42,961 bases of DNA, taken from Parcubacteria group bacterium CG1_02_40_25. Lineage in GTDB: Bacteria; Patescibacteriota; Minisyncoccia; Portnoybacterales; CG1-02-40-25. Under the pieces are notes generated by a model, which had not been told where the DNA came from, made no database searches, and was given only the letters and a program-made list of their open reading frames with translations. Each line of letters starts with the position of its first letter. Within the stretch, counting starts at the first letter, position 1. Location of the stretch: positions 1-42,961 of the forward strand of contig MNWF01000023.1 in assembly GCA_001872305.1 (NCBI GenBank), in the 5' to 3' direction. Below are positions 1 to 42,961 of this stretch, in pieces. The translations under genes were made by a program, and so were the position numbers.

Positions 1-16
1 ATAAACAGAATGGTAA

Positions 17-52
17 GGTAACCCGCAACTCGTAACTCAAAAACCAAACAAC
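17..52. repeat. Right arm of a short-period hairpin, type A, cut by the window edge
   Basis: ggtaacccgcaactcgtaactcaaaaaccaaacaac is the complement style of the left arm seen at 4533-4569. Confidence 0.5.
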
Positions 53-83
53 TAATTACATTAGTGGAAGGAGGTGATAAAAG

Positions 84-572
84 ATGAAAAAATTATATCG
101 AAAAGGTTTTACCTTGATTGAACTTTTGGTAGTTATCGCTATTATTGGTATTTTAGCTGCTATCGTTTTGGTGTCGTTAAATACTGCTCGGTCTAAAGCC
201 AGAGATACTCGTCGCGCCGCTGACTTGAATCAGGTACAATTGGCTTTAGAAATGTATTATGATAGCAATGGTTCTTATCCGGCTGGCAACGCGGCTTGCG
301 ATTGGACACAGTTAACCGCCGCCATAGTCCCGACCTATATGCCAGCTTTGCCTCTCGATCCTCAAAACGTCAGTCCTTCTATCTATCATTACTGCGTTGG
401 TAATAATCGTTATATTGTAGGTGCTCTTTTGGAGAATAATAATCAATCTGGTCCTCTGGGCGGTGACCTAGACGCTTGTACTAACCTGGGCGCTACTCCG
501 CCAACTGGTTGTACTGCTGCCTCTCCATCATTGGCTGGTTGTGCTGATCCAGTTCTCTGTTTTGGTATTTAG
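84..572 (+). CDS. Type IV pilin / T2SS-type pseudopilin (putative major subunit)
   Basis: N-terminal class III signal KGFTLIELLVVIAIIGILAAIVL (G/F cleavage site, Glu+5, hydrophobic helix). SD ggaaggaggtga at 66-77. Cys-rich C-terminal part. Confidence 0.8.
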   Translation: MKKLYRKGFTLIELLVVIAIIGILAAIVLVSLNTARSKARDTRRAADLNQVQLALEMYYDSNGSYPAGNAACDWTQLTAAIVPTYMPALPLDPQNVSPSIYHYCVGNNRYIVGALLENNNQSGPLGGDLDACTNLGATPPTGCTAASPSLAGCADPVLCFGI

Positions 573-605
573 TTTTTACCCCAATTTCAGTTTTGACCTT
601 TGTTT

Positions 606-743
606 AACCTCGGCGCCACGAAAACTTACCCCTCACCTTTTAAGGAGTATTATTACGGCAAAATTGCTAATACGATACATTGGACGCAAACTAAAAGTTT
701 GTCTCCTTAAAAGGTGAGGGGTGAATTTCAACGCGCCGGGGTT
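606..743. repeat. Long inverted-repeat element (~42-nt arms, ~55-nt loop)
   Basis: acccctcaccttttaaggag (628-647) is exactly complementary to ctccttaaaaggtgaggggt (703-722). The outer arm parts are imperfectly complementary. Confidence 0.8.
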
Positions 744-765
744 AGATATTTGTCTCCCTAGTTAT

Positions 766-845
766 TTGGTTGTTAGGTTAACGGGTTAGCGAGTTGGCGA
801 GTTTTCTAACGAGTTAACGAGTTAACTCGTTAACTCGTTAACCCT
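766..845. repeat. Short-period hairpin type A (8-nt units, GTTAACGA-like)
   Basis: Direct units ggttaacg/ggttagcg/agttggcg, then a perfect 34-nt palindrome at 807-840 (taacgagttaacgagttaactcgttaactcgtta). Ends 2 nt before the pilD ATG. Confidence 0.85.
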
Positions 846-846
846 A

Positions 847-1719
847 ATGTTAGTTTTGTTATTTTTAATTTTTTTATTTGGTTTAATTATTGGCAGTTTT
901 CTTAACGTCGTTATTTTTCGTCTAGGCACTAAAAAATCTGCGCTTAAGGGGCGCTCCTTTTGTCCGCATTGCAAACATACTTTGGCTTGGTATGATTTAA
1001 TCCCGGTTTTAAGTTTTGTTTTTTTAAAAGGCCAGTGCCGTTATTGCGCCAAAAAAATCAGCTGGCAATATCCGTTGGTAGAAATAGCAACCGGATTGTT
1101 GTTTTTGCAAACTTTTGTCTTCGTTAATTTTGTTCGTCATGCTGAATTTATTTCAGCATCCAGTGTCGTGGATTTCGGCTCGGCGACCGAAATGACAACG
1201 CTGATTATTCAATGTGGCCTGTTGTTGGCTGTTGGCAGTTTGTTGATAATCATTTTCGTCTACGATTTAAAACATTATTTAATCCCTGATAAAATTATTT
1301 TTCCAGCCATAGCGATTGCGTTTCTATATCGGATTAGTCTACAGTCTACGGTCTACGGTCTACGGCCAAGCGTAGGTGCTAAGCTGTTAACGCTAACAAC
1401 ATTTTATCCGTTGTTCGCCGCTTTTGGCGCCGCCACCTTTTTTCTGCTATTAGTTTTGATCACCCGCGGTAAAGGTATGGGTATTGGCGATATCAAATTA
1501 GCGTTTTTAATGGGGCTCCTTTTATCTTGGCCGCAAATTACCACCGCCTTATTTATTGCTTTTTTATCTGGCGGCTTGATTGGTTTAGCGTTGATCTTGA
1601 CTCGTAAAAAGAAATTAAAAAGTATGGTGCCCTTTGGCCCTTTTCTGGCCAGTGGCACAATTATCGCGCTTTTTTGGGGAGAAAAAATCATAAACTGGTA
1701 TTGGAAAATACTACTTTAA
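847..1719 (+). CDS. pilD: Prepilin peptidase (A24 aspartic peptidase, PilD-like), carrying two repeat-derived in-frame inserts
   Basis: CPHC...CRYC zinc-type motif, WQYPLVE, GMGIGDIKL aspartyl motif, multiple TM helices. Inserts at 1136-1200 and 1337-1365. Confidence 0.85.
   Translation: MLVLLFLIFLFGLIIGSFLNVVIFRLGTKKSALKGRSFCPHCKHTLAWYDLIPVLSFVFLKGQCRYCAKKISWQYPLVEIATGLLFLQTFVFVNFVRHAEFISASSVVDFGSATEMTTLIIQCGLLLAVGSLLIIIFVYDLKHYLIPDKIIFPAIAIAFLYRISLQSTVYGLRPSVGAKLLTLTTFYPLFAAFGAATFFLLLVLITRGKGMGIGDIKLAFLMGLLLSWPQITTALFIAFLSGGLIGLALILTRKKKLKSMVPFGPFLASGTIIALFWGEKIINWYWKILL
1136..1200. repeat. TGTCAT-element fragment (alpha type) inside the pilD CDS
   Basis: cgtcatgctgaatttatttcagcatccagtg matches the 5' part of the elements at 34342 and 35255. 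Ends in gaaatgacaacg. Translated as RHAEFISASSVVDFGSATEMTT. Confidence 0.7.
1337..1365. repeat. Type B heptamer array (GTCTACA/GTCTACG x4) inside the pilD CDS
   Basis: gtctacagtctacggtctacggtctacgg, translated as LQSTVYGLR. Confidence 0.8.
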
Positions 1720-1726
1720 AATAATT

Positions 1727-1846
1727 TTGTCATTCCGGGTGTCGACCTGGAATCCACGGCATTCCGTCATTCTGAACGTAGTGAAGAATCTTTGGGTCTG
1801 TTATCTAAAACAACCGAGATTCTTCGGCCGCGGCCTCAGAATGACA
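1727..1846. repeat. Composite TGTCAT element (gamma plus delta modules)
   Basis: ttgtcattccgg..ggaatccacgg, then gtcattctgaacgtagtgaagaatc...gattcttc...cagaatgaca. Starts 8 nt after the pilD stop. Confidence 0.8.
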
Positions 1847-1853
1847 GCTATCA

Positions 1854-2378
1854 ATGGAAGTGCAAAATCAAAAAAAGAATGGTTTTACCATCTGGGAGCT
1901 TTTGGTCGTTATGGCGATTATCGGGATTGTCTCGGCCATTGTTTTAGCGCAAAATCAATATTTTAATTCGCGCCGCCAATTGCAAAGAGCGGTGCAAGAG
2001 TTATCAGTTAATATTCGTTGGGCCCAAGGCATGGCCCTGGAAACGCAATTAGCCGGAGGCGTTTTGCCTGCTGGCTATGGAATTTATGTTAAAGATGATA
2101 GCCATTATTTAATTTTTTATAACCTATCATCCGCGGTAAAGACCTATGTCGCGGCCACCAGTCAAACTTTGAAAGAATTTACTTTGCCTTCAGGCATTCC
2201 CCTGATCGGCGGAGTCGGCCAAAATGCTTTTTTTCTAAAACCCAATCCTGATTGTTATATTAACAACAATCCACCGAGCGGTTTCGAAGACAATCTCGAT
2301 ATTATTTTACGGGATAATAAAACAATGACCACGAAAACAATTCGGATTAACGATGGCTGTTTGGTCAAGATTCTATAA
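1854..2378 (+). CDS. Minor pilin / pseudopilin with prepilin-type N-terminus
   Basis: NGFTIWELLVVMAIIGIVSAIVL prepilin motif. Located in the pilin cluster. Confidence 0.7.
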   Translation: MEVQNQKKNGFTIWELLVVMAIIGIVSAIVLAQNQYFNSRRQLQRAVQELSVNIRWAQGMALETQLAGGVLPAGYGIYVKDDSHYLIFYNLSSAVKTYVAATSQTLKEFTLPSGIPLIGGVGQNAFFLKPNPDCYINNNPPSGFEDNLDIILRDNKTMTTKTIRINDGCLVKIL

Positions 2379-2401
2379 TTGCGATAATTATAATAATTAA
2401 C

Positions 2402-2516
2402 CTAATTATTCTAAGAAAACCCTAAGCCCCAATGATCAATTTCTAAATTAATTTTGATAAGTAATAAAATTTGGTCATTGGGATTTTGGTCATTGGTCAT
2501 CATTTAGAATAATTAG
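2402..2516. repeat. Short-period hairpin (7-nt units GGTCATT-like) between pseudopilin genes
   Basis: Outer 13-nt perfect inverted repeat ctaattattctaa (2402-2414) / ttagaataattag (2504-2516). Inner ccccaatgatcaa versus the ggtcatt gggattt tggtcat tggtcat array. Confidence 0.7.
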
Positions 2517-2533
2517 AAATTTTTCTTGGTTTT

Positions 2534-3163
2534 ATGATATTTAATATCAAAAAAAATGAAGGGTTTACTCTTTTAGAGGTTATTTTCGCGATCACGATTA
2601 TCGTAATTGCTGTGCTTGCTATTTTTGGTTTAGTTAATTTGGGGGTAAAAAATATTGGCGTGGCCAAGAATAAACTTATTGCCAGCGAATTAGCCCAAGA
2701 GGGCATAGAATTAGTGCGTTGGTGGCGAGAAGATGGCCATGTTGATAATTGGACCGACTGGTATGATCCTATTTGCATTAATGGAAATTACACCCCCGCA
2801 CAAGTTTGCGGTAACTTTCGTTTTGGCGTTAACCAGCCGACTAATCCAGTTGATATTGATATAATAACTAATGCTACTTGGGGTGGCGTGGGTGCGGCAA
2901 TGCCAAGAATTGGTACCGAAATTAATAGTATTAGCGATATCCCGAGCTTTTTTCAATTACGTTATAATGCTGTGAGCAAATTATATAATTACGATAATGG
3001 CACTTTTACTAACTTTTTTCGGATTATCAATATTTCATCTCCTTCTGTTGTCCCTGCTGATCTTGGGTATAAATTGGTAACTGTTCAAGTTATTTGGCAA
3101 GATCGGGCGGGTCTAAAATCAGTTCAAGTTTATGATAAATTATATAATTGGATGGCGCCGTAA
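2534..3163 (+). CDS. Minor pilin / pseudopilin with prepilin-type N-terminus
   Basis: EGFTLLEVIFAITIIVIAVLAIF prepilin motif. Confidence 0.7.
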   Translation: MIFNIKKNEGFTLLEVIFAITIIVIAVLAIFGLVNLGVKNIGVAKNKLIASELAQEGIELVRWWREDGHVDNWTDWYDPICINGNYTPAQVCGNFRFGVNQPTNPVDIDIITNATWGGVGAAMPRIGTEINSISDIPSFFQLRYNAVSKLYNYDNGTFTNFFRIINISSPSVVPADLGYKLVTVQVIWQDRAGLKSVQVYDKLYNWMAP

Positions 3164-3178
3164 TTAGGTGTTCGTGGA

Positions 3179-3275
3179 GTCGTCATGCTGAATACATGTT
3201 GCGGACAGTACCTTCGGTTTATTTCAACATCCACGTCGTTAATACTGGACCCTGAAATTAGTTCAGGATGACAAC
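3179..3275. repeat. TGTCAT element, alpha type (inverted orientation)
   Basis: The reverse complement aligns along its length with 34342-34447 (ttgtcat.ctgaa...tccagt...aaccgaaggtactg...catgtattcag.atgacg). Confidence 0.8.
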
Positions 3276-3298
3276 GAGAGACAATAATTTTTTTACCA

Positions 3299-3850
3299 AT
3301 GACGTTTAATAACAAAAAACTTATTTGTAGGTCTACACTAACGGGTTTTACCTTAATAGAAATGCTTGTCGCTTTAGCGATTTTTTCTATTGTGGTAACG
3401 GTAATGCTGTCAGTAACGATTTCTTTGGTTAAAGCCCAACGCAAAACGCAAAATTTACAATTGGTCCATGATAGCGCACGCTACTCTATAGAAATGATGG
3501 CTAAAGAAATTAGAATGTCTAAAATTATTGATGTTAGAGTGGTAGGCGGCCCCCATTTTATATATGAATTAACGATTCAGCGTTTAGACGATCTGGGTAA
3601 TAATATTGTTTATCATTTTTATAATGATTCTGCGAGTAAACCAGGGATTTTAGCTCGCGACAGGGGCGCTGATACCCGTGATTTAAATGATATAACCAAA
3701 GTGGATATTAGAGGTTATTTTTATCCTTTAAGCGGCACCCCGGGCAAGCGATTAACAATTGTTTTAAGGGCAGAGTCAGTTGGCGCGCGTGCCGGTGAAG
3801 GAGCGATAATTGATTTGCAAACTACAGTTACCTCGCGTAGTTACGAATAA
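3299..3850 (+). CDS. Minor pilin / pseudopilin (PilW/GspJ-like architecture)
   Basis: TGFTLIEMLVALAIFSIVV prepilin motif followed by a globular domain. Confidence 0.7.
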   Translation: MTFNNKKLICRSTLTGFTLIEMLVALAIFSIVVTVMLSVTISLVKAQRKTQNLQLVHDSARYSIEMMAKEIRMSKIIDVRVVGGPHFIYELTIQRLDDLGNNIVYHFYNDSASKPGILARDRGADTRDLNDITKVDIRGYFYPLSGTPGKRLTIVLRAESVGARAGEGAIIDLQTTVTSRSYE

Positions 3851-3859
3851 TCAAAATAA

Positions 3860-3923
3860 TTGTCATTCCGGCCATTGAGCCGGAAGCCACGGTGTGGATG
3901 CCGAAATGAGTTCAGCACGACAG
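3860..3923. repeat. TGTCAT element, gamma type
   Basis: ttgtcattccggcc....gccggaagccacggtgtggatgccgaaatgagttcagc. A near copy lies at 4377-4460. Confidence 0.75.
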
Positions 3924-3941
3924 TAGCATCGTTCTATAATT

Positions 3942-4331
3942 ATGATTTTAAAAAAAATATTCAATTTAATTCATAATCAACAAGGCGCGGCCGCGCTTTT
4001 GTTGACTGTAGTTTTATTAACTGGACTTTTGGCGATCGGTTTAACAGTCGGCCTAGTGATGATTACTGAAACCAAATTAAGTATTGGTTCTGGGGATTCG
4101 GTGGTAGCTTATTACGCGGCAGAATCTGGCGTGGAACACGCTTTATATAAAATACGTAATGGCGACTGGATGGTTTCCCAGCCACTAACTCACTATTCTT
4201 TAACGCCCGTCATTACAAATGTAAGTTATGATTTACAATATATTTATGCCCCTTTGCTTGTGCCCAGCAGTAATATCAGTTCAACCGGGGTTTTTCATAC
4301 GGCAGCGCGTTTGATTGTTTCTTCGTGGTAA
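3942..4331 (+). CDS. Putative PilX/GspK-like minor pilus component (no canonical G-F-T-L-x-E site)
   Basis: N-terminal QQGAAALLLTVVLLTGLLAIGL hydrophobic segment typical of PilX-N-like proteins. Last gene before the terminator at 4475-4508. Confidence 0.45.
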   Translation: MILKKIFNLIHNQQGAAALLLTVVLLTGLLAIGLTVGLVMITETKLSIGSGDSVVAYYAAESGVEHALYKIRNGDWMVSQPLTHYSLTPVITNVSYDLQYIYAPLLVPSSNISSTGVFHTAARLIVSSW

Positions 4332-4376
4332 TGTTAATTGGTTTCAGTCATAAGAGTGTAGATGGGTCTTCGTAAT

Positions 4377-4460
4377 TTGTCATTCCGGCCGCCGGGCCGG
4401 AATCCACGGTGTGGATGCCGAAACTAGTTCAGCGCCCTAACGGGTATCTTCGACATGACA
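4377..4460. repeat. TGTCAT element, gamma type with an extra 3' module
   Basis: ttgtcattccggccgccgggccggaatccacggtgtggatgccgaaactagttcagcgccctaacgggtatcttcgacatgacaa. The 3' module recurs inverted at 38731-38771 and partly at 21049-21064. Confidence 0.8.
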
Positions 4461-4474
4461 ATGTTGAGTGTAAG

Positions 4475-4508
4475 CCAGTTTCCCAGTTCCAAAACTGGAT
4501 TTTTTTAT
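4475..4508 (+). terminator. Rho-independent terminator closing the pilin gene cluster
   Basis: ccagtt (4475-4480 or 4483-4488) / aactgg (4493-4498) followed by a T-rich run (4500-4506). Confidence 0.7.
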
Positions 4509-4532
4509 TATCAAGAGCTATAATAGAGAATC

Positions 4533-4602
4533 GGTTGTTTGGTTGCGGGTTATGAGTTGCGAGTTACGACGAATTTAACCTGTACCTCGTAACTGAAAAA
4601 CT
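4533..4602. repeat. Short-period hairpin type A (7-nt spacing here) directly upstream of the ligA ATG
   Basis: gttgcgg gttatga gttgcga gttacga left array; cctcgtaactgaaaaact right arm. Confidence 0.75.
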
Positions 4603-6693
4603 ATGGTTAAGCAACAAGTCCAACAACGTATTTTGGTATTGCGAAAAGCGATTAATCACCATCGTTATCTTTATCATGTTTTAGACAAGCAGGAAATTGA
4701 TGATGCCGCTTTTGATTCTTTAAAGCACGAACTTTGGCAATTGGAACAGCAATTTCCTGATTTAACGACGCTGGATTCACCTACTCAAAGAGTTGGTGGC
4801 GAACCATTAGATAAATTTATTAAAGTTCAACACCAAACGCCGATGTTTTCTTTAGAAGATGTTTTTTCTTTTGAAGAATTGGTTGACTGGGAAAAGCGGA
4901 TTAAAAAAATGGTGCTACCCCCTAATCGGTCCCTCCCCCTCGTGAAGGGGGCGGGTTGGGGAGGGGGACAGTTAGATTATTTCGTGGAATTAAAAATAGA
5001 TGGTTTTGCGGTTGCCTTGATTTATGAAAAAGGAATTTTACAAACAGGTGCCACCAGAGGCAATGGTAAAGTTGGTGAAGATGTAACCCAAAATTTAAAA
5101 ACCATTGAATCAATTCCCTTGCAATTACGTCGTCCGTCAGAAAAAGAATTAGTAGGCGCGGGGTTGTCGCAAGTCATATCCTTAGCAAAAATTTTTAATA
5201 GCCGTTTTGAAGTGCGTGGTGAAGTGGTAATGATTAAAAAAATTTTTGAACAAATTAATGCTAAGCGCCGTCAAAAAAATCAAGCGCTTTATGCTAATCC
5301 GCGAAATACCGCGGCTGGCTCCATTAGGCAGTTAAATCCTAAAATTGCCGCGTCGCGTCATTTGGAGTTTTTGTCTTATGATATTGTTTCTGGCGTTGGT
5401 CAAGAATTACATAGCCAGGAGCATTTATTATTACCATTTTTAGGGTTCAAAGTTGATAAACATTTTGAAAAATGTTCGGATTTAGAAAACGCGCGTCTAT
5501 TTCATCAAAAAATTAATAAAATTCGTGATGGCTTGCCATATCAAATTGACGGTTTGGTAGTATCAGTTGATGATAATGAGATTTTTGTTAAATTGGGCGT
5601 AGCCGGTAAAGCGCCCCGAGGCGCCATTGCTTATAAATTTCCGGGCAAGCAAGCAACCACGATAGTAGAAAAAATTATTTTGAGCATCGGCCGTACTGGC
5701 GCGTTAACGCCAGTAGCGATTTTGAAATCAGTCAAAGTTGGTGGCACGATGATATCTCGGGCAACGCTTCATAATGTCGACGAGATTAAACGATTAGATG
5801 TGCGGTCCGGCGACACGGTGGTTATTCAACGCGCTGGAGACGTCATCCCAGATGTTGTCTCGGTGATTAAAGAATTAAGACCTAAAAATACTACGGAATT
5901 TAAGATGCCGGCGCGTTGCCCGGTTTGCAATTCGCCAGTTGTTCGCGCTAAAGGCGAAGTGATCTATCGTTGTGGCAATTTAAAATGTGGAGCGATTCTT
6001 AAAGAACAATTTTATCATTTTGTTTCGCGCCACGCCTTTGATATTGTTGGTTTGGGCCCAAAGATTATTGATCAATTAATGGATAGTGGTTTAATTATTG
6101 ATGTAGCTGATATTTTTAAATTAACCGAGGGCGATTTAGTGTCCTTAGAACGTTTCGCCGCCAAATCAGCTAAAAATTTAGTTTTAGCTATTAATCGTAG
6201 CAAGCAGATTGCCTTGAGCCGGTTCATTTATGCTCTGGGCATTCGCCATGTGGGTGAAGAAACGGCCACGGATTTAGCTGTTCGATTTGGTTCTTTGTCT
6301 GCCTTACAACGTACCACGCTTGATAATTTGCGGTTAGTTCGTGATATTGGCGAAGTTGTGGCTAAAAGTATCGTTGACTATTTTAGCAATAAGCGTAATT
6401 TAAATTTAATTGATAAATTATTAGCCGCGGGAGTTAAGATTAAAAGTGAGCCCAAAAAAATCGGTCAGAGATTAGCCGATCAGTCATTTGTGTTTACTGG
6501 TGAATTAGTTAAAATGTCGCGGGACCAGGCCAAAAATAAAGTTCGCGCTTTAGGTGGCGATATTTCAGAATCAGTTAGCCGGCAAGCTGATTTTGTGGTA
6601 GCGGGGCTAAATCCGGGGACCAAATATCAGAAGGCTAAAAAACTTGGCGTAAAAATAATTGACGAAAAGGAATTTTTAAACATGATTTTCTAA
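4603..6693 (+). CDS. ligA: NAD-dependent DNA ligase LigA with a repeat-derived insert just upstream of the KxDG motif
   Basis: ELKIDG adenylation motif, ATRGNG, four-Cys zinc finger CPVCNS...CGNLKC, HhH region, C-terminal BRCT (FVFTGEL). Confidence 0.95.
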   Translation: MVKQQVQQRILVLRKAINHHRYLYHVLDKQEIDDAAFDSLKHELWQLEQQFPDLTTLDSPTQRVGGEPLDKFIKVQHQTPMFSLEDVFSFEELVDWEKRIKKMVLPPNRSLPLVKGAGWGGGQLDYFVELKIDGFAVALIYEKGILQTGATRGNGKVGEDVTQNLKTIESIPLQLRRPSEKELVGAGLSQVISLAKIFNSRFEVRGEVVMIKKIFEQINAKRRQKNQALYANPRNTAAGSIRQLNPKIAASRHLEFLSYDIVSGVGQELHSQEHLLLPFLGFKVDKHFEKCSDLENARLFHQKINKIRDGLPYQIDGLVVSVDDNEIFVKLGVAGKAPRGAIAYKFPGKQATTIVEKIILSIGRTGALTPVAILKSVKVGGTMISRATLHNVDEIKRLDVRSGDTVVIQRAGDVIPDVVSVIKELRPKNTTEFKMPARCPVCNSPVVRAKGEVIYRCGNLKCGAILKEQFYHFVSRHAFDIVGLGPKIIDQLMDSGLIIDVADIFKLTEGDLVSLERFAAKSAKNLVLAINRSKQIALSRFIYALGIRHVGEETATDLAVRFGSLSALQRTTLDNLRLVRDIGEVVAKSIVDYFSNKRNLNLIDKLLAAGVKIKSEPKKIGQRLADQSFVFTGELVKMSRDQAKNKVRALGGDISESVSRQADFVVAGLNPGTKYQKAKKLGVKIIDEKEFLNMIF
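4918..4970. repeat. G/C-rich nested palindrome inside the ligA CDS
   Basis: tccctccccctcgtgaagggggcgggttggggaggggga, with ccccc/ggggg and ccctcccc/ggggaggg pairings. Translated as PPNRSLPLVKGAGWGGGQ. Confidence 0.75.
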
Positions 6694-6748
6694 TTGTCAT
6701 TTTGAACGCAGTGAAGAACCTTATTGTCAGGGTGTTTTAAGATGACAA
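6694..6748. repeat. TGTCAT element, delta type (short)
   Basis: ttgtcattttgaacgcagtgaagaacc....aagatgacaa. Begins at the first base after the ligA stop codon. Confidence 0.7.
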
Positions 6749-6778
6749 TAAGGCAATAGTGTGTTAAACTTTTAATCT

Positions 6779-7078
6779 ATGGGGAATAATAAGAATCAAA
6801 TATCTATTGAGGAAGTTGGGCGAGTCGCTCAATTGGCGCGTATTGAATTAACATCAGCAGAAAAAGAAAAATTTAGCCGAGATTTATCGGCTATTTTGGA
6901 TTATGTAGACCAGTTAGATGAAATTGACGTTTCAACTGTCGCGCCAACCAGCCAAGTGACAGGTTTGAAAAATGTTTTGCGTCAAGATGTGGTTGTCGGT
7001 TTCGATCAGGCGCAACTTTTAGTTAGGTTAGCGTCAACCAGTCAGGAAAATTATATAAAAGTTAAATCGGTTTTTTGA
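6779..7078 (+). CDS. gatC: Asp/Glu-tRNA(Asn/Gln) amidotransferase subunit C
   Basis: VAQLARIELTSAEKEKFSRDLSAILDYVDQLDEIDV is typical GatC. Directly upstream of gatA. Confidence 0.85.
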   Translation: MGNNKNQISIEEVGRVAQLARIELTSAEKEKFSRDLSAILDYVDQLDEIDVSTVAPTSQVTGLKNVLRQDVVVGFDQAQLLVRLASTSQENYIKVKSVF

Positions 7079-7080
7079 TG

Positions 7081-7170
7081 AATCGGTTATTCGGTTAACG
7101 GGTTATTGTGTTAACGGGTTGTTTACTGCAAACTCGTTAACTCGTTAACCCGCTAACTGATTAACTGAAT
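7081..7170. repeat. Short-period hairpin type A between gatC and gatA
   Basis: Left arm ggttattc ggttaacg ggttattg tgttaacg ggtt. Right arm aactcgttaactcgttaacccgctaactgattaactgaa. Confidence 0.85.
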
Positions 7171-7177
7171 TTATGTT

Positions 7178-8638
7178 ATGAATTTAAATTATCTTACAAT
7201 CTCCGAGGCTATGGATGGCTTAAGAGCTAAACAATTCTCTAGCCAAGAATTAACTACGGCTTGTTTGGAACAAATTAAAAAGTATAATAAAAAGATTAAT
7301 GTTTTTATTACCGTAACTGAATACTTGGCGTTGGAGCAGGCACAAATCGTGGATCGAAAAATCAATAATGGCGATAAATTAAATCCTTTAGCTGGTATCC
7401 CCTGTTCTTTAAAAGACGTTTTTTGTTTAAAAGGCGCCAAAGCAACCGCGGGTTCAAAAATTTTACAAAATTATATCGCGCCATACGATGCTACAACTGT
7501 CAAATTGATTAAATTAAATGATGCTGTGATTTTAGGCAAGGTAAACACCGATGAATTTACTATGGGTTCGTCCACTGAGACCTCTGCTTCTGGTGCTACG
7601 CGCAATCCCTGGGATTTAAGTTGTGTCCCCGGCGGATCGTCTGGCGGTTCAGCCGCGGCTGTGGCCAGTGCTATGGGATTTTATTCTTTAGGTACTGATA
7701 CCGGTGGTTCAATCCGCCAGCCAGCTTGTTTCTGCGGTATCGCTGGGCTTAAACCAACCTATGGTCGGGTTTCGCGTTATGGCGTAATGAGTATGGCATC
7801 TTCCTTGGATACAATTGGGCCGTTAGCGAGGTCTGTTAAAGATATTGCTTTAATTCTAGAAGCGATTGCTGGCGTTGATATCAATGACGCGACAACTTCG
7901 CGCGAACCTGTAATTAATTACGCGGCTAAATTAGGCAAGGGTATTAAGGGTTTAAAAATTGGCATTCCTCAAGAATATTTTGGTCAGGGATTAGACCCAG
8001 AGGTTGCGGCTATTACTGATAGTGCCATTAAGCAATTTAAAAAATTAGGCGCGCGAATAGTCAAAATTTCTTTGACGTATACCAAGTATGCTCTGGCTTG
8101 TTATTATATTATTGTGCCTTCTGAAATTAGTGCTAATTTGGCGCGCTATGATGGTATTAGATATGGATTATCAAAATCTGAAGGCGATTTACTGGCGACC
8201 TATTTACAAACTCGCGCGCAAGGGTTGGGCGATGAAGTTAAACGCCGTATTATAATCGGTACGTACGCGCTATCAGCCGGTTATTATGACGCTTATTATT
8301 TAAAAGCGCAAAAAGTGCGGACTTTAATTAAGCAAGATTTTGAAAAGGCATTTAAACAGGTTGGTGTTATCCTAACGCCAACTACGCCTAGGCCGGCGTT
8401 TAAAATCGGCGAAAAAAACAACGATCCTTTGACAATGTATTTAGAGGATATATTTACGGTCCCAATCAATTTGGCTGGTATCCCTGGTCTATCAATACCG
8501 GCTGGTTTTACTAAGTCAGGCCTGCCAGTAGGGGTCCAGTTATTAGCCAAGCAGTTTAATGAAGAAGATTTATTGCGCACGGGATATGCGTTTGAACAAG
8601 CAACGGATTATCATAAAATGTACCCGATAATAGATTAA
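7178..8638 (+). CDS. gatA: Glutamyl-tRNA(Gln) amidotransferase subunit A
   Basis: Amidase signature GGSSGGSAAAVA and GTDTGGSIRQPA; full length, 486 aa. Confidence 0.95.
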   Translation: MNLNYLTISEAMDGLRAKQFSSQELTTACLEQIKKYNKKINVFITVTEYLALEQAQIVDRKINNGDKLNPLAGIPCSLKDVFCLKGAKATAGSKILQNYIAPYDATTVKLIKLNDAVILGKVNTDEFTMGSSTETSASGATRNPWDLSCVPGGSSGGSAAAVASAMGFYSLGTDTGGSIRQPACFCGIAGLKPTYGRVSRYGVMSMASSLDTIGPLARSVKDIALILEAIAGVDINDATTSREPVINYAAKLGKGIKGLKIGIPQEYFGQGLDPEVAAITDSAIKQFKKLGARIVKISLTYTKYALACYYIIVPSEISANLARYDGIRYGLSKSEGDLLATYLQTRAQGLGDEVKRRIIIGTYALSAGYYDAYYLKAQKVRTLIKQDFEKAFKQVGVILTPTTPRPAFKIGEKNNDPLTMYLEDIFTVPINLAGIPGLSIPAGFTKSGLPVGVQLLAKQFNEEDLLRTGYAFEQATDYHKMYPIID

Positions 8639-8650
8639 AGTTTAATTAAG

Positions 8651-8720
8651 TCGTTATTTGGTTAGCAGTTAGTCGCAAAAACCTGTTAACCCGTTAATCT
8701 GTTAACTAATTAACTGAATA
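8651..8720. repeat. Short-period hairpin type A after gatA
   Basis: tcgttatttggttagcagttagtcg / aacctgttaacccgttaatctgttaactaattaactgaa. The right arm nearly matches 13186-13215. Confidence 0.75.
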
Positions 8721-8725
8721 ATAAA

Positions 8726-8968
8726 GTGATCAATTTCCCTTTTAATATTGACTATCGTACTATTTTGGAAAAAGGCGCTAAATACGTGTCAAATTTTTTG
8801 ACTAATCCTAATTTAGAGCGCTGGTGGTTTTTTATTGAAATAGTTATTTTAGGCATTTGTGCTTTTTTAATTTGGCTAATGATTTTAATGGCTCTGCGTT
8901 CTGATGCTTTTTGGCAAATTAAGGCGACTTTAGCGTCTCGTGAGGATCCCAAAAAATTAAAAAAATAA
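8726..8968 (+). CDS. Hypothetical small membrane protein (GTG start)
   Basis: ORF with one clear TM helix (WWFFIEIVILGICAFLIWLMILMAL). No recognisable family. Confidence 0.4.
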   Translation: MINFPFNIDYRTILEKGAKYVSNFLTNPNLERWWFFIEIVILGICAFLIWLMILMALRSDAFWQIKATLASREDPKKLKK

Positions 8969-9021
8969 AATAGGGATAAAATTAATGCGGACAGGGGCGA
9001 GCCATCACGACTTGCCCCAGC

Positions 9022-9050
9022 TTGATTTTATGGGGCTTAGGAGTTATAAT
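9022..9050 (+). promoter_or_regulatory. Sigma70-like promoter for the tRNA cluster
   Basis: TTGATT (9022-9027), 17-nt spacer, TATAAT (9045-9050). The first tRNA starts at 9065. Confidence 0.6.
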
Positions 9051-9064
9051 AACATTGTTGTCAT

Positions 9065-9136
9065 AGCCGAGTAGAGAAGTAGTATCTCACAAGGCTCATA
9101 ACCTTGGGACCGCAGGTGCAATTCCTGCCTCGGCAA
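9065..9136 (+). tRNA. tRNA with CAU anticodon (Met, initiator or Ile2; identity unresolved)
   Basis: Hand-folded cloverleaf: acceptor agccgag/ctcggca (A1.A72 unpaired), D stem gaga/tctc, anticodon arm caagg-ctCATaa-ccttg, T arm gcagg-tgcaatt-cctgc. Confidence 0.7.
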
Positions 9137-9164
9137 CAAATTAGTTTTTAGTTTAGAGTATGTT

Positions 9165-9236
9165 GGCGGCGTAGCTCAGTGGTAGAGCGAGGGACTCATA
9201 AACCCTAGGCCACAGGTTCAATCCCTGTCGCCGCTA
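9165..9236 (+). tRNA. tRNA with CAU anticodon (Met, initiator or Ile2; identity unresolved)
   Basis: Acceptor ggcggcg/cgccgct, D arm gctc-agtggta-gagc, anticodon loop ctCATaa with GGG/CCC in the stem, T arm acagg-ttcaatc-cctgt. Confidence 0.8.
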
Positions 9237-9351
9237 CGGTTCAAGAACGTAGTATTGGGTTTGTCAGGTCATACGACCTGACGGCCAGTCGTATGACTGG
9301 TCGATCCCTACCTCCGCTACTGATAATAAATCAAAAATTAAATTAGAACAT

Positions 9352-9426
9352 GGTCGCGTGGTGTAGCCCGGTTAACACGTCTCCCTGTCACGGAGAAGAC
9401 CACGGGTTCAAATCCCGTCGCGACCG
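9352..9426 (+). tRNA. tRNA-Asp (GUC)
   Basis: Acceptor ggtcgcg/cgcgacc, anticodon arm tctcc-ctGTCac-ggaga, T arm acggg-ttcaaat-cccgt. Confidence 0.85.
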
Positions 9427-9434
9427 CATTTGGT

Positions 9435-9504
9435 CCGCCGAAGCGAAACTATGAAGTAATTTTGCGGAGGCGACTTTCGTTTCGCTGAAGCTCGTCTTCG
9501 GCGG
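9435..9504. repeat. Long imperfect hairpin downstream of tRNA-Asp
   Basis: ccgccgaagcgaaac (9435-9449) pairs with gtttcgct[9-nt bulge]cttcggcgg (9479-9504). Confidence 0.6.
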
Positions 9505-9595
9505 GCGCAACCCACAAGAGGATGAGCGAAGGCAGGAAATAAAATTATTTATGCTAATAGCTAATCAAGAACTACGTTGTTGTTAAATATAGACC

Positions 9596-9973
9596 ATGAA
9601 AAGTGCTAGTTTTGTGATTTTTTTAACAGTTGCTTTGGTGTTGACTGCCGGAGTTTTAGCGGCGATTTTGATTTATTTTGATCCTTTCAGCTCCCAGGGC
9701 ATTGTTTTTGTTCTATTTTATACCGCGTTTTTTTTGTTTTTGGCTGGGTTTTTTTCTTTGATTTTGTTTTTATTAAAGCGGATTACTTTGTCTAAAAAAC
9801 CTGACTGGCAGTTCATCCCTGGGTCAGTAAGGCAAGGTTTTTTGCTGGCGATTTTAGGCAATGGCATTTTATGTTTACAGCGTCAGCAAATGCTTGCTTG
9901 GTGGAGTTTGTTCGTGATTGTGGGTATTTTAATGGTTACAGAGTTATTTTTTAAATTTAGAAAATCAGAATAA
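9596..9973 (+). CDS. Hypothetical integral membrane protein
   Basis: Four predicted TM segments. 7-nt gap to pheS. Confidence 0.5.
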   Translation: MKSASFVIFLTVALVLTAGVLAAILIYFDPFSSQGIVFVLFYTAFFLFLAGFFSLILFLLKRITLSKKPDWQFIPGSVRQGFLLAILGNGILCLQRQQMLAWWSLFVIVGILMVTELFFKFRKSE

Positions 9974-9980
9974 ATCACAT

Positions 9981-11003
9981 ATGGATCTATCACAAATTTT
10001 ATTCCAAGCTCAAAAAGAAGCTAGGGAACTAAAAAACATACAACAGTGGGAGGATCTTTATCGTAAGTATTTAGGCAAAAAAGGCAAGTTATCTGACGCG
10101 TTAGTTGCGTTAAAGGATTTGACTGTTGAAGAGCGCAAAAAACAGGGTCAAGCCATTAATCACTTTAAGCAAGAATTGACACAACTACTTGCTAAGACGC
10201 AAGACCAGTTGAGGGGGTCGTTGAAAGCAGGCCAAAGATTTTTTGACGTGTCGTCCCCCGCTGTTAAAATCCCCCAAGGCCATGGCCACCCAATTATGGA
10301 AATTCGTCGTCAGATGGAAGAAATTTTTGGTTCATTGGGATTCAGTGTCATTGAGGGGCAGGAGGTAACCAGTGAATATTACAATTTTGACGCGCTTAAT
10401 ATTCCGGGTGATCATCCGGCGCGCGATGCCATGGACACTTTTTGGTTAGGGCAAAATAATCAGCGGTCCGAATCAATGCTCCTAAGAACACATACTTCCG
10501 CTATGCAGGTGCCCTATATGGAATGCCATCAGCCGCCATTTAAAATTATTATACCAGGCATGGTTTATCGTTATGAGGCGACTGACGCTTCTCACGATTA
10601 TCAGTTTTATCAGTTAGAGGGGTTGATGATAGACCGTGATATTTCTATCGCTAATTTTAAAGGCGTGATTGACGTTGTTTTTCAAAGAATTTTTAATCGT
10701 CAGATTAAAACGCGCTTACGACCAGGATTCTTCCCTTTTACAGAACCGAGTTTTGAAATTGATTTATCTTGTGTTAAGTGCCAAGGCAAGGGCTGTACTT
10801 TATGCAAACAAACTGGCTGGTTGGAAATTATGGGCGCGGGCATGGTGCACCCGAATGTTTTGCGTTCGGCGAAATTAGATCATAGCGGTTGGCAGGGCTT
10901 TGCTTTTGGCATGGGTTTGGGGCGCATAGCGATGATTAAATGGGGGATTGATGACATTAGATTATTTTTTTCTGGGGATTTGAGGTTTCTAAAACAATTT
11001 TGA
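9981..11003 (+). CDS. pheS: Phenylalanine-tRNA ligase alpha subunit
   Basis: Class II aaRS motifs (HPARDAMDTFW, FRYEATDASH, GMGLGRIAM). Confidence 0.95.
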   Translation: MDLSQILFQAQKEARELKNIQQWEDLYRKYLGKKGKLSDALVALKDLTVEERKKQGQAINHFKQELTQLLAKTQDQLRGSLKAGQRFFDVSSPAVKIPQGHGHPIMEIRRQMEEIFGSLGFSVIEGQEVTSEYYNFDALNIPGDHPARDAMDTFWLGQNNQRSESMLLRTHTSAMQVPYMECHQPPFKIIIPGMVYRYEATDASHDYQFYQLEGLMIDRDISIANFKGVIDVVFQRIFNRQIKTRLRPGFFPFTEPSFEIDLSCVKCQGKGCTLCKQTGWLEIMGAGMVHPNVLRSAKLDHSGWQGFAFGMGLGRIAMIKWGIDDIRLFFSGDLRFLKQF

Positions 11004-11005
11004 TA

Positions 11006-11070
11006 GCGGCTTACAGTCTACAGCTTACGGACTACGGCTTACGCTAACCTTAGACTTTAGACCGTAGACA
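11006..11070. repeat. Short-period hairpin type B (7-nt units) between pheS and pheT
   Basis: Left arm cttacag tctacag cttacgg actacgg cttacgc. Right arm ttagact ttagacc gtagaca. Confidence 0.85.
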
Positions 11071-11084
11071 TTTGTTTTTTCATC

Positions 11085-13130
11085 ATGCTTTTTTCTTTCA
11101 ATTGGCTTAAACAATATATTGATTTAACAAATATTTCAGCTCAAAAAGTAGGAGAGCTTTTAACGTTGCACAGTTTTGAGGTGGAATCAATTAAAAAGAA
11201 TGGTAGTGATTGGATTTTGGATATAGATGTTTTAGCAAATCGCGGCCATGACTGCCGTTGTCATTTGGCAATAGCTATGGAGTTGGCAGCGATTTTAGAA
11301 AAAAAACCAAAACAGCATTATCAAAATTTAACCAGTCAAAAAATAGCCTTGGCTCGGGGGAAGCTCAGGCCGATTAATATCAAAGTCCAAAGCAATAAGC
11401 AAGTGCCGCGTTACGCGGCCTTGGTGATTGAGAATATTAAGGTCGCCGCATCACCCAAGTGGCTGGTTGGTTATTTGGAGGCCATTGGCGGGCGATCTAT
11501 AAATAATGTAGTTGATTTGACGAATTACATAATGTGTGAAGTAGGTCAGCCCATGCACGCTTTTGATTATGATAAAATTTTAGCGTTATCCCCTGAACGT
11601 GAAATGATTGTTCGGCTTTCGCGACAGGGGGAAGGGGTAGTGACCTTAGATGGGGTTGAGCGCGAGTTGACGGCTGGTATTTTAGTTATTGAAGCAGGCA
11701 AAAAGCTCATTGATTTAGCCGGTATTATGGGCGGTCAGGTAAGCGAGATCGGGCCAGAAACTAAAAATATTATTTTACAAGCATCCTGTTTTGACGGGCC
11801 AACCATTAGGCGAGCCACGAAGTTGCTTGGTCATCGAACCGATGCCTCCGATATTTATCAGCACAATATTGATCCTAATCTAGCTGATTTGGCTTTGGGT
11901 CGGAGCATACATTTATTAAAAGAGATGACGGGGCCTGTTAGGGTGGTTCAAAAAATTGATTTTTATCCGGAGAAAAAAATAGCTAAGCAAATTAAATTAG
12001 ATTTAGCTCAAGCCAATAGCTTGTTGGGCGTTGAATTATCGCGAGACAAAATTATTCAGATTTTACAATCATTAGATTTTGTAGTGCAAAAAAGCAATTC
12101 TGGCGGAAAGTCCATTGTTGTTTTGGCGCCCACCAGACGTTTGGACGTGGTGATGCCCGAAGATTTAATTGAAGAAATTGGTCGTATTTATGGTTATAAA
12201 AAGATTCCAGCTAAAATGCCTTATATCAATTTAGCACTGCCAGAAATCAATCAACAGGCGGCGTATAAAAATCAGGTTAGGCGATCTTTAATTAATTGGG
12301 GTTTTAACGAAACTATTAATTATGTTTTTACTGATAAAAGTAGTTCTTTGGCTCTGCCATTACAAAATCCGATTGCCAAAGATAAAATTTGTTTAAGGAT
12401 GAATTTAATCCCGGGGCTGGCGCAAAATATTAAAAATAATTTAAAGTATTTTTCCGCGATCAGGCTGTTTGAAATTGGACGTATTTGGTGTCAGAATTTA
12501 AATCAGAATAAACAATTAATTATTCACGAAAAAGAAAGTTTAGCTGGTGTTTTACTGAGCTCGGACGGAAAAGAGCCATTTTTCTTATTGAAAGGTTTTG
12601 TAGAAAATTTAATTCAATCTTTTGGTATCAGTGATATTTGGTTTGATGACGCTTTGGCTAAAGATGAGTCGGCTTTTTTAGAGAATGATTTTAATGTCCG
12701 GGCTCTGGCTCAAATCAAGATCGGCGATCGTTTGTTGGGTTATTGTGGCGAATTGCGCGATTTTGCGGGATCTATCGCTGTGGGTTTTGAGCTAGATTTA
12801 GATGTTTTGACACAAGAAACAATTTCTGAAAGAATGTATGAACCATTAGCAAAATATCCATCATCGGTGCGTGACTTAGCGATTTTAGCCCCTCCAGAAA
12901 CTAAAGTTGGGCAGGTCTTAGCGGAGATTAACGAGTCAAATGTCCTTGAATTAGTGGATGTTGACCTATTTGATTTATATCAAGGCGAAGAACTTGATGA
13001 TAAAAAGAATTTAGCATTCCATCTAATTTTTCAATCATCTAAAAAAACCTTAACTGATCGCGAAGTAGATATTTTTATGGCCAAGATTATTAAAAATTTA
13101 CAAGAAAAAGGGTGGGAAATTAGAAGATGA
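11085..13130 (+). CDS. pheT: Phenylalanine-tRNA ligase beta subunit (short form, 681 aa)
   Basis: MLFSFNWLKQYIDL N-terminus, B3/4 and B5 regions, C-terminal anticodon-binding-like FDLYQGEEL. Follows pheS. Confidence 0.9.
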   Translation: MLFSFNWLKQYIDLTNISAQKVGELLTLHSFEVESIKKNGSDWILDIDVLANRGHDCRCHLAIAMELAAILEKKPKQHYQNLTSQKIALARGKLRPINIKVQSNKQVPRYAALVIENIKVAASPKWLVGYLEAIGGRSINNVVDLTNYIMCEVGQPMHAFDYDKILALSPEREMIVRLSRQGEGVVTLDGVERELTAGILVIEAGKKLIDLAGIMGGQVSEIGPETKNIILQASCFDGPTIRRATKLLGHRTDASDIYQHNIDPNLADLALGRSIHLLKEMTGPVRVVQKIDFYPEKKIAKQIKLDLAQANSLLGVELSRDKIIQILQSLDFVVQKSNSGGKSIVVLAPTRRLDVVMPEDLIEEIGRIYGYKKIPAKMPYINLALPEINQQAAYKNQVRRSLINWGFNETINYVFTDKSSSLALPLQNPIAKDKICLRMNLIPGLAQNIKNNLKYFSAIRLFEIGRIWCQNLNQNKQLIIHEKESLAGVLLSSDGKEPFFLLKGFVENLIQSFGISDIWFDDALAKDESAFLENDFNVRALAQIKIGDRLLGYCGELRDFAGSIAVGFELDLDVLTQETISERMYEPLAKYPSSVRDLAILAPPETKVGQVLAEINESNVLELVDVDLFDLYQGEELDDKKNLAFHLIFQSSKKTLTDREVDIFMAKIIKNLQEKGWEIRR

Positions 13131-13133
13131 TTA

Positions 13134-13220
13134 TTGTTAACTTTGTTGCTCGGTTAATGCGTTAACGAGTTGTGAGTTAGTTAGAAAACCTGTTAACCCG
13201 TTAACTAATTAACCTTTTAA
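13134..13220. repeat. Short-period hairpin type A between pheT and gyrB
   Basis: Left arm cggttaatgcgttaacgagttgtgagttagtt. Right arm aacctgttaacccgttaactaattaacc. Confidence 0.8.
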
Positions 13221-13229
13221 CGCTATATT

Positions 13230-15209
13230 ATGTCTGAACAAATAAATAAAAACAATAATAACAGCTATACTGCCAGCGATATCTATGTTTTAGAGGGTCT
13301 TGAGCCCGTGCGTAAACGCCCTGGCATGTATATTGGTTCCACTGGCGTTGAGGGCTTGCATCATTTAATTTGGGAAGTAGTGGACAATTCTTTAGATGAA
13401 GCAATTGGCGGTTATTGTGATGAAATTGTGGTAACATTTTCGTCTAATAATCGGATGAGCGTTCAGGATAACGGTCGGGGTATCCCAGTTGATATCCATA
13501 AACAAACCGGAAAATCCGCCTTAGAAACCGTATTAACAACTTTGCACGCGGGCGCTAAGTTTGGGGGGCAGTCATATAAAATTGCTGGTGGTTTGCATGG
13601 CGTGGGCGTGTCAGTCGTTTGCGCGCTTTCGCGTTGGCTCAAAGCAGAGGTACATCGTGATGGCGATATTTATACTCAAGAATATGAATTCGGTCGAGTA
13701 GTTAGCCCAGTAAAAAAAGTTGGTTCTACGGATCGCACTGGGACTACTATTACCTTTGAGCCAGATCCAGAAATTTTTAAAGATGCGAAATTTTCTTGGC
13801 GTCGTATTTTGGATCATTTAAGGCAGCAGTCATATCTAACGAGAGGCGTTAAAATCGTGATTCGTGATGAAAGAAAACAGTCCACGGCAAAAGACGCCGT
13901 GTCCGCGTCGAACGATGGGAATAAGTTTCCGCCTATTTTTAATTATTCTTATACTTTTTACTTTGAAGGCGGCTTGCCTTCCTTTGTGAAATATTTAAAT
14001 CAAGGCGAAAAAATTAAGCACGAAAACATTTTTCACGTGAGCGAGGAAAAAGAAGATATCGCGGTAGAGGTCGCTGTGCAATATACACAAGACATTCAGG
14101 GCAAGGAAGTAAGCTTCGCGAATAATATTCATACGGGCGAAGGCGGGATGCACCTAACGGGATTCCGAACGGCCTTAACGCGAACTCTTAATGACTACGC
14201 GCGTAAAAATAGTTATCTTAAAGAAAATGAGGAAAATCTATCGGGGGATGACGTGCGCGAAGGCCTGACCGCGGTGATTTCTGTAAAAATTAAAGAACCC
14301 CAATTTGAAGGTCAAACTAAAGCAAAGTTGGGCAATCCCGAAGCTCGGGTCGCGGTGGACGCGGTCATGGCCGAAGCATTCGCCAATTATTTAGAGCGTT
14401 TTCCGCAAGATGCCAGGGCCATTATGGAAAAGTGTTTACTGGCAGCTAAAGCAAGGCGGGCGGCTAAAGCAGCTCGAGAAACAGTGATCCGCAAGGGCGT
14501 TTTAGAAGGGTTGGCTTTGCCAGGCAAGCTGGCAGATTGTTCTTCGCGTCGGCCCGAGGAATCTGAAATTTTTATTGTTGAGGGGGATTCGGCTGGTGGC
14601 TCTACTAAACAAGCGCGTGATCGGCGTTTTCAAGCGGTGCTGCCAATTCGTGGCAAAATTTTAAATGTAGAAAAAGCCCGTTTAAATCGAGCGTTGGCGT
14701 CTAAAGAAATTCGGGCATTGGTTATTGCCATGGGCACTGCTATTGCTGAAGAATTTAATATTGCCAAGCTTCGTTATCATCGGGTGATTATTATGACTGA
14801 CGCTGACGTTGACGGCGCCCATATTCGGACATTGCTTTTAACTTTATTTTTTCGCCACTTTGAGCCGTTGATTAAGGTCGGCCATATTTATATTGCGCAA
14901 CCACCACTTTATCGCATCCAGATCGGCAGTCAAGTAGAGTATATGTATGATGATATAGCTAAAGACAAGAAGCTTGCTGGCCTAACGCAGAAATTTAATC
15001 TTCAGCGATATAAGGGTTTGGGCGAAATGAATCCCAATCAACTTTGGGAAACCACGATGGATCCCGCTAAGCGCATTCTTAAGCAGGTGACAGTTGATGA
15101 CGCCGAAGCCGCGGATCACATTTTTGATGTTTTGATGGGGTCGGAAGTTGCTCCGCGCAAAAAATTTATTCAAACGCATGCCAAGACGGTGCAGAATCTC
15201 GACGTATAG
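13230..15209 (+). CDS. gyrB: DNA gyrase subunit B
   Basis: GLEPVRKRPGMYIGST, GLHHLIWEVVDNSLDE, GGLHGVG, EGDSAGGS, PIRGKILNVE, DADVDGAHI. Confidence 0.97.
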   Translation: MSEQINKNNNNSYTASDIYVLEGLEPVRKRPGMYIGSTGVEGLHHLIWEVVDNSLDEAIGGYCDEIVVTFSSNNRMSVQDNGRGIPVDIHKQTGKSALETVLTTLHAGAKFGGQSYKIAGGLHGVGVSVVCALSRWLKAEVHRDGDIYTQEYEFGRVVSPVKKVGSTDRTGTTITFEPDPEIFKDAKFSWRRILDHLRQQSYLTRGVKIVIRDERKQSTAKDAVSASNDGNKFPPIFNYSYTFYFEGGLPSFVKYLNQGEKIKHENIFHVSEEKEDIAVEVAVQYTQDIQGKEVSFANNIHTGEGGMHLTGFRTALTRTLNDYARKNSYLKENEENLSGDDVREGLTAVISVKIKEPQFEGQTKAKLGNPEARVAVDAVMAEAFANYLERFPQDARAIMEKCLLAAKARRAAKAARETVIRKGVLEGLALPGKLADCSSRRPEESEIFIVEGDSAGGSTKQARDRRFQAVLPIRGKILNVEKARLNRALASKEIRALVIAMGTAIAEEFNIAKLRYHRVIIMTDADVDGAHIRTLLLTLFFRHFEPLIKVGHIYIAQPPLYRIQIGSQVEYMYDDIAKDKKLAGLTQKFNLQRYKGLGEMNPNQLWETTMDPAKRILKQVTVDDAEAADHIFDVLMGSEVAPRKKFIQTHAKTVQNLDV

Positions 15210-15211
15210 TG

Positions 15212-15274
15212 GCGTCTACGGTCTACGGCTTACGGCTTACGATGGCCGTTAGCGGTAGACCGTAGACCGTAGAC
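15212..15274. repeat. Short-period hairpin type B after gyrB
   Basis: Left arm gtctacg gtctacg gcttacg gcttacg. Right arm cggtaga ccgtaga ccgtagac. Confidence 0.9.
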
Positions 15275-15290
15275 TAATTACAGTTTCCCC

Positions 15291-15319
15291 TTGCATTTTT
15301 TATCGGACTGTGATATTAT
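15291..15319 (+). promoter_or_regulatory. Extended -10 sigma70-like promoter upstream of secE-nusG
   Basis: TTGCAT (15291-15296), 17-nt spacer ending in TGa, TATTAT (15314-15319). Confidence 0.55.
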
Positions 15320-15362
15320 TTAGATGTTAATTAATTCACAGCCGCGAGGCTGTTTTAAGTAA

Positions 15363-15575
15363 ATGGCGATTTCTCAAAAAGTTATCGGGCTTTTTAAAAA
15401 AATTCCTCAATTCTTAAAAGAAGTTAAGATTGAATTGAAAAAAGTTACTTGGCTAAGCCGTCAGGATGTTTGGCGTTACACTTTGATTGTGGTGTTTTTT
15501 TCTTTGGCAGTAGCCGCTTTTTTGGGGGGCCTTGATATTTTATTTGGGTTTTTAATTAAGAAATTCTTGCTGTAG
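15363..15575 (+). CDS. secE: Preprotein translocase subunit SecE
   Basis: 70 aa with FLKEVKIELKKVTWLSRQDV plus a single C-terminal TM. Conserved position before nusG. Confidence 0.8.
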   Translation: MAISQKVIGLFKKIPQFLKEVKIELKKVTWLSRQDVWRYTLIVVFFSLAVAAFLGGLDILFGFLIKKFLL

Positions 15576-15672
15576 TTTACGGACTACAGTCTACGGTCCG
15601 CGGCACGAAGTTCGTTATTTTTCGGCTGTAGCCCGTAGACCGTTGACCGTTGACTGTAGACTGTTGACCGTT
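15576..15672. repeat. Short-period hairpin type B between secE and nusG
   Basis: Left arm tttacggactacagtctacggtccg. Right arm ctgtagcccgtagaccgttgaccgttgactgtagactgttgaccgt. Confidence 0.85.
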
Positions 15673-15682
15673 AGTATCCATT

Positions 15683-16225
15683 ATGGCTAAACAAATTTCA
15701 CAAGGAAAACAATGGTATGTTTTACACACTTATTCTGGATATGAAGACACAGTGGTACACAATCTCCAACAACGTATCGAGTCTTTGGGTATGGATGATA
15801 AGATTTTTAGCGTGATGGTGCCTAAAGAAAAAAAAATCAAGATTCGCAATGGCAAGCGTAAAGTTGTTGAAGAAAAAATATATCCGGGCTATGTTTTAGT
15901 GGAAATGATTGTAACGGATGATTCTTGGTATGTGGTGCGAAATACCCCGCGGGTTACTGGTTTTGTCGGGTCGGGTACGACACCAGTGCCAGTATCTGAC
16001 GAAGAAATTGCTTTTTTGAAAAAACGAATGGGCGTTGAAGAGCCCAAATACAAGATTGATGTTGTCTTGGGCGACGCGGTTAAAATTACTGACGGGCCGT
16101 TTAAAGATTTTGACGGCAAGGTTTCTGAAATCGATGAGGCCAAAGGGAAAATTAAGGTTTTGGTCAATATTTTTGGCCGAGAAACACCAGTGGAATTGGA
16201 TTTTTTACAAGTTAAAAAAATATAA
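15683..16225 (+). CDS. nusG: Transcription termination/antitermination factor NusG
   Basis: WYVLHTYSGYE NGN start and a C-terminal KOW (GDAVKITDGPFKDFDGKV). Confidence 0.95.
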   Translation: MAKQISQGKQWYVLHTYSGYEDTVVHNLQQRIESLGMDDKIFSVMVPKEKKIKIRNGKRKVVEEKIYPGYVLVEMIVTDDSWYVVRNTPRVTGFVGSGTTPVPVSDEEIAFLKKRMGVEEPKYKIDVVLGDAVKITDGPFKDFDGKVSEIDEAKGKIKVLVNIFGRETPVELDFLQVKKI

Positions 16226-16228
16226 ATA

Positions 16229-16266
16229 TGTCGACCGTCTACCGTCTACGGTCTACAGTCTACTGC
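16229..16266. repeat. Type B left arm, immediately after the nusG stop
   Basis: tgtcgaccgtctaccgtctacggtctacagtctactgc. Confidence 0.8.
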
Positions 16267-16288
16267 TAAATATTTTAGATTTGAGAGA

Positions 16289-16621
16289 TTGCGGGTTTGG
16301 CAGTTATCAAGAGTTTTTGCTTCAAAGATATATAAAATTACTAGGAAATTTCCTAAAGATGAACTTTTTGGTTTAATATCTCAATTAAGACGCGCTGCAA
16401 TTTCAATTTTGTTGAATATAGCAGAAGGCGCTGATCGTAAATCAGATGCAGAATTTAAGAGATTTTTGAGAATCGCATTAACCTCATTGGAGGAAGTTGT
16501 TAGCGGTCTTTATATATCTTTAGATCAGGGTTTTCTTGATAGACAAGAATTTATCTCAGTTTATGAGGATGCAAGTATATTAGCGGCAAAATTGAATTCT
16601 TTGATTAATACTTTGCATTAA
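16289..16621 (+). CDS. Four-helix-bundle protein (23S rRNA intervening-sequence / S23 / Avd-like family)
   Basis: RVWQ...[34 protein letters not shown]...[11 protein letters not shown] matches my memory of the family pattern. No in-frame ATG; TTG at 16289. The family-like residues FRFERL lie upstream, running into the repeat arm. Confidence 0.75.
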
Positions 16622-16636
16622 TATTTTTTTTATCGT

Positions 16637-16669
16637 GGGCTGTAGCCTGTAGACTGTCGACTGTAGACA
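16637..16669. repeat. Type B right arm, immediately before rplK
   Basis: gggctgtagcctgtagactgtcgactgtagaca is the complementary unit type to 16229-16266. The four-helix-bundle gene lies between the two arms. Confidence 0.8.
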
Positions 16670-16674
16670 ATAAG

Positions 16675-17097
16675 ATGAAACCAATTAAAACAGTAATAAA
16701 ACTTCAAATTCCCGCTGCTAAAGCTACCCCAGCTCCTCCTGTCGGCCCTGCTTTGGGTCAACACGGTTTAAATATTCAGGAGTTTTGCATCAAATTTAAT
16801 GATGCTAGCAAAGAGATGGCCGGGGATATTATTCCAGTAGAAATTACGGTCTATGACGATCGGACTTTTGATTTCAAATTGAAAACACCGCCCGCGGCTG
16901 AGCTTTTAAAAAAAGCGGCTGGCGTGGAAAAGGGTTCAGGCGTGCCTAACAAAAAAAAGGCAGGCAAGGTAACAAAGGCGCAGATTCGCGAAATTGCCGA
17001 AAGAAAACTAGTGGATCTAAATACGACTGACATGGATCAGGCAATGCTAATTATTTCCGGTACCGCTCGTTCAATGGGACTAACCGTGATTGATTAA
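16675..17097 (+). CDS. rplK: 50S ribosomal protein L11
   Basis: [33 protein letters not shown] is the L11 hallmark. Confidence 0.95.
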
Positions 17098-17102
17098 TAT
17101 GG

Positions 17103-17200
17103 TTGTCATTGCGAGGAGCTCCGAGGATGACGAGGAGCGACGTGGCAATCTCGCGGGAGGAAGCCAGCAGGCTGATGACCCGCGTGGGAGTTGCGTGGTT
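17103..17200. repeat. TGTCAT element, beta type (gtcattgcgagg...cgtggcaatctcg)
   Basis: ttgtcattgcgaggagc...gagcgacgtggcaatctcgcgggagg... Starts 6 nt after the rplK stop. Related copies at 21588, 32402, 32741 and 36512. Confidence 0.75.
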
Positions 17201-17257
17201 TTTGTGTAGCGACAAAAAAATTCTGAACTCGGCCGTAAGACCTGTTCGGTTTTTTAA

Positions 17258-17286
17258 TTGACATAATTTTTAAGGTCTGTTAGATT
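17258..17286 (+). promoter_or_regulatory. Sigma70-like promoter for tdk-cdd
   Basis: TTGACA (17258-17263), 17-nt spacer, TAGATT (17281-17286). Confidence 0.5.
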
Positions 17287-17393
17287 TAGGGCTTGAGTTC
17301 TTTGATAAGACAATAATTAAATAATGGTTTGTTCTGATAACTATGTAGACTTGTTGGGGCTGTCTTATTTCTAACTAGGAGGAGATGATCGGT

Positions 17394-18080
17394 ATGAACC
17401 GGATAAAAATTTTTGTTGGTCCATGTGCGAGCGGTAAAACTAAGGCTGCCATCCAATTAGCGCGGACTTTAATGTCTGATGGCAAAAAGGTAGCTGCTTT
17501 TAAGGCGTTTATAGATACTCGGGGCGTTGCCGCTCGCTTAAACCATTTAATTTCTCGAGATGGCAAAGATGTTGTGGCAACTCGGGTGAAAAACGCCAGT
17601 CAAATTCTGGGTTTGCTTGATGATAGTTGTGTGTTAATTGATGGCATCTATGGCGTGCCAGAAGTTATCTTGATTGACGAGGCGCAATTTTTTGGCCGGG
17701 ATATTATTAGAGTTGTTCGCCAATTAATGTGTTGGCACAAAAGAATAATCATTACCGGCTTGGCTCGTGATTGTTTTGGCCGGCCATTCAGGTTCGTGCC
17801 ACAATTAATGGCCTTAGCCGAAAGTGGTGATGACATAGCGGTTAAGCAAGCTCTTTGCGCTGTCTGTGGCCAATTAGGAGCTACTCAGATTCAGAGATTG
17901 ATTGATGGCCAACCAGCTTCGTTGGGTAAACAAATTATCGTGGGCGAAGATCATGACTTTGGCAAGTTTGCCCAAGCAAAGATTACTTATGAACCGCGAT
18001 GCAATCTGCATCATCAGATCGCGTCAACATCGTGGTGGCGAAAACTATATTTCAGTATCCTTTATCGTTTGCAGAATTAG
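17394..18080 (+). CDS. tdk: Thymidine kinase (TK1 type)
   Basis: P-loop GPCASGKT, LIDEAQFF, GLARDCFGRPF, CAVCG...PRC zinc-site residues. The ORF track starts at 17385, but SD aggagg (17377-17382) is better spaced for the ATG at 17394. Confidence 0.8.
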   Translation: MNRIKIFVGPCASGKTKAAIQLARTLMSDGKKVAAFKAFIDTRGVAARLNHLISRDGKDVVATRVKNASQILGLLDDSCVLIDGIYGVPEVILIDEAQFFGRDIIRVVRQLMCWHKRIIITGLARDCFGRPFRFVPQLMALAESGDDIAVKQALCAVCGQLGATQIQRLIDGQPASLGKQIIVGEDHDFGKFAQAKITYEPRCNLHHQIASTSWWRKLYFSILYRLQN

Positions 18081-18092
18081 GAGGTAATTGAT

Positions 18093-18503
18093 ATGTTGCC
18101 AGATTCTTATGCTGTTATTCTCGCGGCGCGGGCAATGGAAGCGACTAAAAAGGCCTACGCGCCATATTCAAATTTTCCAGTAGGCGCGGCCGTGGCGCAT
18201 ACAAGTAAGATTGCTATTGGCTGTAATGTGGAAAATCAGTCTTTCGGTTTAACAATGTGCGCTGAAAGAGTGGCCATTTATTCCGCGATAACGACTGGCT
18301 GGCTTAACAAGACTACAAAAATTACTGCGTTGGCGGTATACGCGGTGAACCAGGATTACGTAAAACCATGCGGCGCTTGCTTGCAAGTAATTTCGGAATT
18401 TGCCGATGAGAATACGGTAATCCTTTTAATGGATAGATCTAATGGGCCTATTAAACAGTTAAAGTTTGCGGACTTATTGCCGCAGGCATTCTCTTTAGAA
18501 TAA
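18093..18503 (+). CDS. cdd: Cytidine deaminase
   Basis: CAERVAI and PCGACLQVISEF zinc-binding motifs. SD aggagg at 18078-18083 overlaps the tdk stop. Confidence 0.85.
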   Translation: MLPDSYAVILAARAMEATKKAYAPYSNFPVGAAVAHTSKIAIGCNVENQSFGLTMCAERVAIYSAITTGWLNKTTKITALAVYAVNQDYVKPCGACLQVISEFADENTVILLMDRSNGPIKQLKFADLLPQAFSLE

Positions 18504-18518
18504 AAGCAATACCAGACA

Positions 18519-18552
18519 AAGGCTCTCGTAATTATAAGAGAGCCTTTTTTTA
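18519..18552 (+). terminator. Rho-independent terminator after cdd
   Basis: Stem ggctctc (18521-18527) / gagagcc (18538-18544) followed by a T7 run. Confidence 0.8.
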
Positions 18553-18649
18553 TTGAATAAAATATGATAAGATTATGTGTGAGGCCTAAAATCAGACCTT
18601 GCGCGGAGTTTGGTGCGGGGCACGATCTTACAAATAGTGAATAATTTTT

Positions 18650-20254
18650 ATGAAATATTTTCCGACAATTGGTTTGGAAATTCACGTGGAATTAAAAACG
18701 CAGGCAAAAATGTTTTGTCAATGCGCTAATAATTTTGACGAAGCAAGCCCCAATGTTAATATCTGTCCGATTTGTATGGGGCAGCCGGGCGCCTTGCCAG
18801 CTGGCGTGAATGAAAAAGCAGCGGAGCAAACTCTAAAGATTTGTCTGGCTTTACGTTGTTCGATTTGTGAGGCGCCACAGTTTTGGCGTAAGAATTATTT
18901 TTATCCAGATTTGCCCAAGGGTTATCAGATTACTTCGCAAAAATCGCCATTTGGCGAGCGTGGTTTTGTGGAAACAAATGAAGGCCGAGTGGGTATTCAT
19001 CATATCCACCTTGAAGAAGATACGGCCCGTTTGTTGCATCCCGCGGGAGCATCTTATTCTTTAATTGATTTTAATCGGTCGGGCGTGCCGCTTCTGGAAT
19101 TAGTGAGCGAGCCAGATATCCATTCTAGCCAACAAGCGCGGGAATTTTGTCAAAAGCTACAGTTAATTTTTCGTTATTTGGGCGCCTCAGACGCGGATAT
19201 GGAAAAAGGGCAAATGAGATGCGAGGTGAACATTAGCCTACAGTCTACAGCTCACAGTCTACAGTCTACCGACAACAGCTTACAGTCAACTGTCGGCCGT
19301 AGGCTGTCCATTGTCGACCGTAGACTGTTGACCGTAGACCGGCTAGGCACCAAAGTGGAAATAAAAAATCTTAATTCTTTTAGGTCAGTTGAAAAAGCAA
19401 TTGATTACGAAATTAAACGGCAGGGCGATTTATTAGATCGCGGCGAGAAAATTATTCAGGAAACGCGCGGTTGGCATGATGCTAAGCAAATTACTTTTTC
19501 CCAGCGTGTTAAAGAAGAGGCGCATGATTATCGTTATTTTCCAGAGCCGGATTTACCGCCGTTGGATTTAACCAGTAAAAATTCACTCTGGGTGATTGAT
19601 GATATTAAAAGGCAATTGCCGGAATTGCCTGAGCAGCGTTTAACGCGTCTGCAAAAGGAACATGGGTTGCCCGTTGGCCAGGCAGAGGTCTTGGTGAGTA
19701 ATTATAAACTTGGCGATTATTTTGAAAATGTTATTTCAGAACTCCGTGCTTGGTTAAAAACTGGCATAGAGTCGATAGTGCTGAGTGGTAAAGATTTGCG
19801 CGTTGAGCAGGATGCGTCGTCGCAAACAACAGTAAACCCGATCAGATTGGCGGCCAATTATTTAATTACAGAAATTCCCAAATTATTGGTTTTGTATCAA
19901 AAAAATATGGCGGATTTAAAAATTACGCCGGAAAATTTTGCTGAATTTATTGCCTTAGTTTGTCAAGATAAAGTATCGTCTTCTGGCGCGCAGTCGTTGT
20001 TGGCAGAAATGTTTTTGACTGGCGGCGACCCATCAAATATTATTGAAGCCAAGGGGCTGGCCCAAGTCTCGGATCAATCGGCCTTGGAGCAAGCAGTTTT
20101 GGAGGTTATAAAAAATAATCCTCAGCCAGCGGCGGATTACCAGTCGGGCAATATTAATGTTTTACAATTTTTAGTCGGTCAAGTGATGAGGCAAACTCAA
20201 GGTCAGGCAAATCCGAAAATAGTACAGGAGATATTAAAACAAAAACTTATTTAG
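18650..20254 (+). CDS. gatB: Asp/Glu-tRNA(Asn/Gln) amidotransferase subunit B with a ~35-aa repeat-derived insert
   Basis: IGLEIHVEL, CPICMGQPGALP, HLEEDTA, KNLNSFRSVEKAIDYE, C-terminal GatB/YqeY tail. Insert at 19237-19340. Confidence 0.95.
   Translation: MKYFPTIGLEIHVELKTQAKMFCQCANNFDEASPNVNICPICMGQPGALPAGVNEKAAEQTLKICLALRCSICEAPQFWRKNYFYPDLPKGYQITSQKSPFGERGFVETNEGRVGIHHIHLEEDTARLLHPAGASYSLIDFNRSGVPLLELVSEPDIHSSQQAREFCQKLQLIFRYLGASDADMEKGQMRCEVNISLQSTAHSLQSTDNSLQSTVGRRLSIVDRRLLTVDRLGTKVEIKNLNSFRSVEKAIDYEIKRQGDLLDRGEKIIQETRGWHDAKQITFSQRVKEEAHDYRYFPEPDLPPLDLTSKNSLWVIDDIKRQLPELPEQRLTRLQKEHGLPVGQAEVLVSNYKLGDYFENVISELRAWLKTGIESIVLSGKDLRVEQDASSQTTVNPIRLAANYLITEIPKLLVLYQKNMADLKITPENFAEFIALVCQDKVSSSGAQSLLAEMFLTGGDPSNIIEAKGLAQVSDQSALEQAVLEVIKNNPQPAADYQSGNINVLQFLVGQVMRQTQGQANPKIVQEILKQKLI
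19237..19340. repeat. Complete type B short-period hairpin inside the gatB CDS
   Basis: Left arm cctacag tctacag ctcacag tctacag tctaccg. Right arm ccgtaggctgtccattgtcgaccgtagactgttgaccgtagacc. Translated as SLQSTAHSLQSTDNSLQSTVGRRLSIVDRRLLTVDR. Confidence 0.9.
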
Positions 20255-20271
20255 TTGTGGAAAACTCTTGT

Positions 20272-20300
20272 TTGACAGAATGTTTTAGGGGCGGTAGGAT
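20272..20300 (+). promoter_or_regulatory. Sigma70-like promoter of a short structured transcript or leader
   Basis: TTGACA (20272-20277), 17-nt spacer, TAGGAT (20295-20300). Confidence 0.45.
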
Positions 20301-20306
20301 TGCCAG

Positions 20307-20412
20307 TGGTATGGCGATCAAATCTATGAAAACTTTTTTTGGAGTTTGTCGTGGCACTATGCCAACAGATTTGATGTTTGTGAAAACCCCTGAATAAGGG
20401 GCTTTTTTTTCC
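20307..20412 (+). ncRNA. Candidate ~100-nt structured RNA (sRNA, or a terminator-containing 5' leader of the 20434 ORF)
   Basis: Lies between the promoter-like site and the cccc-tgaataa-gggg + T8 terminator (20387-20410). Internal pairings: atcaaatct/agatttgat and tggca-cta-tgcca. Confidence 0.3.
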
Positions 20413-20433
20413 AATATTGGGGGTGGGGGAATA

Positions 20434-20697
20434 ATGCCTGATTCCGACAATAGAGAATGCTTTTTGAGTAAATTGATGATATTTGACAAGACGGTTGAGC
20501 AAACTGATGAATGGTGGTTGTCGCCTGAAGAAGAAAACGAAATTAGGGAGCAGCTTGTTCGGGAAGGCAAAGGTGGTTACGAAGCCGATAAAATAGTTGG
20601 TCAAATTAACAAGGCACGGTTTAAGAAATACAAGGGGGAAGAGTCAAAACCCGAAATGGAGGTAAGGGGCACATTGGGAGGATGGATCTACTTATAG
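20434..20697 (+). CDS. Hypothetical protein (87 aa, charged)
   Basis: ORF preceded by a G-rich SD-like gggggtggggga. No recognisable family. Confidence 0.4.
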   Translation: MPDSDNRECFLSKLMIFDKTVEQTDEWWLSPEEENEIREQLVREGKGGYEADKIVGQINKARFKKYKGEESKPEMEVRGTLGGWIYL

Positions 20698-20714
20698 GAT
20701 AATTGTGGAAAAAA

Positions 20715-20760
20715 TTTTAAGGGGCGTTCTGTAATGAGCGCCCTGTATTATTTTTCCAAA
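20715..20760. terminator. Possible bidirectional terminator between the 20434 ORF and miaA
   Basis: Stem gggcg (20722-20726) / cgccc (20739-20743) flanked by A-rich and T-rich runs on both sides. Weak stem. Confidence 0.35.
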
Positions 20761-21842
20761 AAATCTTTAACTAATTTTTCTACTTCGGCATATTTTGTAA
20801 CCCAATGAATGCGCGGGTCGCGCTTGAACCAAGTCATTTGCCGCTTGGCATATTGCTTGGTGTGCTGTTTAATGAGTTTGATGGCCTGTTCTAAAGAAAT
20901 TTTATTCTGTAGGTACTGGATAATTTCTTGATAGCCAATACCGGAAAAGGCCGGCAATTTTAGTGTGGTTTTGTTGCTATTGTTATCCCCGCAAATGCGG
21001 GGATCCATTGTTGAGATTGTCGATTTTAGACGTGGATTCCCATACCTCACGGGGTATCTTCGACTTTCGTGGGAATGACAATCAAGATATTGTTTTTTTA
21101 ATATTTTTACCTCTTCAATCAATCCCTGTTTAATCATATCATTAACCCGTGAATCAATTTTTCGTTCTAATTCTTTTTTCGGCACGCTAATGCCTATTTG
21201 CAGGGTATTAAATAGCGGTTTGTCCTTTTGGCGCAGTTGTGAAAACGGCAGGTCAGTTTTTAGGCAAACTTCTAAAGCGCGAATTAGGCGACGCCGATTT
21301 TTAGCGTCAATTTTTTTAGCGCAAATTGGATCTAATTTTTTGAGACGACTAAATAATTGTTCGTTAGTTTGCAATTCTAATTTTGTTCTAATTTTTACAT
21401 CAGGCGGCACTTCGGGAATAATTAAATTATCAACTATGGCTTGGATATAAAGTCCAGTGCCGCCGACTAAAAATGGAATTTGTGGCTGGCGAGATTTAAT
21501 TATTCGCTTGACTTTTGCCTGATATTGTGCTACGTTATAGTCGTCATTTGGATTGACAATATCAATCATAAAGTGGGGAATGTGAATGTCATCGCGAGGA
21601 GGAAGCCGTAGCGAAGCGGAGGCTGACGACGTGGCAATCTCTTGATCGACTTTGCGCTCAAGATTGTTTTGTTGGAGGGGCAGATTTTTCGCTGTTCCGA
21701 TATCCATTTGGCGGTAAATTTGTCGTGAATCAGCGGAAATTATGTATCCGCTGACTTTTTTGGCTAAACGTAAACCCCAACTACTTTTTCCTGAAGCGGT
21801 TGGTCCGAGAATCACAATAATTTTTGGTAAATTTTTTTGCAT
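20748..21842 (-). CDS. miaA: tRNA dimethylallyltransferase with two repeat-derived in-frame inserts
   Basis: GPTASGKS P-loop, IISADSRQIYRQMDIGTAK, GGTGLYI, RRLIRALE. 364 aa, versus about 300-315 aa as I recall for typical MiaA. Confidence 0.9.
   Translation of the reverse strand: MQKNLPKIIVILGPTASGKSSWGLRLAKKVSGYIISADSRQIYRQMDIGTAKNLPLQQNNLERKVDQEIATSSASASLRLPPRDDIHIPHFMIDIVNPNDDYNVAQYQAKVKRIIKSRQPQIPFLVGGTGLYIQAIVDNLIIPEVPPDVKIRTKLELQTNEQLFSRLKKLDPICAKKIDAKNRRRLIRALEVCLKTDLPFSQLRQKDKPLFNTLQIGISVPKKELERKIDSRVNDMIKQGLIEEVKILKKQYLDCHSHESRRYPVRYGNPRLKSTISTMDPRICGDNNSNKTTLKLPAFSGIGYQEIIQYLQNKISLEQAIKLIKQHTKQYAKRQMTWFKRDPRIHWVTKYAEVEKLVKDFLEK
20984..21083. repeat. Composite palindromic element inside the miaA CDS
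   Basis: atccccgcaaatgcggggat palindrome, then ggattcccatacctcacggggtatcttcgactttcgtgggaatgacaatc. On the gene strand it is translated as DCHSHESRRYPVRYGNPRLKSTISTMDPRICGDNN. Confidence 0.75.
21588..21641. repeat. Beta-type TGTCAT element inside the miaA CDS (antisense to the gene)
   Basis: gtcatcgcgaggaggaagccgtagcgaagcggaggctgacgacgtggcaatctc. Read on the minus strand as EIATSSASASLRLPPRDD. Confidence 0.8.
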
Positions 21843-21853
21843 AGGAGGTTAAA

Positions 21854-22255
21854 ATGGTAAAACAGATGAAAGTTTTAGTCGTTGACGACGACCGGGTGGC
21901 TAGAGAGACGTTGATTCATATTCTGGAAAGTGTGGATCGTTTTGACGTTATAGCTTGGGCGAAAAACGGTGAAGATGCTATCGAATCTTTAGCAGCATTT
22001 GCTGGCGGTTTCGATCTTATTATTACCGATATAAATATGCCAATCATGGGTGGTTTGCAGCTAATTAAGGAGGTAAGAGCTAATTATAATTCATGCCAGA
22101 AGTTTATCGTGGTGAGTGGTGGCCTTTCACAAAAAGATAGGGGCGTGCTGGCTGAGTTCGATTTATCTGGGCATATTTTAGCAAAACCATATAACATCGA
22201 TCGATTGATTGTTATGATTGATAAAGTATTATCGGAGCTAAATTATCTGGCGTAA
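21854..22255 (+). CDS. Stand-alone response-regulator receiver domain (CheY-like)
   Basis: VLVVDDD, DLIITDINMP (phospho-Asp), conserved Lys in LAKPYN. No output domain. SD aggagg at 21844-21849. Confidence 0.85.
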   Translation: MVKQMKVLVVDDDRVARETLIHILESVDRFDVIAWAKNGEDAIESLAAFAGGFDLIITDINMPIMGGLQLIKEVRANYNSCQKFIVVSGGLSQKDRGVLAEFDLSGHILAKPYNIDRLIVMIDKVLSELNYLA

Positions 22256-23341
22256 AATTTGTTCTCGCCGTTTTTTCTCAGCCATGGGAATATTATCAGC
22301 CAGGCGGCTGGCAATGGTGCCTTGACGTGGCGAATATTTACTAATGTAGGCCTTAAAAAAGCCTACTTTTTTTACAACGTCAATAGTTTCTTGAAATTGT
22401 GTTTCAGTTTCGCCCGGGAAGCCGACAATAATATCTGTAGTAATTTTAACACTAGGAATAATTAATTTAATATTTTTGACTAAATCTAAATAGTGTTGTT
22501 TGGTATAATGGCGGTTCATGGCTTTTAAAATAGTGTTATCGCCTGATTGGAAAGGCAGATGAATTTCTTTAATGACTTTATCGCATTGGGCAATTGTTCG
22601 GATTAATTTGTCTGACATGTCTTTGGGGTGATTAGTCAGGAAGCGAATTTTAAAATTACCAGGGATTTTGTTGATAATTTTTAGTAGGTCAGCAAAATCT
22701 ATTTGTGTAATATGGTTATTGGGTTCACGGGTTAACGAGTTAACGAGTTGCGGGTTATTTGCTCCTTGGCTTCCGAAGTATGAATTCACGTTTTGTCCCA
22801 ATAGCGCAATCTCTTGGTGCCTTGCGGCTACTAATGTTTTAATCTCATTGATGATTTCTCGCGCTGGTCGGCAACGCTCGCGCCCCTTGGTCAACGGCAC
22901 GGCGCAGTAAGAGCACCAGTTATTACAGCCGCGCATAATGGGGACGTAGTAAGCACTGTCATTCTGAACTCGTTTCAGGATCTGCGTGGCGCGTTTAGTG
23001 GATCCCGAAACAAGTTCGGGATGACTACTGGCAGGGTTTATCGGTAGTTGTTCAATTCGTCTAATTTTGACGCCAAGATTAGTAAATTTATTTTTGTCTT
23101 TTTGTAAAATACAACCAATCAAAATTATCCGCGCCTTTTTATCCGCGGATTTTATTTTTTTAACTTTAGCATACAAGCGATCCACCGCGCTTTGGCGCAC
23201 CGAACAAGCATTAAAAAATAACAAATCAGCCTCGCTAACATCGCGAGCTTGGCTCCAACCGCGGCTATCTAAATATTGTCCTAAGCGTTCGCTGTCTGAT
23301 TCATTCATCTGACAGCCGAAAGTAATAATTTGGTATTTCAT
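22238..23341 (-). CDS. Radical-SAM methylthiotransferase (MiaB/RimO family), no TRAM domain, two repeat-derived inserts
   Basis: MKYQIITFGCQMNESDSE N-terminal MTTase domain and the CNNWCSYC radical-SAM cluster. I use the ATG at 23341; the ORF-track start at 23419 adds 26 non-conserved residues. Confidence 0.85.
   Translation of the reverse strand: MKYQIITFGCQMNESDSERLGQYLDSRGWSQARDVSEADLLFFNACSVRQSAVDRLYAKVKKIKSADKKARIILIGCILQKDKNKFTNLGVKIRRIEQLPINPASSHPELVSGSTKRATQILKRVQNDSAYYVPIMRGCNNWCSYCAVPLTKGRERCRPAREIINEIKTLVAARHQEIALLGQNVNSYFGSQGANNPQLVNSLTREPNNHITQIDFADLLKIINKIPGNFKIRFLTNHPKDMSDKLIRTIAQCDKVIKEIHLPFQSGDNTILKAMNRHYTKQHYLDLVKNIKLIIPSVKITTDIIVGFPGETETQFQETIDVVKKVGFFKAYISKYSPRQGTIASRLADNIPMAEKKRREQILRQII
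22714..22759. repeat. Type A unit array (one arm only) inside the MTTase CDS
   Basis: ggttattgggttcacgggttaacgagttaacgagttgcgggttatt. Gene-strand translation is NNPQLVNSLTREPNN. Confidence 0.8.
22957..23024. repeat. TGTCAT-type palindromic element inside the MTTase CDS
   Basis: gtcattctgaactcgtttcaggatc...ggatcccgaaacaagttcgggatgac. It lies on the N-terminal side of the CNNWCSYC cluster motif. Confidence 0.75.
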
Positions 23342-23437
23342 AGTGATAATAAAATAACACAAAAAGTTATTTGCCGCAACAAAAAATCGCCTATCGGGAG
23401 GCGTAAAAAAACTAACCATTGGATTAATAACAATAGT

Positions 23438-23788
23438 TTACTTAACGGCCACTTCTAATTTATTAATTCTTTTTTCGTGATTCTCAATCTTTTTATCAGC
23501 GCGTTGATTGGTGTTAATTTGTATCGTGTGCTCTTGATTTATCGATTCTGTGTTGTGAAGGATGTGATCTAAAGTGTTCGCGGTATCATCAAAGCGCGAA
23601 TTGACTTCTTCTTTAAATTCGCCTAAATCGATTTTGAGTTCGTTTAAATCTGTCTTAGTGGCGAATCTTAACTCTATTGCTGGCAAGAACACTTTATTAT
23701 TATATCGTACTAGAGAGCTTAGCGTTAGTGGTTTTTCCGCGGGTTGCTTGTGTTTGACTTTTCTGTTTTTTATTTTTTTAATAGGCAT
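23438..23788 (-). CDS. Hypothetical coiled-coil protein
   Basis: ORF tightly packed between thrS and the MTTase gene on the same strand. No recognisable family. Confidence 0.5.
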   Translation of the reverse strand: MPIKKIKNRKVKHKQPAEKPLTLSSLVRYNNKVFLPAIELRFATKTDLNELKIDLGEFKEEVNSRFDDTANTLDHILHNTESINQEHTIQINTNQRADKKIENHEKRINKLEVAVK

Positions 23789-23791
23789 ATT

Positions 23792-25585
23792 TTATCGGAA
23801 ATTAATTAATTCCATTTTAACGCGTTCTAAAAACTTTTCCAGCGATATCGTACCCAAATCACCTTGTTCGCGGTGACGTACTGCAACGGTTTTTGATGCG
23901 ACTTCTTTGTCGCCAACCACTAAAACATAAGGGATTTTTTGTAATTGGGCTTCGCGGATTTTTTTGCCAATGGTTTCGTTGGCGTCAATTAGCTTAACTC
24001 GGAGCGTTGATGGACAAGTGTCTGCCATAAGATCTTGGGTAACTTGGCGAGCGTATTCAAGGTGTTTTTCGCCAATTGGCGCTACCCAAATTTGTTCTGG
24101 GGCTAACCATAGGGGCAAGGCGCCAGCGTAGTGTTCTAATAAAATCCCCATAAAACGCTCAAAAGAGCCCATAATTGTGCGATGGATTAACACAGGCGTT
24201 TTTTCTTTGCCGTCTTTATCCGAGTATTTACAGTCGAATTTTAAAGGCATTTGGAAATCAAGCTGGATAGTAGCACATTGCCAAGTGCGGCTTAAAGAAT
24301 CTTTCAACTGATAATCAATTTTTGGGCCGTAAAATGCGCCATCTTTTTCTTTAAGACCCCATTTATCTTGACCATAAACGTCATTAAGGATTTTTTTAAG
24401 GGCTACTTCGGCTTTGTTCCACGATGCAATATCGCCCATAAAATCATCGGGTCTAGTAGAAAGGTAGGGCATATATGATAGACCAAATGGTTGATAAATT
24501 TCATCAACTAATTTAATTACTTGTTTAATTTCATTTTCTATTTGGCTTTCGGTAATGAAAATGTGGGCATCGTCTTGTTTAAACTGTTGGACGCGAAATA
24601 AGCCGCCCAGCTGTCCTGATTTTTCTTTACGAGTGATTAGTCCTGGTTCGGCATAGCGCAAGGGCAAGTTGCGATATGACTTTGGCGAGTCGTTGTAAAT
24701 AATAATCGCGCCCGGGCAATCCATGGGGCGTAAGGCATATTGTTTTTCGTTTTTGTCAGTCGTAGTAAAATACATATCGTCTTTGTAGTGGTCCCAGTGG
24801 CCTGATTTTTTCCAGATTGCGGTGTCTAACATTGACGGCGCGATTACGAAATCGTAGTTGAATTTTTTTTGAGTGTTACGCCAAAATTCATAGAGTAAAT
24901 TATAGACAATCGTGCCTTTGGGGTGGAAAAAGGGCATACCAGGAGCTTGTTCGTGAAAACTAAAAAGATCAAGTTGTGTGCCGATTTTTCGGTGATCTCG
25001 TTTTTCTGCCTCCTCTAAATTATGTAAATAATCAGTCAGTTCCCTTTCGCTGTCAAAAGCCACGCCATAAATGCGAGTGAGCATTTGATTTTTTTCATCG
25101 CCGCGCCAATAAGCGCCAGATAATTTGGTAAGCTTGAACGCCTTAGGATCAATTTCTTTGGTGGAGTTAATATGCGGTCCAGCGCACAAGTCAGTAAAAT
25201 CGCCGTTTTGATAAATCGTGACAGTATCATCCGACAATCCTTTGATTAGTTCTATTTTATATTGTTGATTTTTAAATAGCGTCAGTGCCTCTTTTTTAGA
25301 AATTTCTTTTTTCGTAAACTCTAGATTTTGTTTGATTAACTGGCGCATTTTTTTTTCAATTTTAAGCAGGTCTTCTTCGGATATGCTTTGGGTTTTGAGT
25401 TGTGGCTTTGGGCTTTGAGCTTTGAGCTTTGAGCTTTTGCTAAAATCAAAATCATAATAAAATCCATTTTCAATGGCCGGGCCTATACCGAATTTAACAT
25501 CGGGATAAAATTGGCCAACAGCAAAAGCCATTATATGGCTTAGTGAATGACGAATTGTTTCAATTTTGACTTGACTATTTGGCAT
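23792..25585 (-). CDS. thrS: Threonine-tRNA ligase (no N-terminal TGS domain) with a 7-mer-repeat insert
   Basis: RHSLSHIMA editing-domain His motif, GFYYDFD, class II motifs (FRVQQFKQDDAHIF, IHRTIMGSFERF), C-terminal anticodon-binding domain. Confidence 0.95.
   Translation of the reverse strand: MPNSQVKIETIRHSLSHIMAFAVGQFYPDVKFGIGPAIENGFYYDFDFSKSSKLKAQSPKPQLKTQSISEEDLLKIEKKMRQLIKQNLEFTKKEISKKEALTLFKNQQYKIELIKGLSDDTVTIYQNGDFTDLCAGPHINSTKEIDPKAFKLTKLSGAYWRGDEKNQMLTRIYGVAFDSERELTDYLHNLEEAEKRDHRKIGTQLDLFSFHEQAPGMPFFHPKGTIVYNLLYEFWRNTQKKFNYDFVIAPSMLDTAIWKKSGHWDHYKDDMYFTTTDKNEKQYALRPMDCPGAIIIYNDSPKSYRNLPLRYAEPGLITRKEKSGQLGGLFRVQQFKQDDAHIFITESQIENEIKQVIKLVDEIYQPFGLSYMPYLSTRPDDFMGDIASWNKAEVALKKILNDVYGQDKWGLKEKDGAFYGPKIDYQLKDSLSRTWQCATIQLDFQMPLKFDCKYSDKDGKEKTPVLIHRTIMGSFERFMGILLEHYAGALPLWLAPEQIWVAPIGEKHLEYARQVTQDLMADTCPSTLRVKLIDANETIGKKIREAQLQKIPYVLVVGDKEVASKTVAVRHREQGDLGTISLEKFLERVKMELINFR
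25386..25437. repeat. 7-mer tandem array (CTTTGAG-like, about 7 units) inside the thrS CDS
   Basis: ctttggg ttttgag ttgtggc tttgggc tttgagc tttgagc tttgagc. Gene-strand translation is SKLKAQSPKPQLKTQ. Confidence 0.8.
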
Positions 25586-25619
25586 ATGTTTGTTATTTTA
25601 ATTTTGGAGGTGATAGTAA

Positions 25620-25882
25620 TGCCAGCACGAGTTTTGTTAACGATAATTGAGACAGATATGGAGCATGTTGTTATAAAAGATGTTTATATCGGTCAGGGTG
25701 GCGAAGCGTGCACCGTTTTGGTGGGCTATGATGAGGTTAAACGAATATTCTATTTCGAGATTTACAACCTTGGTGGCGATGAGGTCTTGAAAAAAGTTTA
25801 TTTAAAAAACGGGCAAATTTTTGTTGCTAACAATGATGGACGATCTGATTTTGATATAAAATTAGACACGTCCGAATTTTAG
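25620..25882 (+). CDS. Hypothetical protein (87 aa)
   Basis: SD ggaggtg (25604-25610) 9 nt before the ATG at 25620. The ORF-track start at 25547 overlaps thrS and has no SD. Confidence 0.45.
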
Positions 25883-25923
25883 CTATCATTAGTTCGTTGC
25901 TAATTATTTTAGTAACGGATTTT

Positions 25924-28900
25924 TTATTTTATCTCCTCCACTTCATCGCAAATCAAACTCATAGATCCATTACGATAATTAAGTTTGCCAATCACATAAA
26001 CCGGTTTATCAAGTTGCCAAAAATGGGCGGTTTTAGCCAGTGTTCGCGGAAACACCACGGTTTCGCACCTGCCAGTTAAATCTTCTAAGCCAACAAAAAG
26101 CATGGGCTCGTTGTTTTTAGTCATTATTTTATTAATCTTAGTGATCAGCCCGGCCACGCGAACTCTTTGTCCATTGATTTTACTCTCTAATTGGCGACAA
26201 GGCAAGGCACGCTGTTTTAAAACCGCGGCATATTGCGCTAAGGGATGTTCGGACACATAAAGACCAAGTAATTCTTTTTCCCACAAAAGTTTTTGTCTTT
26301 TAGGCAGGGGCTCGGCTTTGGCCAAGCGTAACTGCGGTGAGGCCACATTGGTCATGGCGCCAAACAGGCTGGTTTGGCCAACGTAGTGAGCACGTTGGAT
26401 TTCGTGGGCGTAATTTAACAGCGGTTCTATGTTTTCTAAAATTTCTTCACGCATAGTCAGGGAATCCAATGCGCCGCATTTGGCCAGAGATTCCAAGGAT
26501 TTTTTATTAAGATCTCTTGATTTAACGCGTTCAATAAAATTTTCAACACCAGAAAAATGGCCGCTTTGCTGGCGTTCTTGGACAATGGCTTGGACGATAT
26601 TTTGACCAACATTCTTAACCGCGTTTAAGCCAAAGCGAATTTTATCGCCAGCGACCACAGTAAAATCAGCTTGGCTTTCGTTAACATCTGGCGCCAGAAT
26701 ATCAATATTAATATCGCGGCATTCGCCGATTAAAAAAGCAATACGTTCAATGTCATTTTGCTCTGATGTTAAAAGCGCGGCCATAAACTCACTGGGATAA
26801 TGGGATTTTAAATACGCGGTCCAATAGCCAATCATGGCGTAACAAGTGGAATGCGCTTTGTTAAAACCGTACCGGGCAAATGGTTCAATAAAGTGCCAAA
26901 CTGATTCCGCGGTTTCGCCATCAATGCTATTTTTCGCGCAACCTTTGATGAATTTTTCGTGTTGTTCGTTGAGCAGTTCTTTAATTTTTTTACCGACTGC
27001 TTTGCGCAAAACATCAGCTTCAGCTAATGTGAAGCTGGCTAAATCGCGGACGATTTCTAAGACCTGTTCTTGATAAACGGCGATGCCATACGTGGCTGAT
27101 AAAATTGATTCAAGTTTGGGGTGTAAGTATTCAATTCGTTTATAGCCATGTTTGCGAGCGATAAAGTCGGGGATAAATTCCATGGGGCCTGGCCGATAAA
27201 GAGCGACCATAGCAATGATATCCTCAAATTTTGAAGGGATTAACTGCTTTAAATACTTTTTCATACCTTGCGATTCCAGTTGAAAGATGCCTGTGGTTTG
27301 GCCTTTTTGAAAAAGCTCCATGGATTTTGGATCGGCTAAGGGTAGGTTGACTAATTTGATTTCCTCGTTATGGGCTACTTTGACGCGATTGATTGTGTCT
27401 TCAATAATGGTCAAGTTTTTAAGTCCTAAAAAATCCATTTTTAAAATACCCAAAGCAGTGACTGAATTCATGCCGTATTGAGTGACGATAGCTGTATCGC
27501 CTTGGGTGGCGTGTTGCAATGGAATAATTTTATTCAGTGGATCTTTGGTGATGACGACGCCGCACGCGTGAGTGGAAGCATGTCGCGCCACGCCCTCTAA
27601 TTTTTTAGCAGTGTCAATTAGTTTTTTAACGCGGCTATCAGTGCGATAAGCGTCTTTGAGCTCTTGCGATTGTTCCATGGCTTCGTTCAATTTTAAGCCA
27701 AAAGGCACGGCTTTGGCAATTTGGTCGCAAAGATTATACGGTAGATTGGTGGCGCGTCCCACATCGCGAATAGAGCCGCGGGCCGCCATGGTGCCAAAAG
27801 TAATAATTTGAGCCACGTGATCTTGGCCGTATTTGCGGCGTACATATTCAATCACTTCATCCCGTCTGGTATCAGCAAAGTCCAGATCAATATCAGGCAT
27901 TTCCACCCGGTCAACATTTAAAAATCTTTCAAACATTAAATTATATTTTAAAGGGTCAATGTCGGTCACATTAAGCAAGTAAGAGACCAAAGACCCAGCC
28001 GCGGATCCTCGGCCTGGGCCAACAACAATATTATTAGCTTTGGCCCAGTTAACAAAATCTTGAACAATTAAAAAATACGAAGCAAAGCCAGTTTGACCGA
28101 TGACTTTTAATTCATAATTAAGTCGATCGTGGATTTTTTGTTCTTGTATGGCTTCCGTATTTGTTCCGTATCGTTTTGTCAATCCTTGTTCTGCCAGTTT
28201 TTTTAAAAAAGCGTCGGCGTCATTTGAGGGCGTGGCAAAATGGGGCATTTGGGTTTTGTAAAGTTCCATTTCAAATTTACATTGGCTAACAATCTTTTGG
28301 GTGTTGTCAACGGCATCAGGCGTGGCGGAAAACCACTTGACCATTTGTTCTTGGGGCTGAAGTGAAAAATTACTGTTTTTCATGCTCAATCGGCCTTCAT
28401 CGGCTACCTTTTTGTCGGTATTAACCGCCATTAAAATATCTTGAGCTTCCGCGTCTTCGGGGTTGATATAGTGAACATCATGGGTGGCCACCAACGGAAT
28501 TTTGTATTTTTTGCCGATTTTAATTATGGCTTGATTGGTTAATTTTTGTTCGGGGATTTCTGGGTGATGTTCAATTTCTAAATAATAATTGCCTTTGCCA
28601 AAAATATCTTGATATTCTAAGGCGTGACGTTCCGCCACCCCAAGTTTATTGGCTTGAATTTTACGGGGGATTTCGCCAGCTAAACAAGCAGAACAAGCGA
28701 TTATGCCTTCGCTATGCTGGCGTAAAAGTTTTTTATCCACTCGTGGTTTATAATAAAAACCATCAAGCCAGGCCTTGGTGGTGAGTTTGACTAAGTTTTG
28801 ATAACCTTTTTCGTTTTTGGCGAGCAAAACCAAGTGGTAGCGTCGGCCGTCAATCTTGGGACGTTTTTGACGCATGCCGTTGGGTGCCACATAAACTTCA

Positions 28901-29094
28901 GAGCCAATGATTGGTTTGATGCCAGCCTTTTTTGCTTTTTGATAAAATTCTACAGCTCCATACATCGCGCCGTGGTCGGTAATGGCGAGTGCCTCCATAT
29001 TTAAATCAGCCGCCTTTTGGATCAAGGGGTCGATTTTTGCCAGGCCATCAAGCAAGGAGTAATGCGAATGGACGTGAAGATGCGTAAATTTCAT
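25924..29094 (-). CDS. dnaE: DNA polymerase III alpha subunit
   Basis: PHP domain start FTHLHVHSHYSLLDG, palm and fingers (GPGRGSAAGS, PDIDLDF), OB fold near the C-terminus. 1056 aa. Confidence 0.97.
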   Translation of the reverse strand: MKFTHLHVHSHYSLLDGLAKIDPLIQKAADLNMEALAITDHGAMYGAVEFYQKAKKAGIKPIIGSEVYVAPNGMRQKRPKIDGRRYHLVLLAKNEKGYQNLVKLTTKAWLDGFYYKPRVDKKLLRQHSEGIIACSACLAGEIPRKIQANKLGVAERHALEYQDIFGKGNYYLEIEHHPEIPEQKLTNQAIIKIGKKYKIPLVATHDVHYINPEDAEAQDILMAVNTDKKVADEGRLSMKNSNFSLQPQEQMVKWFSATPDAVDNTQKIVSQCKFEMELYKTQMPHFATPSNDADAFLKKLAEQGLTKRYGTNTEAIQEQKIHDRLNYELKVIGQTGFASYFLIVQDFVNWAKANNIVVGPGRGSAAGSLVSYLLNVTDIDPLKYNLMFERFLNVDRVEMPDIDLDFADTRRDEVIEYVRRKYGQDHVAQIITFGTMAARGSIRDVGRATNLPYNLCDQIAKAVPFGLKLNEAMEQSQELKDAYRTDSRVKKLIDTAKKLEGVARHASTHACGVVITKDPLNKIIPLQHATQGDTAIVTQYGMNSVTALGILKMDFLGLKNLTIIEDTINRVKVAHNEEIKLVNLPLADPKSMELFQKGQTTGIFQLESQGMKKYLKQLIPSKFEDIIAMVALYRPGPMEFIPDFIARKHGYKRIEYLHPKLESILSATYGIAVYQEQVLEIVRDLASFTLAEADVLRKAVGKKIKELLNEQHEKFIKGCAKNSIDGETAESVWHFIEPFARYGFNKAHSTCYAMIGYWTAYLKSHYPSEFMAALLTSEQNDIERIAFLIGECRDINIDILAPDVNESQADFTVVAGDKIRFGLNAVKNVGQNIVQAIVQERQQSGHFSGVENFIERVKSRDLNKKSLESLAKCGALDSLTMREEILENIEPLLNYAHEIQRAHYVGQTSLFGAMTNVASPQLRLAKAEPLPKRQKLLWEKELLGLYVSEHPLAQYAAVLKQRALPCRQLESKINGQRVRVAGLITKINKIMTKNNEPMLFVGLEDLTGRCETVVFPRTLAKTAHFWQLDKPVYVIGKLNYRNGSMSLICDEVEEIK

Positions 29095-29112
29095 TGTCGT
29101 TTTTTTGCGTCG

Positions 29113-29142
29113 TTGTCATCCTCGGTCTCGACCCGAGGATCC
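29113..29142. repeat. Short TGTCAT palindrome upstream of dnaE
   Basis: ttgtcatcctcggtctcgacccgaggatcc. An inverted near copy is nested at 35289-35318. Confidence 0.65.
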
Positions 29143-29151
29143 AATTCTAAA

Positions 29152-29766
29152 TTAATGTCTTTTTTTAAAATACATCACTCCAAAGATAATTAATAATATT
29201 AGGGCAATAATCGTTAGTCCAGCGAAAATTCTGAAAATTATAAAATCGGCAATATTAGTTAGGATAGATGCCGTCATTTTGCCTGGCGAGGTCTTAGCTA
29301 AAAATAAAGTGCCAAAAGAAAAAAGAGCTATGACAATACTAATCTTTTTTAGTTGGTTTGGCATTTTGTCTAAAAAATTTTTGGCGCGTAAGGATATTTG
29401 GTCTTGCCAGCTTAAATGTTTGGCTAAATTTTCTTGTAAATCAATAATTGCCTGATAATAAGCGGCAATGGTAGTTTTGGTTTCATCGCGATCAATGGAA
29501 AAATGCGGCTGGTTAAGGATTTTTTGATAAGTCGCTCGGGCGTTATTCAATTTATTTGGTAGGCCTAAAAACTTTTTAGCAAATTGGATTTGACTGGCTG
29601 GCGTTTTACCCGGAATTTTTTTAGCTTCCAAAACTTGATGGAATATCTTTTCCGTTTCCACCACCGCCATTTTGTAACCAGAAAAAGTGCCTTCTTCCAA
29701 GGCGCGCTCTACCGATGACCAATCTAAGTTGTATTTATCAATACTCATATATTTGCCTAGAATCAT
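29152..29766 (-). CDS. Hypothetical membrane-anchored protein
   Basis: Soluble N-terminal helical part plus two C-terminal TM helices. An alternative start is at 29748. Confidence 0.55.
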   Translation of the reverse strand: MILGKYMSIDKYNLDWSSVERALEEGTFSGYKMAVVETEKIFHQVLEAKKIPGKTPASQIQFAKKFLGLPNKLNNARATYQKILNQPHFSIDRDETKTTIAAYYQAIIDLQENLAKHLSWQDQISLRAKNFLDKMPNQLKKISIVIALFSFGTLFLAKTSPGKMTASILTNIADFIIFRIFAGLTIIALILLIIFGVMYFKKRH

Positions 29767-29884
29767 TATAGCAAATCTTTGCCGTTACGTAAAACAAAGT
29801 TTTGTAAGGTAACGAGACGGCCGTAAAGCCTCAAAAAATGGTTTTTGTCAGGCTGAATGATCCGACGTCGGATGCTTTGATTGG

Positions 29885-29917
29885 TTAAAAATAAAATCCT
29901 ACTTTTTAGTAGGATTT
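29885..29917 (-). terminator. Rho-independent terminator after guaA
   Basis: aatcctac (29895-29902) / gtaggatt (29909-29916). On the minus strand it is followed by a T-rich run (complement of 29887-29894). Confidence 0.65.
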
Positions 29918-29947
29918 CTGGTTAGAATTTTAACGCTATTTAAAAGA

Positions 29948-31471
29948 TTATTCCAGCTCTATTGTAGCTGGCGGTTTGCTGGTAGTGTCAAAGGCAACTC
30001 TGACGATTTTAGGATGCTGGGTTAAGGCGTTTTCAATCTCGGTTTTAATCCCAGAGGGAATATGATAGCCCGTAGTAGTCATAAAATCAAGGGTGATGAC
30101 TGGCCGAACAGTAATAGTCCAACCGTAAACCCTGGCATCGCCTTTGACGCCAACACTGCGGCCGGTTAAAGCAATAACTAATTGGCTGATTTCGTGGTAA
30201 ATATCGTGGCGGCGTAGGGTTTTTGTGACTTGCTTATCCGCCCAACGGACAATCTGTAGTTTTTCAACAGTCACCGGCGTGTCGATAATACGGACAAATA
30301 GCCCAGGCCCCGGAAATGGTTGGCGTTCGCTAATCCCTGGTGGTAAGCCAAGTTTTCGGGCTAAATCACGGATCTCGTATTTGAAAAATTCAGCTAAGGG
30401 ATCCCATTGCTTGAGTGAAATTTTCCCAGTGTTGTGATGGGTTTTAATAACAGTAGATTGGCCAACTTTGCCAGATTCAATTTTATCTGGGGCTAATGTC
30501 CCTTGAATGAGCCATTGAGCTCCAAATTTTTCAGCTTGTGTCAATAAAATCTGACCGTATAATTTTTGAAAGATACGGCGTTTTCTTTGTGGGTCAGTGA
30601 TTCCTTGTAATGCTTTCAAAAAACGTCTTTGAGCGTGGACGATTTTTAAACGGACACCGGCGACTTGCGCGTTGTGTTTGATTTCTGTCAATTCATCTTG
30701 GCGTAAATTACCAGCGTCAATGCAAATAGCCAGTAAATTTGGGCCTAGGGTTGGTCCAATGGCAGCTCCCACGGTTGATGAATCTACCCCGCCACTAAAA
30801 CCCAAAATAGCTTTCTCGCCCTTTATCAATAGTTGTGCTTTTTCTCTGATGTTGTGAATTGCACCTAGTCCAGACCAGTCCTTGCAACATTTGCAGATAC
30901 GAAAAAGGAAGTTGGCAAAAATGGTTTGACCATGCTCTGTTTGAGTGACTTCGGGATGAAACATTACTCCCCAGATTTTTTTGTCCAAATTAGAAATGCC
31001 AACTATTTGGCGATCAGTAGTAGCCGAATAGGCGATCGTTAGAAATCCTTTTGGCAATTGATCAATACTATCTCCGTGGCTCATCCATGTAACATTACCA
31101 TTTTTATCGTTTGGGATGTCTGCGGAAAGTTCGTCATCAATATTGAAAATTACTTGCGTTTTTCCATATTGTTTTTGGCTATAAGGCGCGCAAATTTTGC
31201 CGTTAAGTTTGCTGACTAACCATTGCATACCATAACAAATTCCTAAAATAGGAGTGCCTAGATCTAAAATTCCTGTTGGTGGTTGGGGTGCATTTGACTC
31301 ATAAACACTGGCATAGCCACCTGATAGGATCATGCCTTTTGGCCGATTATTTTTTAGCCAAGCGTTTACTTGATCAGGCGCCAGAATGGTTGACCGTACG
31401 CCCAGTGCGCGCAAAGCGCGGCTGATTAGTTGGGTGTATTGCGAACCCAAATCAATAATTGCGATTTGCAT
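29948..31471 (-). CDS. guaA: GMP synthase (glutamine-hydrolysing)
   Basis: GATase ICYGMQ and HPE motifs, ATP-PPase SGGVDSS, C-terminal dimerisation domain ending PPATIELE. SD aggagg upstream. Confidence 0.95.
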   Translation of the reverse strand: MQIAIIDLGSQYTQLISRALRALGVRSTILAPDQVNAWLKNNRPKGMILSGGYASVYESNAPQPPTGILDLGTPILGICYGMQWLVSKLNGKICAPYSQKQYGKTQVIFNIDDELSADIPNDKNGNVTWMSHGDSIDQLPKGFLTIAYSATTDRQIVGISNLDKKIWGVMFHPEVTQTEHGQTIFANFLFRICKCCKDWSGLGAIHNIREKAQLLIKGEKAILGFSGGVDSSTVGAAIGPTLGPNLLAICIDAGNLRQDELTEIKHNAQVAGVRLKIVHAQRRFLKALQGITDPQRKRRIFQKLYGQILLTQAEKFGAQWLIQGTLAPDKIESGKVGQSTVIKTHHNTGKISLKQWDPLAEFFKYEIRDLARKLGLPPGISERQPFPGPGLFVRIIDTPVTVEKLQIVRWADKQVTKTLRRHDIYHEISQLVIALTGRSVGVKGDARVYGWTITVRPVITLDFMTTTGYHIPSGIKTEIENALTQHPKIVRVAFDTTSKPPATIELE

Positions 31472-31589
31472 TTGTGCCTCCTATGTTGAATTGTTGATGA
31501 GCTAACCAGATTAACTTGTCATCAGTAGTATAATTAAAAATAAGAATTTAGTCAAATGTTTTTCGCGTACGTTTAATAGCGCAAAAAAC

Positions 31590-31617
31590 TTGACGATAAA
31601 TTATTTTGGATTATGCT
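31590..31617 (+). promoter_or_regulatory. Possible promoter for the 31775 ORF and its leader
   Basis: TTGACG (31590-31595), 16-nt spacer, TATGCT (31612-31617). Confidence 0.35.
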
Positions 31618-31774
31618 ATAGACGAGTTTATTATCGGTGTTCTTAAAATTTAGATAGGAGGGCGTGATTATGAAACTAGAGCCATAGGTTCTACTAAAAC
31701 TGTCCTTAGACTCTTTAGGCGTCGTTGATGTGAATATTGTTGATGCTGATGCTTGGCCACAAAGGAGAATGATA

Positions 31775-32188
31775 ATGGAAAAGCACAGGAGACGTCGGGT
31801 AATAAAATATGTTGGTTTGCCAAAACTTTATTTAGAAACAGCTGATTATCGTTTGACCGTCCATCCATACGGTCCGCAATATGACGAAGCAGTTGGTAGG
31901 ATTTATCAGTTGAGTCAGGCGTCTGGACCCGATCTATCTGAGGCTAAAATTGCTTATGTGAAATCAATTAAATTAGTAATTCCTGATACTTTTTACCAGC
32001 ATCCGGAAGTTGGCGAAGTGATGCCAATTAAAGTTCGCTATCAGTGCCGGCAAGGTGATGAAGTGGTTTTACTGGCTAAGGTTGACTATGATCGTTATGA
32101 GAATATGCCCGATTTAAAAAATCGTGGTGGTAACTGGTTTATGCTTAAGCTATATTTTGAAAGCGCCTCAAGAATTGTTTTGGATTAA
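31775..32188 (+). CDS. Hypothetical protein (137 aa)
   Basis: SD aaaggag (31761-31767) before the ATG at 31775. Terminator downstream at 32211-32240. Confidence 0.5.
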   Translation: MEKHRRRRVIKYVGLPKLYLETADYRLTVHPYGPQYDEAVGRIYQLSQASGPDLSEAKIAYVKSIKLVIPDTFYQHPEVGEVMPIKVRYQCRQGDEVVLLAKVDYDRYENMPDLKNRGGNWFMLKLYFESASRIVLD

Positions 32189-32210
32189 TCAAGAATCTAA
32201 AATAAAATTG

Positions 32211-32240
32211 GCAGCGGGTAAAATACTCGCTGCTTTTTAA
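32211..32240 (+). terminator. Rho-independent terminator
   Basis: gcagcg (32211-32216) / cgctgc (32228-32233) plus T5. Confidence 0.7.
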
Positions 32241-32247
32241 TTGTTTG

Positions 32248-32256
32248 TGCTATAAT
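32248..32256 (+). promoter_or_regulatory. Extended -10 element (TGcTATAAT) 6 nt upstream of the rnhB ATG
   Basis: tgctataat at 32248-32256. The ATG at 32263 is where a TSS would be expected. Confidence 0.45.
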
Positions 32257-32262
32257 ACATTT

Positions 32263-33063
32263 ATGCAAAAGCCGAGTTTACGATATGAGAAAAATTTATG
32301 GCGCAAGGGATGTCGTTTTGTGGCAGGCATTGATGAAGTTGGCCGTGGGCCTTTGGCCGGGCCTGTTGTGGCCGCCGCGGTAGTGATAAAATATAATAAA
32401 ATTGTCATTGCGAGGAGCGAGGCAGTGGCCGAGCGACGTGGCAATCTCGCGGGAGGAGGCCGTCGTAGGCCGACGACCCGCGCGCGTGATTCTTTTCAAG
32501 ATTTAGCTGTTCGCGATTCTAAATTATTATCTTCGCGCCAGCGCGAAATTTTGTATCAAAAAATTATCATTCATCCGCAAATTGATTGGGGCATTGGCAT
32601 TGTTTCCGAAAAAATAATTGATGAGTTCAATATCTTAAAAGCAACAAAACTCGCGATGATGAAAGCAGTGGCGAATTTATCGCGCAGGCCTGATTGGTTG
32701 TTGATTGATGGTAATTTTTTGTTGCCGTTAGTCGGGGGGTGTCATTGCGAAGATCCCGCACCTTGTACTAAAAGTGCGGGGGACGTGGCAACCTCGAATC
32801 ATAAGTTGCGGCGCGCCTCAATGCCTCAGCGGTCAATCATTGCTGGCGACAAAAAAGTTTTTTCTATCGCCTGTGCCTCTATCATTGCGAAAGTAACGCG
32901 AGATAAAATAATGACTGATTTGCATAAAATTTATCCTCAATATGGTTTTAATCAGCACAAGGGCTATGGCACAAAATTACATTTTGCTAAATTAGCTCAA
33001 TGTGGCGCTTCGCCTATTCATCGTCGATCTTTTCATCCGGTATCGGAATTTGTTTTTCCGTAG
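32263..33063 (+). CDS. rnhB: Ribonuclease HII with two repeat-derived in-frame inserts
   Basis: GIDEVGRGPLAGPVV, DSKLLS, LLIDGN, GDKKVFSIACASIIAKV, GYGT. I use the ATG at 32263; the ORF-track alternative start is 32245. Confidence 0.9.
   Translation: MQKPSLRYEKNLWRKGCRFVAGIDEVGRGPLAGPVVAAAVVIKYNKIVIARSEAVAERRGNLAGGGRRRPTTRARDSFQDLAVRDSKLLSSRQREILYQKIIIHPQIDWGIGIVSEKIIDEFNILKATKLAMMKAVANLSRRPDWLLIDGNFLLPLVGGCHCEDPAPCTKSAGDVATSNHKLRRASMPQRSIIAGDKKVFSIACASIIAKVTRDKIMTDLHKIYPQYGFNQHKGYGTKLHFAKLAQCGASPIHRRSFHPVSEFVFP
32402..32490. repeat. Beta-type TGTCAT element inside the rnhB CDS (sense orientation)
   Basis: ttgtcattgcgaggagcgaggcagtggccgagcgacgtggcaatctcgcgggaggaggccgtcgtaggccgacgacccgcgcg. 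Near copy of 17103-17190. Translated as VIARSEAVAERRGNLAGGGRRRPTTRAR. Confidence 0.85.
32741..32800. repeat. Beta-like TGTCAT element inside the rnhB CDS
   Basis: gtcattgcgaagatcccgcaccttgtactaaaagtgcgggggacgtggcaacctcgaatc. 60 nt, translated as CHCEDPAPCTKSAGDVATSN. Confidence 0.75.
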
Positions 33064-33070
33064 GCGACTA

Positions 33071-33098
33071 TTGACAATGTCTATGAAATGTCTATAAT
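33071..33098 (+). promoter_or_regulatory. Near-consensus promoter with an overlapping direct-repeat operator for brnTA
   Basis: TTGACA (33071-33076), 16-nt spacer, TATAAT (33093-33098). ATGTCTAT is repeated at 33077-33084 and 33088-33095, 11 nt apart. Confidence 0.65.
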
Positions 33099-33116
33099 GT
33101 AATTAAAGTAAAGAAT

Positions 33117-33392
33117 ATGAAGTATTTTGACTGGGACCCCCAGAAAAATAAAGAATTAAAAGAAAAACGAGGCGTAAGTTTTGAAGAAGCAATCTTAGCC
33201 ATACAGAGCGGTAATCTTTTAAATACTCGTAAAAATCCAAATCAAGAAAAGTATCCCAATCAAAAACTATTTATCATTAATATTAATAATTATGTTTTTG
33301 TGATTTTGTTTGGTGAAGACAATGAAAAGTATTTTTTAAAGACAATAATCCCAAGCCGTAAAGAAACTAAAAAATATCTTTCTAAAAAATAA
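33117..33392 (+). CDS. brnT: BrnT-family (DUF497) toxin
   Basis: FDWDPQKNKELKEKRGVSFEEA N-terminal signature. Small size and toxin-first order, with an antitoxin-like gene 10 nt downstream. Confidence 0.75.
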   Translation: MKYFDWDPQKNKELKEKRGVSFEEAILAIQSGNLLNTRKNPNQEKYPNQKLFIININNYVFVILFGEDNEKYFLKTIIPSRKETKKYLSKK

Positions 33393-33402
33393 AATAAAAA
33401 AT

Positions 33403-33684
33403 ATGAAAAACTATAAGTTAAATAAATATGAGCAAGAAATTTTAGATGCTTTTGAGGCGGGCAAACTAAAGTCCATAAAAAATGAGGAGAAGAAGAATAA
33501 AGAATATATGCTGGCGGCTAAGGATTCTTTGAATAAGACAAAGAATATCAACATTAGGATTTCAAACGGCGACTTGCAAAAAATTAAAGCCAAAGCAGTT
33601 GAAAAGGGCTTGCCCTATCAAACCTTGATTGGCTCTCTTTTGCATCAACATTTCGCGGAAGCAAGCAAAGAGCTGACCAAGTAA
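33403..33684 (+). CDS. brnA: BrnA-like antitoxin (RHH/CopG-type C-terminus)
   Basis: EQEILDAFEAGKLKS, then NINIRISNGDLQKIKAKAVEKGLPYQTLIGSLLHQH, an RHH-like segment. Confidence 0.7.
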   Translation: MKNYKLNKYEQEILDAFEAGKLKSIKNEEKKNKEYMLAAKDSLNKTKNINIRISNGDLQKIKAKAVEKGLPYQTLIGSLLHQHFAEASKELTK

Positions 33685-33700
33685 TTATTAACATAAATAT

Positions 33701-34324
33701 ATGCAAAAATTATTTTTAGACATTGAGACAATCCCTGCCGAGGAAAAGGCGCGTAAGACCTTAAAAATGCTTTATGATAAAAGAGTTAAAAAGGCCAAAA
33801 ATGGCGTGGTGCACGAGGATTTTGAGCAATTTCTTTTAAACACCTGTTTTGATGGGGCTTATGGTCGTATCATTTGTATTGCTTACGCGACTAATGATGA
33901 TCCTGTAAAATCGTTATGTTATGACCCTGACGAAGTAGAAACCCTGCGCCAATTTTGGTCAATCGCAGGGCGTCATAATTTATTTATTGGTCATAATGTC
34001 ATGGATTTTGACTTGCGTTTTATCTATCAAAGGTCTATAGTGCATAAGGTCAGACCAACGCATAATTTGAGTTTTGCCAGATATCGTGATTATCCGATTT
34101 ATGACACAATGCGTGAATGGGCCAAGTGGTGTGGGGCCACTGTGGGCCTGGAATATTTAGCGTTGGCTTTGGGCATTCCAACGCCCAAGCAAGGCATTGA
34201 CGGCTCGCGCGTGTTTGAGTTTTACCAGCAAGGCAGATTGGATGAAATTGTCAAATATTGTCAGCGGGACGTTGAGACCACACGATTGATTTATAAACGG
34301 ATGATATTCGAAGGAAACGGTTAA
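33701..34324 (+). CDS. Predicted 3'-5' exonuclease (DEDDy, PolB-exonuclease-like stand-alone domain)
   Basis: Exo motifs LFLDIETIP, GHNVMDFDLRFI, YCQRDVETT. Confidence 0.7.
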   Translation: MQKLFLDIETIPAEEKARKTLKMLYDKRVKKAKNGVVHEDFEQFLLNTCFDGAYGRIICIAYATNDDPVKSLCYDPDEVETLRQFWSIAGRHNLFIGHNVMDFDLRFIYQRSIVHKVRPTHNLSFARYRDYPIYDTMREWAKWCGATVGLEYLALALGIPTPKQGIDGSRVFEFYQQGRLDEIVKYCQRDVETTRLIYKRMIFEGNG

Positions 34325-34341
34325 AAGCGATTATAAAATAG

Positions 34342-34447
34342 TTGTCATGCTGAATTTATTTCAGCATCCAGTGTATAAAACATAGCTCGTCTACTGGATC
34401 CTGAAATGAACCGAAGGTACTGCTCGCGGCATGTATTCAGGATGACG
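34342..34447. repeat. TGTCAT element, alpha type (reference copy)
   Basis: ttgtcatgctgaatttatttcagcatccagtg...ctggatcctgaaatgaaccgaaggtactgctcgcggcatgtattcaggatgacg. Confidence 0.85.
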
Positions 34448-34488
34448 AAAAAGTTACTTGGGGAGTATTGATAGTTGAGGAGGGATTG

Positions 34489-35184
34489 ATGATGTTCTTA
34501 AAAATTTTCTATTGGCTCCCGGAACATGGTTACAAAAAACTTCATGGTTTGGCATGGTGGCTAGTGGCATGGAGCAGAAAAAGCGTGCCCTACACTGATC
34601 GCATTTCAGCCAATACGTTAACTGGGTTAAGGGTCTTGGCGGGTCTAACTTTATGGTGGTTGCTTGTGTTGACTGATTGGCGAGAGTATTTGATTCAAAT
34701 TATTTTGATTAATGTGATTGCTTTTTTAACAGACTTATTTGATGGCGCGGTGGCCCGAGCAACTGGGAGTAGCTCTCGTTTGGGTGCCTGGTTGGACAAT
34801 ATCGCGGATAAGCTATTGGTTTTGCCAAATTTATGGATAGTTTATTGTTTGGCGCCAATGCAGTTTCTGCTTTTGGGTTTGGGCCCTTGGTTTATTAAGA
34901 CGGGTCTTTTGTTGCTATTTATTGTTATTATAGATTTTCTGTTAATCTTGTTGAGAGGTTACGCGGCTTGGCGCCATGTCCACGTGGAGGCTAATTACTT
35001 TGGCAAGGTAAAAGTTTTTTTTCAGTGTTTGGGGATTATAAGTGCTCAATTGATAGTTTTAGACCATGCTTTCCCCATGTTTTTAGGGTTGCATTTTTTG
35101 ATAGTGAGTTTGGTGTTTTCTTTTGGTAGTTTGTTAGTCCATATTTGGACTAACTTATATCGTTTTATCAGCCTAAAAGTATAA
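34489..35184 (+). CDS. CDP-alcohol phosphatidyltransferase family protein
   Basis: DLFDGAVARATGSSSRLGAWLDNIADKL, i.e. D(x2)DG(x2)AR(x8)G(x3)D(x3)D. Polytopic. SD gaggaggg before the ATG at 34489. Confidence 0.8.
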   Translation: MMFLKIFYWLPEHGYKKLHGLAWWLVAWSRKSVPYTDRISANTLTGLRVLAGLTLWWLLVLTDWREYLIQIILINVIAFLTDLFDGAVARATGSSSRLGAWLDNIADKLLVLPNLWIVYCLAPMQFLLLGLGPWFIKTGLLLLFIVIIDFLLILLRGYAAWRHVHVEANYFGKVKVFFQCLGIISAQLIVLDHAFPMFLGLHFLIVSLVFSFGSLLVHIWTNLYRFISLKV

Positions 35185-35212
35185 AATTTTTGGGCTGATT
35201 TTATTTTTGTTT
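35168..35212 (+). terminator. Possible terminator overlapping the end of the phosphatidyltransferase gene
   Basis: atcagcc (35167-35173) / ggctgat (35193-35199) followed by ttttattttt. The loop is large (19 nt). Confidence 0.45.
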
Positions 35213-35223
35213 AAGCTGGAATC

Positions 35224-35232
35224 TGGTATAAT
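35224..35232 (+). promoter_or_regulatory. Extended -10 element (TGgTATAAT)
   Basis: tggtataat at 35224-35232. The repeat element 35255-35379 would then lie in the 5' UTR of the 35435 gene. Confidence 0.4.
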
Positions 35233-35254
35233 AATGTGGGATGATTAAATGTAG

Positions 35255-35379
35255 TTGTCATACTGAATTAGTTTCAGCATCTACGGCGAGATCCTCGGGT
35301 CAAGCCCGAGGATGACAAATACGAACTGGATCCTGAAATAAACCGAAGGTACTGCCCGTGGCATGTATTCAGGATGACG
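35255..35379. repeat. Alpha-type TGTCAT element carrying a nested short palindrome
   Basis: Collinear with 34342-34447, except that gatcctcgggtcaagcccgaggatgacaa (35289-35318) replaces the centre. Confidence 0.85.
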
Positions 35380-35434
35380 TTGTATTTTTGATGGTTTGAC
35401 TGCGCTCACCACTTTTAGTTTTTGATTTAATCTT

Positions 35435-35797
35435 ATGCCTAAAATTGATTCCACAAAATTTGGCGAAATTGTGATTGCCGGCAAAAAATACGGCCAGGTT
35501 TTAATTATTGGCGACAAAATTGTCGAACGTGATTACGATAAACTGAAAAAACTTTTTGGCACCGCGCACAAAATCGCTGATTGGGAAATTGAACAATTGC
35601 TGTCAAACAATCCCGAAGCCATCGTCATCGGCACTGGCCAAGATGGTTTGTTGGAAGTTGATGAAGAATTTAAGCGACAAATGGCTGGCCGAGGCATTGA
35701 GTTAATTGTTGGCAAAACTTTTGAAGCGCTTGAGGTTTATAACGAAAAAATTAAAGCCGGCCAGCGAGCCAATGCTTTAATGCATACGACGTGTTAA
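35435..35797 (+). CDS. Mth938-like domain protein (DUF498 type)
   Basis: Size and pattern: FGEIVIAGKKY...IIG, PEAIVIGTGQDGLL, GIELIV..T.EA...YN, ALMHTTC. Confidence 0.6.
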   Translation: MPKIDSTKFGEIVIAGKKYGQVLIIGDKIVERDYDKLKKLFGTAHKIADWEIEQLLSNNPEAIVIGTGQDGLLEVDEEFKRQMAGRGIELIVGKTFEALEVYNEKIKAGQRANALMHTTC

Positions 35798-35806
35798 AAT
35801 AAAAGT

Positions 35807-36493
35807 ATGCAAGCATATCAATTAATTCGTTCACGTCGTCGGACCATTGCCTTGGAAATCAGCCGTGAGGGCTGTCTAATTGTGCGTGCGCCAATGCGTG
35901 CTAGTCGATTTTATCTTGATGATTTAATTAAACGTAAGCAAGCGTGGATTAATCAGCATTTAAATAAAATTATTCAGCGACAACAATTCTTGCCAGCGAA
36001 ACAATTTGTTTCTGGTGAGGGTTTTTTGTATTTAGGCCAAACTTATCCTTTGAGATTAATTCAGCATTTAGTAGGGAACAAAAATTTTTGTTCCCTACAA
36101 TTCACGGGCAATAAATTTTTGTTAGTTGAATCAGCCCGCGCCAGTGCCCGCGGCATTTGGCAACGTTGGTATAAAACGCAGGCGCAAAAAATTATCAGTC
36201 AACGAGTTCGCGACTTGGCAAAGCAGTTTGATTTTCAATATGCTAAAATTAAAATTACTCAAGCTAAAAAACGCTGGGGATCGTGCAGTCCAAAAGGTAA
36301 TCTCAACTTTTCTTGGCGATTAATAATGGCACCATTAGACGTGATTGACTATGTGGTGGTGCACGAACTGGCGCATTTAAAAATAAAAAATCATCAGCGA
36401 GTATTTTGGCAAAGTGTGGAGCAAATTTTGCCAGATTATCGTTCGTGCCGCGTCTGGCTCAAACAAAACGAGCATCTTTTAGACGGGTTTTAA
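35807..36493 (+). CDS. YgjP-like (DUF45 / M48-related) zinc metallopeptidase
   Basis: KKRWGSCSPKGNLNFSWRLIMAPLDVIDYVVVHELAHL (HExxH). Contains the 28-bp palindrome at 36071-36098 in frame. Confidence 0.8.
   Translation: MQAYQLIRSRRRTIALEISREGCLIVRAPMRASRFYLDDLIKRKQAWINQHLNKIIQRQQFLPAKQFVSGEGFLYLGQTYPLRLIQHLVGNKNFCSLQFTGNKFLLVESARASARGIWQRWYKTQAQKIISQRVRDLAKQFDFQYAKIKITQAKKRWGSCSPKGNLNFSWRLIMAPLDVIDYVVVHELAHLKIKNHQRVFWQSVEQILPDYRSCRVWLKQNEHLLDGF
36071..36098. repeat. 28-bp perfect palindrome inside the ygjP-like CDS
   Basis: gtagggaacaaaaatttttgttccctac, identical to 38793-38820. Translated as VGNKNFCSL. Confidence 0.9.
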
Positions 36494-36511
36494 TCGAGGG
36501 TTTTTTAATCG

Positions 36512-36622
36512 TTGTCATTGCGAGGATAGCCTGCCTTGAGCGAAGTCGAAGGGTGGCAATCTCGAATTCTGAGATAGCTTGGGTTTTGAGGTTGCCACGG
36601 CACTTCGTGCCGCACAATGACA
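36512..36622. repeat. TGTCAT element, beta type
   Basis: ttgtcattgcgaggatagcc...gggtggcaatctcgaattc...gttgccacggcacttcgtgccgcacaatgaca. Terminal inverted repeats. Confidence 0.8.
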
Positions 36623-36637
36623 TCAAAAAGCGTTCCG

Positions 36638-36646
36638 TGCTATAAT
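36638..36646 (+). promoter_or_regulatory. Extended -10 element (TGcTATAAT) upstream of the 651-aa ORF
   Basis: gtgctataat at 36637-36646, the same 10-mer as upstream of rnhB (32247-32256). Confidence 0.45.
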
Positions 36647-36669
36647 ATCTGAATAAAAGTTAAAATGTT

Positions 36670-38625
36670 ATGGAAAAAGGATCAGAAATAAAACAATTTT
36701 CTAAAGAACAGTTATCAGAAGAAAGACGAAGAACTGCTGGCGTCGTCATAGAAAAAAGACGGCAGTATTTTGATCACCAAGAAGGCCTTTTTACGCAAAC
36801 AGAAAAAATCATTCAAGAAACCAAAGATAGTGAGGCTAATCTTGATAGGGTTATTGACGAGATAGAAGTTATTAGCCAGCAGATTGACGAGCGCAATAAT
36901 AACGCTTTTAGAAAATTCTTAAATCGTTTCAGGGTCCCCGATAAAAAAAGCCAAGCGCTTAAAAAATCGCGGTCAGAAAAATTAACCACTAAAGAAAATT
37001 TTGAGCAGCATTTTCAACAAACTCAAGAATTACTTGAGCAGATAAATATAGACAAAAACAATAAGGCAGAATTAGTCGAAGCCAAACAGACCATTAGTGA
37101 TTTTTATAAAGATGCTTTCGAAAAATGGAATGAATATCTTGTAGAACAAGAAAAATCCAAAGTTGAAGAAGTGATTGAGAGATATGATGTTTTAATTGTT
37201 CATGGTATTCACCCAAATTTCGTGCCTGTGGGAAATTCTTTGCTTAATCTTGATGTTGATTGGCAAACTAAACTAAAAATTGCTTTAGTACTTGAACCAA
37301 GCTTAGCTGCTTCTACTATCAAGGAGGGGGACTCAAATAGAAACATGTGGGCAAGAATGGGCTCGATAATCAGAGGGGGCAAGGTTACTAAAGCATATCC
37401 ACAAGATTTGGGCACTGTGGCTACTACCATAAAAAAGAGATACGAAAGCGGTGTGTTGATGCCAGAAAAAGTTTCCGGACAAATTGAAGAAGCAATTACA
37501 GAAAGAGCTGATGGTGGTTATAACGAGTTAAACATTGACGAATGTCAAACCGCTGGTTTTTATTTTTGTCTAGACCGGACTGAAAATTTGATTAAAAATG
37601 ACTTGGTGGATTTGGATGAAATTTATCAAACCTGTCAAGAATTGGGCCTGCCGTTTTATGTAATAAAAAATGGCTTGTTGTATGAATCGCTTTATGACCC
37701 CGATCTTAAAAAAGTAGAAATACAGCGAGAACAGGAGATTCGCGGTCAACTTATTGGCGTCAGGGTTAGTCAAGAACAAGCTATGAGAGAAAAACTTAAA
37801 AAAGAATTAGAAGAAAGCTATGAGGAATATGTTGATAGTATACTGGGTAAGAAAATTATGCCCCAAGAGATTCGTAAAAGTCAGTTTCAGTTAGACGATG
37901 AGCAAAAAAATATTATAAAACAAAAACTGTTTATCGACCCGCCATTTAGATGTACTTTTCCCGAAGCAGAGTGCATTAATTCTAAATTTTCTGGTGAAGG
38001 CACTTATGTAGAAATTAATGCTTTAATTAAAAAAGATGATTTTTTGGGTCAAGAAGTTGATCCGAATTTTTTTATTAAAGATTGCGGCATAAGATTCGCG
38101 CCTGATGAAAAAGTAAAAAAGATTGCGAAAATTAAACAAATTGGCAATAAGTCCGTGGAATATTTTATTGTAAACGATAGTCAGTTTTACAGAAGGAGCT
38201 GGTCATCGCGCGATAAACTTTTTTGGCTTCACCAAATGGATAATACGAATTTGAACAATGGCTACATTAACAATCTCAATACGCTAACTGGTAATGAAAA
38301 GTTAAACTTGCCTTTAATTTCCAATGAAAACTATCTTAAAGGCATGGGTGATAGGATTAGAGAGGTTGTTGAACGATATCAAAAATCAGTTAATGGCAAT
38401 GAGTCTAGGCAAATTATTAATTTTTGTCAAGCAAGAATTGGTAATTTAATTTATCATTTATACGGTTTTGGCGATAAGGCCAAAGAGCTGGGCGATAACG
38501 AAACCGCCGAAGCAGCTTTTGAAATCGCTAATCAATATCTACCGCAAGAAACTTATCGCGAAGTTGTTGCCCGTAGATTAGACGTCGAGGGTCGTTTTGT
38601 TACTACCGAAGCAGATTTTACCTAA
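36670..38625 (+). CDS. Large hypothetical protein (651 aa; N-terminal coiled coil, no family recognised)
   Basis: Long uninterrupted ORF with ordinary amino-acid composition. Heptad-rich, charged N-terminal 170 aa, then globular regions. Confidence 0.6.
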   Translation: MEKGSEIKQFSKEQLSEERRRTAGVVIEKRRQYFDHQEGLFTQTEKIIQETKDSEANLDRVIDEIEVISQQIDERNNNAFRKFLNRFRVPDKKSQALKKSRSEKLTTKENFEQHFQQTQELLEQINIDKNNKAELVEAKQTISDFYKDAFEKWNEYLVEQEKSKVEEVIERYDVLIVHGIHPNFVPVGNSLLNLDVDWQTKLKIALVLEPSLAASTIKEGDSNRNMWARMGSIIRGGKVTKAYPQDLGTVATTIKKRYESGVLMPEKVSGQIEEAITERADGGYNELNIDECQTAGFYFCLDRTENLIKNDLVDLDEIYQTCQELGLPFYVIKNGLLYESLYDPDLKKVEIQREQEIRGQLIGVRVSQEQAMREKLKKELEESYEEYVDSILGKKIMPQEIRKSQFQLDDEQKNIIKQKLFIDPPFRCTFPEAECINSKFSGEGTYVEINALIKKDDFLGQEVDPNFFIKDCGIRFAPDEKVKKIAKIKQIGNKSVEYFIVNDSQFYRRSWSSRDKLFWLHQMDNTNLNNGYINNLNTLTGNEKLNLPLISNENYLKGMGDRIREVVERYQKSVNGNESRQIINFCQARIGNLIYHLYGFGDKAKELGDNETAEAAFEIANQYLPQETYREVVARRLDVEGRFVTTEADFT

Positions 38626-38730
38626 ATTAGCCTAAAACCGCCATATGTGTGTGGACATTACCCCCCTCTCTTGCCAAAAGCAAATAAATCTGCTATCTTT
38701 ATTATCTTGAGCTGGAATATTTTCCTTTAT

Positions 38731-38843
38731 GTCGTTATGTCGAAGATGCCCGTTAGGGCACTGAACTAGTTCTAGCATCCAGTCCATAAAACGTAGGGAA
38801 CAAAAATTTTTGTTCCCTACTAGATCCTGAAATGAATTCAGGC
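38731..38843. repeat. Composite element: inverted gamma-tail module plus alpha core carrying the 28-bp palindrome
   Basis: gtcgttatgtcgaagatgcccgttagggcactgaactagtt is the reverse complement of the module at 4420-4458. It is followed by the alpha core catccagt..ataaaac [38793-38820 palindrome] tagatcctgaaatgaattcagg. Confidence 0.8.
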
Positions 38844-38880
38844 CGTGTAGGCTCCAAAAGAGCTCACAGGATCTAAGGAG

Positions 38881-39198
38881 ATGACAATAGAACTAAAAAC
38901 TGATATGGTCCCGACACAAAAAACTTCAAGACATCGCACGGGTGGCCGACGTAGCCATCACGCGCTCAAAAAAATAGGGCTGTCTAAATGCTCTAAATGC
39001 AGTCAACCGACTTTACCTCATCGGGTGTGTTTGAATTGCGGTTATTACAAAGGCAAAGAAGTGGTTAATGTTTTGGCTAAATTAGAAAAAAAGGAGCGTA
39101 AGATTAGGCAAAAAGAAATCGCGGAACAAGAAAAAACACAAGAGAAGCAGGCAAAATCGCCCAAAGGGCTGAACGCGGCGGATTTATCGCAAAAATAA
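38881..39198 (+). CDS. rpmF: 50S ribosomal protein L32 with a Lys/Glu-rich C-terminal extension
   Basis: VPTQKTSRHRTGGRRSHHAL...CSKCSQPTLPHRVCLNCGYYKGKEV. The true start may be the ATG at 38905. Confidence 0.8.
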   Translation: MTIELKTDMVPTQKTSRHRTGGRRSHHALKKIGLSKCSKCSQPTLPHRVCLNCGYYKGKEVVNVLAKLEKKERKIRQKEIAEQEKTQEKQAKSPKGLNAADLSQK

Positions 39199-39227
39199 TG
39201 GATGTTTTTGCGTGAATAATTTTTAGT

Positions 39228-39340
39228 GTCGTCCTGAGGGCGAAGCCCGAAGGATCTCACGCATTGTCATTCTGAATGAAGCGCAGCGTAGTGAAGAATC
39301 TCACGCCAGAGATCCTTCGGCTTGATGCCTCAGGATGACG
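39228..39340. repeat. Nested composite: delta module inserted in the loop of another palindromic element
   Basis: Outer arms gtcgtcctgagggcgaagcccgaaggatctc / gagatccttcggcttgatgcctcaggatgacg. Inner attgtcattctgaatgaagcgcagcgtagtgaagaatctc. Confidence 0.8.
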
Positions 39341-39391
39341 CAAGGCGTCAGATTCTTCGTCTGCGACTCAGGATAACGAGTATAAAAAATC

Positions 39392-39829
39392 ATGTCATCA
39401 CGTCACTTAGCGCGATCAGTTGCTTTGCAAATTCTTTACGAATGGGATTTTAAGAATCGCGACCCAGAAAAATTGGTTGAGATTATTGAACGTAATGTTC
39501 AAGAATTTGGCGTGGCTGCGGGGTTAGAAGACGATCAATTCATTCGCACATTAGTTAGCCGTGTATTGGAAAACTTAATAAAATTAGATGAATTGATCAC
39601 GCAATACGCGCCTGATTGGCCGTTAGATCAAATTACGATAGTTGATCGTAATATTCTCCGATTAGGGCTTTATGAATTGTTATTTGGTAATCACGATGAA
39701 GTGCCCCCAAAAGTGGCGATTAACGAAGCGATTGAGTTAGCCAAATCATTTGGCGGTGAAAGTTCTGGTAAATTTGTTAATGGGGTCTTGGGAGCGGTTT
39801 ATCGGGAAATAACTCAAAAACAAGAATAA
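39392..39829 (+). CDS. nusB: Transcription antitermination factor NusB
   Basis: [30 protein letters not shown].....FVNGVL. Confidence 0.9.
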
Positions 39830-39830
39830 T

Positions 39831-39907
39831 AGGAATTAAGAATTAAGAATAAAGAATAAAGTTGCAAGATAATAGGCGCTTAATTCTTTATTCTTGATTC
39901 TCTATCC
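39831..39907. repeat. Short-period hairpin (7-nt units AATTAAG/AATAAAG) between nusB and rnc
   Basis: Left arm aattaag aattaag aataaag aataaag. Right arm cttaatt ctttatt cttgatt ct. Confidence 0.75.
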
Positions 39908-39916
39908 TTTTTTCGT

Positions 39917-40606
39917 ATGGTGAAAGATTTTTCTCTATTAGAAAAGAAGTTGGGCGTTAAGTTTAATAATCAAGATTTACTAAGGCAGGCGTTAGTCCAC
40001 CGTTCTTATTTAAATGAAAACCCAGATTGTGGTTTGGAGCATAACGAAAGAATGGAGTTTTTGGGGGACGCGGTGTTGGAGTTAGTGACCACAGAATATT
40101 TATTTAAAAATTATCCCAATCCCGAAGGCGAATTAACCGGCTATCGTTCGGCCTTAGTCAATAGTCATATGCTTTCTGAAATCGCCGTAGAACTTGGGAT
40201 TAATGATTTTTTGCTGTTGTCCCGTGGTGAAGCTCGGGATACGGGTAAGGCGCGAGAATGTATTTTGGCGAACGCTATGGAAGCAATTATTGGCGCGATG
40301 TATTTAGACGCGGAGTATAAGGTATCCGCGGATTTTATCACGCGCCATGTTTTAAAAGAACTGCCGCGCGTGCTTGAAGACAAGCTGTATGTTGATGCTA
40401 AAAGCGCTTTTCAAGAACAAGCGCAAGATCGGGTGGGCGTCACGCCGGTTTATGAGGTTTTAAAAGAGTGGGGGCCTGACCACGCTAAGCAATTTGAGAT
40501 CGGCGTATTTTTAGACAAAGAAATGGTGGCAACTGGTCAAGGTCTATCCAAGCAAGAAGCCCAACAAGAAGCAGCTCGTCGAGCGTTAGAAGTTAAAAAA
40601 TGGTAA
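39917..40606 (+). CDS. rnc: Ribonuclease III
   Basis: NERMEFLGDAVLELV catalytic signature and a C-terminal dsRBD (AKSAFQE...GQGLSKQEAQQEAARRAL). Confidence 0.95.
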   Translation: MVKDFSLLEKKLGVKFNNQDLLRQALVHRSYLNENPDCGLEHNERMEFLGDAVLELVTTEYLFKNYPNPEGELTGYRSALVNSHMLSEIAVELGINDFLLLSRGEARDTGKARECILANAMEAIIGAMYLDAEYKVSADFITRHVLKELPRVLEDKLYVDAKSAFQEQAQDRVGVTPVYEVLKEWGPDHAKQFEIGVFLDKEMVATGQGLSKQEAQQEAARRALEVKKW

Positions 40607-40611
40607 TAGAT

Positions 40612-40738
40612 AAAAATTTCAAATTACAAATATCAAATCACAAATAAATCTCAAATTCGAAGTCTCAAGACGTTTAGTCGTATTTGGAAATTGATTATTG
40701 GAATTTATTTGTTATTTGAGATTTGAGTTTTGGAATTT
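40612..40738. repeat. Short-period hairpin (7-nt units CAAAT-type) between rnc and rpsP
   Basis: Left arm tcaaatt acaaata tcaaatc acaaata aatctca aatt. Right arm atttatttgttatttgagatttgagttttggaattt. Confidence 0.7.
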
Positions 40739-40749
40739 TATATTATTTT

Positions 40750-41106
40750 ATGTTAAGCATTAGATTACACAAAGTTGGGAAAAAAAATCAGCCATATTAT
40801 CGTTTAGTGGTGTGTGAGAAAAAAACCAGCGCTCAAGGAAAATATCTAGAGTTGCTTGGTTCTTATAATCCACGAAGCAAAGAAATAAAACTTGAAAAAG
40901 AGCGGATTTTGCATTGGTTAAAAAATGGCGCTCAACCATCAGCCACAGTGAATAATATGTTGATTAAACAAGGCATGGTTAAAGGAGCCAAACAAAAAGT
41001 TTGGTATAACCACGAGAAAGACGAGGCGAAAAAAGCAGAAGAAGCTATTAAGGTTGCAGCCACGGCTATCCTTCAAGCGCCAGCTGAAGTTAAGCCAGAA
41101 GTTTAA
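40750..41106 (+). CDS. rpsP: 30S ribosomal protein S16 with a C-terminal extension
   Basis: MLSIRLHKVGKKNQPYYRLVV...GSYNP...WLKNGAQPS. I use the ATG at 40750 rather than the ORF-track start at 40723. Confidence 0.9.
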   Translation: MLSIRLHKVGKKNQPYYRLVVCEKKTSAQGKYLELLGSYNPRSKEIKLEKERILHWLKNGAQPSATVNNMLIKQGMVKGAKQKVWYNHEKDEAKKAEEAIKVAATAILQAPAEVKPEV

Positions 41107-41119
41107 TAATGAGGAGGAG

Positions 41120-41250
41120 TTGTCATGCTGAACACATGCGCTAAGTTTATACTAAGCGGAGATGAAGTCAGCAGTGTCTCCGACTTGTTTCAGCATCCAG
41201 TGCATAAACACGATCGCCTATTGGATCCTGAAATAAATTCAGGATGACAA
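41120..41250. repeat. TGTCAT element, alpha-type variant
   Basis: ttgtcatgctgaacacatg...ttgtttcagcatccagtgcataaaca...ttggatcctgaaataaattcaggatgacaa. Starts 14 nt after the rpsP stop. Confidence 0.8.
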
Positions 41251-41299
41251 ATAGGCATAAACGCGGTTTTAAATTTTAATTTTTTTTAATTTTTAACTT

Positions 41300-42382
41300 T
41301 TGCCTTTTGTTTTTCTGGTCATTACTTTGGATACTCTTTCTAAGTTTTTGATTCTAATTAGTTTGTTTTTGGTATCCGCGGGCGCTATTTTAGGCGGCCT
41401 GATTTTTTTACCGGGGCAACAATTGGAAGCAACAAATAATTCTCAACAGCAGGCGTTTAGTATTAACAATAAAAATGTTGATGAGTATTTTAATATTCCA
41501 CAACCCGCAAGCCAGATTCAACAACCCAAAGAGGCGGTTTTAATGTTCACTGGCGATATGATGTTAAGTCGTCGGGTCGGCGCTAAAACCGCTAAACAAG
41601 GCAATTGGCGCTGGCCTTTTTTACAAATCGGTGATTATTTGTCGCAAGCGGATTTGACTATTGGCAATTTAGAAAGCGTGATTTCTGATCAGGGGCATAA
41701 TGTAGGCTCGATTTACTCTTTTCGGGCAGACCCGCGCATGCTTGAGGGTCTAACTTTTGCTGGTTTTGATGTTTTGGATCCGGTTAATAATCATGTGGGC
41801 GATTGGACCCGTTTGGCTTTTGAAGATTCTACGGCTCGTTTGACTAATGCGGGCATTAGCAATTGTGGCGCTGGCGCTAATTTTGACGAGGCACATACGG
41901 CGGTTGTGCGCCAAGCTGGCTCAGCTAAAATTGGTTTTTTATGCTACACAGACATTGCGGCGGCCCCGCTTTTTGCTAAAGAAAATCAGTCGGGCGTGGC
42001 TAATATGGATTTAACCCAGCTTAAAAAAGATATTGAGTCTGCCAAGCAAAACGTCGATATCATAGTCGTGCAAATGCACACTGGCGTTGAATATCAGCCG
42101 CATCCCAACAGCAAACAGAAAACTTTTGCCAAAACAGCCATTGACGCTGGCGCGAATTTAGTGGTTGGCCATCATCCTCACGTGATCCAAGATTTTGAAC
42201 AATACAAAAATGGCTGGATTGCTTATTCTTTGGGTAATTTTATTTTTGATCAAGATTTTTCCGTTGAAACCCGTCATGGCCAAATTCTAAAAGTTACTTT
42301 GCGAGACAAAACTATTGAATCTGTGGACTTGATTGATGTCTATGATAGTTTAAATTTTCAGGTGAGTTTGAGCAAGGATTAA
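41300..42382 (+). CDS. CapA-family (poly-gamma-glutamate synthesis-type) metallophosphatase-like protein, membrane anchored
   Basis: MFTGDMMLSR, GNLES, NNHVGD, VQMHTGVEY, VVGHHPHV. TTG start is uncertain. Confidence 0.8.
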   Translation: MPFVFLVITLDTLSKFLILISLFLVSAGAILGGLIFLPGQQLEATNNSQQQAFSINNKNVDEYFNIPQPASQIQQPKEAVLMFTGDMMLSRRVGAKTAKQGNWRWPFLQIGDYLSQADLTIGNLESVISDQGHNVGSIYSFRADPRMLEGLTFAGFDVLDPVNNHVGDWTRLAFEDSTARLTNAGISNCGAGANFDEAHTAVVRQAGSAKIGFLCYTDIAAAPLFAKENQSGVANMDLTQLKKDIESAKQNVDIIVVQMHTGVEYQPHPNSKQKTFAKTAIDAGANLVVGHHPHVIQDFEQYKNGWIAYSLGNFIFDQDFSVETRHGQILKVTLRDKTIESVDLIDVYDSLNFQVSLSKD

Positions 42383-42417
42383 TTTTTTTAAACCCTGTAA
42401 CTTAATAGAATAATAAT

Positions 42418-42672
42418 ATGCAAAAACAATTTACAAAAGACGATGCCGAAAAAATCGGCAAGGCCATTGGTATTGATTTTAACAAGTATGATTTAGAGCA
42501 ATTTAGAATGGGGTTGGGGGTGGAATTAGAACATGGTAATTGTGATACCCAGACCAACATTACTAATGACGATGAAATAATGACTGGTAAAATTGCCTTG
42601 GCGCATCTTAAAGAAATTCCTGATTATTACACAAGTTTAGAAAAAATGGAAAAAGAAGCGGAAGAAGTTTAA
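42418..42672 (+). CDS. Small conserved hypothetical protein (DUF5661-like by memory)
   Basis: GLGVELEHG...TNITNDD...KIALAHLKEIPDYY pattern. Confidence 0.5.
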   Translation: MQKQFTKDDAEKIGKAIGIDFNKYDLEQFRMGLGVELEHGNCDTQTNITNDDEIMTGKIALAHLKEIPDYYTSLEKMEKEAEEV

Positions 42673-42961
42673 TTAATGGTGGATTCAAGTTTCTAATTCA
42701 ACAAATTTATTAAAAGCTTCGTAGGGAGTTTGCCAGTCCAAGGTCTTTCTGGGACGGCCATTCAAGAGATGCTGGACATGCTTAATTTGTTTACGGGATA
42801 CTTGGTTAAAATCAGTCCCCTTGGGAAAGAATTGCCGAATAAGTCCATTGGTGTTTTCATTAGTGCCTCGTTCCCATGGGCTGCCCGGATGGGCGAAATA
42901 CACTTTCATCTTGGTTTGCTTGGTAAATAGCCGATGTTCAAACATCTCTCGGCCCTGATCA
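42673..42961 (-). mobile_element. Partial IS30-family insertion sequence (one end only)
   Basis: The transposase stop lies 12 nt from the neighbouring gene's stop. The terminal inverted repeat could not be delimited without the other end. Confidence 0.6.
42685..42961 (-). CDS. IS30-family transposase, C-terminal part (ORF continues past the window edge)
   Basis: DQGREMF...[32 protein letters not shown]...[16 protein letters not shown] is a typical IS30 DDE C-terminus. The reading frame stays open to position 42961. Confidence 0.85.

Follow-up and report, generated by a model that had tools for sequence, protein, structure and literature searches.

[quoted passage not shown] The Coxiella stem is composed of GACAGAT heptamers, the copy number of which varies between strains, and is cut mid-stem by both Coxiella and E. 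coli RNase III (PMC4990558). In filamentous cyanobacteria, the tandem heptamers termed STRR form hairpins between co-transcribed genes, including hupS-hupL, and they have been suggested to act in stabilising transcripts or in coupling translation (PMC2670836). The (ATCTTTC)n hairpin in the hmw1 leader of H. influenzae is processed by RNase III, with the heptamer array in the hmw1A 5'-UTR constituting one arm and its repeat number shifting by slippage (PMC12721329), and REPIN elements have been described from enterobacteria and pseudomonads (PMC3116915).

The window, which is the whole 42,961-nt stretch of DNA analysed here from a tiny groundwater bacterium, Candidatus Portnoybacteria (Patescibacteria/CPR), possesses a cassette (16229-16668) that is alike in holding a PF05635 ORF in the loop of an inverted-repeat stem, but the cassette lies outside rRNA, in the protein-coding nusG-rplK operon, and most copies in the window lack an ORF and are built of 7- or 8-nt units of several sequence families. 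RNase III cutting is known in Coxiella and is a prediction for the window. STRR are also intergenic tandem 7-nt units able to form hairpins between co-transcribed genes, and the cyanobacteria that bear them also carry many heptamer-flanked PF05635 genes; the window, however, belongs to Patescibacteria, has different unit sequences and 8-nt units too, and exhibits the mirror arrangement as a rule, with copies filling whole spacers. The hmw1A leader shares a slippage-variable heptamer array as the arm of a long mRNA hairpin, but it is a single locus of adhesin phase variation and not a dispersed family, and a G-rich region, in place of a mirror array, supplies its second arm. REP and BIME elements are dispersed imperfect palindromes that lie between genes within operons, are transcribed and affect mRNA 3'-end stability, and REPs are mobilised by RAYT transposases. 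As dispersed intergenic palindrome families inside operons they resemble the window hairpins; REPs, however, are not built of tandem units and enclose no PF05635 gene, and no RAYT transposase gene is present in the window. That the design also flanks a small, widely distributed gene in many bacterial phyla links a number of long-standing questions on repeats in bacteria. The sequence-only reading of the window had recognised no described element class of this kind, a view refuted by the STRR hairpins (PMC2670836) and the Coxiella GACAGAT stem (PMC4990558).

Detection of repeat-built hairpins

At approximately 11 gene junctions in the window there are hairpins in which tandem arrays of 7- or 8-nt units form the two arms, one complementary to the other. 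A strict detector found 17 arrays and five mirror pairs in 5.7 kb of spacers, against 0.57 +/- 0.74 arrays and no mirror pairs in 300 dinucleotide shuffles, and found no mirror pairs in ~290 kb of unrelated genomes. Across 6.3 kb of intergenic sequence, base autocorrelation is highest at lags 7 and 8 (0.307 and 0.286, respectively), compared with ~0.265 at other lags, and coding DNA of the window has no such peak; the 7/8-nt periodicity for which the sequence-only reading had proposed a check is thus seen in the intergenic DNA of the window and not in its coding DNA. Folding against shuffled controls, a second proposed check, was positive for nine of 12 hairpins (z <= -3.3, 200 shuffles), marginal for those at 8651 (z -2.5) and 13134 (z -2.0), and negative for the one at 11006 (z -0.6). 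The same hairpin sequences recur in ten independent assemblies of samples by the ENA, JGI, and NCBI pipelines, which rules out an assembly artefact.

The copies are placed in the short gaps between same-direction genes of housekeeping operons and, in a few cases, in frame within a gene. The distance from a stop codon to the stem is 0-14 nt, and that from the stem to the following start codon 3-23 nt; an independent lineage has the same arrangement, with stems beginning 2-8 nt after stop codons. Every copy on the earlier list is present where it had been placed, but the list overlooked a hairpin in gatB, arrays in pilD, a miaB-like gene, and thrS, and a cut 3' arm at 1-60; the interpretation built on it is supported in part.

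Hairpin families

The type A hairpin at 776..843 (+) consists of 8-nt units (GGTTAACG / CGTTAACY; -39.8 kcal/mol; z -7.4 for the folded segment 764-846), and its end lies 3 nt upstream of the pilD start codon (847). It contains the reported 34-nt perfect palindrome (807-840), confirmed as two 17-nt arms that are 100% complementary with no spacer, and its 5' arm is identical at 28/28 positions to a non-orthologous copy in a sister genome. A second type A hairpin, at 7079..7173 (+; -45.1 kcal/mol, z -9.7, folded 7079-7177), fills the gatC-gatA spacer, its first base following the gatC stop codon and its end lying 4 nt before the gatA ATG. Another lies between pheT and gyrB (13144..13222, +), and degenerate copies are found at 4531..4596 (+; z -3.3), with its end 6 nt upstream of the ligA start codon, and after gatA at 8653..8714 (+), where the 3' unit occurs 10 or 11 times in the sister-genome orthologue. 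Type A copies have their variant units in a common order. At their ends, 3' arms of type A have the units TAACTGAT TAACTGAA (7151-7166) and TTAACTGAA (8706-8714). These end units resemble TAACTGA, which in marine Beggiatoaceae, cyanobacteria, and Bacteroidetes forms short arrays of direct repeats; the arrays precede by a few nt the start codons of genes that lack a Shine-Dalgarno site (MacGregor 2015, PMC4679880); TAACTGA arrays, however, lack a complementary arm and have a fixed unit sequence, whereas spacing in the window is 8 nt.

Type B hairpins are built of 7-nt units. The hairpin at 15212..15270 (+; GTCTACG/GCTTACG against CGTAGAC; -42.2 kcal/mol, z -6.8, folded 15210-15285) begins 2 nt past the gyrB stop codon, and that at 15570..15659 (+; z -3.8) lies between secE and nusG, where a population SNP at 15588 (A to G) converts an A.C mismatch into a G:C pair. 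At the pheS-pheT junction, the arrays at 11006..11065 (+; GCTTACG/GTCTACA and TTAGACC/GTAGAC) are periodic, but their arms have decayed and fold no better than shuffles. Type B hairpins exhibit 80-90% identity to the cassette arms and have units in common with them. The type C hairpin at 39831..39908 (+; AAGAATT/AAGAATA against TATTCTT; z -5.4) fills the nusB-rnc spacer, and its unit type is also found at pheS-pheT in a sister genome. Type D (40609..40744, +; CAAATNN against NNATTTG; z -5.0) lies between rnc and rpsP, so that C and D flank rnc (39917..40606, +), the assignment of which to RNase III was confirmed by Pfam. The long hairpin between two pilin genes at 2402..2516 (+; z -4.0) has tandem units in its 3' arm only (TTGGTCA-like, 2471-2500); it is a hairpin, not a mirror pair of arrays, and fits the design only in part.

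By sequence, the hairpins form dispersed families A, B, C, and D. The proposal of one architecture but not one sequence holds between types and fails within types A and B, where copies are clearly homologous; the variant-unit order shared within each of the two types, the 28/28 match and the 80-90% identity of type B to the cassette arms indicate dispersed families and not independent origins, contrary to the claim that no single transposing sequence was involved.

Copies inside coding genes

A type B hairpin lies in frame in gatB (19234..19345, +; z -4.4), where it adds ~30 residues (QSTAHSLQST...RRLLTVDR). The insertion site is a loop of 4-9 residues in four relatives, and gatB is 26-49 residues shorter in all four (L112, L113, L114, L115). 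Rickettsia palindromic elements insert in frame into essential protein-coding genes, likewise adding a peptide loop, but are 100-150 nt long, non-periodic, restricted to Rickettsia, and unrelated in sequence. Single arrays are found in the prepilin peptidase gene pilD (GTCTACG x 4, 1337..1365, +), in frame and with a degenerate partner, inside the miaB-like gene (type A, 22723..22749, -; sense strand AACTCGTT), and in frame in the 5' part of thrS (25385..25437, -; 7.7 copies of AAGCTCA on the sense strand).

A PF05635 cassette between nusG and rplK

The split pair at 16229/16637 is present as described, but the gene that it encloses had been overlooked. The 5' arm (16229..16263, +) reads GTCGACC GTCTACC GTCTACG GTCTACA GTCTACT, with one extra 7-nt unit in two of ten population samples, and the 3' arm (16637..16668, +) reads GCTGTAG CCTGTAG ACTGTCG ACTGTAG AC and ends 6 nt before the rplK ATG. 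In the loop between them sits a gene for a four-helix-bundle 23S rRNA intervening-sequence protein (16289..16621, +; PF05635, TIGR02436), which matches PF05635 at E 5e-34 and PDB 2GSC at E 2e-18. This gene is the key to the nature of the hairpin elements. Cassette arms and nearby solo hairpins use one unit family per genome, which is GTCTACN in the window and, in L019, GCWAACA/GCATACA.

A 7/8-nt array is present in 91 of the 135 PF05635 flanks examined at 80 metagenomic loci with relatives of the gene, and in 81 of 1300 background windows (p 2e-61, odds ratio 31). Lag 7 scores best in nearly all of them. At these metagenomic loci, as in named cyanobacteria, Bacteroidota, and Alphaproteobacteria, the gene typically lies within heptamer arrays, most of them inverted; Nostoc punctiforme, Riemerella, and Azospirillum are examples. 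PF05635 genes are therefore generally associated with heptamer arrays across many bacterial phyla.

Variation among strains and relatives

Outside a swapped cassette, strains L018 and L019 differ by three SNPs over ~15.2 kb, and their sole indel is one 8-nt unit, CCGTTAAC. Across 6.5 kb, the window and ten samples of the same species exhibit 11 SNPs, the sole multi-base indel being the 7-nt unit GTCGACC in the cassette arm. These single-unit indels between near-identical strains bear out the slippage that had been proposed. The sister species possesses 6 and 11 unit copies where the window has 2-3, and a hairpin is kept at all six junctions compared, at 86% PheT identity; this retention could mean usefulness, beyond mere tolerance. 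The pheS-pheT junction bears three different unit types in three genomes. In L112, L113, and L115 (~80% NusG identity), the nusG-rplK spacers are 3-8 nt and no periodic hairpins were found, whereas L114 has a 106-nt spacer there and 7-mer palindromes elsewhere. The hairpins are a lineage-specific gain.

Nature of the hairpins and alternative explanations

On balance, the hairpins are probably lineage-specific palindromic families, ORF-less relatives of intervening-sequence elements that are tolerated at junctions and probably cut by RNase III. The full form of intervening-sequence elements carries a four-helix-bundle (PF05635) gene in its loop, and arrays would lengthen and shorten by replication slippage while complementarity between the arms is maintained. 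Little harm would be done at junctions because, once the insert has folded back on itself, the stop codon before it and the start codon after it lie next to each other. On transcription of the operon, each copy would form a 20-40 bp double-stranded stem, which host RNase III most likely recognises and cuts, as with the homologous heptamer stem of Coxiella 23S rRNA. RNase III, already named as a candidate partner, appears the most plausible one by analogy with the Coxiella IVS and the hmw1 leader, whereas the accompanying idea of protein binding at helical-repeat spacing is unsupported, since a 7-8 nt unit is not a helical repeat.

An adaptive role in punctuating operons, in which the cell would retain the hairpins out of need for RNase III splitting of polycistronic RNAs, REP-like 3'-end protection of upstream messages as in E. 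coli, or translation coupling through a stop and a start codon brought together at the base of the stem, is rather unlikely. The retention at six of six junctions despite changes in unit sequence and copy number, the swapping and not loss of the unit type at pheS-pheT, the stem starts close behind stop codons in both lineages, the separation of same-enzyme subunit genes (gatC/gatA, pheS/pheT), the base pair restored at 15588 and the role proposed for STRR hairpins (PMC2670836) argue for such a function, as does an excess of G:U pairs on the sense strand of ORF-less hairpins (54 G:U against 30 A.C mismatches, p 0.012; cassette arms have no excess, with 74 against 87). A C-to-T bias on the leading strand could equally account for the G:U pairs, however, with GC skew positive throughout; close relatives lack the hairpins, their spacers at these junctions measuring 3-8 nt, copies exist in coding regions where punctuation makes no sense, and some are decayed, such as that at 11006. 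Shine-Dalgarno use after hairpins (0/9 versus 7/33 other genes) does not differ significantly (p 0.31). Because they split subunit genes of one enzyme, the hairpins cannot be full terminators, and it is highly improbable that they are unusual intrinsic terminators without a U-tract: they directly follow stop codons, T-runs follow two copies (11066-11080, 39903-39913) and a convergent junction in L022 holds one copy, but the separated subunit genes leave no room for a new promoter, the stems are long and A+U-rich and not short and G+C-rich, and a terminator scan calls none of the hairpins terminator-like, in agreement with the earlier view that they are not classical terminators.

It is doubtful that the arrays, both in the flanks of the gene and in ORF-less copies, are binding sites for a pentameric PF05635 protein, forming one gene-repeat system in which the protein then regulates, protects or helps propagate the repeats. 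Avd, which binds nucleic acid and acts alongside the reverse transcriptase of diversity-generating retroelements, belongs to the PF05635 family, and the window protein matches it weakly. The association between gene and heptamer array is strong and phylogenetically wide, the 3-5 units of each arm recall the homopentameric protein (PDB 2GSC; PMC4990558), cassette contigs also hold nearby ORF-less hairpins (window, L018/L019, L022, L026, L028), and cassette-less relatives in this sample have none. Unit sequences, however, diverge widely among loci while the proteins are conserved, so that sequence-specific binding would require co-evolution; the L018 and L019 cassettes are unrelated, yet their ORF-less hairpins are identical; in viral contigs, no PF05635 gene lies near the GTCTACN arrays and the mirror hairpin that they bear; and the Coxiella protein is probably not made at all (PMC4990558). 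A local mutational by-product of slippage followed by template switching, with neither dispersal nor function, is less likely still. Whole-unit indels between near-identical strains fit it, the spacerless palindrome at 807-840 is expected from template switching and not needed for an RNA loop, and in many prokaryotes no long repeat unit is more common than the heptamer, according to Mrazek 2007 as relayed in PMC4679880. Copies at different junctions nevertheless have a specific variant-unit order and a loop motif in common, a copy can resemble a non-orthologous one more closely than its orthologue, separate loci of one genome change unit family together, and relatives with the same gene order have no hairpins.

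Against the preferred reading as lineage-specific palindromic families, the hairpin copies showed neither target-site duplication nor conserved terminus, and a search for a transposase was negative. We infer the mode by which copies spread and are homogenised, and that they are largely neutral or selfish and not required. The gatB copy lies in an essential coding region, suggesting that not all copies are cut or that translation protects them. Efficient RNase III cutting inside gatB would be harmful.

Periodic hairpins at gene junctions

Gene junctions of the window hold inverted pairs of tandem unit arrays: type A has 8-nt units, and types B (GTCTACN), C (AAGAATT/AAGAATA) and D (CAAATNN) have heptamers. 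Every copy listed by a sequence-only reading was recovered in its place, and the 34-nt palindrome at 807-840 proved to be perfect. With Tandem Repeats Finder, these sites give arrays with a period of 7 for types B, C and D and of 8 for type A. Autocorrelation of the intergenic DNA has a baseline of ~0.265 and rises to 0.307 at lag 7 and 0.286 at lag 8, and coding DNA has no such peak. A strict detector, requiring at least three copies, at least 78% identity and a complementary partner no more than 120 nt away, found 17 arrays and 5 mirror pairs in the 5.7 kb of spacers, compared with 0.57 arrays and no pairs for 300 dinucleotide shuffles, and no pairs in ~290 kb of unrelated genomes. The arrays are not assembly artefacts, given that identical sequences were obtained from ten samples in ten independent assemblies by three pipelines.

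Folding against shuffled sequence separated nine of 12 hairpins clearly (z -3.3 to -9.7), left two marginal, and showed that the pheS-pheT copy at 11006 is still periodic but has lost its pairing (z -0.6). The stems of the ORF-less copies fold to 20-40 bp. The copy at 2402 is a hairpin as described, but only one of its arms consists of tandem units. A complete hairpin inside gatB (19234-19345) had been overlooked, as had single arrays within pilD, the miaB-like gene and thrS. In thrS (minus strand, 25385-25437), 7.7 heptamer copies belong to the reading frame and encode SKSSKLKAQSPKPQLKTQS close to the N-terminus of threonyl-tRNA synthetase, and no complementary arm is evident.

The genes of the window are tightly packed housekeeping genes. 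Pfam and tRNA calls gave, in a first block, prepilin peptidase, pilins, ligA, gatC/gatA, three tRNAs, pheS/pheT, gyrB, secE, nusG, rplK, tdk, cdd and gatB; Pfam further assigned a minus-strand block of miaA, the miaB-like gene, thrS, dnaE and guaA, and a last block of rnhB, a BrnT/BrnA pair, nusB, rnc and rpsP. The BrnT-like toxin and CopG/BrnA-like antitoxin (33117-33684) sit among the housekeeping genes. GC content is ~40%, and a GC skew that is positive throughout makes plus the probable leading strand. NusG is 100% identical to an NCBI protein labelled as from a Candidatus Portnoybacteria MAG, and the closest GyrB among species representatives is from a Parcubacteria genome (57%).

Whole-unit slippage and replacement of hairpins

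The sister species, represented by the near-identical strains L018 and L019, is syntenic with the window (PheT 86% identical) and has a periodic hairpin at all six comparable junctions, though not the same hairpin. In three type A copies the unit is kept and the copy number differs; in the 3' arm, AACCCGTT is present in 6 and 11 copies in the sister and in two or three in the window. At gyrB-secE and secE-nusG, the unit, GTCTACG in the window, has diverged to GCATACA/GCTTACA, and the opposite arm is altered to match. The pheS-pheT junction carries type B in the window, a CAAAAT type in a further relative (L020) and an AAGAATA type in the sister, where a G-rich palindrome is nested in the loop.

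Outside a swapped cassette, L018 and L019 differ by three SNPs in ~15.2 kb, and their sole indel is one 8-nt array unit. Across 6.5 kb of the window species (ten samples and the window) there are 11 SNPs, and the sole multi-base indel is one 7-nt unit. Slippage of whole units is thus seen directly, as one-unit indels between near-identical sequences. One SNP, at 15588, gives a stem a G:C pair in place of an A.C mismatch and moves the fold from -40.6 to -46.8 kcal/mol. The periodic geometry is most likely a product of the way in which the arms form, and it allows complementary arrays to pair even when one arm has gained or lost a unit; helical-repeat spacing, suggested earlier, is an unlikely basis for it.

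Dispersed families and their distribution

Type A copies at different junctions share one order of variant units, GGTTAACG, GGTTAGCG, AGTTGGCG and AGTTAG, followed by a GAAAA loop. The sister copy at gatC-gatA matches the 5' arm at 776 without a difference over 28 nt and is nearer to this arm than to its own orthologue, and type B copies align with one another. The shared unit order and the identity across loci indicate that each type is a dispersed repeat family, and types A and B have, on these alignments, each been spread or homogenised across loci. A purely local origin, with each hairpin formed where it stands, would account for the slippage and is quite improbable as the whole explanation. 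In being dispersed short imperfect palindromes with conserved sequence, types A and B resemble REP/REPIN elements, and no RAYT (IS200/IS605-like tyrosine transposase) was detected among the window proteins scanned against Pfam. Nothing that would point to the mode of spread, be it a transposase, a target duplication or a fixed terminus, was found, and reading by eye revealed no target-site duplication at gatB or pheT-gyrB.

A phage vector was considered and rejected: GTCTACN arrays are present in 43 viral stretches, of which one has a mirror hairpin, with no PF05635 gene nearby. These IMG/VR stretches (L130-L172) carry GTCTACN x 3 arrays and have G+C-rich hosts, and the mirror hairpin, (GTAGACG)4 ... 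(CGTCTAC)n, lies at 9815-9930 of L139. A GTCNACN-type unit recurs in very distant genomes. The units also hold GTYRAC/GTMKAC hexamers, but neither these nor the GTNNAC cores of the hairpins are avoided in the rest of the window, and clusters of restriction sites were rejected.

Gene order is conserved in four relatives at ~80% NusG identity, of which two are further Portnoybacteria, one is an Azambacteria and one another Patescibacteria contig. None has the nusG-rplK cassette, and the strict detector found no mirror pair in them. Their nusG-rplK spacer is 3-8 nt in three of the four and 106 nt in the Azambacteria contig L114, and the pheT-gyrB spacer of the Portnoybacteria contig L113 is 4 nt. 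The type B hairpin in gatB gives the window GatB ~30 extra residues in a loop of 4-9 residues in all four relatives, an in-frame insertion in a conserved coding gene as in Rickettsia-type palindromic elements, to which no relation in sequence is expected. The missing cassette and mirror pairs and the short GatB loop mark the elements as gains of one lineage. L114 has short 7-mer palindromes at two sites other than nusG-rplK, identical to one another (CGAATTACGAATTCGTAATTCG; 1448-1469 and 17872-17893, both at junctions), and heptamer arrays within gatA and gatB, so similar elements occur patchily in other Patescibacteria.

The PF05635 cassette between nusG and rplK

A 333-nt ORF at 16289-16621 belongs to PF05635/TIGR02436, the family of the "23S rRNA intervening sequence protein", also called four-helix-bundle protein (PF05635 E 5e-34; TIGR02436 match; PDB 2GSC E 2e-18). 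It lies between complementary arms at 16229-16263 and 16637-16668, which provide terminal inverted repeats, with a stem of at least 20 bp, like those of an intervening sequence (IVS). Such an ORF is found in this one cassette and the other copies have none; the cassette lies between nusG and rplK and not in a 23S rRNA gene, where an IVS occupies helix 25 or 45. Type B ORF-less hairpins align with the cassette arms at 80-90% identity, and within each genome the cassette arms and neighbouring ORF-less hairpins have a unit family in common, so type B is the repeat of the cassette itself. Derivation of the ORF-less hairpins by deletion from a cassette is not demonstrable, since the likeness ends at the periodic arms.

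In L019 the nusG-rplK cassette has arms of GCAAACA GCTAACA GCATACA and their complement around a gene 65% identical to that of the window, and in L018 an unrelated family member is enclosed by 8-nt units such as AATTGTTT and by their complement. The two cassettes (L018 15256-15745; L019 14946-15381) thus differ in both gene and arms, and the divergence begins ~37 nt inside nusG, so one cassette has been exchanged for another, probably through recombination. Within the window species, the population is polymorphic for one heptamer unit in a cassette arm. Upstream of the PF05635 ORF, an ATG at 16228 (region 16226-16290) stands in a different reading frame. A heptamer is not a whole number of codons, so each unit gained or lost shifts the frame between the two; given the polymorphism, translation of the PF05635 gene could be phase-variable. 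In contig L022, the array itself encodes the N-terminus, in frame.

Relation to known elements and possible function

The sequence-only reading knew of no described element class with this design. The IVS of Coxiella burnetii has it, with experimental support for the enzyme: an S23p (PF05635) ORF is bordered by inverted repeats forming a 28-bp stem that is cut in the middle by Coxiella and E. coli RNase III, and the 5' part is made up of GACAGAT units in tandem, two or three of them according to strain, with the 5' cut at the first repeat (PMC4990558). A heptamer array, (ATCTTTC)n, also forms one arm of a leader hairpin processed by RNase III in H. influenzae (PMC12721329). [quoted passage not shown] Types B, C and D of the window are likewise tandem heptanucleotide units in intergenic DNA, and type A has units of 8. 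Canonical STRR units (CCCCAGT, TTGGTCA, CAACAGT) belong to heterocystous cyanobacteria, whereas the window organism is a Candidatus Portnoybacteria with TTGGTCA-like sequence only at 2471-2500. The last units of the type A 3' arms, TAACTGAT/TAACTGAA, may be compared with the TAACTGA direct repeats found directly upstream of start codons in Beggiatoaceae, cyanobacteria and Bacteroidetes (PMC4679880). No open-access paper on periodic hairpins in CPR genomes was found.

The window hairpins are, somewhat more probably than not, palindromic elements of the intervening-sequence kind that lack the ORF. Their arms would be built and resized through slippage of 7-8-nt units, and they would be tolerated in operon spacers, where a self-folding insert should do little harm. 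RNase III probably cleaves the long stems, judging from the Coxiella result and from the presence of rnc (39917-40606) in the window. CPR junction hairpins would thereby gain a concrete, testable role as RNase III substrates, and the intervening-sequence design, so far studied in rRNA, would extend to ordinary operons.

A required punctuation of polycistronic transcripts is unlikely. At every junction compared, the hairpin of the sister species has been either retained or exchanged for another, which favours such a function and may reflect some benefit, but relatives at ~80% NusG identity lack mirror pairs. The hairpins can also land in coding DNA and turn over fast, as tolerated or selfish repeats do. 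Recognition of the arrays by the four-helix-bundle protein is a further and similarly doubtful explanation. That the hairpins are terminators is hardly credible: no periodic hairpin is among 26 terminator-like sites (22 expected by chance), and a scan for intrinsic terminators (a short G+C-rich stem and a U-tract) calls none of them, in agreement with the initial view that they are not classical terminators.

Rfam at gathering thresholds returned the three tRNAs and nothing else, so no known RNA family is represented. Genes after hairpins do not lack Shine-Dalgarno sites significantly more often than others (sites in 0/9 versus 7/33, p 0.31; the organism has few such sites anyway), so replacement of these sites by hairpins was not supported. 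On the sense strand, G:U exceeds A.C in the ORF-less hairpins (54 versus 30, p 0.012), with no excess in cassette arms (74 versus 87); this was not taken as proof of RNA-level selection because it is modest, absent from cassette arms and confounded by mutation bias, C-to-T bias on the leading strand being able to give the same excess. Nor does the G-rich arm have a fixed orientation relative to the gene, being first in only 22-23 of 32 loci, a weak bias, and opposite in the window cassette.

PF05635 genes and heptamer arrays across phyla

A metagenome scan with the window PF05635 protein gave 80 loci with relatives at 40-72% identity. Most have ~7-nt inverted tandem arrays on either side of the gene, and the unit differs at almost every locus, as in the arm pairs GCGAATG/CCATTCG, GTCAGCT/AGCTGAC, CGTTGTT/CGAACAA and GGGCAGT/CTGCCCA. 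The best autocorrelation lag of the upstream arm is 7 at nearly all loci and 8 at a few. A strict 7/8-nt array is present in 91 of 135 PF05635 flanks, compared with 81 of 1300 background windows on the same contigs (odds ratio 31, p 2e-61). Several of these contigs have further mirror hairpins, without an ORF, at other places, and in L022, an independent lineage, three copies of one family begin 2-8 nt past stop codons.

On plasmids of named organisms, the PF05635 gene is found mainly in cyanobacteria (Nostoc, Calothrix, Trichormus and others), and also in Riemerella and Azospirillum. Inverted heptamer arms are present in Nostoc punctiforme, Riemerella and Azospirillum; the gene of Pseudanabaena has long direct arrays on both sides, and the heptamers of Nostoc PCC 7120 are non-complementary. 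In the Pseudanabaena galeata plasmid pPg_01 (L121, record 46268-46627), the four-helix-bundle gene lies between cas6 and cas4, with ~15 direct AAAGCTA units upstream and ~10 AAAGCCA units downstream. The PF05635-like ORF of Azospirillum lipoferum 4B plasmid AZO_p2 (L120, record 14416-14730) has inverted GGACAGA/TCTGTCC arms, whose unit resembles the GACAGAT of Coxiella. The PLSDB table, which omits RNA genes, shows no annotated protein gene in this stretch, and a 23S rRNA gene interrupted by an intervening sequence may lie here.

PF05635 genes embedded in heptamer arrays are present in at least four phyla. In the open-access papers covered, the general link is not stated and such embedding is noted only for the single Coxiella locus. 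To our knowledge, the function of PF05635/TIGR02436 has been unknown since 1993, and STRR heptamer repeats have been enigmatic since 1990. A tentative and rather unlikely proposal is that the proteins and the arrays are two halves of one widespread system, in which the protein acts on heptamer-repeat stems. The gene would normally lie inside an inverted heptamer-array pair, and its product would bind the stems, shield them from RNase III, present them to it or aid their propagation. ORF-less arrays in cyanobacteria, Bacteroidota, Beggiatoaceae and CPR would then be satellites of the protein, taking in STRR, long heptanucleotide repeats, TAACTGA repeats and the window hairpins. If general, the link would join two old puzzles, the function of the protein and the abundance of heptamers in some bacteria, and open both to comparative genomics and simple binding assays. 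This cross-phylum association is the by-product of the analysis most worth follow-up.

Other palindromes

A second, non-periodic palindromic repeat family, with motifs TTGTCATTCYGRA...GAAGAATC and ...TYCAGGATGAC, occupies at least 13 other spacers of the window (1720-1853, 3164-3298, 3851-3941, 4360-4480, 6694-6778, 17098-17250, 29095-29151, 34325-34467, 35250-35400, 36494-36669, 38730-38880, 39199-39391 and 41107-41260). Together with the periodic families, it makes repeat DNA of most spacers longer than 80 nt. In-frame G+C-rich palindromes are also found in essential genes: that in ligA (window 4915-4980) gives LigA a 15-residue insert absent from the sister, and those in pheT (L018 11020-11100 and 11320-11375) give the sister PheT two inserts, of 26 and 18 residues, absent from the window. 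Whole-unit changes of the periodic arrays between near-identical strains and their in-frame sites in essential genes mean that gene calling and strain typing are affected in CPR genomes. A perfect 28-nt palindrome, GTAGGGAACAAAAATTTTTGTTCCCTAC, occurs twice, inside a YgjP-like gene (36071-36098) and in a spacer (38793-38820).

What the first reader, a model, noticed from the sequence alone, without database searches (positions are those of the whole stretch)
1136..36098. Palindromic repeat elements sit in frame inside at least eight conserved genes (12 insertions)
The same repeat families that fill the intergenic spacers also occur inside coding sequences without breaking the frame. The hosts are pilD (2), ligA (1), gatB (1), miaA (2), the MiaB-like MTTase (2), thrS (1), rnhB (2) and the ygjP-like peptidase (1). 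In each case the flanking protein sequence carries the expected family motifs, while the inserted peptide is low-complexity and reads as a literal translation of the repeat. Examples are SLQSTAH-SLQSTDN-SLQSTVG in GatB and VIARSEAVAERRGNLAGG in RNase HII. The beta element is tolerated in both orientations: sense in rnhB and antisense in miaA. The only precedent I know is the Rickettsia palindromic elements (selfish DNA inserted into protein-coding genes). Here the density is 12 insertions in 43 kb, several element architectures are involved, and the hosts include essential translation and replication enzymes. Whether the inserts are translated, removed from the RNA, or have been co-opted is open.
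Basis: partly seen in the sequence, partly recalled or inferred. Interest (0 to 1): 0.85.

Follow-up and report, generated by a model that had tools for sequence, protein, structure and literature searches.

The report
Hairpin repeats translated inside housekeeping genes
In this tiny groundwater bacterium (Candidatus Portnoybacteria), short hairpin-forming repeats that crowd the gaps between genes have also landed inside eight housekeeping genes without breaking the reading frame, which is the same thing long known from Rickettsia but in a very different branch of bacteria.

Summary
Eleven of the 12 segments are extra sequence that orthologues lack. The twelfth (ygjP) is a repeat copy that adds only about 5 residues. 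Ten of the 12 match repeat families found in the window's spacers. The ligA hairpin and the thrS heptamer tract have no spacer copy here. Only about half fold as clear palindromes.

Two close relatives (synonymous divergence about 0.48) carry different elements, remnants or nothing at the same loops, so turnover is fast and recurrent. The host cores are under purifying selection (pN/pS 0.15). AlphaFold keeps the RNase HII and MiaA folds, with the inserts at low confidence. Spacer copies have no more open frames than chance, while every intragenic copy is open in the host frame. This argues for translation plus a selective filter, not RNA excision.

The GTCAT-hairpin modules belong to a cosmopolitan family. 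One sits in frame in a Sphingopyxis ileS. The ATGAC motif also marks Rickettsia RPE-4/6/7.

Verdict: a real, RPE-like phenomenon and a new member of a known kind. I found no description of it in the candidate phyla radiation (CPR). How the elements move is unknown.

The parts
1132..1200 (+). pilD insert 1. A complete small double-hairpin element, GTCAT-hp-ATCCAGTG..GTGGAT-hp-ATGAC, translated as VRHAEFISASSVVDFGSATEMTT.
   Evidence: 31/31 nt identical to spacer copy 34344-34374. Lies in the variable loop between the A24_N and Peptidase_A24 domains; relA and relB carry other elements there and the shortest orthologues carry none. Fold z -2.4.
1336..1389 (+). pilD insert 2. (GTCTACG)4 heptamer array with a short return arm, translated as SLQSTVYGLRPSVGAKLL.
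   Evidence: TRF finds period 7 x 4.1 copies. Belongs to families D5/D6 together with spacer arrays at 15216, 15584 and 16239. About 7 aa longer than in relA and relB. Not palindromic on its own (z 0.19).
4915..4968 (+). ligA insert. A GC-rich hairpin CCCTCCCCC-loop-GGGGGCGGG..GGGGAGGGGG, translated as (P)NRSLPLVKGAGWGGG.
   Evidence: 15 aa absent from the 56%-identical L008 LigA. MFE -33.6 kcal/mol, z -1.7. No second copy in the window. The same kind of hairpin sits in frame in relA rnhB, relA/relB miaA and relA thrS.
19238..19345 (+). gatB insert. A heptamer-built palindrome, (CTACAGT)n ... (CGTAGAC)n, translated as SLQSTAHSLQSTDNSLQSTVGRRLSIVDRRLLTVDR.
   Evidence: About 29 aa absent from 6 orthologues. 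relA and relB have other short repeats at the same place. MFE -44.1, z -4.4. Only 1 of 6 frames is open, and it is the frame in use.
21578..21683 (-). miaA insert 1. The beta left module reads on the + strand (TGTCATCGCGAGGAGG...GACGTGGCAATCTC) and so is antisense to the gene. Peptide ...EIATSSASASLRLPPRDD.
   Evidence: Aligns with the 4 other beta copies. Absent from 6 orthologues. relA and relB carry a GC-rich PPSPPSPC..GEG hairpin at the same site. AF2 pLDDT <50 over residues 55-85.
20958..21083 (-). miaA insert 2. Double-hairpin element GTCATTCCCA..TGGGAATCCACG ... ATGGATCCCCGC-ATTT-GCGGGGATAAC. Peptide DCHSHESRRYPVRYGNPRLKSTISTMDPRICGDNN.
   Evidence: About 38 aa absent from distant orthologues. 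Shared but partly deleted or diverged in relA and relB. z -2.5. pLDDT <50 over residues 257-292.
22955..23041 (-). MTTase insert 1. Double-hairpin element GTCATCCCGAA-CTTG-TTTCGGGATCCACT...AGATCCTGAA-ACGAG-TTCAGAATGAC. Peptide SSHPELVSGSTKRATQILKRVQNDS.
   Evidence: Lies in the linker between the UPF0004 and radical-SAM domains. relA keeps only CGTCATTCC; relB keeps the centre and the CAGAATGAC end. MFE -32, z -6.2.
22706..22765 (-). MTTase insert 2. One arm of the octamer family (AACTCGTT/AACCCGTG). Peptide GANNPQLVNSLTREPNNHIT.
   Evidence: Families D2/D3/D20 with spacers at 760-844, 7085-7165 and 13152-13221. 11-18 aa absent from L016, L013 and L009. Shared with relA, replaced in relB. Not palindromic.
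25385..25441 (-). thrS insert. A heptamer tract (AGCTCAA/AGCCCAA)n on the gene strand. Peptide KSSKLKAQSPKPQLKTQS.
   Evidence: TRF period 7 x 7.7 copies. 16 aa absent from 8 orthologues, including the 62-63%-identical L007 and L008. relA has a different, longer insert. A one-unit (-7 nt) allele in 5 ENA assemblies splits the gene.
32392..32490 (+). rnhB insert 1. Beta element in sense orientation (TTGTCATTGCGAGGAGC..GACGTGGCAATCTCGCGGGAGG..CCCGCG). Peptide IVIARSEAVAERRGNLAGGGRRRPTTRARD.
   Evidence: 79% identical over 92 nt to spacer copy 17095-17184. Absent from the PDB RNase HII chains. relA has a GC-rich hairpin here and relB has almost nothing. pLDDT <50.
32731..32820 (+). rnhB insert 2. 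Beta-like module in sense orientation (TGTCATTGCGAAGA-hairpin-GACGTGGCAACCTCG). Peptide GGCHCEDPAPCTKSAGDVATSNHKLRRAS.
   Evidence: Shares the beta core. The site is empty in relA and filled by a different GTCAT double hairpin in relB. pLDDT <50 over residues 157-185.
36060..36098 (+). ygjP segment. A perfect 28-nt palindrome GTAGGGAACAAAAATTTTTGTTCCCTAC plus TTCAGCAT. Peptide (IQH)LVGNKNFCSL.
   Evidence: 28/28 nt identical to 38793-38820. Net gain is only about 5 aa relative to 16 homologues. Identical in the relA orthologue although synonymous divergence in the rest of the gene is 0.45. z -6.1.
34342..34448 (.). Reference spacer copy of the double-hairpin (A-type) element, ends TTGTCAT...ATGAC.
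   Evidence: The exo/CDP-OH-transferase spacer is 143 nt here and 24 nt in relA and relB, a filled versus empty site. No target-site duplication is visible.
36509..36625 (.). Reference spacer copy of the full beta element: GTCATTGCG..GTGGCAATCTC..GAGGTTGCCAC..CACAATGAC.
   Evidence: An orthologous copy is present in relA. It shows that the intragenic beta copies are left halves of a double-module palindrome.
17100..17190 (.). Spacer beta copy, closest to rnhB insert 1.
15212..15276 (.). Reference spacer heptamer palindrome (GTCTACG)n..(CGTAGAC)n after gyrB.
   Evidence: No frame is open.
760..844 (.). Reference spacer octamer palindrome (AACGAGTT)n(AACTCGTT)n before pilD.
   Evidence: No frame is open. 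One octamer fewer in strain L095.

Best explanation
Several families of short hairpin-forming repeats have multiplied in this Portnoybacteria lineage:
- GTCAT-hairpin modules, single or paired into TTGTCAT...ATGACAA double hairpins; the 'beta' type is one of these.
- Palindromes built from 7- or 8-nt tandem units.
- GC-rich hairpins.

Most copies sit in the short spacers, but copies also arise inside genes. In single-copy housekeeping genes, only copies that keep the frame, carry no stop codon in that frame and fall in a surface loop or domain linker can survive. The surviving copies are transcribed and translated as floppy, nearly neutral loop extensions.

The same few permissive loops are hit again and again. 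Inserts are then eroded by deletion, so close relatives differ at these sites.

Shown:
- The inserts derive from repeats.
- They are absent from orthologues.
- There is turnover at the same sites in close relatives.
- The host genes are under purifying selection.
- The frame filter operates.
- The predicted host folds are intact.

Inferred:
- The inserts are translated.
- The inserted peptides are near-neutral.
- The way the copies are made is unknown. The lack of target-site duplications and the hairpin ends would suit a single-strand (Y1/RAYT-like) transposase acting in trans. The 7- and 8-nt arrays also change by unit slippage.
For: - **Orthologue gaps:**
- **Nucleotide identity to spacer copies:**
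- **Three genomes with different elements, remnants or empty sites at the same loops:**
  - rnhB site 1: beta / GC hairpin / none.
  - rnhB site 3: beta / empty / A-type.
  - miaA site 1: beta / GC hairpin / GC hairpin.
  - gatB: heptamer palindrome / other short repeats.
  - MTT site 1: full / remnant / partial.
- **Spacer filled versus empty site:**
- **Selection on hosts:** core pN/pS 0.14-0.20 at pS about 0.48.
- **Open frames:** spacer copies have 33 of 138 frames open against 31 +/- 4.6 expected. Every intragenic copy is open in the host frame, and for gatB, pilD-1 and pilD-2 that is the only open frame. In gatB the GTAG units are spaced 21 and 14 nt apart, so TAG never falls in frame, whereas spacer arrays spaced 7+7 close every frame (sequence).
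- **Structure:** AF2 gives MiaA mean pLDDT 80.8 with the inserts <50, and RNase HII core blocks mostly 75-91 with the inserts <50. Foldseek target-normalised TM-scores are 0.80-0.82 (MiaA) and 0.75-0.86 (RNase HII).
- **No known intron or ribozyme:** Rfam finds only tRNAs.
- **Independent assemblies:**
- **Unit-length (7 or 8 nt) copy-number differences between assemblies:**
- **Same architecture in frame in Sphingopyxis ileS:**
Against: - There are no transcript or peptide data, so translation of the inserts is inferred only.
- No transposase in the window is linked to these elements. The RAYT-like gene in relA is flanked by a different hairpin (GTTCCGAAC) that is absent from the window.
- The ygjP palindrome is conserved far beyond the neutral expectation (pS 0.06 against 0.45). 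This fits a functional DNA/RNA site or gene conversion better than a decaying neutral insert.
- The thrS tract occurs as a frame-breaking allele in five assemblies, so frame preservation is not absolute, or those assemblies are wrong.
- The ligA and thrS segments have no spacer copy in the window.
Confidence: 0.8

Rival explanations
1. The segments are made locally and are not mobile. Tandem 7- and 8-nt units expand by replication slippage. Palindromes arise by template switching. Copies are homogenised by gene conversion with spacer copies. On this view no transposition is involved.
For: - Unit-length differences between near-identical assemblies: -7 nt in thrS, +7 nt at 16229, and one octamer fewer near 811-820.
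- The heptamer and octamer arrays have no fixed ends.
- The thrS tract has a unit sequence of its own with no spacer copy.
- The ygjP palindrome is identical to a spacer copy and to the relA orthologue, as gene conversion would give.
- No target-site duplications were seen.
Against: - The GTCAT double hairpins have defined ends (TTGTCAT...ATGACAA) and appear as whole units at filled versus empty sites.
- pilD-1 is 31/31 identical to a copy 33 kb away.
- The same module families occur in distant phyla and in viral contigs. Local slippage cannot explain that.
Confidence: 0.3
2. The inserts are removed before the protein works, either from the mRNA (a small unrecognised intron-like element) or from the protein (intein-like). 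On this view they never disturb the enzymes.
For: Strong hairpins could in principle be processing signals (z down to -6.2). CPR bacteria are known for introns in rRNA genes (my own knowledge). The frame-broken thrS allele in five assemblies would be harmless if the tract were removed.
Against: - Rfam gives no match.
- The segments are 39-126 nt, too short for an intein, and no Hint or other domain was hit.
- All 12 keep the frame and lack stops although the families have no intrinsic excess of open frames. Removal would not require that.
- The elements are of unrelated sequence and occur in both orientations. A single excision signal cannot account for that.
Confidence: 0.05
3. The inserted loops have been co-opted. 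They add a function to the host enzymes, such as a binding surface, regulation or a hairpin in the mRNA, and are kept by selection.
For: - The ygjP palindrome is conserved well beyond the neutral expectation.
- In miaA-2 the second hairpin keeps its stem while its loop changes between the window and relA.
- The same loops carry inserts in many Parcubacteria.
Against: - Relatives at pS about 0.48 have different elements, remnants or nothing at the same sites.
- Aligned insert codons give pN/pS 0.76 against 0.15 in the cores, although many of these codons are not homologous.
- The inserted peptides are low-complexity and are modelled as disordered.
Confidence: 0.1
4. The segments are assembly chimeras, or the host genes are pseudogenes.
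For: Repeats are classic places for misassembly. The thrS tract differs between the MEGAHIT assemblies and the JGI/NCBI assemblies.
Against: The identical RNase HII is present in 6 assemblies from ENA, NCBI and JGI. In the 10 loci fetched around the MiaA orthologue, the gatB, miaA and MTT inserts carry no indels. The ORFs are intact, the family motifs are present and core pN/pS is 0.15.
Confidence: 0.02

Closest known systems
Rickettsia palindromic elements (RPE; Ogata et al. 2000, 2002, as reviewed in PMC10969869; RPE-4/-6/-7 analysis in PMC3767692)
   Same: - Several families of palindromic repeats are present both in spacers and in frame inside unrelated housekeeping genes, including tRNA-modification enzymes, aaRS and replication genes.
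- The inserts are compatible with the host fold.
- Orthologues carry different element groups, or none, at the same loci (PMC3767692 reports this for RPE-4/6/7).
- The ATGAC motif is enriched: here 9.0 per kb in the inserts and 5.5 per kb in spacers against 1.7 per kb in other coding sequence.
   Different: - The host phylum is different (a free-living or episymbiotic groundwater CPR bacterium, not an intracellular alphaproteobacterium).
- The elements are shorter (39-126 nt against 100-150 bp).
- The insert peptides match no NCBIfam model, including any RPE domain model the library holds.
- Palindromes built from 7- and 8-nt tandem units also occur inside genes.
- Turnover is visibly faster between close relatives.
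Cosmopolitan GTCAT-hairpin repeats, including Neisseria dRS3/NIME-type ATTCCC-N8-GGGAAT repeats (the name comes from my own knowledge)
   Same: - The module has the form GTC-[AT-stem-loop-stem-AT]-CC.
- The relA-type module matches at least 40 places per Neisseria gonorrhoeae record and many places in Azospirillum, Legionella and sphingomonad replicons.
- The beta-type module matches Methylosinus, Methylocystis, Novosphingobium, Nostocales and Legionella plasmids, and 98 of 134 viral-contig matches carry its 3' partner.
- A complete double hairpin lies in frame in the annotated ileS of Sphingopyxis indica pMC4, translated as RHPRESGDPERASANPTLDSRFRGNDKD.
   Different: - In those genomes the copies listed are almost all unannotated spacer DNA.
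- The density inside genes is much higher here.
- The window's copies have stems of their own (ATGCTGAA, ATCCTGAA, ATTCCGG).
- The strict module is 20-50 times denser here than in the other fetched loci.
REP/BIME elements mobilised by RAYT Y1 transposases (PMC2817692)
   Same: - These are short imperfect palindromes in many copies, often in inverted pairs, without target-site duplications.
- RAYT-like genes are common in CPR, and one lies in relA flanked by inverted hairpins.
- The ygjP palindrome and every CGTAGAC unit carry the GTAG head.
   Different: - The A-type and beta modules have a GTCAT head, not GT(A/G)G.
- No rayt gene flanked by these hairpins was found.
- REPs are extragenic by definition.
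Intragenic MITEs and small mobile sequences (ERIC/RU of enterobacteria, PMC2759123; QMITE1 and Anabaena MITEs, PMC10969869)
   Same: They are non-autonomous repeats with inverted ends that sometimes fuse in frame with host ORFs.
   Different: Those cases are sporadic and mostly lie at gene ends or in non-essential genes. Here 8 of about 47 genes in 43 kb are affected, internally. No target-site duplication and no parent IS element is evident.
Cyanobacterial STRR heptanucleotide tandem repeats (from my own knowledge)
   Same: They are tandem heptamers in spacers, and unit sequences such as CAACAGT resemble CTACAGT/CAACAGC here.
   Different: Here the arrays are arranged as two inverted arms forming long hairpins, and they also occur inside genes. 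The relationship was not tested.

Membership tests
Rickettsia palindromic elements (RPE) | Repeated palindromic element present in many copies in one genome | tested here: met
   33 self-similar segments in 43 kb. 32 GTCAT-hairpin modules under a loose motif against 3-14 in shuffles. Spacers hold 41 hairpin regions against about 9 expected. The elements are shorter than RPEs.
Rickettsia palindromic elements (RPE) | Copies inserted inside protein-coding genes without breaking the frame | tested here: met
   12 segments in 8 intact ORFs. 11 are true length gains relative to orthologues.
Rickettsia palindromic elements (RPE) | Insert lies where the host fold tolerates it (surface loop) | tested here: met
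   The AF2 models keep the MiaA and RNase HII folds (target-normalised TM-score 0.75-0.86) with the inserts at pLDDT <50. The other hosts were judged from alignments only.
Rickettsia palindromic elements (RPE) | Sequence homology to an RPE family consensus or peptide domain | tested here: not met
   Seven insert peptides scanned against NCBIfam at E <= 10 gave no hit at all. That the library holds RPE1-5 domain models is from my own knowledge. No DNA comparison with Rickettsia genomes was possible; one weak plasmid hit (E = 0.6) to a Rickettsia endosymbiont was seen.
Rickettsia palindromic elements (RPE) | ATGAC motif enrichment (RPE-4/-6/-7, PMC3767692) | tested here: met
   ATGAC/GTCAT occurs at 9.0 per kb in the inserts, 5.5 per kb in spacers and 1.7 per kb in other coding sequence, against 2.1 per kb expected.
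MITE | Terminal inverted repeats | tested here: met
   The A-type and beta double modules end in TTGTCAT...ATGACAA. The heptamer and octamer arrays have no defined termini.
MITE | Target-site duplication | tested here: not met
   No duplication was seen at the filled versus empty spacer site or at the borders of pilD-1, MTT-1 and miaA-2 (sequence).
MITE | Parent autonomous element with the same ends | not testable with these tools
   None is present in the window.
REP/BIME with RAYT | GT(A/G)G head followed by a 20-40 nt imperfect palindrome | tested here: inconclusive
   Not met by the A-type and beta modules (GTCAT head). Met by the ygjP/38793 palindrome GTAGGGAAC... and by the CGTAGAC heptamer units (PMC2817692).
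REP/BIME with RAYT | rayt gene flanked by two inverted copies of the same repeat | tested here: not met
   There is no Y1 transposase in the window. The RAYT-like gene of relA scores 56.5 bits against NF047646 (cut-off 80) and is flanked by GTTCCGAAC hairpins that are absent from the window. No close homologue could be tied to this genome.
Self-splicing intron or intein | Ribozyme core or Hint domain | tested here: not met
   Rfam at E <= 1 finds only three tRNAs and chance miRNA-like hits on long hairpins. The inserts encode 13-42 aa with no domain hit.

The most novel reading that the evidence does not exclude
The inserts may not land at random and then get filtered. Instead, particular protein loops in Parcubacteria housekeeping enzymes may act as reusable landing pads. 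On this view, cosmopolitan GTCAT-hairpin elements are drawn to remnants of earlier copies. Remnants of this kind are seen here: relA keeps CGTCATTCC at MTT site 1 and ATGAC at rnhB site 3. This would give a site-directed generator of loop diversity.

In addition, heptamer tracts could make an essential gene (thrS) switch between an intact form and a split form (80 aa + 518 aa, with overlapping stop and start), or depend on recoding.
Probability: 0.15. Interest if true: 0.75.

Novelty: new member of a known kind. Interest (0 to 1): 0.5.

Why it matters
It extends the 'selfish DNA inside protein-coding genes' phenomenon from Rickettsia to the candidate phyla radiation. There it looks common. About a fifth of the 120 closest RNase HII homologues, and about an eighth of the MiaA homologues, are 25 to more than 100 residues longer than the norm, and the long ones aligned carry the extra residues at the same loops.

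- **Annotation:** the 99%-identical MiaA of another assembly of this population is labelled 'hypothetical protein' in NCBI.
- **Protein-family and phylogenomic alignments of CPR genomes:** the insert columns are not homologous.
- **Protein evolution:** the three near-relatives give a natural series of filled, eroded and empty sites in enzymes of known structure.
- **Assembly and variant calling:** the heptamer tracts differ between assemblies.

Tried and rejected
- **Rfam scan of the whole window at E <= 1:** only tRNAs, so no known intron or RNA family explains the inserts.
- **NCBIfam scan of seven insert peptides at E <= 10:** no hit, including any RPE domain model the library holds.
- **Generic hairpin census (stem >= 9):** too permissive inside genes, 42 found against about 30 expected. 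I replaced it with a motif-based census.
- **Terminator and promoter scan of 1-20000:** 26 terminator-like sites against 22 expected, so I make no claim that the spacer palindromes are terminators.
- **RAYT lead:** the Y1 transposase next to miaA in relA is flanked by another hairpin family that is absent from the window. Its homologues could not be tied to this genome.
- **Full beta element against plasmids:** no match at E <= 0.01. Only short consensus modules gave hits.
- **Exact-protein look-ups of the intact 597-aa ThrRS:** nothing found, with either of two start codons. The intact form was found instead in L180 and L185 by way of the miaA neighbour.
- **pN/pS of the insert codons:** of limited value, because many aligned insert codons are not homologous.
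- **Strict pattern for the ligA GC-rich hairpin:** no other copy in the window, and only the relA rnhB copy among 174 loci.

Full report
**What the window is.** The 42,961-base window is 86% coding. It carries type IV pilus genes, ligA, gatCAB, pheST, gyrB, nusG, rplK, miaA, thrS, dnaE, guaA, rnhB, rnc and ribosomal protein genes. The RNase HII protein is named by NCBI as coming from Candidatus Portnoybacteria bacterium CG_4_10_14_0_2_um_filter_39_11, and its longest recorded contig is 42,961 bases. The organism is therefore a CPR/Patescibacteria bacterium.

**The repeats.** The spacers are packed with hairpin-forming repeats: 41 hairpin regions against about 9 expected. I sort them into three architectures.

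- **GTCAT-hairpin modules.** These have the form GTC-[AT-stem-loop-stem-AT]-CC(A). They occur singly or as inverted pairs that form a double hairpin with ends TTGTCAT...ATGACAA. Its full form is GTCATTGCG..GTGGCAATCTC..GAGGTTGCCAC..CACAATGAC.
- **Tandem-unit palindromes.** Their two arms are tandem arrays of 7-nt units (GTCTACN/NGTAGAC) or 8-nt units (AACGAGTT/AACTCGTT).
- **GC-rich hairpins.**

**Check of the 12 segments.** The host identities are confirmed.

Alignments with orthologues from other CPR genomes show extra residues in gatB (about 29), miaA (about 28 and about 38), thrS (16), ligA (15) and at two places in the MTTase. RNase HII has about 34 and about 30 extra residues relative to solved structures and to 17 homologues. 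The two pilD segments lie in loops that vary in all relatives. ygjP is the exception, gaining only about 5 residues.

At the DNA level:
- pilD-1 is 31/31 identical to a spacer copy 33 kb away.
- The ygjP palindrome is 28/28 identical to 38793-38820.
- rnhB-1 is 79% identical over 92 nt to 17095-17184.
- rnhB-2 and miaA-1 share the invariant beta core.
- gatB and pilD-2 belong to the heptamer family, and MTT-2 to the octamer family.
- MTT-1 and miaA-2 have the double-hairpin architecture.
- The ligA hairpin and the thrS tract have no spacer counterpart in the window.

Only five segments fold clearly better than shuffled sequence. Three do so weakly. Four are single arms or half elements that do not fold meaningfully.

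**Not an artefact, not pseudogenes.** The identical RNase HII occurs in six assemblies from three sources. The 99%-identical MiaA occurs on 13 contigs, and in the 10 loci fetched the gatB, miaA and MTT inserts carry no indels. Between the window and its relative relA, the host cores have pN/pS 0.14-0.20 at pS about 0.48.

**Close relatives give the key evidence.** Two related genomes were recovered from metagenomes:
- relA: L087, L091, L097.
- relB: L089, L093, L094, L096.

At the same loop positions the three genomes differ:

| Site | Window | relA | relB |
|---|---|---|---|
| rnhB site 1 | beta | GC-rich hairpin | almost nothing |
| rnhB site 3 | beta-like | empty | different double hairpin |
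| miaA site 1 | beta (antisense) | GC-rich hairpin | GC-rich hairpin |
| gatB | heptamer palindrome | other short repeats | other short repeats |
| MTT site 1 | complete element | CGTCATTCC only | centre and 3' end |
| miaA site 2 | element | same, partly deleted | diverged further |
| MTT site 2 | element | shared with window | replaced |

One spacer shows a clean filled versus empty site with no target-site duplication.

In the wider sets of RNase HII and MiaA homologues, many other Parcubacteria carry unrelated repeat-like peptides at the very same loops.

**Translated or removed?**
- Rfam finds nothing, and the segments are too short for inteins.
- Spacer copies of these families have open frames only at the chance rate (33 of 138 against 31 +/- 4.6). 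Many have none. Every intragenic copy is open in the host frame, and for gatB, pilD-1 and pilD-2 that is the only open frame of six.
- In gatB the GTAG-bearing units are spaced 21 and 14 nt apart, so TAG never falls in frame. Spacer arrays spaced 7+7 nt close all frames.
- This is the signature of selection for an uninterrupted ORF, which an excised element would not need.
- AlphaFold models keep the MiaA and RNase HII folds (target-normalised TM-score 0.75-0.86 to solved structures) and place the inserts at pLDDT <50.

I conclude, by inference, that the inserts are translated as disordered loops.

**Instability of the short-unit arrays.**
- Five MEGAHIT assemblies carry one AGCTCAA unit fewer in thrS. 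This splits the gene into an 80-aa ORF and a 518-aa ORF whose stop and start overlap.
- The window, a JGI assembly and an NCBI assembly have the intact 597-aa gene.
- The short allele occurs on at least two SNP backgrounds.
- Its perfect correlation with the assembler means I cannot tell real heterogeneity from artefact.
- A +7-nt difference in a spacer heptamer array and a one-octamer difference in a spacer octamer array were also seen.

**Comparison with what is known.** The phenomenon matches the Rickettsia palindromic elements. These are in-frame inserts in housekeeping genes that the fold tolerates, and for RPE-4/6/7 different element groups occur at the same loci in different species, with enrichment of ATGAC (PMC10969869, PMC3767692). 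ATGAC/GTCAT is enriched here too.

Membership of the RPE sequence families is not supported, since the insert peptides match no NCBIfam model.

The GTCAT-hairpin modules are cosmopolitan:
- The beta 15-mer occurs in more than 120 viral contigs, and 98 of 134 matches carry the 3' partner.
- Consensus modules match spacer DNA on replicons in the plasmid collection from Methylosinus, Novosphingobium, Nostocales, Legionella, Azospirillum and Neisseria.
- A complete double hairpin lies in frame in the annotated ileS of Sphingopyxis indica pMC4.

In this lineage the strict module is 20-50 times denser than in the other fetched loci.

The REP/RAYT system is a possible mechanistic analogue, having hairpins, no target duplication and a single-strand Y1 transposase (PMC2817692). 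However, no rayt gene flanked by these hairpins was found. Seven full-text searches, three of them aimed at CPR, found no paper describing such inserts in CPR.

**Verdict.** It is a new member of a known kind. It stands out for its density (8 of about 47 genes), the mix of architectures (including tandem-unit palindromes inside genes) and the clearly resolved turnover at recurrent loops. How the copies are made remains open.

Noticed in passing
window 25385-25441; L001, L175-L179 against L180, L185: The thrS heptamer tract has a one-unit (-7 nt) allele in five ENA MEGAHIT assemblies. It splits thrS into an 80-aa ORF and a 518-aa ORF with overlapping stop and start (ATGCGCCAGTTAA). The window and the JGI and NCBI assemblies have the intact gene. 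This could be phase-like variation, recoding or an assembler effect.
   Followed up: partly
window 23792-25585 against L091 1969-3900: ThrRS of the window and of relA are 76-90% identical over most of residues 1-200 and over 501-597 (57% in the block holding the insert), but only 28-60% identical in the catalytic core (residues 201-500). The core appears to have been swapped by recombination or transfer in one lineage.
   Followed up: partly
window 36071-36098 and 38793-38820; L087 5297-5324: The 28-nt perfect palindrome inside ygjP is identical in the relA orthologue, although synonymous divergence in the rest of the gene is 0.45 (pS 0.06 in the segment). It starts with GTAG like a REP. It may be a functional site, or it may be kept by gene conversion.
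   Followed up: partly
L091 5164-5745 (relA); window 21854-22255: relA has a RAYT-like Y1 transposase flanked by inverted GTTCCGAAC hairpins between the MTTase and miaA. The window has a response-regulator gene at that position. Homologues named RayT are common in CPR metagenomes.
   Followed up: partly
window 16289-16621, flanks 16228-16265 and 16636-16670: A 23S-rRNA-intervening-sequence-type four-helix-bundle gene sits between nusG and rplK, bracketed by heptamer palindromes. One assembly (L184) has +7 nt in the left array and a longer 151-aa gene call.
   Followed up: no
L089 2298-6593 (relB) against window 25924-29094: relB dnaE is 1431 aa and has an intein (Intein_splicing hit). The window's dnaE is 1056 aa and has none.
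   Followed up: no
window 605-647 and 703-744: A long inverted repeat (CCCCTCACCTTTTAAGGAG / CTCCTTAAAAGGTGAGGGG, arms about 55 nt apart) lies upstream of pilD. It gave chance-level miRNA-precursor hits in Rfam.
   Followed up: no
window 19745-19825 (gatB aa 366-392): A second extra segment of about 20 aa in GatB (AWLKTGIESIVLSGKDLRVEQDASSQ) is shared with relA and relB but missing from more distant orthologues. It is not repeat-like and may be an old, eroded insert.
   Followed up: no
window 20292-20376: A polymorphism of about 54 nt in the gatB-miaA spacer among otherwise >=98%-identical assemblies (L180, L186, L187).
   Followed up: no
window 20748-21842: NCBI labels the 99%-identical MiaA of another assembly of this population 'hypothetical protein COS76_00760'. 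The inserts appear to defeat automatic naming.
   Followed up: no
L308 (Sphingopyxis indica pMC4, NZ_CP076395.1 about 32499-32580): An annotated plasmid-borne ileS carries a complete GTCAT double hairpin in frame (peptide RHPRESGDPERASANPTLDSRFRGNDKD). This shows the same phenomenon in an alphaproteobacterium outside Rickettsia.
   Followed up: partly
window 33117-33684: A BrnT/BrnA-like toxin-antitoxin pair lies between rnhB and the exonuclease gene. It is conserved in relA and relB.
   Followed up: no

Follow-up and report, generated by a model that had tools for sequence, protein, structure and literature searches.

An S23p (PF05635) gene between inverted heptamer arrays in a nusG–rplK spacer, and its exchange for other alleles among close relatives

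How does a gene of the S23p family, known from the intervening sequences (IVSs) of 23S rRNA genes, come to lie between the protein-coding genes nusG and rplK, and do the repeat arrays on either side of it belong to the gene or to the host? Knowledge of IVSs and of the S23p ORFs inside them goes back to the early 1990s. The locus, from a tiny uncultured bacterium of the Parcubacteria type, lies in a window (the whole stretch of DNA that was analysed) of 42,961 nt, in which Rfam and profile scans found no rRNA gene, placing the gene and its arms outside any rRNA. The nusG–rplK spacer is filled by two complementary heptamer arrays and the S23p gene (Table 1). The initial annotation offered two origins for this arrangement, a small cassette that carries its own arms or an insertion of the gene into an existing hairpin. 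The former is favoured here on the strength of the inverted arrays found across the family; the latter is less favoured, and keeps some weight from the many hairpins of this unit type that occur in the genome with no gene in their loop.

Arms, gene and reading frame

The left arm, with five GTCKACN heptamers, begins straight after the nusG stop codon, and the complementary right arm ends 5 nt upstream of the rplK ATG, in agreement with the initial annotation. Period-7 arrays were delimited by TRF at 16230–16263 (4.9 copies) and 16640–16668 (4.1 copies), and the arms are 83% complementary over 30 nt (16237–16266 with 16639–16668), with a duplex energy of −38.7 kcal/mol. In the minimum-energy fold of 16215–16685 the left arm is paired with the right (z = −4.8; none of 100 shuffles was as good), while single arms fold poorly (−9.7 and −8.0 kcal/mol). 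A chance origin of the arms and arrays was rejected by these shuffle controls together with the family-wide controls described below. A lack of complementarity beyond that of random type B arms had been named beforehand as a result that would count against the initial interpretation, and it is what was found: with other right arms of type B the left arm forms duplexes that are as stable or more so, at −43.4 (15624–15672), −40.7 (19296–19341) and −40.2 kcal/mol (15244–15276), so that arm specificity provides no argument in either direction. An Rfam scan of the window returned no match at the gathering threshold, and nothing relevant at E ≤ 1 within 15150–17450; in the latter interval, promoter and terminator counts did not exceed those of shuffled sequences and no signal fell within the cassette. 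No second S23 copy was found in the window by tblastn.

Table 1. Features of the nusG–rplK locus and related features of the window
Feature	Coordinates	Strand	Basis
nusG, upstream host gene (stop TAA 16223–16225)	15683..16225	+	PF02357 and KOW matches, ORF list
Left arm (type B), five imperfect heptamers GTCGACC GTCTACC GTCTACG GTCTACA GTCTACT	16229..16266	+	TRF, repeats, duplex energies
Displaced start codon ATG 16228 and its frame of 13 codons (MSTVYRLRSTVYC, then stop)	16228..16269	+	Frame comparison with homologues
S23p/four-helix-bundle open frame, 131 codons and stop	16226..16621	+	PF05635 domain 16283–16600
Right arm, about four heptamers in inverted orientation (GCTGTAG CCTGTAG ACTGTCG ACTGTAG AC)	16637..16669	+	TRF, repeats, fold, duplex energies
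rplK (L11), downstream host gene	16675..17097	+	PF03946 and PF00298 matches
Gene-less type B hairpin in the secE–nusG spacer, same unit family as the cassette arms	15575..15671	+	−39.4 kcal/mol, z = −3.5
Gene-less type B hairpin directly 3' of gyrB	15214..15275	+	−41.9 kcal/mol, z = −6.8
rnc (RNase III), flanked by repeat hairpins	39917..40606	+	PF14622, PF00636 and dsrm matches

The earlier assignment of the gene between the arms to the S23p/four-helix-bundle family with an Avd-like fold was borne out by profiles, by a PDB match and by a structural model. The protein matches PF05635 with 118.8 bits (cut-off 33.8) over profile positions 1–106 of 106, which is its only Pfam match at E ≤ 0.01, and TIGR02436 with 115.9 bits (cut-off 24); a phmmer search against the PDB retrieved 2GSC (XCC0516) at E = 7e-20. 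The AlphaFold2 monomer model (pLDDT 96.8) consists of four long helices and superimposes on 2GSC, 2RLD and bAvd (4DWL) with TM scores of 0.95, 0.8 and 0.80, respectively, and Foldseek matched it with a probability of 1.0 to 4DWL and to structures of diversity-generating retroelement (DGR) ribonucleoproteins. S23p thus shares the fold of the DGR accessory protein Avd, although the two are only about 10% identical and are not matched by sequence search. A DGR context was rejected, as Pfam scans of the window ORFs of at least 90 aa found no reverse transcriptase in these 43 kb. The family motif GxxRxxxSxxxNxxE (PMC3936711) is present in its R..S...N..E part, with Q instead of G at the first position; R42, N50, E53 and G54 do not vary among 28 homologues, and S46 hardly does.

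The S23p frame, which is also that of nusG, stays open from 16226 up to its stop codon at 16619–16621 and is devoid of Met codons; its sole canonical in-frame start, TTG 16289, yields 110 codons. The annotation of the gene as having no in-frame ATG is correct for this frame, but it overlooked ATG 16228, which lies 3 nt past the nusG stop, at the position equivalent to the ATG of in-frame homologues, and has been displaced by one extra heptamer. The distance from this ATG to the KYF codons is 40 nt in the window, 33 nt in three homologous loci (L089, L091 and L092) and 31 nt in L093, and it is because of exactly one extra heptamer relative to the in-frame relatives that the ATG is out of frame with the S23p body. 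In each of the seven members of the 90% cluster the ATG is displaced in the same manner, the spacing being 7 or 14 nt longer than in the in-frame loci. L183, another assembly, matches the window over 1,921 nt, with one additional GTCGACC unit as the sole difference, and the variants within the cluster agree with this; the copy number of the left arm is therefore polymorphic, with five or six units in otherwise identical DNA. In L092 and L094 an in-frame ATG overlaps the nusG stop codon, and in many homologues an ATG is found downstream of the array. Family-like residues had been thought to continue upstream into the repeat arm; the residues in question, KYFRFERL (16268–16291), are encoded just 3' of the left arm and outside it. 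The left arm itself encodes RPSTVYGLQSTA, the counterpart of the N-terminal extension that the repeats contribute in close homologues (MTTDYRLQTTA and similar). As judged from its sequence, the window copy is translationally crippled.

Exchange of alleles at the junction

Three close relatives, defined by NusG proteins at least 98% identical to that of the window, differ at this site (L171, L172, which is the same as L095, and L173). L173, with a NusG identity of 99.4%, is the closest relative by NusG protein that was found without the cassette, and its nusG–rplK spacer is an empty stretch of 9 nt with no hairpins, which supports the description of the S23p gene as an interloper. L172 carries an S23 allele 64–66% identical to that of the window, with different heptamers, and L171 carries a PF05635 gene of only 36% identity, with octamer arms. 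L171 and L172 are identical to each other over 2,506 nt upstream, then accumulate six synonymous differences in the final 40 nt of nusG, continue into unrelated PF05635 genes, and are identical again in rplK save for one codon. Between the window and L172, dS is 0.48 for nusG and 1.35 for S23. These alignments show, at the level of sequence, that the cassette has been exchanged for other PF05635 alleles by recombination in the flanking genes in a near-identical background.

This allelic exchange through flanking homology is the only movement that has been observed. The cassette has inverted arms, as do MITEs and insertion sequences, and no target-site duplication, transposase or integrase was found at it; nor is a duplication visible when the empty site of L173 is compared with the window, though the spacers are too diverged for a base-by-base alignment.

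An S23p gene is also found at nusG–rplK in L093 and L095. The L093 copy is a pseudogene, in which the codon for an invariant Trp has become a stop codon and 2 nt have been deleted, and the S23 copy of L103 lacks a start codon. Omega for the S23p family is 0.08–0.19, and the family is shown to be under purifying selection while individual copies at the junction decay. L098 and L103 have NusG proteins only 55–57% identical, yet their S23 proteins are 61–64% identical; the arms of L098 clearly consist of a GTCTAC/GACTAC unit, and those of L103 are similar but more degenerate.

The S23p cassette is absent from the junction in all 80 species representatives. An interloper at nusG–rplK had been called unusual, but in this clade it is not rare, since some gene is present at the junction in about 7 of 77 related species (a count that leaves out the suspect scaffold L059, which has runs of N and a much higher G+C content). 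An empty site with an intact hairpin had been proposed as something to look for in relatives, and no empty type B hairpin was found at nusG–rplK. One fixed site thus offers a series of states, comprising an empty spacer, three alleles, a slipped start codon and a pseudogene. As the genomes concerned are only a few percent apart, the turnover is directly measurable.

Inverted period-7 arrays across the family

The arms are not peculiar to this lineage. Inverted arrays of period 7 or 8 accompany PF05635 genes in a set of 68 non-redundant metagenomic copies. In the periodicity comparison the best flank period was 7 in 52 of 67 upstream flanks, as compared with 17 of 185 controls, and in 54 of 67 downstream flanks, as compared with 33 of 185. 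In 29 of the 68 copies the left and right units are reverse complements of each other with no more than one mismatch, against 2.75% in a cross-locus control. The units themselves are diverse, with at least 24 distinct sequences across the 68 copies, and paralogues on one contig each have different units. Duplex energies over flanks of 90–120 nt (median −43.0 kcal/mol for S23, −34.6 kcal/mol for random pairs) failed to separate S23 flanks from random pairs, and periodicity and unit complementarity were used for that reason. A generic detector of array pairs proved too strict and mis-paired arrays across nusG; it was used qualitatively only.

The build recurs in several phyla, and among cultured cyanobacteria and Bacteroidota it is found in N. 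punctiforme, Riemerella, Picosynechococcus and Nostoc ATCC 53789. In Azospirillum lipoferum, the S23p ORF lies between GAGGACG and CGTCCTC arrays inside a true 23S rRNA gene (490 bits with the LSU model). The arrays of Pseudanabaena are direct rather than inverted, only the right arm is present in Nostoc PCC 7120 and Calothrix, and only a partial left arm in Stanieria. In the stems of 50 family members, G:U pairs were not in excess over A:C mismatches (51 and 44), and for lack of such an excess it does not look as though selection acting solely on the sense RNA had shaped the complementarity. In 17 S23 loci, a search for further arrays with the unit of the arms gave four matches, against 0.01 per locus in controls, a number too small to separate host-specific from cassette-specific arms.

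Inverted period-7 arrays are therefore suggested as a simple structural signature of the whole family, one that joins rRNA IVSs, the 'cas-associated' 23S_rRNA_IVP genes found between cas genes, the heptamer repeats of cyanobacteria and the intercistronic hairpins of the CPR. Rickettsia palindromic elements (RPEs) are dispersed, hairpin-forming repeats, found in frame within coding genes as well, and the STRRs of cyanobacteria are dispersed tandem heptamers in Nostoc and Anabaena; PF05635 genes of Nostoc are flanked by such heptamer arrays. As far as we have found, no link of RPE or STRR repeats to a resident gene family has been described.

Readings of the cassette

The closest likeness is to the IVSs of 23S rRNA genes (Coxiella burnetii, Leptospira and Brucella; helix 45), in which an ORF of the same family, PF05635, lies in the loop of an extended stem. 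IVS stems are excised by RNase III in other bacteria, and the IVS of Coxiella contains a decaying S23p ORF, a bordering stem that is cut by RNase III, and tandem GACAGAT heptamers 5' of the ATG, whose number falls from three to two copies among strains (PMC4990558). The Coxiella paper was also the only one found in a literature search for a published link of PF05635/TIGR02436 genes to heptamer arrays, or for intergenic repeat hairpins in the CPR. Shared between the two systems are the 5' tandem heptamers with changes in copy number (five or six here), the poor or lost start of the ORF and its decay in some lineages, the sporadic occurrence among close relatives (here absence in L173 and other alleles in L171 and L172), and, in the case of the 23S IVS of A. 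lipoferum, the inverted heptamer arrays. Unlike an IVS, the cassette resides in an intercistronic spacer of a protein operon and not in the loop of an rRNA helix, and its left arm would be, or would ancestrally have been, read into the protein, with initiation tied to the stop codon that precedes it.

It is possible, but unlikely, that the hairpin was there first: intercistronic repeat hairpins, serving as signals for processing, stability or termination, would be a normal feature of the lineage, and the gene would have dropped into a loop whose arms are host sequence. Gene-less hairpins are indeed plentiful, as short-period repeat hairpins occur in nine or more further spacers of the window, five of them of type B, and many of the 80 related species have such a hairpin in the nusG–rplK spacer. 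In three related species, a gene of another family, the GxxExxY nucleases (PF13366/TIGR04256), sits in a hairpin at the same junction; GxxExxY homologues on plasmids gave only two matches, neither with clear arrays, and the arm rule is accordingly not extended to that family. The arms of the window and of L172 match the unit family of the gene-less hairpins next to them in each genome, and the lack of mutual specificity between the arms also agrees with a host origin. Such an origin fits poorly with the occurrence of PF05635 between inverted period-7 arrays in very different genomes, including rRNA and CRISPR-cas operons in organisms not known to be rich in such hairpins, or with paralogues on one contig that each have their own unit. 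The gene that came into L171 brought octamer arms unlike the neighbouring hairpins, the distant hosts L098 and L103 share similar S23 genes and similar arm units, and the junction has yielded no empty type B hairpin.

Two further readings assign a function to the gene. The first would make it a helper of the repeat family, with S23p binding, maintaining or spreading the gene-less hairpins of the same unit in trans, and we regard it as very doubtful. The features of REPINs and RAYTs (PMC3116915, PMC3337134) are matched in that a single gene has an inverted short repeat at its flanks, the same repeat is dispersed as gene-less intergenic hairpins, and the type of repeat differs between genomes. 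S23a goes with GTCTACN hairpins in the window and S23b with GCWWACN hairpins in the same three spacers of L172, and L173 has neither gene nor hairpins; in L173 the hairpin of the secE–nusG spacer is missing from the orthologous spacer, as is the hairpin adjacent to gyrB, where L171 and L172 have one of a different unit (GCATACA). Arrays of the same type outside the cassette also occur in L001, L097, L098 and L099. The separate units of paralogues, the purifying selection on the family and its fold, which is that of Avd, the nucleic-acid-binding pentameric partner of a reverse transcriptase, would suit a helper too. The co-occurrence, however, is based on three genomes and short contigs, and most non-CPR loci have no further arrays of the same unit in the few kb available. 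Moreover, the hairpins persist where the gene is crippled, as in the window and L093, and the S23p family has no known catalytic activity, whereas RAYTs are tyrosine transposases of the IS200/IS605 type; S23p is a four-helix bundle devoid of transposase motifs, its arrays are tandem units of 7–8 nt and not a single palindrome of about 20 nt, and neither transposition intermediates nor target duplications were found. The second reading, a phase-variable contingency gene whose translation is switched on with four or seven heptamers and off with five or six, is highly improbable. Its appeal lies in a repeat that, as in the phase-variable loci of Haemophilus and Neisseria, is not a multiple of three in length, stands between the start codon (ATG 16228) and the conserved gene body, and has copy-number alleles; the five- and six-unit alleles coexist in otherwise identical DNA, related species have in-frame versions, and copy number varies at the same place among Coxiella strains. 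Yet the 90% cluster contains no ON allele, the units are imperfect, which lowers slippage rates, and here the repeat doubles as an arm of a long hairpin. In the many homologues with an ATG 3' of the array, copy number has no effect on the frame, and sister copies decay by other routes, through the 2-nt deletion and Trp stop of L093 and the missing start codon of L103.

The reading that we consider the probable one, though by no means firmly, is that of a selfish cassette of the IVS type, in which the PF05635 gene makes up a single unit together with the two inverted heptamer arrays and resides with them in the spacer of the nusG–rplK mRNA rather than in an rRNA helix. Such a cassette would be transcribed within the secE–nusG–rplK message, and its arms would form a stem of about 29 bp that is probably cut by the RNase III of the host, by analogy with the IVSs of rRNA. 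Cleavage would free the S23p RNA and part the nusG and rplK messages, with harm to neither. In the relatives, translation of S23p would be coupled to the termination of nusG, because its start codon overlaps the nusG stop (ATGA or TAATG), and the left arm would be read as an N-terminal extension of 10 residues. The window copy would have lost this coupling, and may be either silent and beginning to decay or translated weakly from TTG 16289. Not every stem of this kind can be an efficient substrate of RNase III, since hairpins of the same type lie in frame within gatB and within a prepilin peptidase gene, where cleavage would be harmful. If the stems are RNase III sites, the elements would in addition punctuate and split operons in very small genomes.

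A wider proposal, which at present seems quite unlikely, is that PF05635 genes with inverted arrays, and perhaps GxxExxY genes as well, represent unrecognised mobile hairpin cassettes found throughout bacteria, of which rRNA IVSs would be the members noticed first. The gene-less hairpins that crowd the intercistronic spacers of this CPR genome, and even lie in frame within genes, would be the non-autonomous derivatives. A pentameric, Avd-like S23p might then recognise its own array, with about one heptamer per subunit, and maintain or spread such arrays in the manner of REPINs and RAYTs.

The neighbourhood associations of S23p genes may be over-read by annotators. S23p genes are also mis-started by gene callers, the same locus having been called as 110, 131 or 151 aa.

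The S23 gene and its arms

The gene between nusG and rplK belongs to the S23 (PF05635/TIGR02436) family and lies between complementary type B arms; coordinates, tandem-repeat arrays, folding and profile scores bear out the initial annotation on this point. The left arm, 3′ of the nusG stop codon, comprises five imperfect heptamers (GTCGACC, GTCTACC, GTCTACG, GTCTACA and GTCTACT). Over 30 nt, the two arms reach 83% complementarity, with a duplex energy of −38.7 kcal/mol; their pairing is present in the minimum-energy fold of the full 471-nt stretch (z = −4.8), and neither arm folds alone. The further expectation that they match each other better than random type B arms do failed, as the left arm pairs equally or more strongly, by duplex energy, with three other right arms in the window; the arms are generic type B arrays.

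Features of the nusG–rplK junction and of other repeat elements (window coordinates unless a relative's contig is named)
Feature	Position	Strand	Remarks
secE	15363-15575	+
nusG	15683-16225	+
Left arm array	16230-16263		period 7, 4.9 copies (TRF)
S23 open frame	16226-16621	+	PF05635 118.8 bits, TIGR02436 115.9 bits
Right arm array, inverted	16640-16668		period 7, 4.1 copies (TRF)
rplK	16675-17097	+
Replaced junction	L171:2507-3000, L172:2507-2945
GxxExxY genes at junction	L040:3538-4012, L052:1133-1660, L064:3538-4043
Repeat hairpins in spacers	776-846, 7085-7166, 8680-8713, 11007-11070, 13187-13221, 15214-15275, 15575-15671, 39822-39914, 40614-40732
gyrB–secE and secE–nusG spacers	15214-15671, L171/L172:1497-2000, L173:1700-2000
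Prepilin peptidase gene	847-1719		type B hairpin 1337-1390
gatB	18650-20254		type B hairpin 19235-19345
RNase III gene	39917-40606
GC-rich structured element	17103-17215		terminator-like site 17180-17198
Stretch 3′ of rplK	17098-20254
Toxin–antitoxin pair	33117-33684

The frame matches the solved S23p protein XCC0516 (2GSC; E = 7e-20), and its structure is predicted with high confidence (pLDDT 96.8) to be a four-helix bundle, with TM-scores of 0.95 to 2GSC and 0.80 to Avd, the accessory protein of diversity-generating retroelements. Purifying selection acts on the protein family, as omega values of 0.08–0.19 show.

The gene had been described as having no in-frame ATG; the frame indeed holds no Met codon, its sole canonical in-frame start being TTG at 16289, but an ATG does exist at 16228, displaced by one heptamer. 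The N-terminus of the closest homologues (~75% identical) reads MTTDYRLQTTA-[KR]YFRFE, in which the left arm is translated directly after the ATG. From ATG to the K/R-Y-F codons, the distance is 33 nt in three homologues (L089, L091 and L092), 31 nt in the metagenomic contig L093 and 40 nt in the window, one heptamer in excess, and the frame opened by ATG 16228 stops after 13 codons. Gene calls in the 90% cluster that holds the window protein have lengths of 110, 131 and 151 aa; the 151-aa call comes from L183, a contig whose only difference from the window across 1,921 nt is one extra GTCGACC unit, so the left arm varies by whole heptamers within the population. The five-unit and six-unit alleles are the only ones observed, and the ATG is out of frame in both. 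The start codon of relatives shares bases with the nusG stop codon (ATGA in L092 and L093, TAATG in L172), suggesting that S23 translation may be coupled to that of nusG.

Turnover at the nusG–rplK junction

Very close relatives, found through NusG, form a graded series. In L173 (NusG protein 99.4% and nusG nucleotide sequence 89% identical), the nusG–rplK and secE–nusG spacers measure 9 and 6 nt and no hairpin lies 3′ of gyrB, all three type B hairpins of the gyrB–rplK stretch being absent. In L172 (98.3%), all three sites hold a hairpin, built of the units GCATACA, GCTTACA and GCTAACA, and the S23 allele is 64–66% identical to that of the window; synonymous divergence of L172 from the window is 0.48 for nusG and 1.35 for S23, indicating that the S23 alleles predate the split of their hosts. 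L171 is the same as L172 over 2,506 nt upstream of the junction, and their rplK genes are identical but for one codon; between these lie unrelated PF05635 genes. The L171 gene, which shares 36% identity with the one in the window, has octamer arms (AATTGTTT/CAATTTAA), and the L172 gene has heptamer arms. The last 40 nt of nusG, with six synonymous differences, and the first codons of rplK contain the breakpoints, and the entire junction has been replaced through recombination in the flanking genes. Elsewhere in the series, this site holds a plain 25-bp hairpin in L169 (94%) and a different array hairpin in L170 (93%).

The nusG–rplK spacer is free of PF05635 genes in all 80 species representatives examined (NusG 72–82% identical). 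The spacer is at most 20 nt in 27 of the 77 measurable representatives, and many others hold hairpins of short-period tandem repeats with species-specific units. In three species (L040, L052 and L064), the loop of such a hairpin, with the units CACGAAT, TACGAAT and CACAGAT, holds a PD-(D/E)XK gene of ~130–150 aa from the GxxExxY family (PF13366, TIGR04256); a second small-gene family thus shares this niche. Two more pairs of representatives carry a CarS-like or SPFH-type gene there. The S23 gene itself recurs at the junction in metagenomic contigs: in frame in L092 and L094 (73% identical), in L095 (the same as L172; 66%), and in L093 (73%) as a pseudogene whose ATG is shifted by 2 nt and whose invariant Trp codon is a stop. 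Three contigs with NusG only 48–57% identical (L098, L101 and L103) carry an S23 gene immediately 5′ of secE–nusG–rplK on the opposite strand, which hints at a recurrent association with the operon neighbourhood.

Arrays across the S23 family and the origin of the proposed cassette

The flanks of 67–68 non-redundant metagenomic copies of the gene, 40–75% identical to the query, were surveyed. The best tandem period was 7 upstream in 52 and downstream in 54 of 67 copies, and 8 in nine copies on each side; at 185 control positions on these contigs, the corresponding counts for period 7 were 17 and 33. In 29 of 68 copies, the consensus units of the left and right arrays are reverse complements of each other, allowing no more than one mismatch, as against 2.75% in the cross-locus control. 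These 68 copies display at least 24 distinct units, and paralogues sharing a contig usually differ in theirs. Inverted arrays also flank S23 genes in Nostoc punctiforme (TCAGGAG x5 / CTCCTGA), Riemerella anatipestifer and Nostoc ATCC 53789; Stanieria has an array on the right and only part of the left arm, and Nostoc PCC 7120 and Calothrix have the right arm only.

ORFs of this type (23S_rRNA_IVP) have been recorded between cas genes (PMC3936711), and those found here have heptamer or octamer arrays at their flanks. In Picosynechococcus (L179), inverted arrays surround an S23 gene between cmr2 and cmr3; on a Pseudanabaena galeata plasmid (L177), the gene lies between cas6 and cas4, with long arrays that are direct, not inverted (13 x CTAAAAG upstream, ~10 x CCAAAAG downstream). 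The published "cas-associated" status of PF05635 may mean no more than that cassettes have inserted into operons.

The same architecture is found in rRNA intervening sequences (IVSs). The S23p ORF of Azospirillum lipoferum, a classical IVS, sits within the 23S rRNA gene (LSU model, 490 bits), bracketed by GAGGACG and CGTCCTC heptamer arrays. In the Coxiella IVS, tandem heptamers whose number varies between 3 and 2 from strain to strain precede the ATG, RNase III cuts the stem at the borders, and the S23p ORF is decaying and translated poorly (PMC4990558); heptamers before the ATG, stem and ORF are shared with the window locus. CPR rRNA insertions also contain 23S_rRNA_IVP ORFs (10.1101/2024.02.27.582315).

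The best-supported reading is that gene and arms form one IVS-type cassette, which occupies an mRNA junction instead of an rRNA helix. The comparisons directly show its architecture, sporadic presence, allelic replacement, slippage by heptamers and decay. It would be co-transcribed with its neighbours, and its arm stem would be processed by RNase III, an enzyme encoded in the window. The RNA-processing part is weakened by the stems, in which G:U pairs do not exceed A:C (51 against 44), and by type B hairpins lying in frame inside gatB and the prepilin peptidase gene. The main rival, in which a host hairpin came first and the gene entered later, finds its support in how common gene-less hairpins are and in the presence of GxxExxY genes at this junction. 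It gives a poor account of the arrays that go with the S23 family in rRNA, cas operons and distant phyla, and of the octamer arms that the incoming gene of L171 brought with it.

Phase variation of S23 through the heptamer array is possible, although no ON allele is among those observed. S23p might also act as a REPIN–RAYT-like helper of the gene-less hairpins: in the window and L172, S23 alleles are accompanied by hairpin units, L173 lacks both, and other hosts of the window's allele type have further arrays of the same type. The evidence for such a helper is thin, and a same-unit scan of 17 S23 loci was underpowered. S23p ORFs in IVSs were already known, as was heptamer variation in one such IVS; a limited literature search found no description of S23 cassettes in intercistronic mRNA junctions, of inverted period-7 arrays throughout PF05635, or of strain-level allelic turnover of the cassette at one fixed site.

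Other repeat elements in the window

Most intercistronic spacers of the window contain hairpins of inverted 7–8-nt tandem arrays, often touching stop or start codons, with the unit types GTTAACGA, AACCTGTT, GTCTACN, AAGAATA and AAATCAC; the RNase III gene has one on each side. The gyrB–secE and secE–nusG hairpins of the window and of L171/L172 differ in unit within flanks ~91% identical, and these spacers lack hairpins in L173; either concerted unit change or repeated independent colonisation could account for the differing units. The in-frame hairpins in coding genes are reminiscent of Rickettsia palindromic elements; in GatB, an insertion of ~32 residues (LQSTAHSLQSTDNSLQSTVGRRLSIVDRRLLTVDRLG) lies inside the catalytic-domain profile, the 273 positions of GatB_N being stretched over 305 residues.

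The GC-rich structured element 3′ of rplK represents another dispersed repeat family: its core GGAAGCCAGCAGGCTGAYGACCCGCG also occurs in L169, between secE and nusG, and the nusG–rplK spacers of two relatives (L024 and L050) are filled by similar GTCATTGCGAGG...CGAAGCAATC elements. Rfam has no match for the element. The gene after rplK is not rplA; beyond 287 nt of non-coding DNA come the genes for thymidine kinase and cytidine deaminase, and then gatB. Ribosomal protein L1 has been reported missing in some Parcubacteria, and an rplK without adjacent rplA agrees with this. A BrnT-like toxin and CopG-like antitoxin pair adjoins a PolB-exonuclease-like gene.

What the first reader, a model, noticed from the sequence alone, without database searches (positions are those of the whole stretch)
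19237..19340. A complete two-armed heptamer hairpin is embedded in gatB and translated as a 7-aa-periodic peptide
About 104 nt inside gatB has the same architecture as the intergenic type B hairpins at 11006, 15212 and 15576. A left array of CTACAGT-type units faces a right array of ACCGTAG-type units. It replaces the short loop that, from my memory of GatB (CDANISLRPxGxxxxGTKxELKNLNSF), lies between NISL and GTK-EIKNLNSF. Because 3 x 7 nt equals 7 codons, the peptide shows a 7-residue period (SLQSTxx). A stable hairpin of roughly 30 bp in the middle of an essential mRNA should impede ribosomes or attract RNase III, unless it is unfolded or removed.
Basis: partly seen in the sequence, partly recalled or inferred. 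Interest (0 to 1): 0.75.

Follow-up and report, generated by a model that had tools for sequence, protein, structure and literature searches.

The report
Heptamer-repeat hairpin translated inside gatB
A 105-base palindromic repeat made of fifteen 7-base units, from a repeat family scattered through this tiny (Parcubacteria) bacterium's genome, sits in frame inside the essential gatB gene and lengthens one loop of the enzyme by 27 amino acids; repeat DNA absorbed into a protein is a known phenomenon, seen here in a new lineage and a new form.

Summary
Window 19238-19342 is 15 heptamers in one register (105 nt, 35 codons). The left arm is (CTACAGT)n and the right arm its complement. As RNA it folds at about -50 kcal/mol (z about -6). 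It lies inside an otherwise intact gatB, replaces a loop that has 11 residues in almost all other bacteria sampled, and is open only in the gatB frame. It belongs to a local family: the two-unit motif occurs 24 times against 0.03 expected, at six sites. Two independent assemblies carry the same 105 bases. The closest relatives (82-83% identical GatB) lack it but hold other tandem repeats at the same codon positions. In all, 35 of the 119 best Patescibacteria GatB hits have an expanded loop there. One family member, between nusG and rplK, carries a PF05635 "23S rRNA intervening-sequence protein" gene in its loop. Homologous genes in other Parcubacteria are bounded by the same heptamer arrays, so the gatB copy looks like a gene-less miniature of that element. 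Best reading: a translated, tolerated repeat insertion in a flexible loop, analogous to Rickettsia palindromic elements and intragenic REPs. No transcript or protein data were available. Cleavage of the hairpin by RNase III was not tested, and whether the element arrived by insertion or grew in place is unresolved.

The parts
18650..20254 (+). gatB coding sequence (534 aa), host gene of the element
   Evidence: ORF. Pfam GatB_N plus GatB_Yqey. E = 1.8e-124 to T. maritima GatB (3al0_B). Residues invariant across 115 homologues are intact.
19238..19342 (+). The element: 15 heptamers in one register (105 nt, 35 codons), encoding LQSTAHSLQSTDNSLQSTVGRRLSIVDRRLLTVDR
   Evidence: Only the gatB frame is free of stops among the six frames.
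19238..19287 (+). Left arm, (CTACAGT)-type units, equivalent to (GTCTACR)n
   Evidence: TRF period 7, 7.1 copies. Paired to the right arm in the MFE fold.
19288..19294 (+). Apical loop of the predicted hairpin
   Evidence: Dot-bracket structure. Coordinates are my own count, taking 19233 as position 1.
19295..19342 (+). Right arm, (YGTAGAC)-type units. The units at 19305-19311 (TGTCCAT) and 19326-19332 (TGTTGAC) are the two in the phase where a canonical TAG would be in frame, and both lack TAG.
   Evidence: Codon phase computed from the gene start at 18650.
11006..11075 (+). Sibling hairpin between pheS and pheT; degenerate, weak fold (z = -0.7)
   Evidence: gene names.
15212..15274 (+). Sibling hairpin between gyrB and secE (dG -41.9, z = -6.3)
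15576..15671 (+). Sibling hairpin between secE and nusG (dG -39.4, z = -4.0)
16230..16668 (+). Long family member. Inverted heptamer arrays 16230-16263 and 16640-16668 pair as a terminal stem around a PF05635 (23S_rRNA_IVP) ORF at 16289-16621. Inserted between nusG and rplK.
   Evidence: Pfam E = 5.3e-34. Fold -125.2 kcal/mol, z = -5.5, with the arrays paired. In L088, L087 and L090 nusG and rplK lie 1-6 nt apart with no gene between them.
1334..1400 (+). Second intragenic copy, in frame in the prepilin peptidase gene (847-1719), peptide ISLQSTVYGLRPSVGAK. The right arm has decayed and there is no significant fold (z = +0.8).
39917..40606 (+). rnc (RNase III) gene: the enzyme that could cut such stems is encoded here
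   Evidence: Pfam Ribonucleas_3_3 (6.9e-37) plus dsrm.

Best explanation
The segment is one copy of a genome-specific family of palindromic repeats whose two arms are tandem heptamers, (GTCTACN)n facing (NGTAGAC)n. It occupies the DNA for the turn between two predicted beta-strands in the GatB cradle domain. Because it is exactly 15 units long (a multiple of three) and has no stop codon in the gatB frame, it is transcribed and translated with the rest of the gene. This adds 27 residues of probably flexible loop that the enzyme tolerates.

No function needs to be assumed. It is selfish or slippage-prone DNA that survived because this site is permissive. The mRNA hairpin is presumed to be melted by translating ribosomes.

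Shown: the anatomy, family membership, reading-frame compatibility, absence from close relatives, reproducibility across assemblies, and the loop position. Inferred: translation through the element, tolerance by the enzyme, and ribosomal unwinding.

The family appears to be the gene-less miniature form of an element that carries a PF05635 (IVS protein) gene between the same heptamer stems. Whether the gatB copy arrived by insertion or grew in place from a few seed units is unresolved.
For: 1. Family membership. There are 24 motif matches against 0.03 expected, at six sites, and the gatB copy shares 11-mers with all siblings.

2. Frame compatibility is not trivial. Only 1 of 6 frames of the gatB copy is open, and it is the host frame. 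Among the three intergenic family copies 1 of 18 frames is open. Among all seven intergenic two-armed hairpins in the window, 1 of 42 is open. A perfect (CGTAGAC)n right arm puts TAG in frame every 21 nt. The two units in that phase, at 19305 and 19326 (21 nt apart), read TCC and TTG instead.

3. The host gene is intact. Residues invariant across 115 GatB homologues are present. The AlphaFold model has mean pLDDT 87.6, and only residues about 200-232 (block means 48-59) and 378-393 are low. The insert lies between strands 189-199 and 236-241.

4. The insert is lineage-specific. GatB at 82-83% identity (P0002, P0003) and at 67% (P0004) lacks it.

5. It is not an artefact. The same protein is recorded on 26 contigs under three NCBI accessions. 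An independent ENA assembly is identical over 14,033 nt except for 5 SNPs, none in the element.

6. The site is permissive. 35 of the 119 best Patescibacteria GatB hits have more than 12 residues here, up to 59. Outside Patescibacteria every locus measured has the canonical length. In other genomes the loop carries that genome's own repeat. L087 has a GTCATTCCGAGCG palindrome (dG -45) with a sibling in an intergenic region. L088 has (AAATCCC)n, also present in its pheT.

7. The same genome has further in-frame repeat inserts, in pilD, thrS and miaA.

8. Link to the gene-carrying form. The PF05635 ORF at 16289-16621 is bounded by pairing arrays of the same units. Homologous ORFs in L211, L214 and L215 are bounded by the same or a near-identical heptamer family. 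25 of 77 close homologues begin with MTTDYRLQTTA-type peptides, which are translated (GACTACN)n arrays. Arrays of 3 or more family units are absent from 11 related loci (about 162 kb) without a stand-alone PF05635 gene and present in all four loci that have one.

9. Precedent exists. Rickettsia palindromic elements and intragenic REPs are in-frame palindromic inserts of 20-80 residues in housekeeping genes (PMC10969869, PMC3733652).
Against: - No transcript or protein data were available, so translation is inferred from reading-frame integrity only.
- The hairpin is still among the most stable in the family (-50 kcal/mol, z about -6). This is not what simple selection against mRNA structure would produce. 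It is compatible with a young insertion but also with a retained RNA function.
- All available copies of the element are identical, so there is no population variation from which to read selection.
- No target-site duplication, transposase or other mobility signature was found in the window.
- The three closest relatives carry different tandem repeats at the same codons, and L002 keeps a single TCACAGT unit there. This fits growth in place at least as well as insertion.
- Low pLDDT shows only that the model is uninformative there, not that the loop is exposed or harmless.
- The loop's distance from GatA and from tRNA was not measured.
Confidence: 0.72

Rival explanations
1. Growth in place rather than insertion. 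A few heptamer units already present in the loop-coding DNA expanded by replication slippage. The inverted arm was then created or perfected by fold-back template switching. Only changes of three units (21 nt) survived. The resemblance to the dispersed family reflects the same mutational process or gene conversion, not transposition. The element would still be translated and tolerated, so this rival concerns origin only.
For: The whole element is one uninterrupted 7-nt register. No target duplication or transposase was found in the window. Relatives have different tandem arrays at the same codons: (AAATCYC)x4 in L002, (AAATCA)x4.5 in L005 and (AATGCAR)x4 in L006. L002 retains one TCACAGT unit at the junction. 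In pilD the window has four near-perfect GTCTACR units plus exactly 21 extra nt where L216 has degenerate units. This shows in-place homogenisation and expansion of an older array. Published work on Nostoc trnL intron P6b hairpins describes length change by copy number of heptanucleotide repeats that base-pair into a hairpin (PMC3488679).
Against: The units are those of a family with at least five other sites in the window, and the same units bound a gene-carrying element in several genomes at different loci, which points to mobility. Pure slippage does not explain why the second arm is the exact complement family.
Confidence: 0.3
2. The hairpin is a functional cis-acting RNA element. It would be an RNase III (or other nuclease) target, or a translational pause site, that sets GatB expression. 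The stem would then be maintained by selection and not merely tolerated.
For: The stem is still very stable despite coding constraints. rnc is encoded in the window and is itself flanked by two-armed repeat hairpins. Stems of the same unit family bound a PF05635 gene, the architecture of 23S rRNA intervening sequences that RNase III excises in Coxiella (PMC4990558). Correia elements in Neisseria mRNAs are cut by RNase III at their inverted repeats (PMC10969869).
Against: It is absent from GatB of the closest relatives, whose loops encode non-hairpin repeats with fold z of +0.4 to -1.7. There is no conservation and no covariation data. Cleavage inside the coding region would destroy the message. 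The other intragenic copy (pilD) has lost its fold, z = +0.8.
Confidence: 0.1
3. The segment is removed before the protein functions, either excised from the mRNA and the ends rejoined, or removed from the polypeptide. The mature GatB would then have a short loop.
For: The only support is the analogy with intervening sequences in rRNA (PMC4990558, PMC11270868).
Against: rRNA intervening sequences are cut without re-ligation (PMC11270868). If the segment were removed as RNA there would be no reason for it to be exactly 35 codons, stop-free in only the host frame, and mutated at the two in-phase TAG positions. There are no intron or intein features, and Rfam finds nothing in 15100-19500 at E up to 1.
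Confidence: 0.03
4. It is an assembly artefact or this gatB is a decaying pseudogene.
For: Repeats are a known cause of misassembly. Only short-read assemblies were available.
Against: Two assemblies from different projects agree base for base across all hairpins. The exact protein is recorded on 26 contigs. The ORF is intact with all invariant residues. gatA lies in the same window.
Confidence: 0.02

Closest known systems
Rickettsia palindromic elements (RPEs)
   Same: A dispersed family of palindromic repeats, many copies inserted in frame in unrelated housekeeping genes, translated as extra peptide segments judged compatible with the protein fold (review PMC10969869).
   Different: RPEs are about 150 bp with a conserved family sequence and are not built from tandem short units. 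The lineage differs (Alphaproteobacteria versus Patescibacteria). No sequence relationship was tested or is expected.
Intragenic REPs (GTAG- and CGTC-tagged palindromic repeats; Di Nocera et al. 2013, PMC3733652)
   Same: Short stem-loop repeats, mostly just downstream of ORFs and sometimes inside known genes, where they encode 20-30 (up to 82) residues. The right-arm unit here contains GTAG.
   Different: REPs have 5-13 bp stems with one unpaired GTAG tag and are linked to RAYT transposases. Here GTAG is paired and repeated every 7 nt, the stems total about 43 bp, and no RAYT is in the window.
23S rRNA intervening sequences carrying an S23p/PF05635 ORF (Coxiella, Leptospira; also rRNA insertions of CPR bacteria)
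   Same: The long sibling at 16230-16668 has the same layout and size: about 440 nt, a roughly 30-bp terminal stem, and a PF05635 ORF in the loop. The Coxiella IVS is 428 nt with a 28-bp stem and has tandem heptamers whose number varies between strains (PMC4990558). PF05635 ORFs occur in CPR rRNA insertions (PMC11270868).
   Different: The copies here lie in mRNA operon spacers and inside protein-coding genes, not in rRNA. The gatB copy has no ORF. RNase III excision is untested.
Heptanucleotide-repeat hairpins of cyanobacteria (Nostoc tRNA-Leu intron P6b; STRR repeats)
   Same: Degenerate tandem heptamers on both sides that base-pair into a hairpin embedded in a functional gene, with length variation by copy number (PMC3488679). 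This is the closest match in architecture.
   Different: Those sit in a self-splicing intron or in intergenic DNA, so they are not translated. The phylum and units differ. That STRR units resemble these (CAACAGT) is my recollection only and was not tested.
Tandem repeats creating new disordered protein regions in Borg elements
   Same: Rapidly evolving, genome-specific tandem repeats inside ORFs that never break the frame and add low-complexity peptide (PMC9879509).
   Different: Borg repeat units inside ORFs have lengths divisible by three and are direct repeats. Here the unit is 7 nt, so the frame is kept only by unit numbers that are multiples of three, and the array is palindromic.
Correia (NEMIS) elements of Neisseria
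   Same: Inverted-repeat elements co-transcribed into mRNAs whose hairpins are cut by RNase III (PMC10969869). This is a model for what the stem could do at the RNA level.
   Different: The RNase III cases summarised in that review are stated at the level of element-containing transcripts. The same review also notes strain-dependent disruption of coding sequences by Correia elements. Correia elements have defined terminal repeats and target duplications, neither of which is seen here.

Membership tests
In-frame intragenic palindromic repeat (RPE / intragenic REP kind) | Member of a multi-copy palindromic repeat family in the same genome | tested here: met
   24 motif matches against 0.03 expected, at six sites. 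11-mers shared with all siblings.
In-frame intragenic palindromic repeat (RPE / intragenic REP kind) | Lies inside a recognisable gene without breaking the frame, and is absent from orthologues | tested here: met
   35 codons with only the host frame open. Absent from GatB at 82-83% identity. The canonical loop is 11 residues.
In-frame intragenic palindromic repeat (RPE / intragenic REP kind) | Located where the protein fold tolerates it (surface loop) | tested here: inconclusive
   It lies between predicted strands 189-199 and 236-241 with pLDDT 48-59, and the same site is expanded in 35 of 119 homologues. Exposure and distance to GatA or tRNA were not measured.
In-frame intragenic palindromic repeat (RPE / intragenic REP kind) | Actually translated | not testable with these tools
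   Needs proteomics. Inferred from frame integrity and the missing in-phase TAGs.
REP / REPIN mobilised by a RAYT (Y1 transposase) | Associated RAYT gene flanked by the repeats | tested here: not met
   No transposase domain in any window ORF of 100 aa or more. The rest of the genome was not seen. The Y1_Tnp in relative L002 is flanked by unrelated AGTTCCGAAC hairpins.
REP / REPIN mobilised by a RAYT (Y1 transposase) | Short (5-13 bp) stem with one unpaired terminal GTAG tag | tested here: not met
   GTAG recurs every 7 nt inside the paired arm, and the stem totals about 43 bp. Criteria from PMC3733652.
rRNA-type intervening sequence (IVS) with or without PF05635 ORF | Terminal inverted repeats forming a long stem around a loop that may hold a PF05635 ORF | tested here: met
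   Met for the sibling at 16230-16668 and for homologues in L211, L214 and L215. The gatB copy has the stem only.
rRNA-type intervening sequence (IVS) with or without PF05635 ORF | Located in a helix of 23S (or 16S) rRNA | tested here: not met
   All six copies are in mRNA spacers or coding sequence. No rRNA is in the window.
rRNA-type intervening sequence (IVS) with or without PF05635 ORF | Excised by RNase III | not testable with these tools
   rnc is present, but cleavage needs RNA end mapping or an in vitro assay.
MITE (miniature derivative of an autonomous element) | Shares termini with a longer gene-carrying element in the same genome | tested here: met
   The same heptamer units form the arms of the PF05635 element and of the gene-less hairpins. 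Sub-terminal similarity is weak.
MITE (miniature derivative of an autonomous element) | Target-site duplication and a transposase in the parent element | tested here: not met
   No direct repeats flank any copy. PF05635 is not a known transposase.
Cyanobacterial heptanucleotide-repeat hairpins (trnL intron P6b / STRR) | Both arms are degenerate tandem heptamers that pair with each other | tested here: met
   Architecture as described in PMC3488679.
Cyanobacterial heptanucleotide-repeat hairpins (trnL intron P6b / STRR) | Sequence or phylogenetic relationship to the cyanobacterial repeats | not tested
   No cyanobacterial sequences were compared. The resemblance is one of design only.

The most novel reading that the evidence does not exclude
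The heptamer hairpins are miniature copies of a previously undescribed mobile, IVS-like element of Parcubacteria: a PF05635 four-helix-bundle gene bounded by heptamer-array stems. This element colonises not only rRNA but also operon spacers and even coding sequences. The stems, including the one in gatB mRNA, would be RNase III substrates, so gatB would carry an 'intervening sequence' inside an essential message that competes between translation and cleavage. The PF05635 protein, whose function has been unknown since its discovery in rRNA intervening sequences, would be the factor that binds or propagates the heptamer arrays.
Probability: 0.15. Interest if true: 0.8.

Novelty: new variant of a known kind. 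Interest (0 to 1): 0.55.

Why it matters
In-frame palindromic repeats in housekeeping genes are known from Rickettsia and from REP-rich Proteobacteria. I found no description of them in the Candidate Phyla Radiation in the library searched.

Three points go beyond a new example.

1. The unit is 7 nt, so the reading frame is preserved only by a rule of three units. The complement arm also has to lose every third TAG. This makes a very clean natural test of selection for translation.

2. One GatB loop is invariant in length in every non-Patescibacteria GatB locus sampled, yet it is expanded in 35 of the 119 best-scoring Patescibacteria hits, each time with that genome's own repeat. That offers a tractable system for studying how repeat DNA becomes protein sequence in reduced genomes.

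3. The link between these stems and PF05635 genes outside rRNA gives a concrete lead on the biology of a protein family, and of intervening sequences, that have lacked a function for three decades.

For annotation, it warns that low-complexity loops in CPR core proteins can be repeat-derived.

Tried and rejected
- Genome-collection scan for GatB relatives. It served as a cross-phylum control for loop length.
- Metagenome scan for GTCTACRGTCTACRGTCTAC. The 120 loci returned were mostly high-GC, unrelated, one-armed three-unit matches, and only 4 were two-armed. The pattern is too unspecific, and the scan stopped before reaching this organism.
- Rfam, whole window at gathering threshold and 15100-19500 at E up to 1. 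It found only three tRNAs and nothing on any hairpin.
- Transposase or RAYT in the window: none found. The Y1 transposase next to gatB in relative L002 is flanked by different hairpins.
- MITE-style sub-terminal homology between the PF05635 element and the gene-less hairpins: only a weak T-run/GCTGTAGCC resemblance, which I did not rely on.
- Target-site motif. Both intragenic copies abut ATTAG and several intergenic ones abut a TAG. There are too few cases, and the result is confounded by stop codons and by the repeat unit itself.
- TIGR or CRISPR-like array, intron, intein: considered and rejected. There are no spacers, no associated genes and no splice or intein motifs, and the frame evidence argues for translation.
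- Mapping the loop onto GatCAB-tRNA coordinates: not possible with the outputs available, which give sequence and secondary structure only.
- Literature searches for CPR/Patescibacteria palindromic in-frame insertions found nothing directly relevant.
Full report
**What is in the sequence.** gatB is the ORF 18650-20254 and encodes 534 aa. It has both GatB Pfam domains and matches solved GatB structures at E = 1e-124 to 1e-73. Inside it, Tandem Repeats Finder reports a period-7 array at 19238-19287 (7.1 copies, CTACAGT) and a complementary array at 19312-19339. Read from 19238 in one register, the segment is 15 consecutive heptamers: CTACAGT CTACAGC TCACAGT CTACAGT CTACCGA CAACAGC TTACAGT CAACTGT CGGCCGT AGGCTGT CCATTGT CGACCGT AGACTGT TGACCGT AGACCGG. 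That is 105 nt or exactly 35 codons, encoding LQSTAHSLQSTDNSLQSTVGRRLSIVDRRLLTVDR. Both halves of the peptide are 7-periodic: SLQSTxx, then VDRRLxx.

**The hairpin.** The arms are 70-78% complementary. As RNA, 19225-19352 folds at -54.8 kcal/mol with z = -6.3, and none of 200 shuffles folds as well. The core 19233-19347 folds at -50.2 kcal/mol with z = -6.0 and about 43 pairs by my count.

**It is more than chance and it belongs to a family.** GTCTACNGTCTAC with at most 1 mismatch occurs 24 times in the window against 0.03 expected. All matches fall at six sites:
- 1337, inside a prepilin-peptidase gene;
- 11006-11075, between pheS and pheT;
- 15212-15274, between gyrB and secE;
- 15576-15671, between secE and nusG;
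- 16230-16668, between nusG and rplK;
- the gatB copy.

The gatB copy shares 11-mers with all the others. In every case the left arm is (GTCTACN)n and the right arm (NGTAGAC)n. Fold stabilities of the siblings range from -41.9 kcal/mol (z = -6.3) down to no significant fold. The window also holds other two-armed tandem-repeat hairpins built from different units: octamers GTTAACGA, and heptamers AAGAATA and AAATCTC. Two-armed repeat hairpins are therefore a general habit of this genome.

**It replaces a loop that is otherwise fixed in length.** Solved GatB structures have 5-9 residues between NIS(V/I) and the (G)T(K/R)VE(I/V)KN motif. In 75 GatB loci from species-representative genomes, 56 have exactly 11 residues between the columns of S196 and K235. 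These 56 include all the non-Patescibacteria measured. This protein has 38. The AlphaFold model built on 115 homologues is confident overall (pLDDT 87.6, pTM 0.84). The insert lies between strands 189-199 and 236-241 and has block-mean pLDDT of 48-59. Residues invariant across the 115 homologues are intact.

**It is real.** The window's exact protein (P0121) is recorded on 26 contigs and under three NCBI accessions from Parcubacteria MAGs. Two further cluster members carry the identical insert. An independently assembled ENA contig is identical to the window over 14,033 nt except for 5 SNPs, none of them in any hairpin.

**It is lineage-specific, but the site is a hot spot.** The nearest GatB proteins lack the element: P0002 at 83% identity, P0003 at 82% and P0004 at 67%. 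Their DNA aligns cleanly up to ...AAYATYAGY and from CTAGGCACC onward. In between they carry other tandem repeats:
- (AAATCYC)x4 preceded by one TCACAGT unit, in L002;
- (AAATCA)x4.5, in L005;
- (AATGCAR)x4, in L006.

None of these forms a significant hairpin. Among the 119 best-scoring Patescibacteria GatB hits, 35 have an expanded loop of 15-59 residues by the same measure that gives 12 for the canonical loop, and the peptides are unrelated and low in complexity.

Where I could read the DNA, the insert is that genome's own repeat. In L087 it is a GTCATTCCGAGCG...CCTCAGAATGAC palindrome (-45 kcal/mol) whose sibling lies in an intergenic region 3.7 kb away. In L088 it is (AAATCCC)n, which also sits in frame in pheT of the same contig. 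In L089 it is three 21-nt units, each a small hairpin. The window itself has further in-frame repeat inserts. thrS has a 16-residue insert from (TCAAAGC)n. miaA has a 39-residue insert containing a GGATCCCCGC/GCGGGGAT hairpin. The prepilin peptidase has a type-B array.

**Evidence that it is translated rather than removed.** Of the six reading frames through the element, five contain 1-4 stops. Only the gatB frame is open. This is not a property of the family. Of the 18 frames through the three intergenic type-B copies, one is open. Of the 42 frames through all seven intergenic hairpins, one is open. A perfect right arm (CGTAGAC)n necessarily places TAG in frame once every three units. In gatB the two units that fall in that phase, at 19305-19311 and 19326-19332 (exactly 21 nt apart), read TGTCCAT and TGTTGAC. 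The in-frame codons are therefore TCC and TTG, while three of the four other units keep TAG. TTG variants also occur in intergenic copies, so this is a filter and not proof of adaptation. It is nonetheless what translation requires and what RNA-level removal would not require. The other intragenic copy, in pilD, is likewise open only in its host frame.

**An older copy shows the likely fate.** The pilD array is shared in degenerate form by relatives at 60-82% identity (ISLQSTAY, ISLRLTAY, VSSQLTAY). In L216, which comes from the same sample as L002, the DNA reads CTCACAG CTTACGG CCTACAG TCAACGG. In the window it is four near-perfect GTCTACR units plus exactly 21 extra nt that include a right-arm unit. 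The pilD copy no longer folds, z = +0.8. Arrays therefore persist for long periods inside genes, change in steps of three units, and can lose the hairpin. The gatB copy is the young, still-palindromic stage.

**Link to PF05635 elements.** The sibling at 16230-16668 is not a simple hairpin. Its two heptamer arrays (16230-16263 and 16640-16668) pair as a terminal stem in a -125 kcal/mol fold with z = -5.5. The stem encloses an ORF that matches Pfam PF05635, '23S rRNA intervening sequence protein', over its full length at E = 5e-34. It sits between nusG and rplK, which lie 1-6 nt apart with no gene between them in L088, L087 and L090.

Homologous ORFs in other Parcubacteria are bounded in the same way:
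- L214, also nusG-ORF-rplK: ATGACTACCGTCTAC... / ...GTAGACGGTAGTCGGTAAGCGG;
- L211, in a pilus operon: GACTACAGCT... / CAGTAGCCGGTAGTCAGTAAGC;
- L215, between gyrB and secE: CTTACCGACGACCGTCAACAGACTACCGC / GCGGTAAGCTGTTGACAGT;
- L215, a second ORF between nusG and rplK, with a CTAGCSA variant.

Of the 77 closest homologues with a recognisable core start, 25 begin with MTTDYRLQTTA-like extensions, which are translations of (GACTACN)n. Gene-less two-armed hairpins of the same units accompany these genes in L211 and L214. By contrast, 11 related loci totalling about 162 kb without a stand-alone PF05635 gene have no array of 3 or more family units.

Published work gives the parallel. The Coxiella 23S rRNA intervening sequence is 428 nt with a 28-bp terminal stem and a PF05635-family ORF (S23p). 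It has tandem heptamers whose number varies between strains, and it is excised by RNase III (PMC4990558). PF05635 ORFs and many short ORF-less insertions occur in CPR rRNA genes (PMC11270868). The gatB element therefore looks like the ORF-less form of an IVS-like element that in these genomes also lives outside rRNA. I found no transposase in the window and no target duplication. How the family spreads is unknown.

**How it most likely works.** Shown: the anatomy, the family, the frame, the loop position, reproducibility across assemblies, and lineage specificity. Inferred: the element is transcribed and translated with gatB, ribosomes melt the stem, and the enzyme tolerates 27 extra residues on a flexible turn. 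This is the 'selfish DNA in protein-coding genes' situation known from Rickettsia palindromic elements (PMC10969869) and from intragenic REPs (PMC3733652). The form is new: a palindrome of heptamers that must obey a three-unit rule. The nearest architectural match is the heptanucleotide-repeat P6b hairpin in the Nostoc tRNA-Leu intron (PMC3488679).

Origin by insertion and origin by growth in place (slippage plus fold-back templating) cannot be separated with the present data, and both probably contribute. A regulatory role through RNase III is possible, because rnc is at 39917-40606 and is itself flanked by repeat hairpins. It has no comparative support, because relatives lack any hairpin at this site. 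Removal from the mRNA is disfavoured by the frame evidence, and an assembly artefact is excluded by the independent assemblies.

**Verdict.** The phenomenon is a new variant of a known kind. It is moderately interesting in itself. The GatB hot spot and the PF05635 connection are the parts most worth following up.

Noticed in passing
window 16230-16668: A PF05635 (23S rRNA intervening-sequence protein) gene bounded by pairing heptamer arrays is inserted between nusG and rplK, outside any rRNA. The same arrangement occurs in L214 and L215, and 25 of 77 close homologues start with a translated heptamer array (MTTDYRLQTTA...).
   Followed up: partly
window 39828-39912 and 40614-40732: The RNase III gene (39917-40606) is immediately preceded by an (AAGAATA)n/(TATTCTT)n hairpin (-29 kcal/mol, z = -6.1) and followed by an (AAATYWC)n/(ATTTGAG)n hairpin. 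This recalls rnc autoregulation through a 5' stem in E. coli (my recollection, untested).
   Followed up: no
window 777-842, 7085-7166, 8680-8713, 13187-13221, 22723-22749: A second hairpin family is built from octamers (GTTAACGA / TCGTTAAC). The first two copies fold at -39.8 and -44 kcal/mol (z = -8 and -10). The unit carries TAA on both strands, so this family cannot be read through in any frame, and all copies seen are intergenic.
   Followed up: partly
window 25385-25432 (thrS, minus strand): A 16-residue in-frame insert, SKLKAQSPKPQLKTQS, made of (TCAAAGC)n heptamers. It is absent from seven ThrRS homologues in related loci.
   Followed up: partly
window 20946-21062 (miaA, minus strand): A 39-residue in-frame insert containing a GGATCCCCGC...GCGGGGAT hairpin. 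It is absent from at least three quarters of the nine MiaA homologues compared.
   Followed up: no
window 1334-1400 (prepilin peptidase 847-1719); L216 10462-10489: An older in-frame type-B array is shared in degenerate form with relatives. The window copy has homogenised units plus exactly 21 extra nt, and the hairpin is lost.
   Followed up: yes
window 39228-39339: A 31-nt-armed palindrome, GTCGTCCTGAGGGCGAAGCC.../...GCCTCAGGATGAC, lies just after rpmF. It is of the same class as the element that fills the GatB loop in L087 and as palindromes in L002 and L216. The rpmF ORF is 105 aa against a 56-residue L32 domain.
   Followed up: no
window 19781-19828 (GatB residues 378-393): A second low-confidence insertion (pLDDT about 41) in the helical domain of GatB. 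It is shared with P0002 and P0003 but absent from most homologues, and its DNA was not examined for repeats.
   Followed up: no
window 19228-19240 and 1328-1337: Both intragenic type-B copies begin directly after ATTAG, and several intergenic copies begin after a TAG. This could be a target preference or part of the element. There are too few cases, and the pattern is confounded by stop codons.
   Followed up: no
L002 4509-5090: The closest relative carries a Y1 (IS200/IS605-type) transposase two genes from gatB, flanked by AGTTCCGAAC/GTTCGGAACT hairpins (REPtron-like). These are unrelated to the heptamer family.
   Followed up: partly
L087 4719-6156: A diversity-generating retroelement core (bAvd plus reverse transcriptase) sits between gyrB and secE in a syntenic Parcubacteria contig. 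That is the same spacer that holds a type-B hairpin in the window and a PF05635 gene in L215.
   Followed up: no
window 9065-9426: A cluster of three tRNA genes. These are the only Rfam matches in the window.
   Followed up: no

What the first reader, a model, noticed from the sequence alone, without database searches (positions are those of the whole stretch)
32402..32800. RNase HII carries two beta-type element insertions between its catalytic motifs
Insert 1 (32402-32490) is a near copy of the intergenic element at 17103-17190. It lies between DEVGRGPLAGPVV...AAVVI and the DSK motif. Insert 2 (32741-32800, exactly 60 nt) lies between LIDGN and the GDKK...ASIIAKV segment. Together they add about 50 aa to a protein that is normally about 200 aa, which gives 266 aa here. 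Both are in the sense orientation and read gtcattgcga as (V/C)(I/H)(A/C)(R/E).
Basis: partly seen in the sequence, partly recalled or inferred. Interest (0 to 1): 0.6.

Follow-up and report, generated by a model that had tools for sequence, protein, structure and literature searches.

The report
Repeat elements translated inside RNase HII
The only RNase HII gene of a tiny uncultured (Patescibacteria-type) bacterium carries two in-frame copies of a GC-rich hairpin repeat between its catalytic residues; this resembles the palindromic elements of Rickettsia, but the repeat's core also occurs letter for letter in many bacterial phyla.

Summary
rnhB (32263-33063, 266 aa) contains two copies of a repeat module, GTCATTGCGAGGAG-hairpin-CGACGTGGCAATC. 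This module has 46 loose matches in the 651-kb genome, against 0-1 in shuffled or reversed controls.

- **Insert 1:** 32404-32483, residues V48-A74. It is the module plus a second CGCGGG...CCCGCG hairpin. It is 80% identical to the intergenic copy at 17105 and 87% identical to a copy on contig C24.
- **Insert 2:** about 32741-32812, residues C160-R183. It is a diverged solo module, 70-78% identical to its relatives, and about 72 nt long rather than 60.

Two syntenic orthologues (85-88% nt identity in the core) lack both inserts. They carry different repeat families in the same two loops. The D24/E25/D149/D196 catalytic residues, the GRG motif and Y235 are intact. Core dN/dS is 0.06-0.07. This is the only RNase HII in the assembly. 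All six full-length alleles hold both inserts. In the AlphaFold model the core is confident and the inserts are low-confidence excursions.

The same family sits in frame in UvrB, LeuRS, CysRS, ThiI, MiaA, SpoU and a PrmC-like methylase.

Best reading: selfish hairpin DNA that survived in permissive loops and is translated, as with Rickettsia RPEs. How it moves is unknown.

The parts
32263..33063 (+). rnhB (RNase HII), 266 aa, the only type 2 RNase H in the assembly
   Evidence: Pfam PF01351 scores 125 bits. PDB RNase HII chains match at E=1e-39. Foldseek gives TMt 0.90 to E. coli RNase HII. There is one locus in the genome.
32404..32483 (+). Insert 1. It consists of the repeat module (32404-32446: GTCATTGCGAGGAG-tip-CGACGTGGCAATC) plus a second hairpin, CGCGGGAGGA-GGCC..GGCC-GACGACCCGCG (32447-32483). 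It is read as V48-A74 (VIARSEAVAERRGNLAGGGRRRPTTRA).
   Evidence: Supported. GC is 71% against 41% for the rest of the gene. The segment is absent from L001 and L003. pLDDT is 64-81.
32741..32812 (+). Insert 2. It is a diverged solo module (32741-32793, tip hairpin CCCGCAC/GTGCGGG) plus a spacer-like tail. It is read as C160-R183 (CHCEDPAPCTKSAGDVATSNHKLR). The right boundary is approximate.
   Evidence: Supported. There are 24 extra codons relative to L001. pLDDT is below 50 at residues 158-183.
32332..32337 (+). Catalytic D24-E25 (DEVGRG; equivalent to T. maritima D18/E19), followed by the GRG motif
   Evidence: From the alignment to 3o3g/7uwe. These columns are invariant in 120 homologues.
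32515..32523 (+). DSK motif (D85-S86-K87), just downstream of insert 1
32707..32709 (+). Catalytic D149 (LIDGN; equivalent to T. maritima D107), 11 codons upstream of insert 2
32848..32850 (+). Catalytic D196 (AGDKK; equivalent to T. maritima D124), downstream of insert 2
17105..17182 (+). Intergenic copy with the same two-hairpin build as insert 1, between rplK and a thymidine kinase gene
   Evidence: As RNA it folds with z = -2.45, against about -1.0 for the two copies inside the gene.
21588..21639 (+). Copy of the module inside miaA (on the minus strand), translated antisense
   Evidence: Pfam IPPT match.
36514..36621 (.). Full palindromic copy (two modules in inverted orientation), intergenic

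Best explanation
Two members of a GC-rich, hairpin-forming dispersed repeat family inserted independently into rnhB. This happened after the lineage split from its nearest sampled relatives.

Both copies lie in connecting loops of the RNase HII fold: the β2-to-DSK loop and the β4-to-β5 loop between the third and fourth catalytic carboxylates. Both keep the reading frame and carry no stop codon. They are therefore transcribed and translated as two extra loops of about 27 and 24 residues, projecting from an otherwise normal, still functional enzyme.

The elements behave as selfish DNA. Insertions elsewhere in genes, or out of frame, are removed by selection, so only copies in permissive loops remain. 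This is the same logic as for Rickettsia palindromic elements.

**Shown:**
- The inserts belong to the repeat family.
- The syntenic orthologues have empty sites.
- Frame, catalytic residues and purifying selection on the core are all intact.
- Both inserts are fixed in all sampled full-length alleles.

**Inferred:**
- The inserts are translated.
- The enzyme retains activity.
- The inserted loops are exposed on the surface.

**Unknown:** the enzyme and mechanism that move the element.
For: **Repeat family.**
- 46 module copies occur in the genome, against 0-1 in controls.
- Insert 1 is 87% and 80% identical to other copies. Insert 2 is 70-78% identical.

**Empty sites.**
- L001 and L003 lack both inserts in an otherwise 85-88% identical, syntenic gene.
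- They carry other repeat families in the same loops. L001 has a CCCTCCCC..GGGGAGGG hairpin at site 1. L003 has GTCATCCTGAA... and TGGATGCTGAA..TTCAGCATGAC elements at site 3, and the second of these has 76 copies in this genome.

**Function kept.**
- D24, E25, D149, D196, the GRG motif, DSK and Y235 are all present.
- Core dN/dS is 0.057 and 0.069 over 185 codons.
- It is the only RNase HII locus in the assembly.
- The six full-length alleles in the 90% cluster are all 266 aa and hold both inserts. Identical protein is found on contigs from at least six assemblies.

**Structure.**
- The AF2 core has pLDDT >90. Insert 1 scores 64-81 and insert 2 scores below 50.
- The core superposes on E. coli RNase HII with TMt 0.90.

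**Permissive loops.**
- In 120 homologues the three loops range over 11-74, 8-57 and 8-68 aa. The rest of the protein is nearly invariant in length.
- The same repeat superfamily sits in rnhB of other lineages, at site 1 in L135 and at site 2 in L136.

**Genome-wide pattern.**
- In-frame copies occur in UvrB, SpoU, CysRS, an MTS methylase, ThiI, MiaA and LeuRS. All three sense frames and the antisense strand are used.
- No gene was found split by an out-of-frame copy.

**Precedent.** RPE-bearing Rickettsia guanylate kinase is translated and active (PMC2229807).
Against:
- No allele of the same species without the inserts was found. The empty sites come from relatives at dS of about 0.6-0.8, where the loops themselves have diverged. 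Exact insertion boundaries and any target duplication therefore cannot be read.
- Insert 2 is only 70-78% identical to other copies and has no significant BLAST hit.
- Pairwise dN/dS averages over both lineages. It cannot prove constraint after the insertions.
Confidence: 0.85

Rival explanations
1. Exaptation. The inserted peptides have been recruited for function. Insert 1 is arginine-rich, with 8 Arg in 27 residues, and could act as an extra nucleic-acid-binding arm of RNase HII.
For: Insert 1 reads VIARSEAVAERRGNLAGGGRRRPTTRA. AF2 predicts a helix at residues 46-61 with pLDDT of about 70-81. Both inserts are fixed in all sampled alleles. The reviews leave a positive effect of such inserts open (PMC2229807).
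Against: The Arg-rich content follows simply from reading a GC-rich repeat (CGN/AGG codons). The same family is read in three frames and antisense in other genes, giving unrelated peptides. Close relatives do without these inserts and carry unrelated inserts in the same loops. Insert 2 is predicted to be disordered.
Confidence: 0.08
2. The inserts are removed before the protein is made, by RNA-level excision triggered by the hairpins or by protein splicing, so the mature enzyme is about 215 aa.
For: The elements form hairpins. An ITR-triggered mRNA excision system is known in animals (PMC12779559). No expression data here exclude it.
Against: If excision made frame irrelevant, out-of-frame or stop-containing copies inside genes would be expected. 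Every in-gene copy found is open in the host frame. None of the same-strand ORF pairs that flank the other copies and were read is a split gene. The inserts are far too short for inteins and lack intein or intron signatures. Rfam finds nothing. The in-gene copies fold no better than shuffles, with z about -1.
Confidence: 0.03
3. rnhB is a decaying pseudogene that still happens to be open. The inserts are damage that has inactivated it.
For: Two insertions lie close to catalytic residues. The genome also has an RNase HI. Small symbiont-type genomes do lose repair genes.
Against: Core dN/dS is 0.06-0.07. All catalytic and substrate-recognition residues are intact. The 801-nt ORF has no frameshift or stop and is identical or near-identical in at least 6 assemblies. 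The predicted core fold is intact.
Confidence: 0.04

Closest known systems
Rickettsia palindromic elements (RPE; Ogata et al. 2000, as summarised in PMC2229807 and PMC10969869)
   Same: Both are dispersed, hairpin-forming repeats found between genes and also fused in frame inside many conserved housekeeping genes. Both are open in several frames, leave the host proteins apparently functional, and have no known transposase. Both occur in small genomes of host-dependent bacteria.
   Different: The sequence and host phylum are unrelated. The units here are shorter (a 35-60 nt module, 80-160 nt composites, against 105-146 bp for RPEs). The build is modular: a conserved base with a hypervariable, covarying hairpin tip. 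The core occurs letter for letter in many phyla, whereas RPEs are described as Rickettsia-specific. Here two copies sit in one small enzyme, and other repeat families hit the same loops in relatives.
MITEs with intragenic fusions (ERIC/IRU, Correia 107-bp form, Coxiella QMITEs; PMC2229807, PMC5896051, PMC10969869)
   Same: Both are small non-autonomous repeats with stem-loop transcripts and open frames that can fuse to host ORFs.
   Different: The rnhB copies have no terminal inverted repeats of their own: one is a module plus a second hairpin, the other a solo module. No target-site duplication is visible and no parent IS or transposase was found.
REP/REPIN elements mobilised by RAYT (HUH Y1 transposase)
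   Same: Both are short, GC-rich imperfect palindromes that occur singly or as inverted pairs. Both have conserved bases with variable tips and are thought to act as folded single strands.
   Different: REPs are extragenic by definition and are usually species-specific. No Y1_Tnp (RAYT/IS200) gene was detected in this assembly. Here the copies are commonly inside genes.
Small dispersed repeats (SDR) of Nostoc and other cyanobacteria (Elhai et al. 2008; cited from memory, not checked here)
   Same: Both are very small mobile palindromic repeats that appear inside genes without breaking the frame and nest inside each other.
   Different: They differ in sequence and host.

Membership tests
RNase HII (type 2 RNase H, Pfam PF01351) | Profile match above the curated threshold | tested here: met
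   125.1 bits against a cut-off of 25.8, in three stretches interrupted by the inserts.
RNase HII (type 2 RNase H, Pfam PF01351) | Four catalytic carboxylates (T. maritima D18, E19, D107, D124), plus the GRG motif and the Tyr that senses the 2'-OH | tested here: met
   D24, E25, D149, D196, G27-R28-G29 and Y235 align to the T. maritima and E. coli chains. They are invariant in 120 homologues. The residue roles are taken from knowledge of PDB 3O3F/3O3G.
RNase HII (type 2 RNase H, Pfam PF01351) | RNase H-like fold with a C-terminal helical domain | tested here: met
   The AF2 model has pLDDT 85.8. Foldseek gives 7uwe_C TMt 0.90 and 3o3f_A TMt 0.77, E=1e-21 to 1e-22.
RNase HII (type 2 RNase H, Pfam PF01351) | Cleavage 5' of a ribonucleotide in DNA | not testable with these tools
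   This needs an enzyme assay.
Rickettsia palindromic elements (RPE) | Multi-copy palindromic repeat, present both between genes and in frame inside conserved genes | tested here: met
   46 module copies were found. In-frame copies lie in RnhB (two), UvrB, SpoU, CysRS, an MTS methylase, ThiI, MiaA and LeuRS.
Rickettsia palindromic elements (RPE) | Sequence belongs to one of the RPE families and is restricted to Rickettsia | tested here: not met
   The host is a Patescibacteria-type genome. The module occurs in many phyla. No direct comparison with RPE consensus sequences was run. It works like an RPE but is not a member.
MITE | Terminal inverted repeats | tested here: inconclusive
   Full copies are palindromic, with (T)GTCATTGCGAG termini (for example C28:14622-14731 and window 36514-36621). 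The two rnhB copies have only the left terminus.
MITE | Target-site duplication and a related autonomous IS with a transposase | tested here: inconclusive
   No duplication is visible at the copies read. No recurrent neighbouring gene appears in 120 loci from other genomes. The assembly is only 84.6% complete.
REP/REPIN-RAYT | A RAYT (Y1 HUH transposase) gene in the genome | tested here: not met
   PF01797 has no match in the assembly, while the control genomes do match. The genome is 84.6% complete.

The most novel reading that the evidence does not exclude
The GTCATTGCGA-GGAG-[hairpin]-CGAC-GTGGCAATC module would be the footprint of an undescribed mobile-hairpin system that spans much of the bacterial domain.

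- Its base is conserved letter for letter in Patescibacteria, Firmicutes, Bacteroidota, Chloroflexota, Proteobacteria, Desulfobacterota and others. Its tip is free to vary as long as it pairs.
- In small Patescibacteria genomes this system, together with sister families sharing the GTCAT terminus, would be actively remodelling essential proteins.
- The repeated hits in the same rnhB loops would then reflect a site preference of the unknown machinery, not only tolerance by the protein.
Probability: 0.25. Interest if true: 0.75.

Novelty: new member of a known kind. Interest (0 to 1): 0.48.

Why it matters
RNase HII is a small enzyme of about 200 aa with solved substrate complexes. Here it tolerates about 50 extra residues in two loops that flank catalytic residues. 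Its nearest relatives carry different inserts in the same loops.

This gives a compact natural experiment on how much selfish DNA an essential fold can absorb, and on how new surface loops arise in the proteins of candidate-phyla bacteria.

It also has a practical use for annotation. The odd lengths and 'low-complexity' inserts of many Patescibacteria proteins can be explained as translated repeat elements.

The cross-phylum identity of the element core poses a separate open question: which enzyme moves or maintains it?

Tried and rejected
- **Read and transcript evidence.** No expression or population-polymorphism data were obtained.
- **Rfam.** Only tRNAs passed at the gathering threshold, and there was nothing credible in 32200-33100 at E≤1.
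- **Literature by sequence string.** The hits for GTCATTGCGAG and its complement looked, from their titles, like unrelated papers; none was opened. Searches combining Patescibacteria/CPR with repeat or in-frame terms found no description of this phenomenon.
- **Mobilising enzyme.**
  - No Y1_Tnp gene and no DUF559 gene in the genome.
  - Small GIY-YIG genes exist but none is next to a module copy.
  - ORFs within 1 kb of the module in 120 loci from other phyla share no recurrent family. GIY-YIG appears in 2 loci only.
- **RNA-excision idea.** I looked for genes split by out-of-frame copies. The same-strand flanking ORF pairs I read looked, from their sequences (no family search was run), like distinct genes: a transporter permease and a hydrolase, a sugar transferase and a TPP enzyme, YchF and a sigma factor, MgtC and a permease.
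- **Assembly artefact.** Rejected, because the same 801-nt gene with 1-2 substitutions is present in six other assemblies from different samples.
- **Intein or intron.** Rejected on size (72-80 nt) and the absence of any signature.
- **Target-site duplication.** None could be read. The loops have diverged too far in the orthologues.

Full report
**What is there.**

The window is contig C47 of a 651-kb, 54-contig assembly with 39.5% GC, estimated 84.6% complete. The nearest named RNase HII relatives are Portnoybacteria, Staskawiczbacteria and Parcubacteria MAGs.

The ORF 32263-33063 (+) encodes 266 aa. It matches Pfam RNase_HII at 125 bits, but in three separate stretches. On the DNA, the HMM match breaks at 32416-32478 and at 32716-32802. 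E. coli and T. maritima RNase HII align to query residues 12-43, 82-153 and 185-263. They skip about 38 and 31 query residues where they themselves have 4-7 and 1-3.

**The two inserts are copies of a genomic repeat.**

Both begin with GTCATTGCGA (32404 and 32741). The repeat is a module: GTCATTGCGAGGAG, a variable hairpin, then CGACGTGGCAATC.

- A two-anchor search allowing 2+1 mismatches finds 46 matches in the genome. Block-shuffled genomes give 0-1 and the reversed genome gives 0.
- The exact pattern occurs 15 times, against 0 for the control.
- Copies come in three builds. Some are inverted pairs forming 105-160-nt palindromes. Some are a module followed by a CGCGGG...CCCGCG hairpin; eight copies have this build, including insert 1 and the copy at 17105. 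Some are solo modules, including insert 2.

Insert 1 (32404-32483, 80 nt, 71% GC against 41% for the rest of the gene) is 80% identical to the copy at 17105-17182. That copy lies between rplK and a thymidine kinase gene. Insert 1 is 87% identical to C24:16700-16785, and 98% identical over the 3' 50 nt.

Insert 2 is a diverged copy, 70-78% identical to six relatives, with no BLAST hit at E<1e-3. Its tip hairpin CCCGCAC/GTGCGGG is intact, and a tail resembling the family's spacer runs to about 32812.

As RNA, the in-gene copies fold no better than shuffles (z about -1). The intergenic copy gives z = -2.45.

**They are insertions: empty sites in syntenic orthologues.**

The two closest proteins in a 5.8-billion-protein collection are P0002 (224 aa) and P0003 (273 aa). 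They lie in the same gene order, rnhB-brnT-brnA-exonuclease. Over 185 core codons they are 88% and 85% identical to the window at the DNA level.

| | Site 1 | Site 3 |
|---|---|---|
| L003 (P0003) | no element | a 55-codon block made of two other repeat families (GTCATCCTGAA...TTCAGGATCC, and TGGATGCTGAA..TTCAGCATGAC) |
| L001 (P0002) | an unrelated small hairpin, CCCTCCCCCTTTTGCAAAAGGGGGAGGG | empty (MTNKTTR) |

The TGGATGCTGAA..TTCAGCATGAC family has 76 copies in the window's genome.

The window's inserts therefore arose after the split from these relatives (dS 0.6-0.8). The same two loops were hit independently by other elements.

**The loops are hot spots across the group.**

In 120 homologues, the three connecting segments vary as follows:

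| Segment | Commonest length (aa) | Range (aa) |
|---|---|---|
| After the GPVVAAAV strand | 14 | 11-74 |
| Before DFLLIDGN | 8-10 | 8-57 |
| After DGN | 8-9 | 8-68 |

- 31%, 18% and 13% of the proteins are clearly expanded at these three sites. P0001 has 44, 10 and 37 aa.
- The expansions read like translated repeats.
- Two were checked at the DNA level. L135 (P0015) has a full palindromic GTCATTGCGAGGAGCG...CTCGCAATGAC copy at site 1. L136 (P0060) has one at site 2.

**The gene still looks functional.**

- D24, E25, D149 and D196 correspond to T. maritima D18, E19, D107 and D124. The GRG motif, DSK and Y235 are also present, and all are invariant in the alignment.
- Core dN/dS is 0.057 against L001 and 0.069 against L003.
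- The assembly has one RNase HII locus and one RNase HI.
- All six full-length members of the 90% cluster are 266 aa with both inserts. One polymorphism (A166V) falls in insert 2 and a few fall in the core.
- Six other assemblies carry the identical protein, with 1-2 synonymous changes. This also excludes an assembly artefact.
- The AlphaFold model (120-sequence alignment, mean pLDDT 85.8) has a confident core. Insert 1 scores 64-81, with a tentative helix at residues 46-61. Insert 2 scores below 50 and is modelled as coil.
- The core matches E. coli RNase HII with TMt 0.90 and T. maritima RNase H2 with TMt 0.77-0.79.

**rnhB is not special in this genome.**

In-frame copies of the same module lie in UvrB, a SpoU methylase, CysRS, a PrmC-like MTS methylase, ThiI, MiaA (read antisense) and LeuRS (read antisense). 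The module is read as VIAR..., SLRG... or HCEE..., and antisense as ...PRNDN. No particular peptide is therefore being selected.

None of the same-strand ORF pairs that flank the other copies and that I read looked like a split gene; I judged this from their sequences, without a family search. This argues that in-gene copies are filtered for frame. That is expected if they are translated, and not expected if they were excised from the mRNA.

**Mechanism.**

The best reading is selfish hairpin DNA that inserts widely and survives only where a loop can absorb it, and only when frame is kept. This is the logic worked out for Rickettsia palindromic elements. For those, 19 protein genes carry in-frame copies, and an RPE-bearing guanylate kinase is translated and active with altered substrate affinity (PMC2229807; PMC10969869).

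How the element moves is unknown.
- No target duplication is visible.
- The assembly has no Y1/RAYT transposase and no DUF559 gene.
- No gene family recurs next to the module in 120 loci from other genomes.

**An unexpected extra.**

The genomes are labelled Oscillospiraceae, Gammaproteobacteria, Bacteroidales, Chloroflexota/Anaerolineae, Desulfovibrionaceae, Alphaproteobacteria, Nitrospirales, Actinomycetota, Atribacterota, Elusimicrobia, Melainabacteria and several Patescibacteria.

- Across 145 distinct instances the fixed base is kept, usually as GGAG...CGAC. The tip varies freely but folds: median z is -1.7, and half fall below -1.64.
- Same-order relatives of the window's genome have only 0-2 exact copies, so the family has expanded here.
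- I found no Rfam family and no paper holding the string.

**Limits.**

The right boundary of insert 2 and the exact insertion points are approximate, because the loops have diverged in the orthologues.

**Verdict.**

This is a new example, in a new phylum and with a different element family, of the known phenomenon of palindromic repeats translated inside essential genes. Two further points add interest: the recurrent hits on the same loops, and the cross-phylum element core.

Noticed in passing
L015-L134 (loci from other genomes); window 32404-32446 as an example: The module GTCATTGCGA-GGAG-[hairpin]-CGAC-GTGGCAATC occurs with 23 identical bases in genomes of many phyla. The tip covaries, with 145 distinct tips that mostly fold. 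The conserved GGA/GAC next to the tip could close as G-C plus tandem G·A pairs; this was not tested.
   Followed up: partly
G000 C33:444-665, C36:5974-6177, C40:4821-4991, C28:15980-16135, C16:18264-18455: This 651-kb genome has five small stand-alone GIY-YIG nuclease ORFs (69-109 aa). Three lie directly after tRNA genes, and one of these carries an internal TAG. One lies within what looks like 23S rRNA sequence (not checked). None is adjacent to a module copy.
   Followed up: partly
L003:6400-6560 and L001:1925-1970: The two nearest orthologues of rnhB carry other repeat families in the same loops. L003 has a 55-codon composite at site 3. L001 has a CCCTCCCC..GGGGAGGG hairpin at site 1. A similar hairpin is at window 4931-4955.
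   Followed up: partly
P0096 (307-aa RNase HII of another Patescibacteria genome): The same peptide of about 30 aa (KSR.(N/R)RGLSMPTKSSILDKVGTKSEQ) appears twice, once at site 1 and once at site 2. This would be another rnhB hit twice by one repeat family. The DNA was not fetched.
   Followed up: no
window 33117-33684: A BrnT-like toxin and a CopG/BrnA-like antitoxin pair follows rnhB directly. It is conserved in the same position in L001 and L003.
   Followed up: no
G000 C50:3-1868 (LeuRS): Besides the antisense module copy (…REIATPQPLRALARNDND…), LeuRS carries a second repeat-like segment about 50 residues downstream (CCHAEFISASSANAVDSGTSVALSAGSAAGMTT).
   Followed up: no
P0125, P0128 (truncated members of the P0001 cluster): Two truncated cluster members stop at or just before insert 2. 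This suggests that short-read assemblies tend to end at this repeat.
   Followed up: no
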